64,000 nucleotides of DNA from Takakia lepidozioides (taxonomy: Eukaryota > Plantae > Bryophyta), in contig CM060733.1 in NCBI GenBank assembly GCA_030704615.1, positions 2,852,001-2,916,000 of the forward strand. Reading direction: 5' to 3'. Under the pieces are notes generated by a model. That model saw only the letters and a program-made list of their open reading frames with translations. It was not told the origin of the DNA and did no database searches. Shown piece by piece: positions 1 to 64,000 of the stretch. The first letter of the stretch is position 1; each line of letters opens with the position of its first letter. The position numbers were made by a program, and so were the translations under genes.

Positions 1-845
1 CCGCCATGTCCGACGCAGAACTTGCATCCTTGTCTCTGCCAGGTGGAGGCAGCACGTCTTAAAATATCTATTCCCCCAAGGCCACATTTTGTTTACCTCT
101 TTTTGTGAAAGCCACTTCAGCAAATGTGCTGCCGAGTCATGGGTGCAATGAATGCGCAGTGGTTCATGGAGTCGTTGAGTCGACTACATATTCACTTTAA
201 TGAATAAATATCTTTATTCCATTAATCGAATTAGGAAAGAAAATTTGTAAGTTGCATGTGCAGTAATTACAACCACTTGTAATTTTGGCTTTTTCAAATT
301 TTATGTATTTATGCAATTTGTAAAATAGCCCGGAATTCTGCTACGACTCCGGAGTCGTTGACCCCACTTCTGTCCGCCGTCTGAAATGCCCCCCTGTGCC
401 CACATTGTCTGTTTCGACTCTCCAGTAGTCTCGTTTACTACCAAGTGGTTCCCGGAGTGATCGCGGACATGCAGTTGAATCGAAAAAGACACGAATGCTT
501 CTAGTGCTTGGAATGTTCTAGATAATTTAGAAGAGGAGGATCTTACTGATCATATCAATGCTGAGGATGAAATGTCTCCTGACCCCATGTCGGAAACCTT
601 GTCGCCTGAGGAGCCTGTTGCTGGTGGTAATGTGAAGCCCACCCAAACTGCTCCTGCAGCATCTGGCAGTAAGCCCACTCTTGACATACATGGTATTTGT
701 GATGCTATGACTACATTGTCTAGCTGTCCTGCTCTTATGCAGCTGTTTTTTGACAAATAGGTTGGAACTGTGCCAATGCCCACACCCAAGGAGGCATCCC
801 GAACTCATAAGCGACCATATCCTGACTATGAGGTAGGCCAGGACT

Positions 846-1680
846 TTGACAACTTCCTCAATTTTCGAAATGAGTGTGAATGTCAACGGCTTGCCTGCAG
901 ACATGGTGACGAATTCATTCTGCTTCTGTCTTAAAGGTGAGGCTCGTGACCTGTTTGAAGCTAGCATCAAAGATGAAGGGGAATTAAGGTGGGATGTGGC
1001 CAAGCACTTGGCACTTAAGTTGTTCAGGGCTGATACACCCATTGACTATACTATGCCAGAAAGACCCTATTTGCCAGGAGAGAGTATCTAGAAGTACTAC
1101 ACAGACCTCAAAACTAATGTAGTCAAGGCTATACTAGTACCCTCAGAGCGTTCTGCCATTCTTAAAACTTACTTCATTACGGGTCTGCCTGCATCAGACC
1201 AGGTATACCTGCAGAAACACCCTTACCATGATGAGAGGCACATGGTTGAGATGATGGATGAGAGAATGCGCCTGAAAAATGCTAAGCTAGGTAAACCCAA
1301 TTTCTCATCATTCACACCTTGCCCTGCTGAATGCTCCTGAAGGTTCTCATCTTGTGGCTATGGCTAAGGGATGCTCTGCAGACTTGGCTCATACGCTGAT
1401 TGATGAGGTGAAGCTCTTACAATAGGAACTACACACTCAGTTACAGGCACTTCGCACTGAAGGAACCGTGCATTCGCCACCTGCTAAGACATCACCTGCG
1501 GATAACCATCGTGGCCACACACACACATGGGCTAGGTATGTGGTAAAGGGGAGACGTGTCCCTTGCTTTATTTGTGGCTCTCTTGATCACTGGACACGAT
1601 TTTGCACCTATGCTGATCTTGTTCCTAGCATGATTGAAGAGTATGAGAAGTCCAAGGCCGCAAAGGGCAAACAACCTTTA
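846..1680 (+). pseudogene. gag remnant with CCHC zinc knuckle
   Basis: Gag-like 'FCLKGEARDLF' segment and CFICGSLDHWTRFC (CX2CX4HX4C) at ~1560-1605. Confidence 0.8.
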
Positions 1681-1789
1681 AACGAAGACGATCGTTTGTG
1701 GAGGGGCTGAACGATCATACCATTCAAAGCCCTACTCATAGTGACTATGTCGTTTCAGTCATCTTGTCTAAAGAATTTAAACTGATGCA

Positions 1790-2149
1790 TTGCGAAGCTG
1801 TAGGAAAATGAGGAGGGAACGTGTTCATCCTCTCATGACTCAGTGCCATGTCGGACATCTCTCTTTTGCATGTGTAGTAGACACAGGCTGCACAATTTCT
1901 GCCATACCTCTTTCTGTAGTTAGGATCCTTGGCCTCAAGCCGACTCCTACTACAGGCATGATGGTAACTATTGCAGATGGCACCAATTATGAACCCATAG
2001 GATTAGTTACTCTGCCTATTAAGGTCAGTCACAAATCTGTAGTGCTGACTTGCATCGTCACATTGGGAGAACAATTGCTTCTAGGATTGGACTGGATGCG
2101 TGGTGCTGGTGCCCAGATAGATGTTGCCGACAATGTCATGTGGCTGTAG
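1790..2149 (+). pseudogene. Retropepsin aspartic protease
   Basis: VVDTGC catalytic motif and C-terminal LLLGLDW. Confidence 0.9.
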
Positions 2150-2394
2150 AAGGGGGGTGGCCAGCGCTACAAGGTTCACTCAAACACTTTGTCCCTTCCT
2201 GTTGGTTGTGCCATGGCACATCTCTCTAAGGCCAGTGGTATTGCTCAAGCGGCCAGACAGGCTACTGGTGTTCAATTTAATTGGACTCGGCACTTTAATT
2301 TTGCTGCTCAACCACCTTCCACCTGGCATCAGTGGCAAATCCCCTTGCCTGACAAAAGGTCTAGTGCACCCATACCCATTCCCAGCTTTCTCTG

Positions 2395-2650
2395 GTACGT
2401 TGTCCTCATGACCTTGAGATCCCAGCTTTCTCTCAGCACATTGTGGCAACAGGTCTGACTTTCCTTAGCCCCAGCTACCTAGAAGTGGACGGTTTGGAAA
2501 CAGTTGATGCTGACTAAACATTGCCTTGTGGCTTCTGGGGTTTTGGACAGAGGTTTCAGGGGTGAGCTTCGATTACTTATTGCCAACCCCGAACGAATCC
2601 CTATCAGGCTTCGAAAAGGGCAAGTAGTGGCCCGCCTGAGTGCTGTCCCA
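2395..2650 (+). pseudogene. dUTPase-like domain within gypsy pol (frameshift near 2500)
   Basis: DLEIPAFSQHIVATGL in one frame, then GVLDRGFRGELRLLIAN...IRLRKGQVVARL. These resemble trimeric dUTPase motif 3 (GxID..YRGE) and motif 4 (G.RIAQL). Confidence 0.7.
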
Positions 2651-2958
2651 TTGGAGGACCTTTGCGAGGTCCAATGTGCGCTTAACTTCGCTGACATTGG
2701 TCTGGGATGATCCAGTAGACCAACTCTTACTTATGGCAAGTTTTGTCCCCACCCCTAATCAAACCCAACACCTTGCTCAGGTATTGTTTGAGATCAAGAT
2801 AGATCCTGACCTGACGGATACCCAGCTTACTCAGCTTCATGCTGTAATTCGTGAAAATCTTGATGTTTTTAGCAAGGGTTCTCATGATCTGGGCAAGACT
2901 GCTATCCTGTAGCATGATATAGTCATAGAGGGCAGTCCTCTTAAGCAACATACATATC

Positions 2959-3609
2959 GTGAGAGTGTTACTTGGAGAGGGGTCAAGTGCAAGAGGAAAT
3001 AAAAAAAAGGTTAGATGCAGGAGTCATCAAGCCTTCCATTTCCCCTTGGCTTGTCCAATAGTTTTGGTGGCTAAGAAGGATGGTTCAACTTGCTTTTGTG
3101 TTGATTTTTGTCGTCTGCATGCTCTGACCAAACGTGACGTTTATCCCTTGCCCAGAATTCATGACACCCTGGATCAACTTAATGTTGCTACCATTTTCTC
3201 CTCCTTGGATCTTGCTGCTGGTTTTTGGCAGGTGCCTCTTACTGATGCGGCCAAGGAAAAAACCACCTTTACTTGTAAGCAAGGCATGTTTCAGTTTGAA
3301 ACAATGCATTTTGGCCTTTGCAAAGCCATTGCCACCTTCCAACGTTTGATGGATGTCGTGCTTGGTAATCTTAGATGGGAGTGTGCACTGGTATATGTTG
3401 ATGATATTAATGTGTACTCCCCTGATTTTGTTGCCCATATGCTGGACCTCAGACGTGACTTGTGCCGACTCCGAGGAGCTGGACTCAAAGTAAATGCTAA
3501 GAAGTATGACCTGTGTATGAAAAAACTTCATTTCTTAGGTCATCTGTTGTCAGCTGCCGGCATTAGTCCTGCCAAGGTAAAGGCTGTGTGGGAATACCCT
3601 CATCCCTGA
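2959..3609 (+). pseudogene. Gypsy reverse transcriptase
   Basis: [31 protein letters not shown] and YVDD motifs. Confidence 0.97.
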
Positions 3610-3639
3610 GATAAGAATTGTGTCTGTGCCTTTCTGGGT

Positions 3640-4200
3640 TTGGCCTCGTACTATCGGTGGTTCATTTGTCACTTTGCTCATATAGCAGCTGCTTTGAACA
3701 GATTGCTTTGTAAGGATGTTCGGTTCTCTTGGGGCACAAAGAAAATTTCGACTTTTGAAAAGCTCAAGATTGCCTTGACATCTGCTCCTATCTTGATCTT
3801 TCCTGACTTTGATCAGCCCTTTATCCTTCAGACTGATGCTTCAGATGTGGTTGTATCTGCTATTCTCTGTCAGAAACACAATGGTAAGGAGCATATTGTT
3901 GCTTATGCATCTCGACGACTTGATAAGCATGAACGCAATTATAGTATCACTGATAAAGAGGGGTTGGCTGTTATTTTTGGAGTTAAGCATTTTCGGCAAT
4001 ACTTACATGGGTGTCTCTTTGTGGTTGAGACAGATCATCTTCCATTGAAAGCCTTGAAGACCCCTCGTGAACTATCTGGGCGTCTTGCTCGTTGGTCCTT
4101 AACTTTGCAAATGTTTGATTATGATATTCGCTACAAAAAATGGAAGGAGAACATTAATGCTGATGCTTTGACTCGTAGCGAGCCTAAGTCTCATGTACCC
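3640..4200 (+). pseudogene. Gypsy RT tether and RNase H
   Basis: TDASD, ERNYSITDKEGLA, TDH and NADAL motifs. Confidence 0.95.
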
Positions 4201-4859
4201 TATGTATCTCTTAATGATTTGGCAGCTGCTAGTATACCTTTCTCATGCTCTTCTGCCTGCAGCTTTGAACCAGCACCTAATTTCTTATCTTTGTTTGTCT
4301 CTGCCCAGCAGTCCCTTCCTGACCTTATGTCTGAGTGGAACCTGCTCTCTTTTGTGGCTGGTTAGATTTCTCTTAGAGCGCTAAGTTGTTACTGAAGTCA
4401 CCTTCTTGGTTTTGGTTGGTAACCTACTTCTCCACCCTGTCTCTTACTTTCTTGTTGTTGTTCATGGTCATTGTACTTTCATCTCCATAGGGCATTGCTT
4501 GTGTGCTTCATAGGCCTGTTTGTTCTCTCATGAAGCAGCCCCTTGTTCAGCAGTTGAGCTACACTAAGTATGGAGCCAACAGAGGCGGGCACTCCATATC
4601 TGCTCACACTACCCAAGGGAGTGGCTATGGGATCTGCAGACATGGACGATCTACTTCATCAAGCCCTCCTCCAGAAGTGTAAAACCAATACACATCTGCC
4701 GGACATCTCTTCCCGTCTCCTAAGGCAAGTAAACTATCATCTCCCTTCTCACAGGAAGCATGAAGGTAAGTTGCTTAAGGTGGTTATAGTTCAGGGTCAA
4801 GAGAGTGCCATGGAGGTCCCTACTAGGAGCTCTGTTCCCTCATTGAGAGCTGTATCATG

Positions 4860-5771
4860 CTCTCTCTATGCTGATCATCTTGGCATTGACAAGACGGTAA
4901 AGCGTCTTCAAGAAAAGTACCACTGGAAAGGTTTGAACAAAGACGTCTCTGAATTTTATTGCTAAGTGTGTTCCATATAAATCTAAAACTTTGCTACCTA
5001 GGACCGTTGCTCCACTTAAACTCCATCCCCTTATGACAGAAATGTTTGCACGGGTTGGCTTAGATCTAGTCGGACTTCTCAAGACCACAACCAAGGGCAA
5101 TAGCTACGTAGGAGTGGCTACTGACTACATGTCCAAGTGGGTTGAGATTCGACCTTTGGTCGCTAAAGGATAGTGATGACGTGATGAACAATTCTTTTTT
5201 GATGAAATCATGTTGCGCCATGGCTGTGCCCTTGAAATCTTGACTGACCAGGGTACGGAATTTTGTAACCAGTTGATGGAGGTTGTGTGCTTCAATCTGG
5301 ATGTCAAGCATCGCTTGACAGCTCCTTACAACCCCCAATGCAATGGGCTCACTGAAAGGTTCAACAAGACTATGTGCCAGTTACTGGAGAAAAATGGGGC
5401 CTTAACCGAGGAGTGGGATATCACCTTACCCATACTTATCTTTGCTTATAGGACTTCAGTACATGCTAGCACTCATTGTTTTCCTTTTGAGCTGCTTTAT
5501 GGTCGCAAGGCTCGCACACCTCTTCATGTTCCGGTGCTTCAAGCTCAGGTAGAGGAACCAGTCATCTGGGAAGATTTTCTAACCCGCCTTACTGCTCATC
5601 ATTTGAGTTTGTTTGAAACTGCTAAACACAATATCCATGTGTCACAGGTGGCTCAGGCTTGAAACTATAATCGCAGGGTTGTTTATTCTAAGAACTTCAA
5701 GCTCGGACAGACTGTTTGTGTGAGGTTGCAGCCAGGCAAGTAGGTCACTAAGGCCAAGCTGCGCATCGATG
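4860..5771 (+). pseudogene. Gypsy integrase (HHCC and rve core), cut at the GPY/F motif
   Basis: HLGIDKT, LDLVG, TDQGTEF and YNPQCNGLTERFNKT motifs. Ends ...KAKLRID at the insertion point. Confidence 0.95.
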
Positions 5772-5799
5772 GGGTGTTTGCACGCTACGGTGGACCAAA
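5772..5799 (+). repeat. Left TIR GGGTGTTTGCACGCTACGGTGGACCAAA
   Basis: Inverted match to 27517-27544 with 3 mismatches. Confidence 0.9.
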
Positions 5800-6198
5800 G
5801 GCGGCAGATTCGCTTTCCACACTGGTCCATGCAATTCAAAAGGACGTGGGGCCCGCGCAGCGCGCCACTGCCCGCGAAGTTTAAAAAAAAATGGAAAATC
5901 AGCGCAGGGAGAGTTTGGGGAACCGACAACTGCCGGTTTCCCGTGCGGTGTAGCCAATCGCGTTGGTGGCCCGCATGAGTGGCCACCGGCCGCGTTCTCC
6001 CCCGCCTCCCGTTCTCCCGCCTAAGTCCAATTTTTCCGCGTTCTGAGAGCTTGAAGCTATGGTGTCATCGTGCAGCAGATTTGCACGTGATGAACTGAGT
6101 GCGGAGGAGGTGATAGTACTTAGTGGTTCTTAAACGGATGTAAGGCGCTGTTGTAGAACTACAGTACTGTACCTGAAGGTTGCAAGGGCTTCTTTAGA

Positions 6199-7251
6199 AT
6201 GTCAGGAGGTGAAGAGGAAACGAGTGAGAAGGTGAGAAGGTCAAGAGGAAACGATTTCAGTGTTTTGAGTGGTCATTCTTCGGGTGAGAAGGTCAAGAGG
6301 AAACGAGTGAAGGTAGAAGCAGGGTGCACGATGGTGCAATCGAGTTTCTCTGCACCCTTGCATGCAAAACCCCCTGAACTGATTTTTGATGGGAAGAATC
6401 GTGTCAGTCGGTATGTCTTTGCAGAAAAGTACAAACTTTGTAACCAAGGTATACCTCCCAGAGGTTTGAAGGTCCCTAGAGATTACATAGAGGAGGAGGT
6501 TGCCGAGTTTTTTGGGACTACACTCAACAAGAACGGCTACAGTTATTTACACAATCCTTCAAATATAGAACTTATAACTAGGGTGGAAGAACTCTATATG
6601 ATAGCACATAAAAAAAAAGTCGTCCCTTCCAACCATCAGGTCAGCCACTCAATAGCTCGAGGGATTGTGTGTGAGAGAAAAAACAGACAAGTGAACTGGG
6701 CTGTTTTCGCAGAGTTCGCAAATAGGGACGCCCTTCGCAGAATACAAAGCCTTGCGGGAGTTGCAGATATCAAGAGAAGCATCTCTCTTGTTGAACCTGA
6801 GGAGGAAGGAGTGGAAGTAGGTGTATGCGAACTTGACGAGCTTCAACCCGAATTATCTGACATCCCGGACGCACCAAAGAGAAACATGAGCAGGCCCATG
6901 GTGCGAGCACATCTCCCTGCAAAGACGAGTGGGGGTGTGACAGCACCTGTGCAGGGCGTTGCACAATGGCGTGACATGTTTTGCTATTTGGAAAGGGAGT
7001 TACAGTTATCAGGGGAGTCTCTCGAGATAGTGAAGTTGGCAAGAGATGTGTCTCACCAGGAAGTTCTAGGGTTAAACTCTGAGATGAAAGTTCGTAGAGA
7101 GTTGCATGCCGCCGCAAATGCGAAGCTTGAAACATTGCGGAAGGAACTTGAGGAAGAAAACTTCTTGGACGCGGGGGCCGGCAATTTGCCGAGGCATAGG
7201 ACCTCTTTCAATAGTTATTTTGTGTGTAGATCTCGTAGCGTTAAGATGTAG
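6199..7251 (+). CDS. Element-encoded accessory ORF1 of unknown function (globular N-half plus coiled coil); possible second exon ~7484-7667
   Basis: Uninterrupted 350-aa ORF about 400 bp inside the left TIR, with a heptad-like C-terminal part. Candidate acceptor gtgcag at 7483. Confidence 0.6.
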   Translation: MSGGEEETSEKVRRSRGNDFSVLSGHSSGEKVKRKRVKVEAGCTMVQSSFSAPLHAKPPELIFDGKNRVSRYVFAEKYKLCNQGIPPRGLKVPRDYIEEEVAEFFGTTLNKNGYSYLHNPSNIELITRVEELYMIAHKKKVVPSNHQVSHSIARGIVCERKNRQVNWAVFAEFANRDALRRIQSLAGVADIKRSISLVEPEEEGVEVGVCELDELQPELSDIPDAPKRNMSRPMVRAHLPAKTSGGVTAPVQGVAQWRDMFCYLERELQLSGESLEIVKLARDVSHQEVLGLNSEMKVRRELHAAANAKLETLRKELEEENFLDAGAGNLPRHRTSFNSYFVCRSRSVKM

Positions 7252-7497
7252 GCACCTAACAGTCTTGCAACGACTTATATTAGAATTCAGCTTGTGTGGT
7301 GTGATAAAAAACTTGAAAATGCAAAATGTATATTCTACACCAGTACAATTTGGCATTCTTAGGCCATTTCATAATCAATGTGCCCCATTGCGTTGCATGG
7401 GATTGGAGCTATTGAGTAACATAACTGTGCCGCTCTATTGCACTTGGTAAACCCATTGTTTGAGGTAGTTGTTTTGTGTGCAGATCTGGCAAGACAC

Positions 7498-7580
7498 GCA
7501 AAGTTTTCATGGCAGGAATCAGCGGAAAATAATCTGGGGCAAAGTTTTCATGGCAGGAATCAGCGGAAAATAATCTGGGG
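7498..7580. repeat. 41-bp tandem duplication
   Basis: gcaaagttttcatggcaggaatcagcggaaaataatctggg x2. Confidence 0.9.
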
Positions 7581-8154
7581 GTAGAATGCAACACCACGGA
7601 CATTGTTCAAAAAACTCTCTGTACACTTTCTGGAGTGTTCATCCAAGTCATTCCGGACATAGGTTGAACATGTTGACCATCACTTTCAATAAAACCACAT
7701 TCTACATTTTTTCGCTTGCAATACCTTAAGTAGGGCAGCAGGAAGTGATTGGTGGTGGTGGATCCACACATGGAAAATGTGCCTGTAGTACTAAAATATA
7801 TATTCTCAGGGCCTTCCTCCCGAGCCGCTCAATGTCGAAAGCCAGTCGATGGCTGACACAGACATCACAAGACAATTGTGACACTTGACAACTGTGATGC
7901 CACATATCCTGAATCAAAATGTTCAAGTGAGGCACGATAACTTCAATAACATCCTTTATTAGAAAATTCTTGCATGAAAACAGAGATCACAATGCCACTC
8001 CATAAAATTTGGACACAAAGCTACGAACACATGTGACAAGCAAGTCTTAGCATACTACATTGCTACATTCCAGACACTTGCAACAACAGACACTGTAGAA
8101 ACGTAAGCCCATGGAAAGACTTGCTGTCAGTGAATGATAATCACAGGGACCCGT

Positions 8155-8325
8155 TTACTTCCCCCTGGAATCTCAAAAATTTGTTGACAGCTTGGTGATT
8201 ACTTCCCCCCTGGAATCTCAAAAAATTGTTGACTTGCTGATTACTTCCCCCTAGAATCTCAAAAATTTGTGGACTTGGTGATTATTTCCCCCTGGAATCT
8301 CCCAAATTTGCTGACTTGGTGATTG
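8155..8325. repeat. Minisatellite, 4 x ~41-44 bp
   Basis: ttacttccccctggaatctcaaaaatttgttgacttggtga units. Confidence 0.9.
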
Positions 8326-8426
8326 ACCAACGGACTCTTGTCCGTTTCATGTTGTTACGCTATTCACGTTTCCACTTTCGCGTGATCTGGGTCAAGATTC
8401 GTACTTGATCCTCATGTGAGAAGTCT

Positions 8427-8831
8427 TCAAAGGGAGGCCATCCCAAAAACCATAGGTTTGTTGAGCTTTGGCCACCGCCAGCCAATTTCTCGTAATTTGG
8501 TGCTGCAGGTTGCCAACCTCCTGAAAATCCAACGTCGGGTTAGACGCTCGACTGGATCTTGTACGTGAGGACCTCTGTGAAGGTTTCCTAGCCAATCCAA
8601 GACTACGGAGCACGCATGCTCCACTCTATCCCACCGAGCATGCTCGCGCTTGGCCACCCTCGCTATTCTCAATTGACGCTCAATGTCCATGTTCATACGG
8701 CATTTCAGGTTCTGCTTCGTGCGGAGGGATAGACTTTGCAGCTGATCCACCCGCAACCCGCAAGTCCTCCACACGCTGCTGGGCACTCTATCTAAAAGTA
8801 GTCCTTCTAACCTCCTCCTTCTAGTGCTCAT
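8427..8831 (-). CDS. Small basic ORF of unknown function inside the element
   Basis: MSTRRRRLEG... open for ~134 codons within ORF 8427..9035. No recognised motif. Confidence 0.3.
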   Translation of the reverse strand: MSTRRRRLEGLLLDRVPSSVWRTCGLRVDQLQSLSLRTKQNLKCRMNMDIERQLRIARVAKREHARWDRVEHACSVVLDWLGNLHRGPHVQDPVERLTRRWIFRRLATCSTKLREIGWRWPKLNKPMVFGMASL

Positions 8832-9044
8832 ATTGATCAAGTGACTACAGTGCGCTGCTAGGCGGGAGGGAAATGTGCATGCACAGGCCTGCATAGATAA
8901 TTCAATCAGCCACACCACCACGAGGCAAGCATATAAATTTAGCTGACCACAATATCCCGATCCTTTCAAGTTTCCTTGTTTGTTCCAATGAACTCCAGGC
9001 TCCCTATCCTCTTTAGTAGCTACCATGGATCCCATTCATCACTT

Positions 9045-9330
9045 GGCATCCCAGTGGTAGTGCTGATGAGCCCAAAACCAATGGCCAGCTTTTTGTTGTG
9101 GAGGCAAAGCAAAATTTCCTTTTGCTCCTCCCCCTCATTATACAATACAAAGGTTGTGCCGGGCACACTAGCCTGCCTCCACCATCTGCCCGGACAATCT
9201 TCTCAGCTTTGAGCATGGATTTCGTCAATTCAGGGATGCAATTTTAATTTACGCTGGTGTGCACCTTGTTGCCAATGTCATGGCGGCAGCGACGTCGCTG
9301 CTTCCTCACCCATCTGACCTTCGGACTTCA
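9045..9330 (-). pseudogene. PPR PG-box/E+ and N-half DYW deaminase fragment
   Basis: Manual translation with frameshifts gives DIGNKVHT...GQMVEAG..VPGTTFVLYNEGEEQKEILLCLHNKKLAIGFGLISTTTGMP. HSEK has decayed to HNKK. Confidence 0.85.
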
Positions 9331-10129
9331 GGGTGCTTTTCAGCTTGAATGCATGAAGCACTTCAGTTTCGCGAGTTTGTAGCTGGTACAGTTCTTATTG
9401 TTGTTTTACTTTGTCCACTTGGCCTTTTTATAGACACCACAGGGTGTGTTTTCTGTATTTCTCTCTATTTGTAGCTTGAACTTGCTTTTGTTGCTGATTG
9501 GATGGTTGCCATTGGCCCGGGCACTCTGACTAGCATGCATTACTTACATTGCACCACTCTTTTGCTGTTACACATGCCATAACCCTGCAACCATGTACTG
9601 ATTGCATGACACAAGCCGTGAACTCTGAACCAAACACAGCCTCCCCATGTCTCTCAACAAACAGCTTGGGGAATGAGTTCACTTCTCCATTACTCAAAAG
9701 ATATAATCCAACCAGCATGCTCTCACATCTGGTCAGTCTGAGCCGTGTCTTACTTCTTTCACAACTAATAACTGAGAGAGCCATAACAACAGATCGCAGA
9801 CCCCTAACACCCACACGTGCCCGACCATCATTGTAATTGAAAGACGGCGGCCTGACAGCCCAGCTGCCAATATATCAGACCCATGCCACCTGCCATATCA
9901 GACCCACCCGCCACATTATTACAATGTTGAGTGAGGCCTGCAAGTATACAAAATTCTTTAATAGTGTTGCAATGACAAGTATCAAGTGGAGATGACAACT
10001 ATAAGAAATGAAGAGAAACAGACTGCAGAAGAAAGATTGCCCGACAAGACTGTTAAAGACTTCAACCTGGCAATCATTACCCACGCCTAAGTAGCATGGC
10101 AACCAGATGCTTCCTCTACCTCGTTTCTT

Positions 10130-10420
10130 CCAGCCTTCAGCATGGCTGATCCCTACAACAAAGGTGTGTACTTTGTTGCCAATGTCAATGTGGCAGCGAC
10201 ACAGCTTCTTCCTAACCCCTCGGAACTTCATCAATTTTTTCACCCTTGGAGTATGGACCCACCTGCCAGTTGCAGCATATATATTTGATAGCAACACGTG
10301 AGTAGCAGCATCCTGGTTATCCAACTTCAGAATGGATGTTGCACTGCACATTCAGCCACCTGCAGCTTGCCATGGATTCTACAAGTGCCAAGCAAGGCCA
10401 TCCAAACCCAGCGCACCTAG
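10130..10420 (-). pseudogene. PPR E1-E2-PG-box fragment
   Basis: VWMALLGTCRIHGKLQVAE, then AATHVLLSNIYAATGRW...GVRKK...IDIGNKVHTFVVG. Confidence 0.9.
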
Positions 10421-12947
10421 TTTCGTTTGTATCAACAGTGGAATTGTGCAGATGGGGGACAAGACATAGTTACTTGTGACGGACTAGTTCCTATCCTGAA
10501 TTACTCTCAACACTTTGGAAATGTGGTGGGGAGAGAGAGAGAGGGAGAGAGAGTCGAACATGACAATTCACAAGAAACTTTCTGATGCATCTTGTCGACT
10601 GCTTCTCTCTCATCAAAAACCTATCAAGGTGTTGTGGTCACAGGCACAGCCTTGTGAGAACATTCCTTTTCGGTGCTTCTGCCCTACCTGCCCCTCCACA
10701 CCTGTTGTCCCCAAACTGTGGAACTACACAGAACTATGCTATGCCACTATTGACATAGCTAGAAGATAATGACACTGCAAGCAGCTATCAGACAGACAGA
10801 AATTCCACTAAAATTGAAAATCTGCTTCCCTGTGGCAGGCTGTGCATTGCTGAGGTGTCCTGGCACTTTTGAGGACCTTTGATCCACTGCCTGTTCATTG
10901 TTCACTATGAAGTGTGGTGATATCTTGCGCGAAAAAAATAGTCAGGGTCAGAAACAATTGCTTACAGCCTGCGCACCGGATAAATCATTGTTTGCCCCCT
11001 CTCGTGTGCGTCACTCCACCCTCATCTGCTTTGACTTCCATGCCTTCCACCTGTCCAAACCCAGAAGAGCAATAGTTCAATGGCAGTAATTACTGAGCAG
11101 CTCTCTTTTTATTCAACATAGAAGCATTCACAGACAGACATTCGGCAGACCACTACTTACTGCAGAATAAAAAGAAAGGTTGAACTGATTTCCAGACTGC
11201 AACTAATGATTAGGAACTCATTTGACAACAAGAAGTCAAAATATTCTAACTCAGTGAAGGAAGAGTTCTCCAGGGCTCTAGCTCCGCGATAAGGTCCTTG
11301 CAGCCATCGCATCACCTTTGACCACCACCATGGGATGCTGAATTAAATAAAGCAGCAGGTTCAGCTTCTATTGTGGTATTGATATGAAGTCTAAACTATT
11401 GGAGGAGGCCAGGGAGTTTCCTAGGACTTACCTTGCCACATGTCAGCATGCAAGCAGTTGCGTGGCTTGAAGGAAAACTGTGATAAGCTTGAATGGAAGA
11501 AGCAAGGGTGTTCTCCACAACTGCAAAGGGCCAGAACAGCAACAGGCATCCCCAAAGATCACTAGGCCTTACAAACACTGGCAAATTCACTCTTCCAGTT
11601 GTCTGTGTATTTTTCAAATAACTGCTCTGTGTGTAGCATTGCAATTTCAGCAGCTGCTTGCAACTCAAAACTCATTTCAGAAGCCCAGGTTATCAACTAT
11701 CCAAACAGCATCACTGTTTGCCGGGATATCAATACGTCGATGACCAATGAACGCACGAGTTTAGACTGAGCAACTGCCATTCATCATCATAATCTCAGAC
11801 ATTTCAACAAAGCGCCTAGCCCTCAATACGCATACTGTTTGCATTTTCTCTAGCGAGAGACCAGAAACATAAGCTTAGGAAAGTCAGCATCAGATCCACA
11901 CTCAGCACAGGCCCACTATCTCCAAATCCACATGCGTTCATTTGAATCACAGAGACGGCTAAGCAGCACAACCGACACGCTCCTGAGGCCCTAGCCTAGC
12001 ATTGTAGTTCGATACTCGGTCCACATGGCAGAGGAGAGGAACTCACAGCAAGAATCACAAAAATGAAAGTACGAATGGTGGCAACGAATGCGATCTGGGC
12101 AGAATCGCAGCAACCTATCAGCTGCCAGTTTGCCATCTTCTAGGATCGCGGTTGCATGCACTTCACAGATGACAGCGACAACCATTTGCTCATCCAATCG
12201 CATTGCTGGTACACCGTACACCACTGCCAGATCTCTAGACTGAATCATACTCCAGTGAGTATGGCCATGCCAGTGACAGCTCGCACGCCACTGCCAGATT
12301 CCTCTCCAGACTGCTCACCAAAACCTCAGATCATGCATTCAACTGCTGGAAAATCGTGCAAATATATGCTCACCTACACGTCAGGATGAGCTATGACCTG
12401 CAAATGGGTTTCTCGGCACATTCACCTTTCTGCCTCAATAATCCCACCATTGTCTCGGGTCTGAAAAATATTCCATCCAAAGCTTCTCCTCATCTCTGCT
12501 TTCTCTGTTTTCAGATAATTTCTTGTTGCCACACTAGCAGTAACATGTCCTCATCATGTCCTCATCACCCTAAACCACCACGCATGTCATCAATTGTGCT
12601 AACTTGGACATCTTCACATGCAAAATCAGGGACCAGGCTGTTAAGTGGATGACATGCGTGAAGAATAAATTGCCTGGTTTTACCTGGTCTGCTGAGCTGC
12701 TGCTTCTTCTACTTGCCCATCCACCCATGCTGGACCTCACCATGACCACAGCTTTCCAAAGAGGACCAACAAAGGGAGTCCACAATGCCTTTTCTGGCAC
12801 TTTTGGGCATGTCAGGAGGCTCTATGGGGCATGGCAACTGAAAGTCATGGGACGCCATGGTACGGAAACAAACTCCTTGATGTGGGACGCCACAACTTGG
12901 ATGTTAGTTTCTACAAAATGGACAAGTCGATGATGACATCGACTCCC

Positions 12948-15900
12948 TGTTGGTAGGGGTGTGTGTCGCGGCCCTTTGCCTTGAGGGCAGGGGGTCGGGA
13001 CACAAGAGGGGCTGCCCCTGTGGTGGGCAGTGGCAACAATAGGTACGGGGGCTGAAGCACCCTTGAGTGCCCAAGGCACTAAAGGAGGCGGAGGCGCTCA
13101 CTAGGTGGAGCCCTACACACCGGGTTGCGGTGGGGGTGGTTCCACGAGGGATGGTGGTAGCTTAGTGGGTCTTACTGGGGGTGGCATAAGACTCACCATG
13201 GGGCGGAGACCTTGTGGTGGGAGTTGTGGGGAGTCTTGAGACTCATCACGGTCCATTGGGGCCGTGGTGGGTGGGCCAAGACTCACCGTGACTCATCACC
13301 GTGAGTCAAGGGTCTTCGTGGTGGTTCGTCATAAAATGACTGGGTTGTTTGTGAAACCCCCGCGGATAGTCACAGAAGTATATATAGGAAGTAGTAACCC
13401 CGAGAACGGTGCAAGCCCGTTGGTGACAAAAAACTAGTGAGTAAGCGTGCGAGCTGGAAAGCGACCAATGTGTAGGGAGTTCCGGACTGCCATCAACCAA
13501 ATGGAATTTCCACTGGGCCCAAATTGAGCGAGGGTCTTATGGAGGAGTAGAAAGGGACCGTTATGTCCCGGTGAGCAGCCGAAGCTCCAAGTTGGCTCGG
13601 CGGCCAGTTTGGAGTTAGGCGCGCGCATCAAAGCGAGTAACTATGACGTGAAGGGGAGCTTACCGAAGTGAGATGCGCGACACTACTGGTATGGCCCACA
13701 AATGGAAGAGGTCTGCGACATCCATGAATCCAAAGCGCTCAGGAGTTTATATGACTAGGGTACCTCCAAGGAGCAGCAGGGCGTGCGATTCCAGTCGACC
13801 GTTCGAACATCTAGGGGCCGATTAAAACAACTGCAGGCAAACGGTCTACTGCCTATCCTCCCCTCAACATCCGATCGCTATTCAAGCAGAGGCAAGTTAG
13901 GAGAGCTTGACCTCAATGACAAACTACCCACTGGGTTATTCTTTCAATAACACGATTGACAACAGTCAATTCCAGGTAGAAATTTCCACGTTGCTCCAAT
14001 GCAGTTTATGAGGATGTTGGAGGCGTGGAGCATACATGATCATGATACGATTTCATTTTCATGCTCGGATAAGTCAGTGACAGGGATCAAGTATGGGTTC
14101 CCTATGTGTTTTAGTTCATTCATGCAAAACAGACACTGCAGTGCAGCAAGTAGCAGACTCCCGGCAGTGATCTCTTTTTCCCAGGAGGACAATTCCACCT
14201 TTTGGTATGATTTTAATTCCAGGAGCTTCCAAGGAGTCTCAGTCTCCTATAAAAAATCCTAAAAAGGTTTTATCCAGCGGTAGCGGTCGACTGGGATTTT
14301 GCTGTGTTAAGTACCTTCAGTGAACAGGACAAGGCCGGAATCGAGCGTTGTTTGTGGAGGGCTTTTTATTATGTGGTTAAAAGGGAGACAAGATGATGTG
14401 GAAGGAGTATCAGCCCCTGGCGTCGTTCTGTTCCCAACCAAAAAATTATGCTACGCGTTGAAACATAGTTTTCACGTGCAATTGGCGCTTGTTTATTTTT
14501 TATGGTTGATGGTTGGACCACATGAACTTAAGGATTGGTGGGTATTTCCAGCATACCACAAGGGAGTTTGTGGCCAAGTTTCAAGAATTTTGGAGGAAGT
14601 TAGCAACAATTCACTATTTTTTAGGGTTTCGGGCGACCGTGGCAAAGAGAAATTCATTTTGAGGGAATTTTTGGGTCCACAAGAATTAGCACCGCCCCCA
14701 ACCAGCTGGCTGGCCACCTACCAACCAAGAAGTGGTTGATTGCCTATTCCATCCAAGGATTTTTGGATGTCATCCATTCTTTTTTTATAGTATTTCTAGT
14801 ATAAGTAGGTTAGGATTTGAGCTTGCTCAAGACTTCACTTGTGTTTTTTTTGCTTGTTAGTTGCTTGTTAGTTAGTTGCTTGAAGCTAGCTAGAGAAGCT
14901 TGCTTTATGTTTTGGCAACTAGCTTTTGTTGTGAAGTTCCTAAATTGTTTGTTGGCTAGAGCTTAGCCTAGATGTTTTAGGCAAGCTTAGAGGAAGCATC
15001 TAGTTTGTGCTAGGGAGACCAGGGAGATCCTAGGACCTAGTGTGTAAGGGCCAAGAGCCATTTTTATGTGAAAAAAGGAGAGCATCTTTCCCAAAAAGCA
15101 AAGAGGTTTTGTCATTTGAGAGTGTGGTGAGCCTTTAAGGAGTGAAGAGGAGGTAGGAGCAACAAACCCATAGGAGAGGTGAGCACTACCCATTCCCTTC
15201 AAGTTTTGGTAGCCTACTTAGCCAAGTGACCCCCTTTGAGTGGAGAGGAGATAGTCTAAGCCTTTGTTCATGTGTGATGCATTTTGGTGTTCTCTTGCTT
15301 GTCCATTGTTGTTGGAAGCTTATATCTAACCTTAGCTTGGTCCTAGCTACCTAAAGAGTAGTGGGAGCTTGGGGAAAGAGAGAGACTAACCCTCCTTAGT
15401 GGCCAAGAGGCCCAAGGAGTTGTCATTTTTATCTATGCTTTGTCTTTTGGCTTAAGAGTGGAAAGATCTAACCCTTAGAGAGCTAACCATGCAGTGGGAT
15501 CTCTAGGAGGGGTGTGGGTTCTCTTCGTTGTTGGCCACTAGGCTTGATGTTCATGTGTGAAGCTAGCTAGGCATGCAAGGGAAGCTAACCCACTAATATT
15601 GGGTAGATGCTTGCATAAAGCTTAGTGGGAAACCTTCTTTTGTTTTGTTATTTCATTTCATTTGGCGCATGTGAGTGTAGCTTAGTGTGTACTAAGCCCT
15701 CTAAACTTGCCATTTATTTGTCTCTTTGTTAAGCATATCACCCCCCATAGGAGAGGAGCAAGGTGGAAGAGCTAGCAAATTTGTGATGTTTTTTCAAGTT
15801 TATTTTGTCGCTGGAAATTTATTTTTCATGCATAACTAATTTACAGATCAAAAATCAGATCTAATATGGCCTCCCTAGCTTGGTTAAGCTATGGAGGACC

Positions 15901-17330
15901 ATAGCTAACCCTAGGGAAGGTTAAGCTAGCCCCTTTGGGGTTAGCTTGGGGTTTATTTCTTTGTTTTTTTTAGGTGCAAGCAAAAGACCATGGATTCATG
16001 ATGGGGTTCCCAAAAGTGAGGCGCCATAAGGGCGATACCATGGCAATAGCCATGAGTTGGCTATTGGTTTAAAGCGCGCTGCAGGCCCGGCGGAATCCGA
16101 GGCGTTGACCACCCCAACCCCCAAACTGCTTGACAGCAGCCATGCAGGGGGGTTAGGCCGTGCTGGCCACCTAAGCGTATTCTGGTTTTACCCAGCGGTC
16201 CGTAGCTTTACCCGGGAGGTCGCGACCAGCGGTCTGTCGGCCCGCCCTACAACGTGCTGCCACGTTGCGTTGAGACCATCGGGTAACCAGGATGGTCCGG
16301 ACCAGTGGGTAAGAAATTAAGGGGGGGGGTCTTAGCTAGGAAAATACTTTTTGAATGGTCTTGCCTAGTTCGATTGAGGGAGTGTTGAGATGTTGCATCC
16401 TTAGCGGCTGGTTTGGGAATTTTAATGGAAGGTGAAGGCATTTGAGGCTTTCGTTTTGGTATGTCATAGGTGGTCAGATCGGGAATCGGCCGCTCGGCTC
16501 ACACCGAGACACCTTGCTCACGAAAAGCGGACGATAAATCCAAAGCTTTTGGGAGGGGTAGAAGGGGGTTTGAAGTGGGAGAGGGAGTTATTTCCGGTTG
16601 CACCCAGCCTTAAAATGCAGATAAGGTGGAGGAACCAACAGCGGACCTACCAAAATATATTATTCATATGTGAGGAGCGTTTTTTGAGGAATGTGGAATA
16701 GTGGATGGTTAGGAATGGATGGATGAGGGGCGGATGAGATAAGCAGTATTTCATCTTCAGAATGGATGTAGGACGGATGAAATAAATGCAGGATATAAAT
16801 GCAGTTTTTCATCCATTATAGGGATGAACGGCGGATGATCTGTGGATGATAAATGCAGTTTTCATTCGATATTTTAACAGGTCATTTTAGCTCTAGGGGG
16901 TTTGAACCTGAGATCTAGAGGCTAGGGACTATGTACTAAAGGCTGAGGGGATTGTTTGGACCTATTAGGCCAATTCCCTATGGTTCCACATTTTTGTCTG
17001 AATTATCTAGAGGCGAAGCCATAGATCATTGGAAAGCTTAGATAAATTCCTACCTTATGCTTATTTTTCTAGAATTAACGAATTTTTAGCCTTAGTAATT
17101 AATTTTGAAGTGCGTTTTTCTGTTTAAAAAATTACCAAAAAATAAGAATACAGGTAAATAAATCTAGGATTTTTATCTCTATTTTCTAATTATCATAACT
17201 TGCCTAGGATAATATTTTTCCCATTTTTCTTATCAACATCTAGTGCGAGAAAATAGCCAGGGGCCCTCCCAGCTAACGAAAAAATGAAATATTGTCCAAG
17301 TAGAGCTTTTTGGCTAGGCTAAAGTGTGCT
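12948..17330. mobile_element. Largely non-coding, LTR/TE-like nested insertion(s); boundaries uncertain
   Basis: Abrupt TGTTGG start, TATATA box at ~13378, low-complexity AGCTAG- and GGATG-rich tracts, no recognisable protein. No TSD found. Confidence 0.35.
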
Positions 17331-17859
17331 CTCCCCTTCGGACAGAGGGAACGTAGGCGACCTCTTTGCACACACATGCGATCCGGGGGGGCGTGTAGGT
17401 GAAGCAACCCAGACCTAAGCGACTTGCCCTTAACGCTTTCGATAGCAGTCAATCCAAGTGAAGATCTTCCGAGCACACCGACAAGCTTCAGGGCGAAGCC
17501 GTGTTAACCGTAATAAAAAAAACTTGGAAGACAATTAGCTAGGAATAAACTCATCACTCAAATACAAGTCAAGCCAAGTGCACCCCACGCCATGGGGAAT
17601 CCACACTACGACGCCATAGGAGACAACAAACGAATTATGCCCCGCGTGCGTAGGAGTTGAAACCTGCGTTTGCTGATAGTTTAGGATAGCGGGAGGCAAT
17701 TCCCTCCATCAACCGTTAACCCTCCGCCAAGCTTAGCGACACACTTCACGGGTGGGCGATTCTTGAGCCCAACCCACCTCGACACCGGACTCCAGGCCCC
17801 GGATCGATGTTAGCCTTTGTTTTCCCCGCGAATGTTGCGCGCGCGGCGAGGCTCGTCAT

Positions 17860-19704
17860 TGTGTCTTCACTCCTGCTGCCCTTGTGTTCTTTGCAATAGA
17901 CACTCTTTCAGTCACAGGTACTATATGTTTCTTGGATTTTTTTCTAGGTGAATGTCCTTCATCGGTGTCATTTGCTCAACGTTTGCTACAAGTTTTCTGC
18001 ACAGGTGGTGGGGACATAGCATCGTCCTCAACAGCAACATCCACCATAGCCACACCAATCTTGGGACCAGAAAGAGAGCGGGGCTCCGTAGAAGTTTCAA
18101 CATTTTCTTCATCATCACACATTACCAATTGTTTCTTTGCCATCTTCTGAGCAGGTCTAGCAGGGGATGGAATTTGACGAACTGGTGGTTTTGAAAGTGT
18201 CTCAACTGCCATGGATTTAGGAATCCTGTGCTCTGTTCCACTTCCAGGTTCAGTTGTACGACTTTGAAGCAACCGATTTGGAGATGACACATCATCTCCC
18301 CCACCACCATTGGGTGTCTTCGCAGTAGCAGCAATCTCAAAGCTTGCAATAGATGGGCTCAGGCGCGATGATCTGGCTGCTCCCACATGGGAGCTTAAAT
18401 GAGGAAGAACATGATTACCAGAAAATGAAACCGAAGTGCGTGTAGGGCCTGCTCCCAACCCACAATGACAACAGTAAATGACTGATCACATGTTGATCAT
18501 AGTCTAACAAATTGACATTACATTTCCACAATGGACTCCAAAACAAGTCAGCAAACATTTAGGGAGCAGAGATGATGTTCCATGGATGTCCATGGACTTT
18601 ATATGACATGACAGTTGACTACCATGGAGGAAAATAACATGGAAACAGGAGCTATGGAGGAATCATGACACCATAACATGGACAAAGAAGGAGCCATCTT
18701 GGAAAAACAAGGAATTCAGGGCTACCAATGGACTCCATAGGGAATGGAGTGAATTCGGAAAAATAATAGAATGTCACAGACAAATAAGGCACATTCCTGG
18801 AAATGAAATGAAATTCAGGATGCACCAAGGACTTCAGAGAGAAAGTGGTGACTAAATAGGAACAATGATAGTGACATGGACAAAGAAGCTGCATCTCAAG
18901 AAATGCCATGGAGTTCAGGATGCACAATGGACTCCAGAGGCCATGCATTTCACAATTTTGGAACAAAATTTAGTAGGATGAACAAACAAAAGCAAACAGG
19001 GAGCAGGTCATGGACTTACCCTAGATTAGGTCGCCATAGGCGTTGTCCGTCGGTTCATATTCCCAATCTCCACTTCCCTTCGTTGCATCGTCACCAAGTG
19101 TTGACGGTCGTTTCATGCCCACACTAGTCCACCAGTTTGTGTGGAGCTCTTGTCCACAATCTTTCTCCAAACATGTACATGATGTGGAGAAATGCGCTAG
19201 TGCACACCATGAATGGTATGCATGACCGCAAGACACCACCAAACAATCCCAGTCTGGCTTAAATCCCTTGCCACAAAAAGCACATTGAGAAATAGTTACA
19301 AATTCAGTACTTCTATGTTCTGCACTTTCACCATAGAGGTTGGAGTGAGGGGAAGGTGTGAGTTCAGGCCTGTGCAGGCCACGATCCTTAGCTCGTAGCT
19401 CTTTTGCGATAGCCGTCTTCTGCCTCTCACAGGCTTTGTGGCGATCGAAAGCTGCAGACCGCGCATCTTCATCGGCCTTAGCCTTCTCCAAGCACAATTT
19501 GTGCACCGATTCCCTCCCCTCCATGGATTCCCTAATGTGGTCAACAATGCCCAACTGGGAGTCCAGCTTACGCTGCAAAACTTCCAAACCCTCACGACAT
19601 GACACCACATCTGCTGCTTCCACACTGTCCGCAGACAAGAACGCGCTCATCTTCCAGCATGCAGCCAAAGTGCTTCGCTGCCGGAGTAACACCTTCATGT
19701 TCAC
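17860..19704 (-). pseudogene. Element-associated coiled-coil + RING-like gene (5'-truncated, spliced, premature stops)
   Basis: CAFC-x12-CGHAYHSWC-x9-CLEKDC (RING-H2-like). A TAG sits just before the gtaagt donor at ~19019. A disordered exon follows at ~18450-17860. Confidence 0.7.
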
Positions 19705-19734
19705 ATTTAAAGGTGATGTTGTCTGGCTTCAAAC

Positions 19735-19830
19735 CTTTTTGTTAATTCTTTCAAAGAGATGCAGGGCCTTCCTGTGACGACCATGCTGAGCATATCCTGC
19801 AATCATTGCACTCCACCACACCATTACAAC
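19735..19830 (-). pseudogene. Single captured PPR motif
   Basis: WSAMIAGYAQHGRHRKALHLFERI. Confidence 0.85.
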
Positions 19831-20029
19831 AAGCGGATGACATGTGTTGAAGAAGAAAGTGCCGGATTTTGACAAGTCTGCTGCTGCTGCTGCTTTCTGC
19901 AGTTGCCCATCCACACATGCTTAATTGCTGAAACACATGTCTCCCTCAAAGCCTATTGCGAGGCAGTTGCCGACATCTCGTGTTGTTTAGCTTACATGTC
20001 GCAAGCTTTACCTGCACCCCTCAAAACAC

Positions 20030-20125
20030 ATATCGTCCTTGAACAGATCATTACCAAACATGAAATATGCTAAGGCAAAGGAGTATGAAAGGGCTCGTCG
20101 TTCCCTAAACAGTTTGAGCTCCGCA
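20030..20125 (-). pseudogene. ARIADNE (RBR E3 ligase) fragment
   Basis: LFRERRALSYSFALAYFMFGNDLFKDDM resembles the Ariadne domain of plant ARI1/ARI2. Confidence 0.7.
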
Positions 20126-20534
20126 TCTGAGAGGAAGATTGTCTCATCTCTGATTGTGTCTGCACTGTATTCTCCTCTTCTGTATGGGGGCAATACAGAA
20201 GTGGAGAAAACAGTCCAGACTCAATGCCGGACTGAGTGTGGAATGCTATTAGGCGTGATTTAAGTTGATGAACCCTGCACCCACCCAGTTATCAGGTGCT
20301 ATCTACCAGCTTACAAGACAACATGAACCCAAATGCCACTCATGACACGAGAGTGCAGGGGTGCAATCTTTCTAAGCTACAGGCAAAAGAAAACAAATAC
20401 AAGGCATACCTCATTGCTGCAGCTCCTTGTACAGCTCACCTTTACCTGCATACCCCAGTACCAAATACATGTGTGTGCCAGCTAAATCCCCGTATAATTG
20501 GTCACGTCAAGACACTTAAACCTTTCCAGAAAAC

Positions 20535-20716
20535 CAGTATTTCCCACAAGAACAAACCCCATCTTCAAAGTGATGAAAGCGGTTTGAGTCCCGTACCACA
20601 ATTGTTCAGCCAACAGTCTTTGAGATGAGCTTGGTGGCGGTGTGGCAGTCTCCACACACCCGAAGATTCTTCATCAGATGGAGAGGCATCCCAGGGGCCG
20701 TGCTGATCAGCCCCAA
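20535..20716 (-). pseudogene. DYW deaminase C-terminal half
   Basis: [59 protein letters not shown]. Confidence 0.93.
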
Positions 20717-21680
20717 ACCTTGTCCAAATTAATATGTGGTGCAATCCTAGCTTTCAGGATGTCTGCATGGACCTTTCTGCCCAGTTCCAGAGCTCCTAGG
20801 TGTGCACACACATTGAGAACACAGAGGAATGTAACACTGTCCGGCTGCACCCTTTCCCATCGCATTTCCTGATAGAGCTTGAAAGCCTCCCTATCACACC
20901 CGTGCTGAGCATATCCTGCAATAATGGCATTCCATGAGGACACATTTTATTCAGTCATATTGTTGAACACCTGACATGCATCCTTCATGCTCCCACACTT
21001 GGCATACATGTCAGCAAGGGCAGTCTCCAGGATAATATCTGGTTCAATTTCAGCTTGGATGATGTCAGCATGCACCTCTTTGCCCTTTTCCAAGGATCCT
21101 AAGCAGGCACATGCATTGAGAACGCAAATGAACGTGACCCTGTTGGGCATTGTCCCTTCCCATAGCATTTGCTCATAGATATCAAAAGCCTCTCTACCAC
21201 ACCCACACTGAGCATACCCAGCAATCATTGCACTACATGAGACCACATCATGTTGAACCATTTTGTCAAACACTTGACGTGCATCCTTCACACTCCCACA
21301 TTTGGCATACATGTCAACAAGGGTATTCTCCACAATGATATTTATCTTTATTTCACTTTTGTTGAGGTCAGCATGGACCTCTTTCCCCTTTTTCAGCGAT
21401 CCCAGACTTGGCACACGCGTTGAGAACACTGACATATGTGGCCTTGGTGGGTGTTACCCCTTCCACTTGAATTTGCTCATACATCTCAAAAGCCTCTCTA
21501 GCACACCCATGCTGGGAATATCCTGCAATCATGGTGTTCCAACAAACCACGCCTTGTAGAGACATGTTGTCAAACACTTGGCGCACATCCTTTACATTCC
21601 CACACTTGGCATACATATCAGCAAGGGCAGTCTCCAGAATGATATCTTGTCGAATTCCAGCCTTATGAATGATATCAATC
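20717..21680 (-). pseudogene. PLS-class PPR repeat tract (frameshifted)
   Basis: Repeated ALxDMYAKCG, SWNAIIAGYAQHG and TFLCVLNxCA motifs across three ORFs. Confidence 0.95.
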
Positions 21681-22675
21681 AAGGAAGCATAGTACCCCAG
21701 TAATTGACACACGCACAAGTCATAAAGTATCTGTCCCATCCAACACTACCAATGAATTGTGCTCGAAATATTGAAACACATGCTCACCAATCATTTAACA
21801 GCAATTTATTTCACACAAGCAGGACTAATCAGACCTGGCTGTCTCCAACACAACCCATAGCCCAATAACCTAAATTTTTTACGAGAACATGAATGTCTGA
21901 AGTCAAAACCCCGTGGAACATAGTACAATACAACAGTGCTTTTGGTGCAACAAGGAAGTGTGTACATATTTGAAGGTGTAAATCCACTGGACTTATCAAT
22001 CAATAGACCTCACCTAATGCTACTCAGTACCTGTTACTGACTCTAAACCGATTCAACATCCCAGTGTCCAATCTTACATGATGGTCTTGTTTGACAAATG
22101 CTCAGACAGGAAATGTACAAGTTCTGATGGCTTCTCGTCTGCTTCACACTCCAAGTACTGCCAACCTCACATGACTAGTCAATACAGTGCATCGTTTACA
22201 GCTCCTATTCACTGTCATTTTACATTGAATCTGTCTTTGCCCCAACTCTAGCTTCTTTAAACTCAACTGAGCACATAAAACATGACTATATTGGCAGCAG
22301 CTGACCCCAAATTTGAGGCACTACAATACAAGGCAGTTTATATTTTGTTGTCGACCCATCAAACATTTGCACGCAAATTCCAGGAGACGAACCACACTGC
22401 TGCTATCCAACCCAAACACACCTGCAGAGTGAGTCCAGCTGGCGTCTTTGAAGAAAAAGATGTGTTGGAAGAGGAGGTAAGCCGCTTGGCCTGGGTTTGC
22501 ACCTCCACATGCACGGGGTGCCCTGCTTGGGCCAGTTCCTCTACTGCCTCTGTCAGTGCTGCTGAAAAAAGGCCTGTACACCGCTGCTTGGGCAGCCGTG
22601 CTATGGCTGCTGTTAGCTGCCTCTGAAAACCCATATCGAGGAGCTTGTCTGCCTCATCCAGGATCAATACCGGAA
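21680..22675 (-). pseudogene. DEAD-box helicase fragment (DDX55/Spb4, RH18-like), 3 exons and 2 introns
   Basis: [12 protein letters not shown]...[10 protein letters not shown] | YLECEADEKPSELVHFL...KTII | YFMTCACVNYWG. GT-AG introns 22158-22421 and 21731-22077 are phase compatible. Confidence 0.9.
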
Positions 22676-22980
22676 AACGTCCACTTTCAGAACACCCCAA
22701 CACACGCACCACTTCTAAGGCCTATGTTGTAAAATGAGATACTCCTGCGTCCCAATCCAGACAGTCCCTGTAGGATGGGAACTCATGTACCACTAGTCTA
22801 CCATACCATTGCAGTTCTTACATGCAGTCCAACTTCATAATACTTGTAACATGATGTCCCCTTCCCCCATCATTTGCTCATAGGTCTCCAAAAGGGAAAT
22901 CCCATGGGAAAGTAAGTATGTGATGGGCACAACAATGTTCACCTTACAGAATGACGGGCTGCAACTGACATCTTGAAAGC

Positions 22981-25900
22981 CTAATTGTCAGTAGAGTCCA
23001 GCTCCGCAATCGCGTGCATTATCCCCTCTTCTGCATATGGTGGCAATTTATACACTGGCTTGTTCCCTGACACCCTGTGGTCAGCAGGTAGCATCGGGAA
23101 CTTTATGGCACGCACATGCTCAGGGTGCCAAAAGCTCGCATCTGCATTTTTGCGTAGCACATAGGTGTCGTCGTCTGCCCCCCACTTCTGATAGCGTTTA
23201 CCAGCCACAGCCATGTCACCTTGGCCAAATGAAGTGCGCCATGCATCAGTGAAGCGCTTCTTCACGTCATGAAGAGGCCGAGAACAACAGAGGATGTAAA
23301 ATTCCACATTTTCCTCGTCGTCGTCCGTTGCCTTCACCGCAAAATTGTCCCCAATCTGTAGGACGGAGGCAAGCAAATCTCCATCATGTCCAAAGTGGTC
23401 CCACCCCTCGTCTGCCCCCTCCACCATGGCTTGCCTTACATCTCTGGTGTTCTTGGGGGTCAGGATCTCCAACTCCCACTGTCCACACCATTCAACATTC
23501 TCACAAGCACTCCATTGTGAGTCAACACAAAAGCAACAAAACAAGCCAAATCCTTCCTCATCAGTTTGTTTGTATCACCACTAGGGACTGATCTCACCGA
23601 ATGCACTTTTCGGGTTCCCTTTATAGGGTCACAATCATGTCGTGAACGTTGGTTGATGTCAAATTTCTTCACATTCCAAAAAAACACGTTTTACATCCCG
23701 TCTTTGCCCAGTGTATGAAGTTTCAGGTCTTGATGACAACCGCTCTCTCAAGAAATTCACCACGTCCTCGGCATTGGCCCTTGCCGTGCCCTGTACCAAA
23801 AAAGCTCCAAAGCAAGGCACAACCACCGGTGACATGAGGGTACCGACTCACAAAGTACCATGGGACTTTGCTTTTAAATTGGGAAGCACAACCGTCGCTC
23901 CATATCCAATGCTCTCCTGGCCGAAGGAACATAGTGGATACATGTTTCCAATGCTGTACGAAGTAATTGTCGTGGGTTTTGTCGTCCGAAATAAAAAAAT
24001 GGTACTCCATCAAGCTATCACTTCGAGGGTCATTAGGATCAGGCTCAGGGTTTCGACGCCAAGTTATTAAAACCATGATGGTAATCTGGTAGGAATGCCA
24101 GTGCATTGATTGCACTTCATTCTGAATCTCAAAAGTATAGTTCTCTGCAAAATCAACCACTGAAACCAGAATATCAGATGGGAAATACATCAAGCATTGT
24201 CGAAATTGCTTGTCCTCCCACCTTGCCACGAAATTGTGGCGAATGAATTATTGCAGTTTAGGCTTCAAATATGATACGAGCTCGTGAGGTGGAGAGCGTT
24301 CGTGGACGAGAGAGTCTTTTTTTCTCCTCTCCTTCCTTTGTCAATACTATTTGTTTCGCAAAGTGCTTCCAATCTACCATGTGCTCCGACGAGACATCCT
24401 CATCCTCCTCATAAGGACAAAGAGCTAGATTGTCAACACCACAGTTTGCGCACTCTCCATACATGCGCTCGATTTTGTGCCAATCACTATACTGGTTTTG
24501 GGGGCATACCACTTACTCCCACATGTGGGACACCTTGTCAAAGGTGTTTACAGCAGCTTGGCAACCAAGCTGATCATCTGATTGACACACGGATTCACAT
24601 TGACATGGGCAAGAAGAGTGGATGCCCGATTTTGCTCTCATGTTGTTGAAGCCCAATCGGAGCTCCTCCATTTCGACGTGGTAAATACAACAACAGACAT
24701 TCCTCTCTGTCATCCTCTTCACAAAGAACGGTTTAAGAGAATCGAACTTGCGGCTCCCAATTATGATATTGGGGTGGGCTCTTTGAAATCGTAGAAAGAA
24801 GTCCATCTACACACGCAACAAACTTGTTAGTCCATAAATGTCTACTGTACATTATCCATGGAAGCCCATAGAGAGTCCACAAATAAACTAATGGACTCCA
24901 AAGCAACTCCGTAAACCCTAAACCCCACATTCAATCCAGTGCAGTCCACATACATTCCAGACTTGTCCATGTCATTGCAAACAAAGGTACAACAGTGGAC
25001 TGGAATTCCACAAGTCCACATACATTCCAGACTTGTCCATGTCATTGCAACAAAGGTACAAACAGTGGACTGGAATTCCACAAGCCCACATACAATCCAG
25101 TGGAGTCCACATACATTCCACACCTATCCATGTAATTGAAAAAATAGGTATACTTGTGGACTGCAAGTCCACAAGCCCACATACAATCCACATTTCTCCA
25201 TACACAATCCACGTGTCTCCATAAACTGGAACCAACAGTGGAACTGTGGACTGCTACTACCAAATTTTCCACATTTCTGCTATACCATGACTATGGAGAT
25301 GGACGCTTCTCCAAGCAACCTTATGCATTCCATACAGACATACCTAATTCGGAAGAACTCCACTAAGTCCAATTCAGTTTAGATAAGTGGTCTACACTGC
25401 AGGACAACAAGGCCATACCCTAATTTCCACAACTTGCTATCCTAAGGCCTACATGTCAGGAAGACACTCATTCTTCCATAGCAACTACTCATGGACTTAA
25501 AACTAGTGAATGGACTACAAGAGTTGAATGTACCTGTGGCTCCATCAAGTAATGGGTGGGCTTCACATCGTAATCAAACGCAGCCAGCCGCTTCCGTGTT
25601 ACATCTTTGGAATTCGGGCTGAAGCGTGTTTGCGTAATCCACCAAGAGGTCACGACATCCCTTGTTGTAGCTGAAATGATATCGTTTCTATGCTTCCTTT
25701 TTGACACACTCCACAGGAATCCTCCAGCAGAGTCAACCATGCTTGTGCGGCGAGCAACCGCTTAGCTGACGTTGCGGTGATGAATACCCAACATGCTGGC
25801 CGTGGATCTATACGATACATTGACGCCCTTGCTAACTGCAGCTGTTAATAGGGCATGCTTGCTAGCAAGCTTACCAGCAGAGTTAGAAGTTTTAGTCTCA

Positions 25901-26290
25901 GCCAACGATTCCATCAAACCATCTATAATGGTTTGTTGAGTAAAAACAGTCTTTGGATCTTGCAAACCAACTGGCAGCACATGGATGAGGTCAGAATGCG
26001 ACAAAACCTTCCCCATAATGTGTCTCTTGCTTGCGGGTCCCGGAAATACATTTAAAGTGGTAGTAATGTGTCCCACAATCGTCTTGCAGGCTCTTCGAAT
26101 TTCCCGATCCCTTACAACCTCGTCCTTCTCCTCCTGCCTGGAAACAACATCAGGTTGTAGGACACCATCAGGTTGCTTGTTGCGTTCTCGAAAACGACGA
26201 ACGCGTGCAAGAACCAGCGCCCTTTCTCTCTGAGCCCTCTCCGTCTCTCTCTGTGCGTTCAATTCCCTCTCTTTGCGCGTGGCTTTGGCC
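22981..26290 (-). pseudogene. Sola2-type DDD/E transposase, decayed, with intron 24807-25533
   Basis: CCCIYH and CANCG Cys motifs, then VVDFAENY, EVQSMHW, SDDKTHD, WSDGCASQFKS and FFGTGHGKG. Frameshifts and a deletion follow HGKG. Confidence 0.8.
24842..25260. repeat. GTCCAC/TGGAC-rich tandem repeats in the transposase intron
   Basis: Repeated gtccacatacattccagacttgtccatgtcattgc...gtggactggaattccacaag units. Confidence 0.85.
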
Positions 26291-27516
26291 CGCGCACGTA
26301 TGCGTTGTCATGCTCGTTGTGATGCTGCAGTCGTCACGGCCAGGTCTCAACGCTCAAAGCCTGCACATAGCGACGAACACACATTAGGTTTAAAACAGAT
26401 CCTGTACTACTTGATAATCAAATGTAGCAAAATTGCAGAAACCTACATGACTAATATCTCCCTGAGTGACTCCCTGAGTGGCACCTACTTTCACGATGCA
26501 AAGGAACATGCTTGCAAGTTCGTAATGCCTGTGACAGCCATCCCTGGAGATTATCTTGTGAACGTGAAAGAAAATGACAATGCATAGGCCCATCGGCCAG
26601 AATCCACCAGCCACCAACGTGCATGTAAGTTTTAGGGCAGCATTCAGAGGTTCCACAAACATTCAAACTCAATATTTCCAATTCCAGATCATCGCAGCTT
26701 AGGTATTCATCATCCGAATCATATATCAACATTGTAATGAACCTGCACACAACTCGCTTCGACACACCTCACCGAAGTGTAGAAGCAAGGCCACAATGCA
26801 GGGGAATGAAACAGATTCCAACAATGCGAGCAACTCGCATTACATGAAAGAGGACGAAACACGAAACACAGCAAGTGTGCGAGCAAATCGCGATACGCGC
26901 CCTTTCACGACCGTTTTGAAACTCCCCGGTCACGAAACAGTTTTTACGAATTTTTTAATCCCTAAACCGACACGTCATTGCATCCGTGGCACCTGACCGT
27001 GCATATGAAATCCGTTATTTCAACGGAATTTTCCATATGACACCTGGCGCACCTTCCCCACGTCATCCTACACCTCTTTAGAAAAGGGTAAAACCCCAAA
27101 ATCCCCTTATTTTGAAAAAATATGGACAAATGAAAATTGAGCTACTTTTTACCTATAAATTAGTCCATAGCTCTTTATCTTTTATGTTTTTTTCCCATAT
27201 GAAAGTGGATTTGGGGAGTATTCAAAAAGTGCACCTCTAAACTGTTTTCCATTGTGCCTTTTCACAAGTGTACATTATGTTTATTTAGTCCATAAGTTTG
27301 TATGCTGTAATAGTTACAGTCCACAGTTACAACTTTGAAAGTCCATAGCTCTTCACTACAAAAACTTTTTGGGAATCCAATAATTGGTATATCTTCCAAT
27401 TGTAGATCATTAAGAACCTTACAACATAGAAATTGCAATGAAATTTTTAAATTGTCGATCCACTATAGGTGACACTATCAAGGGGGGTCACTGCAAAAAC
27501 TGCACAGTTACGCATT

Positions 27517-27544
27517 TTTGGTCCAACCTAGCCTGCAAACACCC
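27517..27544 (-). repeat. Right TIR
   Basis: Reverse complement is GGGTGTTTGCAGGCTAGGTTGGACCAAA. Followed by ATGG. Confidence 0.9.
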
Positions 27545-28475
27545 ATGGTCCTTATCTCATTCATGCCATCTTACCTGGCAGGTAGTATCGACTACTTCCT
27601 CAGCATCCTTTGACTGTAGAAATCAATGGCACCGTTCATGTGTTCATGTCTCTCAGCTGGTGCCTTCTAAGCTTCAGTTTGATCTGACTTGCCTTAATGT
27701 CGAGAACCGGCATGTGGTTTTGACTCCGATGAAACGAGCTCGCCTGGAGGCTGCTTCTACTTCTGCAGACTAGTTCTTGTAGTGATGTAGTGACATTTTG
27801 ATTGGATTGGTCTTTGCCTTTGACATTGGCTCACTACTTAGTTTTTCTTCCTTGGATTTACACACCAAGGGATGGGGTTTTTCCCCTGAGGAGTTTTGTC
27901 CTTTGCTCACACTTGCAGAGCAAGGTTTTCTCTTCAGAGGTTTTTCATCCCATCCCTGTAAATTCTTGGACCTTTGTTATGCTCACTATGGGCTTTGTGC
28001 TTGCTTCAGCTCACTGGAGCTCGCTCTTATGTGTGCCGGGAGGCTTTACATATGTGATGGCCAGATTCTGTCTTCCTACATAATCTCCTTAGGATGAATG
28101 TAATCGGATGATATCAATGGATGGATGGCTGTTAGGAAAGCAAGGATGAAGACAGCTGGCAGATCTGTTATTAGACTAAGCTGTCTTATACTAAACAGCT
28201 AGCTTACCCTAAAGCAGTAACGACGTGGCGTCCTATCTGGTTGAGTACCTGGACATAATCCGCTTGGCCAATTACAAGTGGCCACTCTGTCTGATAAGAT
28301 TAGCCTCAGATTGGCTTTATTTAAGGGATCTCCTGGAAGCCTAAGGGACCGGTGTACTTTCAGTGTGTTTAACTTGTGTACGAAGGTGTGACGGCGCTGG
28401 ATGAATGTGGTGTGATATCTTGGCTCCTCATCGTGTAGATCCTTCCTTCCTCAGGCACGCTTTGCCAAGCTAACA
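27545..28475 (+). mobile_element. Gypsy element 3' part: integrase GPY/F tail, 3' region and putative LTR
   Basis: GPYLIHAILPGR*YRLL...VHVSQLVP continues the integrase from 5771. No chromodomain seen. Confidence 0.8.
28130..28475. repeat. Putative LTR (TGTTAG...CTAACA)
   Basis: 6-bp inverted termini, CCAAT at ~28268 and TATTTAA at ~28318. No partner LTR in the window and orientation is uncertain. Confidence 0.45.
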
Positions 28476-28858
28476 TCCCCTTTCACTAGCACTTACCGCA
28501 GAGGAGTGGAATAATCCCGGTGGTGCAGAATCTTGGCTTTACAGCTCCCTCCAGAAGAAAAAAATAGAGAAAGGATCTGACTTGCCACGTGGTATTTCCA
28601 GCAACACTGTAATCTTCAACGTGTTGACCCACAACGACAACAAATGGACAGAACGCATTGAGCAATCTTGGTCGGCAGGGTGGCAACATTCAAGTCTGTC
28701 TCTCTTTTGTAGCTCATTGCTTCCCTCTTTGCACAATTGTCCTCTGCTCTCTGCCTTCCCATAGCTGAAAAGATGAGTGCAGTTGTGTGACGCCACTGAT
28801 TTTTCTTACTGTACGATCTTGGCTGATTTCAATCCAACAGAACGCACTCAGTTCAGAA

Positions 28859-31800
28859 ATGCAACCAATGAGTGCAGAGTGTGAGGAAGGCAATGGCGGG
28901 GATAAAAAAAGAGAAGCTTTGGATTTCAAAGATGTTACTGCTTTCTTCGTTGAATCTGGTATACAACCCCGACGCATCAAGGTAACCTCCTCTTGAGCTC
29001 GGCGTGCATAATTTAGCTAAACTGAAGGCAGAGTTGGATAGTTAATCTTGGTCGTGCTGAATCTAACTTAGTGACTACCTCGATGACACCTTCCAAAACT
29101 ATGTAGCTGAGTCTATCCTCTCATGATCTTCGTGAGACGCCGAAATGAGCTGAGATGTTTTTCTTTTCTGCAAGCCTTGTTACAAGTCTTACAATAGGAT
29201 GGTGTAATCATGACCCTCATCGTGTTTGCGTATCTGACCTTCGGCCCCTGAACCAGGTACTAGGAATTTGGAGAAATTTAGTGTTGTGATGCGCTCAGGA
29301 GCATTAAACCCTAAACCCTAACCACTGAGCTTGGGGTGGAGTCTACCATCTCTGTGCCTTGTCATTCCAGTTTAACCTTTGGTTCATGGATCCAGTTGTT
29401 ACAGATGTAGGGCTAAAAAAACACCAGCCACAGACTCAATTGATTCATTGCTCCCCCATCCATCTTCAGGACACAGTACTCAGCTTTGAATTAGTTGCAG
29501 TCCGAGATTTCAGCATCACTATGGCAGGCTGGTTTGCTTGCACAGGTTTGGAAGCAAAAAATATGGCAATTTGGGGGCATCGTGGAGGACCATCGATCAA
29601 AGCAGATCAGCCATATCTTCGCAGCAAGTTTTGAGACACTGATTGACAAAATTGGTCGGGAAAGAATGAAGAAACTTGATGTGGTAACGCGGATCCCGGG
29701 TCTCTTTTATTGGGTCACACTAACTTTGTCAGGAGCAAAGGATGATGCCTGGAACCCTTCTCAAAGTAAATCTTGGTTTTAATGAGACAGCAAGACAATA
29801 GTCTTACAATCTTGTCCAATAGTTTAGTGCATGCTTGTTACTCAATAGCCTACATAGGTGCATTGATTCACAAATAGAGTAAGGGTCTTTTAGATGAAGT
29901 GTATTCTGGATACAGGTGGCACTTAGGTATGAGTGGATTGAAGATTGTTTGAAGGCTGGGTCTAGACTTTCCACAGAGGCCTACCTTCTCACAATCCCCT
30001 CAAGGATCCAAGCTGAATCAAGCCCCACGTCAGACACACATGAAGGCAATTCAATCCAGTACTTGAGTTCTTTTCCAGAAAGTGAAGGAATCCTTTCTGG
30101 CAAGGGAGAAGGGGGAGATGGGATGCAGTTGCACAAGGATTTCAAAACTCCAAAACGTCAAAAAGAAGACGACTGGATGAGGATTATTAAAGAGGAGGCC
30201 AGACTCGGGATGGTGCGACAGCAAGCTGATATTGCTCCAGGGTTGCAAACATCCAGCTGGGAGAACAAAGGTGGTACTCTAGCAAACTAAGAAACTCCGT
30301 ATCTGCATTGCAAATTCACAGCGAAGGTCAGTCTCTTAGGTCCCAAGCTGTCCAGAAAGGTATCACTTGTATGCAATGTGCTGGTTTTTTTAGGGTACCC
30401 ACGGATCGCAGGACAAGGTCTTATGAAGGCCATCTTTGTTGTAGGAAGCAAGGATGTGGGGAAGGTGGACTCACTTACTGACAGCAGTACTAGAAGCGCA
30501 GGTTGCAAGGTTTCAACTCCTGAAATATCAAGTAGTGCTTTGTTTGAGGATGCCTCCAAACACCCCCATCTTTTGCAGGATGAGGTAAGAGATTTTGATT
30601 CTTGTCCACTACCCTTCCCCCAGTTTGATTTCTGAGGAAGCTCCCCAACTGTACAAGGAGTAAGCATCTCTTGTGGAGAGGACAAAGTGAACATTGTTGG
30701 TTGAAAGCTGAAATTGATCTTCATGAACATTATTAGGGAGATGGCATCATTGAGTAGCATATTTGCTGGGCTTTGGCACCCCAGAAAGTCTGTTATATCA
30801 GCTACAAAGCAACATGTTACCTGGAAAGAACATGACAGGTGGTTGTAAATTTTTTTAGAGACTCACTTCTCAGCGGGCGTTAGTGTATGCACCACCAAAC
30901 TTGAACGGCAACATAACTGGTCCCTTTTTGGAAATGAAAGACATCTACAAAGATGGTGAGATTATCCTCTCTTTTCCGTATTCATGTTCACCCCATTCTA
31001 AGTTTGTTGTACTCTCTCTAGAAAGGCTCATGCTAATGAGATTTATGGGGTGATGTGAAACAGCTCTTGGTGATAATAGAAGATCTTTTAGTTACTACAA
31101 GGCACTGTCTGTTTTGGAGAAACTTCCATTTAAAATCACCAGTATCGATCAAATCAAAGGGTTGCCAACACTTGGGAAGTCATTGCTGGAGAATGTAAGA
31201 GGCCCTCTCCTCCAATCTCTTGCTCGCTTACAATTCTACTTTTTCCATATGCCCTCAGAGCTTTTCTTCTCTCTGCCCCTTTCAAGCATCATGCGTCTTT
31301 TGCACAAGCAGATGGTTGTTCCCTTCTCTGATTCCTGGAAACTGGGCTTTCAAGATATCTATTGACAACCTTTTTCTCAGCTTCATTTGCTGACATGTAC
31401 TAAAGGAGTTACTCTATAAATTTGGCAGATCAATGAGATATTAACAACGGGCAAGATGACAAAGTTGGAACATTTCAAGACAGATGAGAGGGTTGGTGAC
31501 ATGACCTTCACACATGGTGGTAGCTTTTTGGTAGACTTCAGATTTGGTCTCAGTTTCCAACTCTCATTCTTAATGGCAGGTCTGCAGCTTTGATCTTATA
31601 TCTCATAAGACTTGGGAGAAAGTTAATACGAATGGTAATTTAGTTTCTTAGGGACAAGGAGCTCAATGATCAATAGTTGCTTTTGAATGTCAGGATGTTT
31701 GCTACAGCTGTGGCTTAAAAGACCTTGGGTGACTGGCAGATAAGAGTCATCAGCCTACTTTCCACGGTATGGGGCATTGGGCCGGTAATAGCACAGAGGC

Positions 31801-34800
31801 TGTATGAAAAGGGGCATCGATCATTGGAAGATCTGAAGACTGAAGAGTCACTCACCTCATCACAACGAATTGCGCTCAAGTTCCATGATGACATAAACAA
31901 AAAGATTCCAAGGCATGAGGTGAACTTGTTATGATGTGTGAGCCATATGCACATATATGTGTGTTGTGTAGGTGTGTCATGAATGTGCATGACACCTATA
32001 TATTCACTGTTTGACAGTCTGATGCATGTGCGCGTAAATATGCCAAACCTGTGAGAGTTTATCTTAAGGCATTTGCATTCTGGTCTGCTGAACACAGTTT
32101 GGATGGTCATTGTATCAGGTCAAAGTGATGGAAGCAATTGTTCAAAGGGCTGCAGAGAGTCTCCGGCCAAATGTAAACTCTCAAACTGTCACCCACACTC
32201 CCCACCACCACTTCCCTCTTGTCCTCTCTATCCCTTTCCCTCTAGGCTTCCCATGGATGCTATATATAGGTGTCTTTTTCTTTGTCCTGTTGGCCACTGG
32301 AACCCCGTGGACTTTGCAAGTTTGCTTTCTTCTCGTCCAAAGCATCAAGCCCGCAGTTTGTGCAGCCCTGCCTTTTAGAACACAATACTGTACATGGTAT
32401 AACTAACAGAACTGCCATCTTATGGCGCATCAATGTCCACACTGTACTCGTGTCTATTTTTTCTCTCCTCCTTCTGTTCCTACCGTTACATTTCTCTGTC
32501 CCACTCCTGTCTCTCTCGAATGGTGTGCAGATATCAGTGGTGTGTGGGGGCTCATATCGACGAGGTAAAGAGCTGGTGGGGGATATAGACATCATTATCA
32601 CTCATCCGGATGGCCATAGGTGCAATACCCGAGCCTCTTTGGTTGCATCGTGTTAACAACTGTGCTGTGAGTAGCTGGATTTTTTTTCTCACATCTAGTC
32701 TAGATTAGGTGCATCATCATTGTTTGCTTAAGCGTATTGCAACCATGTTTGGGAGGGGTTTTGAAATAAGCACCTTCCAGGTTATTGTGCTGTTAGTTTG
32801 AGGGTCTCATTTACAGCCGCGTTGATGTCATGTGGGGCCTGTCGGTGGTAAAAGGAGCCCCCCCATCTTGTTTCAAAGGAGACGCTCTCACCATCCCGCG
32901 TTGGAGAAAACGAGTCATCTCTTCAAATTCCTATAGAAACAGCTTATTGGGTACCAAGCACCCAACCACGGGATGTCCTACATCAGTAAACTTTTGTGGC
33001 TTAATGGCTTTACTTTGTGAGTCCTAAAGGTGATATAATTGCTGTAAACTTACCGAGGGTAGAAAGAAATCACCTCAAGCATTTGAATCTTTTCAGGGGT
33101 TAAGAGGGTCTAGAGGTTGATACTCCACTGCATTGCATTTATGGCCACTTTACCCAATCCAGGTGCTGGTAAAGAAGACATCAATCTTCAACTATCGATC
33201 CTGCTAATGTCTCCTGTCAAGTGGCACTTTCCAATGTTTACTGAAAGTTTGGTGGAGCCATCTTGTACCCCCATTTCCCCTTACTTGGATGCCTGTACAT
33301 ACTTTGGCAAGGCCATGACCTCTGACATATTTGGGCTTGCGATTGTCATTTGTGCAGTCAGGCAGGGTTGTTGAATGAGTTGCTACAGAAACTGAAAGGT
33401 GAAGGTTTTATCTGTGAGGACTTGCTTCATGGCCCAGAACACAGTACTCAGGTTCTGGCATTTTCTTTCCCATGCTAATTAAGTGTTCAACCGTTAAGGA
33501 GTTTGTGCTTATTAATTATGTGTTTTGGGAGCTTTTTGATGAACTCACTTTCAGTTGGAATAAAGGAGAAACAAAGTGTCTTTGTCTGTGAATGTCCCAA
33601 TTTCCTGTTTATGCGTCATTGAATTCATCCAATAGGGAGACCTATTTACTATACTGGTTGGTGTCGTGGAATCTCATCAATAAATTGTCTATATTCATGT
33701 GGTTCTTTCGGGGACAAGATGAGATAAATCTGGATCCAGAGAATTTGGCAATTATAGAAAGCAATGCAGAATTTTGGATCAGCTGTGAAATCTACTCATG
33801 AAATCTGTAATTTTGCAGAGTTTGGAGGGAGATTCTTATTTCTTGATTTTGTTTTGGAATCCCTCACAGTTTCTTGCTGGCCAAATTGCGTCAATCCCTC
33901 TCTTGCTCCAAAGCTTTGATTGTGTGCAGTCAGGTGCTTTGGGGGTGGACAGAGTCCACCTCGAAACACTGATACGCGTGAATTTTTGAAGTTATGTTTT
34001 GGTTGGCTTCGACCAGGGAACTGACTCGAGAGTGGACACATATTTTGGGCTTTGTAAATACCCAGGCCGTGAGCAACGCCACCGCATCGACTTGAAGGTA
34101 CGTGATCAACCATCATGAAAAGTACGGTAGAGCATAGCACTGTAATTCCACTTCAAGTCAGATGTACCCCCTTACCAAGAAAGGAAAGGGCAGATAAGGG
34201 TAACAGACGCTGATTCCAGCTCCTGGATTTCCTTCAGGAATCCTTCTCCATCTCTTAAAATTGATGTGCAAATTTGTCGCTGACTTATGACATAATAATG
34301 AGCCTTGCAGCTCAGTTAAGCTGAACAAGAACATTTTTAGTCAGTCTTTGAGATATTGAATGAATGCGTGTATTTTTTCTCACTCCAACACCTGGATGTT
34401 CTTGGTGGTTTATGTGATATAGGTATATCCTTTCGAGCACTATCCTTTTGGGCTCATTGCTTGGACCGGCAATGATGTATTAAATCGAAGGTATGAAGCC
34501 AAATCATGGACCTGCAATGCAATGCAATGTCCAGTACTCTGTTGTTGCTAGTTGTCTTGGAAGAGTTATGCAGCAATCATTAAGTCATCTCAGCAGGCCT
34601 GTTCATATGTCACATGCTTGCTTCCGACTGTTAAGAGGCCTGTGACCACTTGCTAGAGGGCTTCTTATTACCAAGAACTTGATTGACTTCAGTCCATGTA
34701 TTATTATGATAGTAGACAGTTTTCATTACTAGTTTATGGTCGGGTGGAGAGCAAGAATAGGGTGCACCACCCTGTCATGAGTGTTCAGTTCGAGTCAAAG

Positions 34801-35583
34801 TGCGGTTCCTATTTCTGTATTCCAAACTTGCTCAAGGAAACAGGATCAGGAGGCAACATGACTCGAGATTCATGAATACAATGACTTGATAATGGATGGC
34901 CTGCCTTGTTTTTTGTAGGTTCAATTTCAAAGTTAAGCTTCCATATAATTTGGATGGGTATTGCAGGTTGAGGCTGGTAGCGGAATCCAAAGGCTACAAG
35001 ATGGACGACGTTGGGCTGTACCCGATTACCCATGATGAACATGGGAACAAGGCAAGCTCACTTAAATGTTTATCTATTCCACCTCTTGTCCATTCAGGAA
35101 TTCAAATAACTTCACTATCAATCATTTTTTTCATTCCTCCCCTTTTCGCTTCCAGTGATCTGACAGATCTGGGGTGTGAACTCAATATCATTGGGCTGCA
35201 ACTGTTCTATCTGTAAAATACGACATTGATTGTTGCCTTAATACCCTTCTTACCACTTGATCTCATCTCCATGTTTCGAGTAAGAGCTAAGCTAAGTCTT
35301 GGAATGGGACAACATTGACAGTGAGAGAGCTATGGCAGTTCCATACTGAAATTTTCTTGAACAGTTTCGATCACAGTCCGTCAGAGTAGGACCAAAAGCT
35401 GATCACTTTGAAGTTCATTTTGGGACAGTTCTTTTGGGATTTGAAAATCTCATAACTTTTGTCTTACAACTTGGAGGTGTGCTACAGGTCAAATCGGATG
35501 TTGGGTTTCCTTGCAGAACAGAGAGGGAAGTGTTTGATAAACTCGGGGTTCCGTGGCTCGAACCACACGAGAGAAATTTGTGA
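28859..35583 (+). CDS. POLL: DNA polymerase lambda (family X, N-terminal BRCT), ~15 exons
   Basis: Exons include FFVESGIQPRRIK|VWKQK, YAPPNLN, RRSFSYYKA, VWGIGP, GGSYRRGK..GDIDIIITHPDG, HRIDLK, AWTGNDVLNRR and PWLEPHERNL*. The start codon is tentative. Confidence 0.95.
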
Positions 35584-36809
35584 CAGTAAGAAGGTTGTGC
35601 ACATATATATGTAAATTGTACAGGGATGTCCTGGAGAGGGTACAGCTTTTGGGCACATACCTGCTGAATATTCGGGTTTGGAAATCCTAGTAGCTCTGCA
35701 GGCTTATATCCTCGCTTTGAAAATTTGGCAAGTTTTGTAGCAGTACTAGTGAGAGCGCTACAGTTGGCTTGGTAAACTCTAGTTCCACTTGCAATTCAGG
35801 TTCTAATCTTCATAACTCATGACGTATGCGACAACATTCTGAGTTAGGAGTGTTTTTGGCGAAACTCACTGGAGTTGTATTTCGGGACAGGCCTTTCATC
35901 AACTCGCGCAATACCTTCCGTCTCCACAATTGCATTTTATGTGCACACAAAGAGCAAATTTAGTTCGCTCCTCATTCACAGCAGTCCCATCACATGTTCC
36001 ACAGAAAACTTGGAAGGTTTGCCAGAGTAGTGGTTGATGCTGGATACCACTCCGGTTTGACTCCGGTTTGATAGCGACTTTGGATTCTGGCACAGGATGC
36101 AAGTCCGAGGCAATATTGGATACCAGCAAGTTTGTGCCATACATCGCGGAGCTTGCACGACCAAAAATGCATTTTAGTCTTATGAAACCCTCAAGTTCGC
36201 AGTACAGGTACACAGGTAACCCTTTTCTCGGGCTGCCGTGGCAAAGCTCGGTGCATTTCATTCTAATTCTGAAGTGGTCTTGTAGGCTCACAGCCCAACA
36301 CAACAGAGCACCACACAAGCAGCTCATGAATCACAAGGGAAAGTTTATTGCACCACCGTTTGTATGTATGTACCAAACAAGATGGATGGCTACCAAACAA
36401 TCTGTCAGCAACGGAAACCTAAGCCTATTTCTAGAAAATCTTGCGAAACTGATCATGAAGTCGGGTGAGGACAACATTGAAAAAGGGAAATGCGAGTTTT
36501 GGATATGAAGTTGATTTACTGAAGTTTTCGGTGGAAAGGCATGCCAAGTGGCAGAGCAGAGTGGGTGGTCTGTGGCTGGATGCAAAAGCGATGGCGGACA
36601 CCAATCCCGTGTTGCCGTGTACCACACTTTGCAGTGCGCGCCTTGTCGTTCACGCCGTCCCAATAAAGATAAAAATCGGTGAAGAGTAGGGGAAGGATCG
36701 ATTGTCTTTCCTCGATTTCGCGGCGCATTCTCTGTAGTTGGAGCGCTGTTGGTTGTTGATCTCCGTTCATAGTTGTGGTTGCTCTGTGGTTGTTGTTCTA
36801 CCGATCACC

Positions 36810-39028
36810 ATGGGCTTGGAGGTACCCGCTGTTCTTACCCGCTCCTGCTGTAGTCTGCTGTTGTTTGTGTCGTGCGCGCCTTCGAATTCTGTGAGGGACG
36901 TGTGAATGAGAGTAGAAGTAATGCAGAGATGCATATGTGTACGAGGTTCGGGCTTGTTCTGAGATTGGTCGGAAATGAAATGAAATATGAAATGGTACTT
37001 CATAACGTCCGCGGAAAGCTGAAAGAGCTTACGGGACAAGAGGAAGAAGGAAAGAAAGAGAGAGGGGCCACAAACAGCCCAACAGCAACTAAAGCTCAAG
37101 GGATTGTCTAAGAGTCAACGCTTCCTGCATGTAAGCTGCCAGGCATTTCTGATCCTCGTAAGGGAAGAGATTGGGTATCCCGGAATAGACAGTTGAAAAT
37201 CCCACGCATCTCATAGTGTATAATGGGCAGTGTAAGAAGAAAATGTTGTTCACTTTTAATCTCCCAGTAGTTCCCTGTGCAAGCGGGCACATCGGTCGTC
37301 ACATTGCAGATTTGCCCACCTACGAGTCTCTGTCCGCAGACTGCTCAGAGAAAGAAACGGTTGCGTTCTTTGAGAAAGTTAAGCAGAGTCGTGTAGTTTT
37401 GCGGTTGTTCTCCCTCTTCTTATCCTTTTCAGGAAGCTGATAGGATATTATGTCGCTTCTTTAAGGTGAATATGGTGCTTTAGGTGTGCATGCATGTGCC
37501 TTCGTTGTGTTTTCGTTTGATACTCTTCACTTGGGGTGCCGGGCGATTCTTGGAGCTTAATTTTTCTGTCTTAGTATTGTAGTCTGAGGTTCATTGAGAT
37601 AACGCGAGGCATGCGAGGAGGTATGGAATTTTCTGAGGAATTCTCCGGGTATTATTGCTTGTCAAAGGACTGACGAGTGGAAGGCCTGCCATAATTTTGG
37701 CGTGGTTATCTGCCGGTCTTTCCTGATCCTGATCATGGATATTGGGCCTCTGCTTGTAGAACTCTGTCATGTACTGGCGCGGTTATGTTGCCCAGTGTAT
37801 AACGTGATATGGATTAGGTGGGTGGCCTTCGTGTTAAGTCCATGCATGATTTGGACTCTGTTTATCCAACAGCTGACTAATCTCTAGTGTTGGACAGGCA
37901 AGGCTGTAAATAGGATTTGTGGGATTCCAACATTGTGTCTTCGAATGGGGCTGGGTGGACAGGAGGATTTCCAGAAGGCCACGAAGGATGCCCTGACACT
38001 GCCACCAACAACCACCAATGATGATAAGCTCATCTTGTATGGCCTTTACAAGGTGGCTACCGTGGGAAATCCAGATATTGGCAAGTATCTCTCTCTCTCT
38101 CTTTGTAAACACACATATCTTGTGCTCGTCAAATTACCTCTTTAGACCCCTACTCACTAACTGCTGTGTCTCATCTGAAGTGTCGAAGGAGTATGTGAGC
38201 ATGGTCTTGCAAGAGCTCCAATTATTTCTGGTAATGATCAGTTGTCCTGTGATATTCAAGGGATGTGCAGAAATAGGCCTGGCAGCTGTGGGACCGACTC
38301 TTTTACTTGGGCAGGACAGCTTGTAGTGTACAAAACTGTCTGCCTCCTTTTGTCACCCTCAAACTTGGGCAACATGTGTTGTGGGCATCCTTTTTGGTCA
38401 AATGAAAATGTAGAAATAGTCAATATTAGTAGTCATTCTGATTCCAAATCTCAATGTACAGCTCGTCCTGGACTTTTCGATCCAAAGGGGAAGGCCAAAT
38501 GGGATGCTTGGAAGCTTGTTGAAGGTAAGCTTGTACTTTCTCAGTTGGTCCTCTGGATGTTTCACCTGCTTTTAGCAGTGATTAATGAGGCAATCACCAT
38601 TGACACCACTTAAGTCATTGGGTATGATCCTCATGTGCGACTTGAATTTGTTGCTTGCCTTAGACAAGGCCTTTTGGATGCAGTCTTCAGGCTCAGTAAC
38701 TAGCATTCGTTGCTGTTGTTGCATTTTACCCTTTTAGGTCATTCCTTCATGGCTTTTTGTAGCTATCAATCGACAATGATTCATAGGTAATCTTGTCTAA
38801 ATTTCTACATAGTTAGTATCACTCAACTTCTTTCAGAGGAGCTCTCCTCCATCTGACTAATAAAGTAGCTTCAAGATGAACATAGGGGGTGAAAATCCTT
38901 TGGGATCAATGTTCCATGGAGCTGCAGGAAACTCATGTTTGTTTGCTGTAATCTATTGGGCAGGTCAGTCGAAGGAACAGGCTATGGAGAACTACATCTT
39001 GAAAGTCACACAGCTCTCAGAGAAGTGA
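36810..39028 (+). CDS. ACBP: Small cytosolic acyl-CoA-binding protein (class I, ACBP6-like), 4 exons
   Basis: MGLE|EDFQKATKDALTLPPTTTNDDKLILYGLYKVATVGNPDI|ARPGLFDPKGKAKWDAWKLVE|GQSKEQAMENYILKVTQLSEK*. Confidence 0.95.
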
Positions 39029-39736
39029 GACGCCGGTTATCATCTCAGAGTGGCAATTGCCAGCTCCATTTGTGAACTTCCGTGGTGTACATTCCAGTAG
39101 ACTAATTGTGGGACGAATGAATTGTGGTGTTCTGATGACATTCGCTTTACACATCAATTGTTGAGGCCTCTTTCCCACCATGGGAATGTGGTGGAAAGAA
39201 CCTTGGTGTTGTGTGATTCCTTACAGAATTTACACGCGGAGTTTTATAATGATTAGGACACGTTCGAAGATTGCACCAAGACTATCTTTTCTTTGAGCAT
39301 TTTGAAGCTATTTACTTTTCACATGCCAAAACTTCAGTGCCATCAGATGTGAAACATCACCAACATGACAGCAAAGAGGTGCACAAACCAATACTTTGTA
39401 TCAGTTGTAGTCTTGAATTAAGGACAAAGTAATGAGCTTCCTTGCAGAGGATATGGTGGATTTCATAGTCGCGCTATACCTTCCTTAGGATTTTCTGGAA
39501 AATATAACTATGAGAAGTTAGTGTCTATTCATCAAAACTGTTTTAGTCTGAATACTCGCAAGGTTGGGGCGACCGCCAATCCTTGTTCTAGCAACCTGCA
39601 GCCTGGGCCACATGGCCCTACTATTCAACCGGAGTGGGGTCCCAGCTAATTATGCCATTCCCAAAAATCTCTTTGCACTACTATGTGGCCAATATGAGAT
39701 TATGTCATGAATCTCCTTTAGTTGGTTGTTCCCTCG

Positions 39737-39902
39737 GACATCTTGCTATTATGGTTGCTATCAATCTTACGTCCATTCTTGGCAAGTCAGAAGCTAGATA
39801 GATTCCTCTAGTTGGGTAGACATCTTGCTATTATGGTTGCTATCCATCTTCCGTCCATTCTTGGCAAGTCAGAAGCTAGATAGATTCCTCTAGTTGGGTA
39901 GA
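39737..39902. repeat. 82-bp tandem duplication
   Basis: gacatcttgctattatgg...ctagttgggta x2, near identical. Confidence 0.9.
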
Positions 39903-40876
39903 TGCCCGCATATTGGCCAAAACCCCCTAAGATTTGTATGTGCAAATCTTGTAGCATGCTGCCCACCCCATTTATTATTTATTACAAGTGCTAAAACACG
40001 GGAAGATTTGTATGCCCAAAGCTCCTTGCATATTGCCCATGCCATTTATTATTTATTACCAATGTCCCAACATTCAAAGGAATTACAGAAAAAGATTTGA
40101 GGTCTGTGAGTATACATATATTCTGCGCCTTCGGCCTGTTTGATAGCGCATGCGTAAATTGGAGACTATTTGTTGTAATTCCGTTCCAATTCCTGGAATT
40201 CGAGGGAATGTATGCAGTGATGTCTGTCATACTGTTGACCTGAAGCCTCTGGGGTCAATTATATCGAAGTTTTGTTAGCAAAATTTATAGGATTTCTTTT
40301 TTCTTTTTTCTTTTCCTACATAGACCTCCAAAGTTACCACGATTATGTTGGATTATTAATGACATAGTTGGATGGGGGTCAGAGCAGGGTTCCGTGGACA
40401 GCTGCAAGTGCCTCCCCATGAATCGCCCCAGGATTAAGGAGGCGGCTATTGGACGAAGTAGGATATTCCCTAAGGGGCGCCCCCATGGATCCGCCACTTG
40501 CTATGGCCAAGGGGGAGTTGAACACCCTGACAGCGGGCCCAGCTGGGCCTCCCCTGGGCGAACCACCCTCCGCGGTCGGTGTAGTTCAATAATTGCATGA
40601 ATACCCGAATTACATGATCCCCAAAACCCATGCCCTCCACATGCCTCACGGCCACCCATGCCCACCACATGCATACATGCACATGACATAAGTATGAGAT
40701 ATGATTAGATTGAATTTTTAATTGCAAGGATGGCACCCAAGTGCGAAATGTCTGAATCTGTCTCTGTCGAGTCGCTTGGCATCCTCCACTTCCGCAGTGT
40801 CCTCACCGCGTGACAATGGCCACCACTACTTTCCACGATCTCTTTCATCTGTGTAATTTAGTCGTCTCATGCTCTT

Positions 40877-43800
40877 GTGGAGGAAAATGATCGTAGGTGG
40901 CATCGCTTCCAACTTCGTCGATGGAGAGAATGTTGGCGCAAAGCTTCTGAAAACACAATTGCGAAATATTCACATGTTTGTTTTGTGATCATACGAGCAA
41001 TGATCAACACACCAACAGCAGGAGCATCAAACACGGGATTATCTAGGGTTCGTGGCATTCAAACTCCATGTATTTGGCTTTGTGAGGACATATGGGCTGT
41101 AACAGGTGTGTGTAATGACCGCCATTCTTTTGCGTTTGCATTTTGCAGACCTCACTACCTCATCACTATGGTGAAGCGAAGCACAATGACAAAGAATAGG
41201 CGCCAATATCATGAGGAATATGATACTGGCGAGTGGGACGACCTCATTTGCGAGCGCACTCCAAGGCCCGCGTTCAAGAACCTGGTGATCACCACAGGAA
41301 TGTATCTACTGCCACATTATTTACAAAGATAAGAATGAATGTTCACAGGATTAATGGTTGTCCTGTAGTAAACAGGAAACTGAAGAACAGAAGAGTCGGG
41401 GCGGAAATACAAAACAACCATGTAGCAGGTGCTAATTCTTTCCTCATTTACATCACCTGATTTTGCTCTTTGGTGTGTGGACTTAATTCTGTCAAGGACA
41501 TCCATTCATTGCAGCAAACTAATGTTCTTGTCCACGTTCTATGTTCGTAGCTTACATAAGGCCATGGAGGACGTATTGTGAGTTCAACACCGCAATAAGT
41601 TCCCCTCGTTTCTTCCATTTACATGGTACAATTCGGATCATGTTATTGTATAGGGACCGCAGCCAGAGCCACAAATGAACAACTTCTTACTAGTAATCAG
41701 CTTCTTCTTGTTTCTATTACCAAACACTGAACAATGCTGAAATGCAAATCTTTACATACCATAATGGTGTGGTTCAGTTGTGTGCACGGTAGGTAGATCA
41801 TGTACGGTATCTGTGTTTTCCCAACTTGTGAGGGCCTGAATAAAAGGTCTGGTCCAACTAAATTTTGGCATTACCAACCAATTCACTGTAAGGCAAAAAC
41901 CATTAAACATTCATGCAGTTCGGGGATTCCGTATTTGTTTGGCAGGAGGCGGCATGGACAAGGCAGTAACAGAAGCACTGATGTGTGGTTCTTCACAACT
42001 GTGCCAGCTAAGCATGTGCCTTTGCGCCTGGAAGACATGGATAATCTTCAAGATCCAAGGGGTTGGAGTAGTGATAGAATGATATCTTTTTGGATTACCT
42101 GGAAGGGCTCATCTATTCCCTACCATGTTACGTGTAAATATGTAGCTTTGCATTCCTTTACTTGGATAGAACTTCGAGAGCATTGTAAGAAGTATGGTAG
42201 TACAGGTGAGTCCAAAAAAACATGGGAGGAGGGCACAGGTTTTCGAAATTTGATGGTTTCAGGCATTCATGCTCAAGAGATACTAGAAGATCTTTACTCA
42301 TAACTAAGTCACAGATCTAGCAAGCCTCATGCGCTCTGCATGGAATTGAGATACAACTATCCTGCAGGGTGTGACACTAAATATGCAACGAGTATACAAC
42401 CCTCAACACCTAAGAATGATTAAGTAACGGCATACTAGAGGGAAAAGAAGAGATTGGTGCTTAGCTATAAGTAAGTGTAGATCGTAGCGATGAGTAACTG
42501 GAGATCGTGGGAGAGAGTGCTCACTAATGAGTAAAGCCGATCTGAAGTATTTTGAAGTACATATCCTACGGTCCTCCGTGCACACTAGCCACGGTAACTA
42601 GATACTTTCTACATTCCCATTCAGTGAGTATTGTCTGCAGACAAAACGAGCTGTAAAGTCTAGATGCCAGAAAGTGATCAACCTCCCACTGCTTTCGCTG
42701 CGGGCAAGATAGTCAGGCCAAGTAGCATGCAAAGTTTCTAAAATCGATCAACAGGGAACGCTTTAGTGAATAAATCTGCGAGTTGCTCTGTAGTAGCAAC
42801 GTAAAGAACATTGATGGTACCAAGAAGCTGATGCTCTCTGATGAAATGGTACCGGACGTCAATATGTTTTGTCCTCCTGTGGAATTCAGGATTATGCACG
42901 AGCCGAATGGAACTTTGATTGTCGTTGAAGAGTTTGGTTGGTTGCGGCTGATGAAATCCAAGTTGGTCAGTAAGCGACGTCACCAAACTACTTCCTTCGT
43001 TGTCATGCTCGCAGCCACATATTCAGCCTCCGTAGTGGAGCTAGCAACGCAAGCTTGTTTGCGACTACACCAAACGATAGGACCTTGGTTCAGAAGTATG
43101 ACACAACCACTTCTTGATTTGCGATCTGTAACATCCCCGCGTAATCAGCATCCACATAAGCCTGTATGAGATTTGTGTCAGTGTTCCCATCATAGCATAA
43201 AGCCAACTTAATAGTGCCAGACAGATATCTGAAAATCCGTTTGACTGCAAGGTAGTGGGACCTTCGTGGTTTGGAGGAGATCTTGGCCACTGTGTTAATT
43301 GCAAGTTATGTCCGGACGGCTACCCATTTGAGCAAATTGCAAGCTCCCAACTGCTTCTGCATAGGGGAAATATGGGTCTGAGTCCTCAAGAATATCTGAG
43401 GTGTCATCAAGCCGAATATTTGGGTCCGCTGGAGTGGCGATAGGAGTGCAATGGTCAAAGCCAAATCGTTTCAGAATTCTCTTGACGTAGAGGTATTGTG
43501 CCCGTCTTTTATTAGTAAGTACTAGACTTCATCCCCATTTGTTGTTTCCAACTTTGCATATAAAGTCCATTACATACAGTCTCAACATACATGTTTTTTA
43601 CATGCGCACATACTGCAAGTTGTTTTGTAGTTCTCACTGGAGTGTGCTTATTCTGGAGGCTCACAGATTCCTGCACCTCAACTCTATCTAAAACTCACAT
43701 AAGATTGTAACTTCCACCAAGATGTGGCCAAATTGTGGGCAGTGCTACGCGACATGTTCCCTGCATCACCTGAATGAAAGTGGACATGTTCCTCAGCCCG

Positions 43801-44182
43801 GTGGTTGCGGCCTCTTGTACCCCAACAGCCTTCGAATTGGGAATGTGGTTACATTTGCACCCATTACATTGACATGTACTACCTCCATGAAACTTTTGTT
43901 GATCCCCGTCCAAATAGGGCGGGTCCAGTAAGACCTCTGGATTTCTGCTGCTACAATTTGGCAGTCCCATGTGTTGTGCCCTCCTTTCCTAGTAATCGTC
44001 TTTGCAATGCGTACGTCGACAAGACGTGGTTTCCTATGAAAGATGCTCTTCACAAGAGGCTGGAAATGCAACATATGGTGGAAATGGAGTTGAAAGGGCA
44101 CACTCCACATGGGCTGCCCAATGTCAACAAGACTGTCGTGCCTGACAAGGACGACTACCCATTGTTCCTTCTTCCTGTGTAG
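40877..44182 (+). pseudogene. TE-type Ulp1/C48 protease gene relic, split by a copia fragment
   Basis: LRLEDMDNLQDPRGWSSDRMISFWI...LHSFTW at ~42020-42170 and VPQQPSNWECGYIC at ~43815-43860 (Ulp1 QQxNxxDCG). Confidence 0.65.
42270..43500 (-). mobile_element. Ty1/copia 3' fragment (RT C-terminus, RNase H, PPT, ~410-bp 3' LTR at 42270-42680)
   Basis: YVDADYAG, SSTTEAEY, DNQSSI, RTKHIDVRYHFIRE and QLADLFTK motifs. Purine tract agtgggagg lies before TGATCAC. Confidence 0.9.
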
Positions 44183-44662
44183 TTCTTTGATGACAGTCCA
44201 CAGTAGCATGCTCCTCGCATTCTATTCTGTAGTTGTATTTCAATGTGTCCTCATTGACATGAAGCCATTTGTAGTCCGAAAGGGTGCTACACGTTGGAAA
44301 AGCTACCATCACAAGCACCAAAATACCTCTCAATTACCACTAGGTGTGCACAGACCTTGAGGAACAGAAAGATTCATTTGGTAACATGCTCGAAGAAAGA
44401 CTGCAACATGACTCATAAGACACCATATGCACAATGGGCAACTCAATGTGACGCTCATTGGATATTTTTCATGTAACTATATTGACTTCGTTGCAGACCA
44501 ACGTTGAAACTGAATGCCTCCAAATTATGAGAAGTAAAGCAAGAAACAGCTGATGAAGACAGTCCCACCAAGGGGCCAGATGACACAATGTGAACCTAAC
44601 AGATTTCCCACCAGAATGTAAGCTTTGTAATGTCTCTATCAGGAGAGTAGGATGAGAGAGAA

Positions 44663-47600
44663 TCAGTTTTGGAGGGATGCAGTCTCAGTATGCAAGTCAC
44701 TGCCACCCACATCACGCAAATCGCCAACAATGTTGTGATTCTCCAACCGTCCACTTACTCCCATTCCCATATCCAGATCCTCACCATGGCGCTTGTACTG
44801 TAGCTACAGTCACATGGCAAACACCCAATTCTTTAAAATTGCATACTGGTTTGCAGTCTATCATACACTCAAAACACAGACTCACCTTTAGTATTTGTTA
44901 GCATGTGTACACCTCAGGCAACACCCTGGTAGCTGCAGGTGATGCTCGACACCAGCTTGGCCTTCTACATTCCTGGCTCCCTGTCCCTCTCTAGCCAAGT
45001 TGTTGCAGACACATAACTGCTAGCAGTGGGTGGGCCTTCTAAAGCCTGTGGTTAAAGAACCAGTCTTCAGGGAGTGGATACATCTCTCAATTAAGTTGCC
45101 TTTCTTTGTTGTTTGTTCATCTTAAGTGAACGACCAGCTTCAATTAGCTGCTGTCACTGAGTTAAGGAAATGAACGTCACCTGTGTGTAATGGCTGGATG
45201 CAATAGACAGTGATGAGGGTAAAAGACAGCTCAACGGATCACTGCCATTGGATCGGTATGCACGGCTAGCCAGGCTCAAATTGACATTTACTCCCTCACC
45301 ATCAGGACCGTTCATCTCCGAGCCTTGCAAACGTTCCGCCCTTCTTTCTAGCTCAAAAACCTGAGCATGTGTGGTCAAGGTTGTTGGTAGGCCTACTTCC
45401 CTGACTTTGACCTGTTTGTATCAACCGGGGGAAAACCTTTAGAGGCTTGTGGCAGAGCCAGGGGAACAGAAATAGGGGATATGAACAACCATACAATGAA
45501 ACAAGGAGTCAAGACTTCTGGTTTGTGGACCTGTTTTCACATTATAACCTTTCTGATGTCATATCACAAAAAGTATGAAACAATGCATGAAAGCAGTCAC
45601 TAAAAGGATTGGCTCCAGAGCTGTCATGCGTTGACATAAGCGAAGAAACTCTATTGAAAGAGAGACAGAGACAATGGGGCTTTCATGAACTGTACTCTTT
45701 CCAGATGGGGGCTCCTGGAGGTTATTGGTGTCTCGGCTCCTTGGCGAAGATTGGCCTTGGTTTCCAAAGGGACAAAAAACTCCTCCTTCACTTCAGCTTT
45801 ATCGGACTTGTCTGTGGCACCAGCTAGGCTGAGCCGCACACTTGGTCTTGGCCCAGCAGTCCAATCACCGTCATCCACATCACTATCCCTCACACTAAAG
45901 CCATTTTGTTGATGGACCACCAACCGATTTGTGACCCTTCGATTATTCTGCAAGACAGCAGGTGCCAGTCGCTTTGGGACAGGGCCTCCTACACCATCGC
46001 CATATGTATCGCTATTTCCCTCGCTCTCTCTGTTAGGTGGTCGAATGCCAGTGGAAACTGCATAGACAGGAAACAAGGACAGATGATGCATAGGACAACC
46101 AGAAAGTGCACCACATCTCCCGAAAGTCCTCATCCACATGAGCCCCAAGTTGGTCTCACAGGTAGTGCATTGGACATGAACACATAAACAGACACTGCCA
46201 GCTCAATGGATACACCCAGGCTACTCAGAGAGAAACAGAGCACTCCATACAGAGAAGACAAAATGAAAGAGAACGAAAAAAAATCGTAAAAAGAGATTGC
46301 TTTTACATAACAAGACAGCATACATTCTTTACCGTTTTTTCTCGTAACATGTCCCTCTATATCACTGCCATCAGGCACCACAGCAGCTGGAACTGCAATG
46401 TGATTGGCCACCACACGTTCGTGACTCCTCACATGATTTGCCAAGGCTGGGACATGGTGGCTGGGTTGCTCAGGCTCACCATCACTTATACCATCAATTT
46501 CAGAATTTGCATGCAGATTCAGCCTCTCCCCATCTTCCGCAGCTAGCTCCTCTACCAGCTTTTGTAACCTTCCATGTGTCCTGAAATTACACGAGTGATT
46601 GTCAAACTTTTTACATTTCCTTTTTAATGAAAACAGTTGCCAGCCATGTAAATCCATCTGAACCGAAGGTTTATCGCCATGTTTGTCCATTGATCACCAA
46701 TTGTGTCTGCCATGACTGGTACAGCATAAATCTGGCTGTAAAAGCTATTGTCACATGCATACAGAAAACAACTTTTACCAAACGTGCCCAACATGGAGTG
46801 TCTCCTTAGGGTAAGAGAGAGCCTCACTAACAAGGAGAATAACTGTCCTGTAGGCTTTTCCTTTAAAAGATAGAGAAGACACTTCCACTCAAAATCCGCT
46901 CATTGAATAGGTAGATGATCAAAGCTTACATTTTCACCTCATCTTGGGCGCGAATGTAGCGTGTAAAGATCCTCACAAACATTTTCATCTTTGAGCCCAA
47001 CCTGAAAGGAATGTACAAGCAACGCAACAACAGCATATATGAATTCAAAATGCATAGAAAACAGGTATATGTACAAGAAATGAAAATCTTAAAGGCTGTA
47101 TACTCCATTCATCAACAGGGAGGGAAAAGAGTTTTCAGTGAAGCAGAATGTGGCGCACCTTCTGTAGTCCTCATTTGCCCCAGCCAATCTGAATTCAAGC
47201 TCTGAATTTTGAGTAGATAGCTCAGATGTTTCATGTGCCTTCTTCTCCAGGGAGTGCTGTGAAAAGAATTCCAATAGATATTAAGAGAGACCCATAAGCC
47301 GAAAAACAGATGTCCAAGACACTGCAGTATGCCCTTGGAACATTCCTACTGCTAAAGAGGAACAATTTGCAAAAGTTGAAGAGATGACAACCCTCGTATC
47401 TTTCAGTACAAGTGTAGGTCTGATGACACCTCAAGCTTTGACTTCTGGTCCACCAAGGTATTATTCTCCGCTTGCACCTGCCGCAACTGCAGCAGCCCAA
47501 ACAGAATTCTTCGTAAGAGAACTTTCAGTTTCATATGCTGAAGGCTTTGAAGGCTCCAGGAAAACTATGATGCTGTTATCAACATAGTTGAAAGGACCAA

Positions 47601-50600
47601 GTTCTGTAATCCGAAACACAGTTTATCATAAGACATTTGAAATTTGTCGTAAAAGACAATGAGAAACTCAGATTGTGCAGCAAGGTACTCGTAAGACGTT
47701 GTTTGCCACAGCTTTGTCGCTGTAGCAAACAGCAAACAGAAAGTACTCATTCCAGTCCCAGTGAATATTGGCTTGCCGTAGCCTTACAGCCCTTGATCCC
47801 GCGGAAAACTAACCCTCCCAGAGCTTTTTACGGGGTTCGCACCAACCAGGGTTTAGCTTATCCCCACAGCTCAGCTGCAGGTATGAACTTATTTTCCCAC
47901 AATTGCCATTATGGCGTAGACAGAGGCACTTGTCCAAATGCAAACTCGACAGCCCGGTTGCAGAGTTATTGATTTTAGTTTTATAGCCCTGCGTTAACCA
48001 GAATCGACATGCTTGGGGATCTGCAGGGCACAGGAAGCTTCCGCCTGTCACTCTGGGCTGTGTGGTTGGTCAAGAGGGTGAAAAGTAGGAAAAACCTGGT
48101 CTTCGAGTGTGCCATTGGTGGTAGGAGGAGTTCTCATCCGAGGCTTGAAGTCACCACCAGCCATGGCATCATCAATGCCAAAGTCTTCACCTGAAACATC
48201 ACTAAAATGGGCATCGACAGCATCGAGCCGTGCCCTCTTGCTCTCCCTCCTGCCATGATCATGGTCAAGTGTCAACAAAGGCTTTCATTACATTACCTTT
48301 CATGCCCAGACAAACCACAATGGACCCCTCCCTGCTCCAATTCAAAGGCAATAACACATATCTGGGCTCCATCAGTGGATAGACTTGTCACCACAACCAT
48401 CTCCATATAAATTGACAAATGCAAGCACTTTCAGGCTTTAGAGAGGGGTGGGCTGCAACCATACTAAGGGAAACAACATTTATCCCAGAGACTGCAAAAA
48501 AAGTAGTCTTTTATAAAGAATATCTGACCTTTTATGGGACGGTGATCTCTGTGCTGACAGAGATCGCGTAGCCCTCCGCCTAGGGGGTGGTGTCCTGGTG
48601 CGACTGCGTCCTCCTACATACATTCATGAATACCCATCAGAGAGCCACATCAGCACACAAATGTATGCCACTGGTATAGCATGTAAACATAAGCACACAT
48701 CGAGTAGATTTTATCAGCACATCAGAAAATGTACGACAGCTACACCACAGCATGTCCTTGACATTTTTCACCAGTCATATCTATGAATACTATGCACTTT
48801 GATGCAACCGCCGAACCAGCAGTGTCACTCCATACTAAGAACACATTAACAGCCATGACCCATCCATTGCTCATAACCACTGCACTGGAAACTTATCCAT
48901 GAAAGGGAGCAATGTCCTTGACAAACAACTGTTTGAATTCCAAGTGCATCAACTATCATAAGGAAAAGCTTTGCAAGCTAACAGAAAGATACAAGGTCTA
49001 TACATGTACATAATATGTGACAAGTCAAAATATATCCAGGGTCCTCAGAAATCAGACAAATATCAGGCATTGACAACCACCTGCCAAGCGTGATACAGTG
49101 CAAGTGGGGCAGAGCCCAACTTCAGTTTAGACATAGGCCAACAAACAGAAGTATCACCAGGAACTCCGGAATCCCAGGACGCATAAAAGGAAAGCACCAC
49201 AACGTAAACTTATGGCTCAGTGCAAACCTACCATGATATGGTTGGCTACAAGCAATTCCCAACACATGTACAGACGGCATGCAGACAACCATAAAGACAC
49301 TCAAAGAACAGACGGACACCTCTCTCCCGTGGTGATGACTTGCGATCAAAGTGCCCAGAACGCCCCCTTACATCCCTGCCAGGCGAGCGCCTGCGGACAG
49401 GTACAGGAGAACGGCGGCGCTCCAACCTCTCCCTCAAATCACCGCTGCGATATCCAGACTCAAGCCGGCCTGACAAAATACAGACTTACATCAAAACTTC
49501 AGGCTCTACTACTCTGCTTATACTCAAAACTCTACTATTGAGAACAGCCAAATATCCTTCTTTTGGATTTTCAGGAGATGAAGGGCTTCTAGCAACTACC
49601 CAATTGGGGAACCTAAGCAAACTTTAGGCCAGTCATTCAAAGTACATTAAGGTGGGCACACACTAGATTCATGTACAGTTCTAAGCATAAAGCCAACCAA
49701 TCAACTTGCTTTAGCTTACCATTTGGTCGAAGTGCACGGGAAACGTCTGATACAGTGGGTCCATGATCATGCCCCTCTGTGCCTTGAAAGACAGTTTAAG
49801 TTGCAGGCTACTCAAGGTCAGATAGATGATATCAATAACAATCCCTTAGACCACTTCCGTTGGTAAGTGTCTAGCAGTGATGCCAACACATCGACACTGA
49901 AAATGTAAACCTCCTTAAATTTAGAGACCAACTCATGGAGGTACTGCCGGAAAGTGTGTGCATCTGTGTGCTCAAACACTACCCCAGACAATTGACGAGC
50001 AAATAAATGCCCAATAAGCCATGTCACTTGAAAATATAAGCAGACTATATAAGTGGTTGCAACCGTCACTGCCCCGAGAACATAAAAAGCTCTCTCTACC
50101 ACCATAATGGCAGAGGTGTATTTGCAGAAGAATTGCGATCTATGCGTCAATACCTTTGTAGTGTAAGATGATTTGAGATATTGTAAGTGGAGTGTTAGAA
50201 AGTGGAGAAAAGATCCTCTTCGATCATCCGATATAAAGGTTTCTACCAGCACCATAATCTGCCATAACGATAGGCAAAGCATACGTCCAGCAAACTCAGA
50301 CCCTGAACCACTTCAACTAAACTCTCCACCAATCTCGTCCTCTTGCTTAAGATAGTTGTGAACGTAGCAGCAAAACTGTGGAAGGCCACAATGCTACTTC
50401 CCTGTAAGAATAATCTATCAGACACGGACCTTGCATAGTACCACTGTGGACTCAGGCCATGCCTGACCCAGTAGGTCTTCTAACATAAACTCCACCATAC
50501 AAAATCTCTAAGGGCCACACCAGTAGCCGTTGTAAAACTGAGAATGCAAGCGTTCCAAAGTTGATTAGGTGTACAGCGAGATCAGGCGGCTTTTAAAAGA

Positions 50601-51939
50601 CAATGACAAATCCCAGGCTCAACTAAGATGCAAATTAATGCAGTTACCCCTCCAACATTCTGATGCACAAGAGGATTTCAGCAGCTTCCACAACAGAAGG
50701 TTGTAGAGCCTCGTTTCCTCCCGAGGGTTTTGCACGAACTGCGAAGTAGGTTATCTTGGAAGTCAGACTTCACCCATCCTTCCTCACAGTTTTTGATATA
50801 ATGTCACGTCCTTCAGACTCAATCTTACCCATTCTCCTGGTCCGTGGAGTTGAAATACAAATGAGCCAGGTCTGGTCATCCAGCTCTCCAGTTATAACTT
50901 CAAGTTGGATGTGGCTGATAACAGCCACCGAAGTTCCTCAGGTACACTAAGTGCACAAGTACAGAAATAGCTGTGTGCTTGTCAACTCATCCATAATGGC
51001 CGTTTCCATAAAGTTGAGCTTTTCTAAGCATCCCTGAGAAGGCAAGATAACTGGCCACACTGGCAGGCATGTGCTGGAATACTCCTTGTCCTGGGTTGGA
51101 TAACTCAACAAAACTAGAAACTATGGGCTACAGGCATCAAAAGACAGGCAGTACCTTGACCCAAGAGGCCCACATGCTGCATGTAATTTACAAACGGCAA
51201 AGCATTGACATGTCATACTGTTTTCGCAACTCAAATTCTGACTGGGCTTTTACAGCAGGTCTGCAACTTCTTTCTGTCTCTACTCCGTTGCGTATAAAGC
51301 CATCCATCACACCTTATAGACCATGTATGGCAGTAACACCCATTCATCATGCTTAGTTAAAACAGAGAATCGAGTGTGTCCACCTAGTTAACATAGACAC
51401 TCGTGTAGGCTTTGGCTTAGCAGTCGTTGCATATATGCTGGACAGCACCCTTAGCTTGACTGTTGGAGGGACCAAATCCTCAGTGATAAGCCCTGGTGGT
51501 TCCAAATCAGGTTGCTGTGGTCCCAAAGCTCGATTGTATCTTAAGCAAGGAGCTTTGTATTGCTGCTTCTGCTGGCTAATCACATTGCCAAGCTGGGCTA
51601 AGAAAGGAAAGCTCTCTCTCAGAAAAAACTTCCACAGCGAGGATTTGAGGCCCTCAATACAGCCCATGGGGGGCTTAAACCTTTGCAGGGCAGTTCGAGT
51701 ACACTATCAGAAACAGAAACATTCTGTGAATAATGTTAGGGTAGGTTGTTCCTTTCTGGCTTTTGCAAGGATATTAGAAGCATACCATTGAAGGACGTCC
51801 CACCGCCACCACCTCCAACACTTGGAAACCTTCGAAGCTCTGAGTCTCCATGCGCAAATGAGCAGCTCTGGCGTGGGCAGTTCCCACGCTGGAACAGTGT
51901 GCACAGTTTAGTTTTGTACAGATCCCGAGTATGTGCCAT
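44663..51939 (-). CDS. CCCH zinc-finger protein (AtC3H40/OsC3H13-like), multi-exon; 5' UTR exons extend to ~53.4 kb
   Basis: LYKTKLCTLFQRGNCPRQSCSFAHGDSELR, DLRERLERRRSP and coiled coil LEKKAHE...FTRYIRAQDEVK|RTHGRLQKL. Last exon YKRHGEDLD...SLQN*. Confidence 0.88.
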
Positions 51940-54031
51940 CCTTCTGTCCTCGTCTTTGGATTGTTACAAAACTTCGGACAGTTACTACGGAATTATTTCA
52001 AGGACTAATTTTGTGGCCCCAGGATTGCCAACTTTCCACCACAATCTTCTTCTATCTCCCGAAGGGTATAACGGTTGGCGGTGACAATGGAGCACACATC
52101 TTCCAGAAGCATGATAAATACAAGCATCCCCTAGTAGAGTTGCGTCAGGATACGGATAATATTTAACAGGCAGGAGTCCAGTCCGTCTCGCCCCAACCCT
52201 CCACCAATAGAGTTAGCTCTGAAAAAGCAGATAATAAGGGATTCCGTCGGCTGTCCACTATGGGATATATATTCTGTTCAGAGACTTCCCGCCCAATTCA
52301 ATATCCAACAATCGTTTCCAACAGTATCAGTAGAAAGCCTTCTGCAGGATACCCATAACATCTCGATATATCAAGCATCTAACTCCGTCATTCTTTCAAA
52401 ATATTCCTGCCATCACAAACATCTCACTTGAGTTCATATATCATTTCCAGACCTGGTCATTTGTTCACTACGATCACAAGCTAGATGCTCTGCCAGGTAT
52501 TGGTCCTCCATTTCTCTTAGGACACCCACTTCCCCTCTGTTACAAGTTAGTAAGAGTGACAGAAATCCCCACGCTTTCGCAAACTAAGTCACCATTTTAT
52601 TACACACTCTGGTTGTTACAAGCAAGGAGAGGTCTCCAGTTGTGAAACAACAAACTAACCATATATTAACAGTGGGAGACTGAGGAAACCCAGCAAATAG
52701 AATGAGAGAGGTTTTCTTTTCACCTGCTAGGCCACTATCTTCCTAGAAGCCGATGCTGAAAAAAAAAAAATTTTGAAATTCAATGGTGATTCAAGAAGTG
52801 CAGGAATTCGACTCAGAAAGAATTGCATATACACTTAGCTCCCTTGCCTGCAAGGACCCCGTAAAGCGAGTTTAAAAACAGCAGAATGTAGAAGAACAAA
52901 AAGGGAAGAGTCTAAAAGAAACGAAACATGAGCGGTAAGAAGTAATAAGACAGGCAAAGGTTCTGTGTTAGTTTGACAGGAGCACGCTTGCAACTCAACA
53001 GAAAACTGTGCTTACAGCACTCCAACCGCAGCTTTAAGGGAGAGACATGGTGAAGAATCACACAGGAAGACGGAGAAAACTACACAGAGGAAAGGAAGGG
53101 CAGAGAAAAACGTAGAACCAGACTCATGACAAGGCAAAAAAATGACAGCGGAAACTCGTCATACCCCACCGCCAACAGAACCCAATCCAACCCAACCCCT
53201 GCTACTACCCCCAACCACAGCCTCAGAGGTGACAACCAAAAAAATCTACACTGCAAACTGATTACGACCACACTCGGGAATGGGGAGAGTGACCCCACCT
53301 TCACAAGAGGATCTGCCTCCGTGCCAAGGAAATCAGGGAGGCTGCAGGCCAAGGAAGGCCTCGGAGAGTCCCGAAGAAAGAGACGAGGTAAAAACAAAGT
53401 CACCACCGTAAAATCTAACAACCCCTCAATCATTTACCCCTTCTCGTGCCTTTTTGTATCCCTTTCCCCACTAAAACGGTTTGCCGTCTGAACAGGACCC
53501 ATTTCATGACCGGAGAATCCCGGTCATGCGGCCTGTATTGCCGGTTTTGCATCGGTTCCTTCAGAACTCCTTACTCTTACGAATGAGAATCATCCATTTT
53601 GGTTCATGGGATCTTCCTTCTTTTAATCCGAAATGCCGTCAATACGGCATCTAACTCAGGTCAAGGCTAAGGAATTGACAATGTGGCAAATTAATTAATT
53701 AATTAATTAAAAAACAAATTAAAACCCTCTTATTAAAAGTGTTAGGCATATCATTATCTGTCAATATAAAAATATATTTAAACAAAAATAATAAATTAAT
53801 TTTTTGCCTCATGGAGGTCACAAAAAATAAAAAATAAAAAATAAATGTGGCAGCAAGGGCTTTATTCAATTATTTAATTAACTATCTAGTTTTTTGGATC
53901 TCCTCAAAGAAGATCTAAGTTCTTACATTATTCCTATTATCTTCCAAAGAAAAATAAAGGGCCTCCCGTCCCCTTTCCTTTTAAAATAAATAAATAAACA
54001 AAAAAACAAAAACAAATGTAGGTCTCTAAGG

Positions 54032-54272
54032 TTTTTTTAATTTTTTAATCTTTAAAAAGGAAACACCTAGTGGGGGAGGAGCGACAGCTCACAGATCAGG
54101 CCCCTTGATAGTGAGAGGAGAAAATAACCTCTTTCACAGTAACCTCGCCATGAAGGCGTCTGGGGAAGGGGGAGAAGAGCATACCCACACCCCTTAAGAT
54201 AGCAGGATTTGACCCCAGAATCATCTGGGTGGCACACAGTGCACTATCCAACTGAGCTACCTACTGTTGGTC
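54032..54272 (-). mobile_element. tRNA-derived SINE, copy 1
   Basis: On the minus strand: A-box TAGCTCAGTTGG, B-box GGTCAAATCC ~33 nt later, and an A-rich tail. Homologous to 59462-59714. Confidence 0.8.
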
Positions 54273-55149
54273 TAAGAGTTTTTTTTTTTTTCCCTTTTCT
54301 TAAAGGTTTCAAGTTTCAAATGTCCTTTTTTTAACTGATAATATTCTTTGGAACTATATGATGTTGGTCCAAAATACCATCGGTTCGGTTAAGATATAGT
54401 AGTTAGGCCCTTGTTGTGGTTATTCTTTCCACCTTGTTCCCCTTTTATCTGTCTACTTCCGGGTTTTCGTCCTGTTTCAACCAGAAAATACCGGAAAAGG
54501 TTAGAAAGTATACCCATTGTCGACTACCTTCATTCCTGTTATGTGGTATACCAATGCAAATTGGGAATTGAATGTTAAGTTACTAACAAGCCGCCCAGGA
54601 GTGCTCAAAATCAAACACTCCGGTTATCAACCCTCCATACTCGCCTCATTATAACCGCCAAATCTTTGATGTGTTTGGGTCTGATGTAAGATATTTGGAA
54701 AAAGGGCAAACACAAGAAATGCAATTTGGCACTGTGAAAAGTATATAAAAAAATGAAAACAATTGGCAAAGTCGTGAACGTGTCTTTTTCCATAACAGCC
54801 ACATCATGACCGGCTGTGACCAGTTGCAAGTTACCGGAACCAGGCTATATGCAGTTATCAGCACAAATGTATTTTGATGGTTATTCAATTTAATTCTTAT
54901 ATAGAACATTAATTACTTGAGCCTCGGTAGAGTTTGGATGAAATGGGATGCAAATTGGATGAATGAGTATCGGTGCTATTCTGAATAGTATTATCTCATC
55001 GTCCGAGTGGATGAATCCACTTCAATTCAAATAATCACAATCGTAATCCATCCGGAGATCGTCATATCTACCGTCCTTGTCACGCTGAAAGGAACTGCAC
55101 TAGAGTGTACCGAAGCTGCGGCGCGAGCAGTGTCTATTTTTGAAGACCT

Positions 55150-55800
55150 TTCATCATGAAGGGCTAAAAAAAAGAAAAACTTGCAAATGAAAGTCTAAGT
55201 TTGATAATGAAGGGCTCAAGCCTAAGGGTACATGTGCTTAATAAGGGCCTAGGTTTGAAAGGGGGTGTGGGGGTTAGAGAGTGGTCTAGGAACTAACTAG
55301 GGCCAGAGGGAACGGGAGAAGCCTGTATTAAGGCTAAGAAAAGGGCTAGGAGAGGGCCCGGAAAACTGCACACCCCATCCAGGGACATCAATACATGGAT
55401 GGTGCGGCAATGGACCCAGCAGCCGTAGGCTTGGAGAAGTGTACGTGGCGGAGGCAACCTTCTAGAAGGGTCCCACCGCTGAGGGCTTCTAGAATGTCCT
55501 ACTGCCCAGTGAGGGTATATAAAGAGGGTGGGGGGCTCTCTTCCCTCTCACTTACTACTTACTCACCTACTAGTTACTAGTACCTAGGGGGCTCTACACA
55601 CGCACGGCCCCCAAAAAAACTTGTGCAAAGCCCCAAAAAACACAAACCATGACAAAATAAATTAGTAGAAGTAGAGCAAAGATGAATAAAGGGTAATAAT
55701 GAGGGTTCAAAGCCTCAAGAGTCAAGGGTTCAAACCTCAAGATATAAGTGCTTAATAATGAAGGTACAAGTGCTTAAACCTATCCATTGCCATGATAGAA
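55150..55800 (+). repeat. Solo-LTR-like sequence
   Basis: TATATAAAG at ~55516 followed by a CT-rich tract, plus recurring taatgaaggg motifs. Termini and TSD not resolved. Confidence 0.3.
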
Positions 55801-56736
55801 TAGGCCGACAAGAGCCGGAGATTGTGAAGGAAAATGCGCACATCTCCTTCACAACGTATTGGCTCTTTGCTTGATGTCCATAGCAGCAAAGATCCAGAGG
55901 GGCTCCGCATATTTTACTACCTTGTCCAGGTATGGCATTAGCATCCTATATTTAATCCTACATTTATGGATGATGGGACCATGTGGTAGGCTCCAAGTGG
56001 GTCTTTTGGTGTGTAGGTCTGAAATGTTTCACAAAACATTATTAATAATTATTGTTTGAGACATTTTCATGGAAGTTAATGGATATGACTCCCTTAGCAT
56101 AGTGATTTAATGAGTCACTAGTGATTTTGTAAGTTAGTATTATGTATCATTTGTTGATGATTTACTTGAATGGGAGCTTGGAGTACCCTTCCTATGTTGA
56201 AGATAATTGAATAGCTACAGACATGGGGGTGTTATATTGGGCTGTGGAGAGGTTGCGGACTGGTTACTGCAGGTTGTTTTTGTTTGCTCCGCTTGTAGGC
56301 TTTTCCTTCCATTATGGAGATAGCAATATTTGGTGTCATAGATCTCGGATTTTAGGTGAGTAAACGCCTGGATTTGTTTTCTCTCTCTCTTTTTCCTGGG
56401 ACAAACTCAGGCTTAGTATTAGTTGTGCATTGCACAAGGTGCTTCATCCTTAGCCCTTCATTGTAGTCTGCCAATTTGGGTGTCACTGACTGATATTTTT
56501 CGACCTGATCAAACCCCTTCATCGTGTATGGTCACGAGCATAAAATTTAAAACTTTTGTAGCATGCAGTATGCTCCAAAATGGAGCAAGGTGTCTGTCTG
56601 TCTATTTGTCTGTGTGTCTGACTTTCATTTCATGTGTATTGTACAGCAATATCATATCATTTTTATGTTACATGCATGCTCGCCGAATGGCGGCCAAAAA
56701 AAAAATGAAGGGCTGTCAAAATTACAGCCCTTCAAC

Positions 56737-59135
56737 ATGAAGGGCAATTTTTTTAGAAAACTTGCAAATGCAAGTCTAAGGTACCCTTCAAAACGGAACA
56801 CTGGGCGTGAGAGCAAGCGATGGAGGCAATCACCCCTACGCCACAGTGCGCTGATCAGGGTGGCCAAGAAAGAGGATGCAGCGACTTTGGTCGCATCCCT
56901 GCAAAAGATGTCGGAGGAAGTTTCTCCCCACGTATCAATTCGGACTTTCAACATCGCCTCAGATCTGGGTGTGCATGCTGATGTTCCCCTACGATTATGT
57001 TCCCATGTCAGGTTTGCTATGACATCGCTTTTATCCATGGAGATCGGACGTGCTCCACATGTCTCAGATTTTGTATAAACTCATTACATTTTTGTGGAGT
57101 TTTGGAGTTCAGGTCACCCAGTCGTAGAAATCAACCTGCCATACTACTCACGTCAGCGGATTAGGACTACTTTATCTGACTGGTGTCTGCTCTGGATTTC
57201 AGAGCGTTGTTTCGGATTGATGTGATTCTTTTGGAAGAGTTGGATCAAGGGGTTGTGGCACCTCGTCACTTGTTGGATGGGCGCGCAAGGAGATAGTAAG
57301 AGCTTCTCAACCAAAAATTAACCAGCTCACACTGCTACAATATAAATTCTTCTCTATTTAGGGTCTAGGATTTAGGTAATGTCTTCGGTTCTCTCTCTCC
57401 CCCCCCCCCCTGTTTCATAAAACTTCAATGATGAATTACTGACTTTTGACCGCGCCAGAAAGCAATGAGTCACTGGATTGCATGAAAAAGTGCATTGAAA
57501 CAGGGGAAATCGGAGGGGGAGTGGTGGTTGGAGCAGCAGCAGTAGAAACCCCGTATGCATAGATTTAATGGACTGTGACAGTAATGGTGTCTAGTTATGC
57601 AGGCGTGAAAGAGTGATGATTTTTTCTAGTACTGGGATGGACTGTTACCTTATCTGACTCATCCCGGGAAGAAACTTCAATTTAGCTGCCTTGTGCATGT
57701 GCATTCCATCAATGAAAACATGTTAGTGGGTGGAATTCTAAATAAACTACTTGCAACTCGAAGGAGCAACTGAGCTGAAGGCCTAACATGTGCAGGAATC
57801 TCAAGTGGGACTACGGATGTGGCTCTCATTATAGACTTTCCAGATGAAGCGAACGATCGTTCCTACCAATAACATCCACTCCATTTGGCGTTAACTCTCA
57901 GAACAAGGTCTTTGTTACTAACGTCACTTCTGTGCAAATCCCTTAACCTAAATCCTGAATATGTGCCTTGTAAGTAATTTTAGTCCCTGAGGATGATTTT
58001 ACCTTCTCTAACCATCGTTCAGTATCCTAGCAGTATATATCTGATGCTGAAATTCTAGTGCCTTCCTTTCGTTGGGTAGAAAGCAACTTTGCATTGTTGT
58101 GCTCAATTCCCCTGCTCATTGAGTTTTGGTGCCAGTTGGAACCATGAGTTTTCTAGGCCTGTTGAGATTCATGCAACACATCCTTGAAAGCTGTACATGC
58201 TCGAGACACAATCTGCGGTCCTCTAGGCATCTGTCCTTTGGACTTCATTCTCCTTAGTATGCTAAACCTCAGCACACCTGCATCCCCATATGTCCCGCTT
58301 GTGTTTCATGAGAATGGGATATTTAAGCCACTATAAGAGGAGGTTGCCCAAAAGTTGATCTGTTCATATTGATGGTTTGGTGAGACAAATTGGTCATGTC
58401 AAGCCTATTGAGATTGTTGGAGGTTGAAGTAAATTTGGATTTCATCTTATGTTTGGAATGCAGTTTAGATACAAAAGTTGATGATAATGGCTTATTGCAA
58501 TTGTGTATCAGATTTTGCACCAACCTCTTGCGCTTATCTTCCCCGGCTCTTTTTCATATTGCATTGGCACTTGAAGGTCAGTAAGTTTGTTACCATTCAA
58601 GATCAAGGTGTAAGTTTAATAGCTAATCTGATGTGAGTGGTTGTGTTCCATCTGCAGGTTGCATCTGTTGAAGAGGAGATCATCTAGGTAAGATTCTTTG
58701 TGTTCCAGTTCTCCTCTCTCTGTTCAAGTTTTTTTGACTACAAGCTGGATCTATCATTCATTTCTCTTCTCTCTCCATAAGCCGTACAATAACAAGTGAG
58801 ATAATCCCCATCAAATGTATCACATCTCTGTAAGGGAAGGTCTCGTGTCTGTAGCAGTCTAAGGTCAATTCTCATATCAGTGCAAGCTCTCAAATTAACA
58901 TTCAATCCAAGGTAATCAATTTGTTGAGGGCTTAGTTTTGTACGTAGTTTTTTAAGATCTGGTTAGTCTCTGTACCTTTCCTAGGGAATGGTCATACATT
59001 AATTCTCACTGAAAGAAACCCTTATGGAGACTCTACTACCAAGCTTCTTCACAGTCTTGGTGAAATATTTGCCCTTCGGTACCAGCTCAAGGTCCTTCGA
59101 CACTATGCAGCACTAGATGGACAACAAAGAGGAGG
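56737..59135 (+). pseudogene. Unidentified spliced gene remnant
   Basis: Series of AG/GT-bounded exon-like blocks (~56740-57010, 57797-57907, 58512-58576, 58658-58687, ~59085-59134) with in-frame stops. Confidence 0.25.
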
Positions 59136-59461
59136 TTGCTTGCATCATCCAGCTGGACAAAATTGAAGCATCATATGGGGCAGAGGGGTGAAAGTTTTAT
59201 TGCTCTAGTCTTATTGGATGTAGGCTACATGCATGTTGGTGATGTGTATCCCCTCCACCTAGCTCTGCCTGACGTCGATAATTCCAAGTTCCCATTCAAA
59301 TATCACATGTGTGAATGTGATAGGTAATAGATTTTGCAAAGATATCTTGATCTTGCCTCCATGATTACAAATTGTAACGATCGAACTTATAATAGGTGTT
59401 CAAACAACTTAGCCATGTTGTTTGAACATCAATTTAAGTTCCCAACCTAGAGACTTCTCCT

Positions 59462-59714
59462 CCTTTTTGTTTTCTTTTTTCTTTTTTTTAATGGGAGACA
59501 CCTGGGAGCGACAGCTCACAAATCGGGCCCCTTAATAGTGAGAGGAGAAAATAACCTCTTTCACAGTAACCTCGCCATGAAGGCGTCCGATTGGGACACT
59601 GCCCAAGGGAAGGGGGAGAAGAACATACCACACCCGTCAAGATAGTAGGATTTGACCCCAAAATCATTTGGGTGGCACTCACTGCACCATCCATCTCAGC
59701 TAGTGACTGTTGGT
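59462..59714 (-). mobile_element. tRNA-derived SINE, copy 2
   Basis: Same body as copy 1 plus ~18 bp of extra internal sequence. Degenerate A-box, B-box GGTCAAATCC and poly(A)-like tail. Confidence 0.8.
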
Positions 59715-59999
59715 CTTCTATTGCTTAATAGCAAAATAGTACGCGATCCTTGTAAATGTTAGTATTATGCCTTGCCTATGTTTGCAAGACTCTCAATTCT
59801 AGGCTTTCCATTTAACCTTGTTCTGGATATCGTATCTAGATTGTGTGTCTAAATTAAGCACTTCATCCCCTCCACCCCTTACCTCTAAGAATATAAGAAT
59901 ATCAAAGCTAGCTATTCACTTATTTTGTTTTTAAAAGCTTATTCCTTATTTTATGTCTTGTTGCCACTTCTTTTACTTTGTTTATTTCCAGTTTTATAT

Positions 60000-62900
60000 C
60001 AATACTAGGGTAGCCTATGCCGTTGGCCCAAGTGTTCAGTGTCATCTCAGTCCAAGTGCAATCCTCTTTTGTATCCAAGTGCGTCTCTTATGTGCGACCT
60101 CTAGGGTAGCCAGCTATACTGTTGGCCCAAGTATCCAGTGTCATCTAAGCCCAAGTGTAAGATCTTCTATGTATCCCAGTGCGTCTCCTATGTCGAGGCC
60201 CAAGTGCGACCTCTAGTGTAGCATATGTCGTTGGCCCATGTGTGAAGAATTGTAATCTAAGACCAAGTGCAATTTCCTAAGTTATGTATCTTATTATGTA
60301 TCCAAGTGCATCTCCTATGTCTGGCCCATCTAAGCCCAGTTTTATATCAACTAGGGTAGCCTGTGCCATTGGCCCAAGTGTCCATTGTCATCTAAGCCCA
60401 AGTGTAAGATCTTCTATTAATCTCAGTGCGTGTCCTATGTCGAGGCCCAAGTGCGACCTCTAGTGCAGCCTATGTCGTTGGCCCGTCTGTGAAGAATTGA
60501 AAACTAAAACCAAGTGTAATTTTCTATGTATCCAAGTGCGTCTCCTATGTTGAGGCCCATCTAAGCCCAAGTGCAATCTTCTATTCATGTATCCAAGTGC
60601 ATCTCCCATGTAGAGCCCCAATTGTCCAATTATCTCTCCCGTCGAGGCTCCAACCATTGTCCCAGAAATGCCCACTTTGCCATTTTTGCTATTTTTTGTG
60701 AATTTTCAGCGACCCAAAGTACTTGGAATTCCACATCTCCCACACCGCAGATCCAAAAATAATGAGACCAAGCCCGTGCACCCCTCCTCGTCGAGGGCTT
60801 TCCAACGAGACCAAGCACTAGCGCTGGGGCCTCGCAGTTTGGGACATCTCAACGCTACAAAACAAAACAAAACAAACAAACTGGCTTCCTTCATATATTG
60901 ACTAGGGTAGCCTGCGCCGTTGGCCCGAGTGTCCAGTGTCATCTGAGTCCAAGTGCAAATCCATGTATCCAAGTGCGTCTCATATGTCGAGGCCCAAATG
61001 CGACCTCTAGGATAGCCTGTGCGGTTGGCCCAATTGTCTAGTGTATCTCCTATGTATCCCAGTGCATCTCCTATGTCGAGGCCCAAGTGCGACCTCTAGG
61101 GTAGCCTTTGCCGTTGGCCCAAACGTCCCGTGCGTGAAGAATTGAACTCTAAGCCCAAGTGTAATCGCCTATGTATCCAAGTGTTTTTCCCACGTAGAGG
61201 CCCAAGTTCGACCTTTAGTGTTCATTGTCATCTAAGTCCAAGTGCAATTCCCTATGTATCCAAAGACCCTATAGTTTGGGAGATCTCCACGTCATTGTTC
61301 CAACAAAGCCCACTTTGCTATTTTTGCAATCTCCCATGTCAAGGCTTCATATTTGATATATCCACTTTGCTATTTTCTTGAATTTCCAGCGACCAAAAGT
61401 ACTTGAAATTCCAAATTTCCCAAATGAAGGGCCAATCATTGCTCCAGGAAAGCCCACTTTGCTATTTTTCCCGAATTTCCAAAGACCAAAAGTACTTGAA
61501 ATTCGATATCTCCGACCCCGCTGGTCCAAAAATCATGAGACCAAGCCGGTGCACCCCTCCTCACCGAGGGCTTTCCAACGGCACCAAGCACCCGCGCTGG
61601 GCCCCGCGATTTTGGAGATCTCAACGACGCTACAAAACAAAACAAAACAAAACAACGTCTCGATTCATATATTGATACTAGGGTAGCCTGTGCCGTTGGC
61701 CCAAGTGTCGAGTGTCATCTAAGTCCAAGTGCAATCCCATATGTATCAAAGTGCATTTCCTATGTGAGGCCCAAATGCAACCTCTAGGGTAGCCTTTGCC
61801 ATTGGCCCAAGTGTCCAATGTCATCTAAGTACGTTTTTTTTTCACAGAGCCTACGACCAGATTTGAGCCGGAGACCTTCCCTTGATGTCTCTCCCGTCGA
61901 GGCTCCAACCATTGTCCCAAGAATGCCCACTTTGCCAATTTTTTCTATTTTTTGCGAATTTCCAGCGACCAAAAGAACTTGGAATTCCACATCTCCCTCA
62001 CCGCTTGTCCAAAAATCATGAGACCAAGCCCGTGCACCCCTCCTCATCAAGGGCTTTCCAACGGCACCAAGCACCCGCGCTAGGCCTGCGGTTTGGGAGA
62101 TCTCAACAACGCTACAAAACAAAACAAAACAAAACAAATGTCTCGCTTCATATATTGACTAGGGTAGCCTGTGCCATTGGCCCAAGTGTCCAGGGTCATC
62201 TAAGCCCATGTGCAATCTCCTATGTATCCAAGTGTGTCTCCTATGTGGAGGCCCATCATGTCGAGGCCCAAGTCGACCTCTACGGTAGCTTGTGTCGTTG
62301 GCCCAAGTGTAAATAATTGAAATCTAAGACCGGGAATTTCCTATTATCATAGTGCGTCTCCTATATCAAGGCCCATCTAAGCCCAAGTGCAATCTATTTT
62401 ATGTATCCAAGTGCATCTCCCGTGTAGATGCCCAAGTGTCCACTGTTATTTAAGCCCAAGTGCACTCTCCTATGTATCCAAGTGCATCTCCTATGTATCA
62501 AGTGACATCTCCCATGTGCGTCTCCTATGTCGAGGCCCATCTAAGCCCAGTGTGCAATCTTTTATGTATCCAAGTGCATCTCCCATGTAGATGCCCAAGT
62601 GTCCACTGTCATTTAAGAACAAGTGCAATTTTTTATGTATCCTAGTGCATCTCTTATGTTGAGGCCCAAGTGCGACCTCTAGTGTAGCCTATGCCGTTGG
62701 CCCATGTGTGAAAAATTGAAATCCAAACCCAAGTGCAATCTTCTATTTATGTATCCAAGTGCATCTCCCATGTAGAGGCCCAAGTGTGACCTCCAGTGTC
62801 CACTGCAAATCCCCAATGTATCCAAAGACCTACGGTTTGGGAGATCTCTATGTCATTGCCCACTTTGCTATTTTTGCAATCTCCCCTGTCGAGGCTTCAT

Positions 62901-64000
62901 ATATTGATATATCCACTTTTCTATTTTTTACGAATATCCAGCGACCAAAAATACTTGAAATTCCAAATCTCCCACATGAAGGGCCAATCATTGCTCTAGA
63001 AAAACCCACTTTGCTATTTTTCTCAAATTTCCAACGACCCAAAGCACTTGAAATTCCAGATCTCCCACACCGCTGGTCCAAAAATCATGAGACCAAGCCG
63101 GTGCACCCCTGCTCACCGAGGGCTTTCCAATGACACCAAGCACCCGCATTGGGGCCGCGCAGTTTGGGAGATCTCAATGATGCTACAAAACAAAACAAAC
63201 GTCTCGCTTCATATATTGATATGAATTGTTTTGTTTTGTTTTGTTTTGTTTTGTCACGTTGAGATGTCCCAAACCGTGGGGCCCAGCATGGGTGCTTGGT
63301 ACCGTTGGAAAGCCCTCAACGGGGAGGGGTGCACGGGCTTGGTCTCATGATTTTTGGACCTACAGTGTGCGAGATGTGGAATTTAAAGTACTTTGGGTCG
63401 CTGGAAATTCGGGAAAAATAGCAAAGTGGGCATTCCTGGGACAATGGTGGGAGCCTCGATAGGAGAGATATCAAGGGAAAGGTCTCCGGCTCAAATCTGG
63501 TCGTAGGCTCTGTGGGAAAAGAATGATGAGATATGGCTAAAACGACTTTCAAGTACTTTTGGTCGTTGGACAATGATTGGAGCCTCGAAAGGAGAGATAT
63601 CAAGGGAAAGGTCTCCGTTTCAAATCTGGTCGTAGGCTCTGTGGAAAAAAAATATATTAGATACGGCTTGCTTCATATATTTGATGCACTTGGACACTCA
63701 ACGGCACAGGCTACCCTAGTCAATATATGAAGCGAGGCGGTTTGTTGGTTTGTTTGTTTTGTTTTGTTTTGTAGCGTTGAGATGCCCCAAACCGCAAGGC
63801 CCCAGCCATGGTGCTTGGTACCCTTGGAAAGCCCTCGATGAGGAGGGGTGTACCAGCTTGGTCTCATGATTTTTGGACCTACGGTGTGGGATATGTGGCA
63901 TTTCAAGTACCTGTGGTCGCTGGAAATTCGCGAAAAAATAGCAAAGTGGGCATTCCTGGGGCAACGATTGGAGCCTCGACGGGAGATATATCAAGGGGAG
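60000..64000. repeat. Complex two-module satellite/TE-derived array with an orientation switch at ~63220
   Basis: Short cccaagtg/tatccaagtg/ctagggtagc units alternate with a ~270-400-bp module ending in (CAAAA)n. The module appears four times forward, then inverted. Confidence 0.85.

Follow-up and report, generated by a model that had tools for sequence, protein, structure and literature searches.

A large probable Sola2 transposon with captured host gene fragments, inserted in a Ty3/gypsy integrase of a land plant

Results

Host element, insertion site and inverted ends

The window, by which we mean the whole 64-kb stretch of DNA analysed, holds a decayed Ty3/gypsy pol gene on the plus strand, the integrase of which is interrupted in its C-terminus (GPY/F region) by an insert measuring 21,773 bp between two inverted ends. 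The host gene and the limits of the insert run as follows:

3640-5771, plus strand: left part of the host Ty3/gypsy pol, comprising RNase H, integrase zinc finger, core and the start of GPY/F (Pfam; aligns to integrase homologues P0174-P0176)
5769-5771 (ATG) or 5769-5772 (ATGG), no strand: left copy of the target-site duplication (direct reading)
5772-5799, plus strand: left terminal inverted repeat (TIR), 28 bp, starting GGG
27517-27544, minus strand: right TIR, 28 bp, ending CCC
27545-27547 (ATG) or 27545-27548 (ATGG), no strand: right copy of the target-site duplication (direct reading)
27547-27660, plus strand: host gypsy integrase resumes with the GPY/F module (GPYLIHAI...VHV; alignment)

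Pfam recognises RT_RNaseH (3640-4362, 2e-38), Integrase_H2C2 (4570-4962, 3e-08) and rve (5180-5659, 1e-05) in the host. When the two flanks were aligned separately to the integrase homologue P0175, the left could be followed to residue ~185 and the right (GPYLIHAI...) took up at residue 188, at the GPY motif, so that no more than 2 residues separate the flanks and the frame is kept; the first Gly codon of the resumed integrase starts at 27547, within the right ATG copy, and is itself in frame. The empty site is judged here at the protein level, against an integrase 45-50% identical, the host linker being 2 residues shorter. At that level the alignment agrees with an earlier note on this DNA, which had traced both ends to a single insertion event in a gypsy integrase.

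The left TIR (5772-5799, read on the plus strand: GGGTGTTTGCACGCTACGGTGGACCAAA) and the reverse complement of the right TIR (27517-27544: GGGTGTTTGCAGGCTAGGTTGGACCAAA) are identical at 25 of 28 positions, and constitute the top-scoring inverted pair of the region in an inverted-repeat scan. A 25-nt pattern of the TIR, with up to three mismatches allowed, matched two sites in the window, both of them the TIRs, and none in 100 shuffles. The end motif of the element can be written GGGTGTTTGCA-N-GCTA-N-G-N-TGGACC. With slashes at the element boundaries, the junction reads cgATG/GGGTG...CACCC/ATGgtc; the flanking repeat is therefore an exact 3-bp ATG; to read it as a 4-bp ATGG, one G from the left G-run has to be counted as part of the duplication. 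The 28-bp TIRs and flanking ATG(G) described previously were thus reproduced, with the repeat strictly read as ATG. The termini, GGG...CCC, fit the GRG...CYC rule of the earlier note, which was checked on, and holds for, the published elements DFa-2 and DFa-3 (GAG...CTC).

The transposase gene and its decay

Adjoining the right end, on the minus strand at about 26465-22981, lies a transposase gene of ~850 codons with one 727-nt intron:

25534-26465, minus strand: transposase exon A, basic N-terminal region (single frame; RNA-like contigs)
24807-25533, minus strand: transposase intron, GT..AG, with an AGTCCAC-rich 70/91-nt tandem array inside it (spliced contigs X5, X6)
22981-24806, minus strand: transposase exon B, with zinc-rich region, catalytic core and C-terminal domain; pseudogene (motifs; homologue alignment)

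All four motifs that the earlier note had named as typical of Sola2 transposases (DFxENY, QSxHW, SDG and HGKG) were found, as DFAENY, QSMHW, SDG and HGKG, within a single ORF at 23723-24229 on the minus strand. The blocks VDFAENY, SDDKTHD, IWSDGCASQFKS and GHGKG follow the same order as those of the published Sola2_DFa-2 and Sola2_PPa-1, which are (M/C)DFKENI, SDVLNH/SQVLNH, FWSDGAKHFKS/FWCDNARHFKS and YHGKSxxD (PMC3627910, supplement). The Sola2-type catalytic blocks, with the first Asp in D-F-x-E-N and the second in W-S/C-D-G/N...F-K-S, are present by a comparison made by eye, with no scored alignment. A homologue search with the catalytic core returned 2,432 proteins at E<=0.001, some of them from a sea urchin and a nemertean; no Pfam family was matched by the exon pieces or by the homologues, and Pfam holds no Sola2 profile.

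The reading frame is broken at about 7 places. Exon A is interrupted by a single in-frame stop and lacks an in-frame ATG. Exon B has stops at 24513-24515 and ~24248 and frame changes near 24320, 23790, 23685 and 23540; in addition, ~25 residues following HGKG have been deleted with a frame shift, and with them the third catalytic Asp (HGKS/G-x-x-D). As this residue (D153) is nearly invariant among the transposase homologues, its absence is, to judge by the alignment, a lesion of this copy, not a family difference. Judged on its sequence, the 21.8-kb copy is dead, its transposase carrying stops, frameshifts and a catalytic-Asp deletion.

Contigs from sequencing runs were mapped over 22101-28000, among them those of X5 and X6, which come from the same organism and are taken as probably RNA, and of X1, a DNA run. 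The joint 24806>25534 is present in X5 and X6 contigs and absent from X1, and the skipped segment, 24807-25533, is GT..AG on the coding strand. The upper limit of exon A, 26465, is the reach of one RNA-like contig (record 22 of X6 spans 25598-26465; record 16 of X5 spans 25591-26290). Contigs of X5 and X6, 96% alike, also skip 22158-22421 (GT..AG, minus strand) within a DEAD-box fragment described below. Presuming X5 and X6 to be RNA, related copies in the same organism are probably still transcribed and spliced. Two further joints, 22668>22941 (non-canonical; one X5 contig, with 26 nt on one side) and the strand-switching 22725/24033 (one X6 contig), were put down to a variant copy or an assembly chimera.

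Host gene fragments between the ends

The interior carries at least five PPR/DYW fragments and one DEAD-box fragment, all co-oriented with the transposase:

9023-9321, minus strand: PPR fragment, E2-like piece and first part of a DYW deaminase (Pfam DYW_deaminase 5e-06 on 9023-9202; tblastn 9250-9321)
9878-10351, minus strand: PPR fragment with E motif (Pfam E_motif 4e-10)
19744-19824, minus strand: short PPR-repeat fragment (tblastn with the window's own PPR frames; repeat family D13)
20710-21775, minus strand: PPR (PLS-type) repeat block of three ~303-nt units, with stops and frame changes (Pfam PPR 1e-22, PPR_2 1e-20; tandem period 303)
22101-22721, minus strand: DEAD-box helicase fragment reaching past motif III, intron 22158-22421 kept (Pfam DEAD 1e-08)
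22859-22892, minus strand: 34-nt PPR-motif fragment (repeat family D19)

The lower limit of the DEAD-box fragment, 22101, is only the edge of the mapped region. At the 34-nt fragment hundreds of contigs pile up, with loose ends at 22858 and 22892. Since the DEAD-box fragment retains its intron, capture at the DNA level is indicated, and unrelated host gene fragments captured as DNA lie between the ends, which is one of the marks of a Pack-type (transduplicating) element. The literature searched yielded no report of a Sola2 element with host gene pieces between its ends, one of them intron-intact.

Open reading frames and the unrecognised interior

The remaining interior features are these:

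6157-7248 (ATG at 6199), plus strand: ORF364, an open 364-codon frame with a helical C-terminus (ORF scan)
8155-8324, no strand: 41-bp tandem repeat, 4 copies (repeat scan)
10352-19023, no strand: ~8.7 kb without recognisable content (no domain, repeat pair or RNA family)
19024-19728, minus strand: open 235-codon RING-H2-like ORF with a coiled-coil region, CAFC...CGHAYHSWC...C.C (RING regex match; Pfam zf-RING_2 8e-04, below cut-off)

ORF364 matched no Pfam family above cut-off and gave no homologues by sequence search; its language-model look-alikes, weak and below the recognition threshold, are plant proteins, partly with Transposase_28, and its AF2 model has a pLDDT of 35. Exact-sequence look-ups of ORF364 and of an ORF at 8427-9032 in public assemblies found no match. 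The RING ORF has generic RING-type look-alikes at 0.85-0.89 in the language-model comparison; a sequence homologue search returned none, and none of the fetched relative loci contained the RING motif. For the 78 frames of 55 aa or more that overlap 7250-19050, the Pfam matches were E_motif, DYW and RING, all outside 10352-19023, together with one borderline TackOD1 match (E 0.01) to which no position was assigned. Self-BLAST, the inverted-repeat scan, Rfam and a tRNA scan revealed no nested element inside the insert; nor were LTR or TIR pairs, a second transposase or an RT domain found within the interior, or a dispersed family-specific palindrome when one was sought. That the element carries cargo, as described earlier, is borne out by its PPR/DYW and DEAD-box pieces and by the two ORFs still open; a working multi-gene unit it is not, the transposase being a pseudogene.

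Elements sharing the ends

The end pattern recurs in 24 metagenome contigs, mostly as the paired ends of a ~0.79-kb MITE family in contigs of moss type. The 4-bp target duplications of these MITEs are perfect at three sites (TAAT, TAAT and TTTA) and match at 3/4 positions at two more. In locus L020, one MITE with these ends and a Sola2-like transposase gene lie 0.5 kb apart. Among the contigs and loci examined no second large copy with these ends was found, and the link between ends and transposase thus draws on the present copy and the adjacency in L020. Two relative loci, L001 (P0078) and L028 (P0003, 56% identical core), showed neither similar ends nor a RING motif. The family of unusually large elements that had been proposed is not borne out; the only paired copies of the ends that were found are these ~0.79-kb MITEs of another species.

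Discussion

We interpret the insert as a cut-and-paste transposon of the Sola2 superfamily that entered, in a single event, the C-terminal (GPY/F) part of the integrase in an already resident Ty3/gypsy element, and assign this reading a probability of roughly 0.85. The earlier attribution to Sola2 gains from three lines of evidence, namely the motif blocks, the GGG...CCC termini, and the 4-bp target duplications of elements with these same ends. By analogy with the family, the two-exon gene adjoining the right end would encode a DDD transposase of ~850 aa, which would recognise the 28-bp inverted ends, excise the element and join it to a target site opened with a 4-nt stagger; this copy could be mobile only if an intact relative supplied the transposase. 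The interior may have gathered its host gene pieces at the DNA level, in the orientation of the transposase. We infer the transposition chemistry, the route of cargo capture, and the arrival of extra DNA before or after insertion.

Sola2 is said to be group E.12 of Majorek et al. 2014. PMC10741241 and PMC3627910 cite Bao, Jurka and Kapitonov (2009) for Sola2 DNA transposons, and both give a 4-bp target-site duplication for them. The closest counterparts are the Sola2-Fanzor elements of dictyostelid amoebae (DFa-1/2/3, PPa-1/4/5), which share with the present element a DDD transposase of ~850-900 aa whose motif blocks come in the same order, short and imperfect TIRs that begin G-R-G, a length above 10 kb and a passenger gene beside the transposase; their 4-bp target duplications are matched in elements sharing the ends of this copy. 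The present element differs in its land-plant host, in its cargo of host gene fragments, RING-like ORF and ORF364 in place of Fanzor, in its longer ends (28 bp, against 12-22 bp) and in being dead. It is also longer (21.8 kb), the published cargo-bearing Sola2 elements measuring 10.3-14.4 kb (PMC3627910, supplementary table). Given these sizes, and given that some Sola elements exceed 15 kb according to a review (PMC10741241), the previous statement that Sola2 elements are typically only a few kb long was overstated.

Pack-MULEs, which are non-autonomous elements of the Mutator type, are short and occur in many copies. These and other transduplicating plant DNA transposons resemble the present element in having several co-oriented host gene fragments between their ends, one with an intron, whereas here there is a single large copy, still with its broken transposase.

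How the element reached its size is a separate question. It is tempting, at somewhat short of even odds, to regard it as a composite, in which an ordinary Sola2 element with the RING gene was afterwards enlarged, mainly between 7250 and 19000, through unrelated insertions, duplications or rearrangements, such that size reflects secondary decay and not family design. The ~8.7 kb of unrecognisable sequence (10352-19023) would be consistent with such growth, as would the separation by ~9.4 kb of PPR N-terminal repeats (19744-21775) from C-terminal pieces on the same strand (9023-10351), as if split, and the occurrence of the E2 motif twice, which suggests a patchwork. However, the interior yielded no LTR/TIR pair, second transposase, RT domain, tRNA or Rfam match.

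We consider it unlikely that the element belongs to a working Pack-type Sola2 lineage, in which the fragments, the RING gene and ORF364 were amplified as family cargo with both ORFs under selection. Co-orientation of the cargo with the transposase and DNA-level capture of the DEAD-box fragment, intron included, would be expected of such a lineage. Further, the RING ORF (235 codons) and ORF364 (364) remain open, against about 7 lesions in the transposase, and at that lesion density both would be open by chance in ~1-2% of cases, by a rough estimate. Yet neither ORF has a detectable homologue, the RING motif is missing from every relative locus fetched, a single copy has been seen, and the ORF364 model is poor.

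A bolder and rather improbable extension is that the Sola2 elements of land plants belong to a lineage not yet described, one that carries a RING-H2 E3-like gene and a second ORF of its own and also captures host fragments ('Pack-Sola'). If so, the survival of both ORFs beside a dead transposase would reflect selection for an independent function, such as marking the transposase itself or a host silencing factor for degradation.

A superfamily with 3-bp duplications (CACTA/EnSpm-like or PIF-like), suggested by the strict ATG repeat, is largely refuted and scarcely credible, given that the termini are GGGTG and not CACTA, that no Pfam transposase of those groups (for CACTA, Transposase_21/24-type) was detected in the exon pieces or homologues, that the motif blocks fit published Sola2, and that elements with the same ends show 4-bp duplications.

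As a Sola2 transposon, the element is large, but in other respects a fairly ordinary representative of the superfamily. Because this copy is dead and large cargo-bearing Sola2 elements are already published, it opens no new question in itself. Its value is rather as a cleanly bounded example from a land plant, a group of hosts in which Sola2 has hardly been described; a literature search on the superfamily in bryophytes and ferns turned up no relevant paper. More broadly, the 28-bp end sequence has been kept between two plant species while all of the interior differs, and the end motif thus offers a simple means of tracing the family at large, MITEs included, through genomes of bryophyte grade.

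Insertion site and ends of the element

Upstream of the 21,773-bp insert (5772-27544), the host sequence is a decayed Ty3/gypsy pol, in which Pfam recognizes three domains.

3640-4362, plus strand: RT_RNaseH
4570-4962, plus strand: Integrase_H2C2
5180-5659, plus strand: integrase core

To examine the empty site, each flank was aligned on its own, at the protein level, to the integrase homologue P0175. The left flank aligns until two residues before the junction, which falls at approximately residue 185, and the right flank (GPYLIHAI...) begins at residue 188, the GPY motif. As the flanks abut at one point and in frame, one integrase was interrupted once, supporting at the protein level the single insertion event proposed in the earlier note. 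The host linker between the K-L-R and G-P-Y motifs (5660-5771 / 27547-27660) is two residues shorter than that of P0175, a relative of 45-50% identity; this probably reflects family variation, though a little sequence may instead have been lost where the element inserted.

The ends proposed for the element are genuine. At 25 of 28 positions the left inverted end (5772-5799) matches the right one (27517-27544, reverse-complemented); the two form the best inverted pair within the 21.8-kb stretch, and a 25-nt end pattern (up to 3 mismatches) matches the window twice, at these ends, with no match in 100 shuffles. The junctions read cgATG/GGGTG...CACCC/ATGgtc, giving an exact 3-bp flanking repeat (ATG), or possibly a 4-bp repeat (ATGG) if the duplication takes one G of the left G-run.

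Conservation of the ends in other genomes

The end pattern was also present in 24 JGI metagenome contigs of AT-rich, plant-like DNA that have nothing but the ends in common with the element.

L003-L026 (Ga0116226-31, Ga0209208, Ga0209611), e.g. L012:4942-5731: contigs bearing the ends

The majority of these matches bound, in pairs, the AT-rich MITEs of one ~0.79-kb family, whose ends are identical to each end of the element at 25/28 positions (25/27 for the L018-type end) and whose interior lacks similarity to the element. Merging duplicate contigs left six MITE insertion sites with both flanks: three have perfect 4-bp duplications (TAAT/TAAT twice, TTTA/TTTA), two match at three of four positions (GTTC/ATTC, AACA/AACC), and the sixth is decayed (ACTA/TGTA). 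These paired ends and their duplications establish the end sequence as a genuine transposon terminus kept across species, and show that the transposase acting on it yields 4-bp duplications, as Sola2 should. Between species, the 28-bp end has outlasted all else in the element. On whether such ends pair around this transposase elsewhere, the contigs give a partial answer: one MITE (in L020) has a Sola2-like transposase gene 0.5 kb away, and another (in L016/L021) is 0.9 kb distant from what remains of a transposase N-terminal region; no second large element bounded by these ends was found among the contigs with the end pattern.

The transposase and its superfamily

The transposase gene was searched exon piece by exon piece. 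For its minus-strand ORF at 23723-24229, which contains DFAENY, QSMHW, SDG, and HGKG, 1.8 billion representatives yielded 2,432 homologues (E<=0.001), among them full-length sea-urchin and nemertean proteins of ~800-1,200 aa. No credible Pfam family was present in this ORF or in the full-length homologues scanned, six of which had nothing at or above the Pfam cut-off; the repetitive homologue P0002 matched unrelated families only, without a qualifying stretch. Read by eye, the blocks of the published Sola2 transposases Sola2_DFa-2 and Sola2_PPa-1 (printed in the supplement of PMC3627910) recur in identical order in this copy.

Motif blocks of published Sola2 transposases and of this copy
First Asp block: DFa-2 MDFKENI, PPa-1 CDFKENI; this copy VDFAENY
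Middle block: DFa-2 SDVLNH, PPa-1 SQVLNH; this copy SDDKTHD
Second Asp block: DFa-2 FWSDGAKHFKS, PPa-1 FWCDNARHFKS; this copy IWSDGCASQFKS
Third Asp block: published Sola2 YHGKSxxD; this copy GHGKG, Asp deleted

We accept the proposed Sola2 assignment, with the caveat that the blocks were compared by eye, because their order is common to DFa-2 and PPa-1, and because the termini read GGG...CCC here and GAG...CTC in Sola2 DFa-2 and DFa-3.

According to a review (PMC10741241), Sola elements generate 4-bp duplications, measure mostly 2-9 kb with some >15 kb, and are present in the moss Physcomitrella. Fanzor-carrying Sola2 elements span 10.3-14.4 kb (PMC3627910). The earlier description of Sola2 as typically only a few kb long is thus too small, and an unusually large family is not shown by this one large element. 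Rather, the element is a dead, cargo-laden new member of a known superfamily, whose contribution lies in its exact nesting within a gypsy integrase, the evidence of splicing, and ends conserved across species with 4-bp duplications.

Splicing, transcription and decay

Contigs from X5 and X6, two runs of this same organism guessed to be RNA, skip 24807-25533, a joint not present in the DNA run X1. The skipped sequence starts with GT and ends with AG on the minus strand, and is a 727-nt intron. RNA-like contigs span 22941 to 26465, ending well short of the element's right end; if X5 and X6 are RNA as guessed, the family is transcribed and spliced, and because the contigs stop at 26465, transcription starts roughly 1 kb inside that end. 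Contigs over the gene carry several substitutions and indels relative to this copy, and probably derive from other copies. One RNA-like contig (X6 record 18; 1,230 nt) joins spliced transposase exons (24033-24806 side) to 22725-22887 on the opposite strand, and stems from either a rearranged copy of the family or a chimeric assembly.

The intron houses a 70/91-nt tandem array (24874-25254) built on AGTCCAC/GTGGACT, the GTGGAC core of which recurs within the terminal inverted repeats (GGTGGACC). At 27311-27331, 210 bp inside the right end, a stretch of 21 nt matches the array in inverted orientation. These may be additional transposase-binding sites.

Alignment with relatives revealed the following minus-strand lesions.

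Exon A: in-frame stop
24513-24515: stop
Near 24320: frame change
Near 24248: stop
Catalytic core: 5-codon gap
Directly after HGKG: ~25 residues lost (among them the third catalytic Asp, almost invariant in homologues) and a frame change
Near 23685 and 23540: two further frame changes

In this copy the transposase has decayed to a pseudogene; at best, the element is non-autonomous today. C>T and G>A are the prevailing differences from paralogous contigs.

Interior and cargo

Pfam over all open frames, together with sequence search, identified no interior pieces beyond those listed here, all of which share the transposase strand.

9023-9321, minus strand: E2/DYW piece
9878-10351, minus strand: E motif (Pfam)
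19024-19728, minus strand: RING, weak match (Pfam)
19744-19824 and 20710-21775, minus strand: PPR repeats (Pfam / sequence search)
22101-22721, minus strand: DEAD-box piece (Pfam)
22859-22892, minus strand: 34-nt PPR piece

The DEAD-box piece retains an intron (22158-22421, GT..AG) and was therefore copied as DNA; the intron has been spliced out of an RNA-like contig that is 96% alike and most likely represents the mRNA of the parent gene. The E2 motif is present twice, so at least two captures or genes contributed the PPR pieces. The stretch 19705-22700 can be read as a Pack-type cargo mosaic. Neither the RING-H2-like frame (235 codons) nor ORF364, an open 364-codon frame (6157-7248, plus strand), has relatives detectable by homology search. 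Both are uninterrupted, whereas the transposase of the same copy bears ~7 disabling lesions; a rough lesion-density estimate puts the chance of both staying open at ~1-2%, which may hint at selection on these accessory frames. No recognizable content was found at 10352-19023. As the interior is without a nested LTR or TIR pair, second transposase, RT, tRNA or Rfam family, nothing positively supports a later insertion inside the element, and nothing speaks against one.

Every run contributes to a stack of hundreds of contigs at 22859-22892 whose ends hang loose to either side (summed depth ~114,000), consistent with a very large family of PPR genes in this organism.

Other features of the window

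A pair of direct ~200-bp repeats with 83% identity (54078-54273 and 59505-59716), separated by 5.4 kb, could represent the LTRs of a further decayed retroelement. Dense interleaved direct and inverted repeats occupy 59900-64000, with units of 33-243 nt and inverted arms of up to 221 nt at 81-92%, and resemble either short non-autonomous elements nested together in a cluster or a complex satellite.
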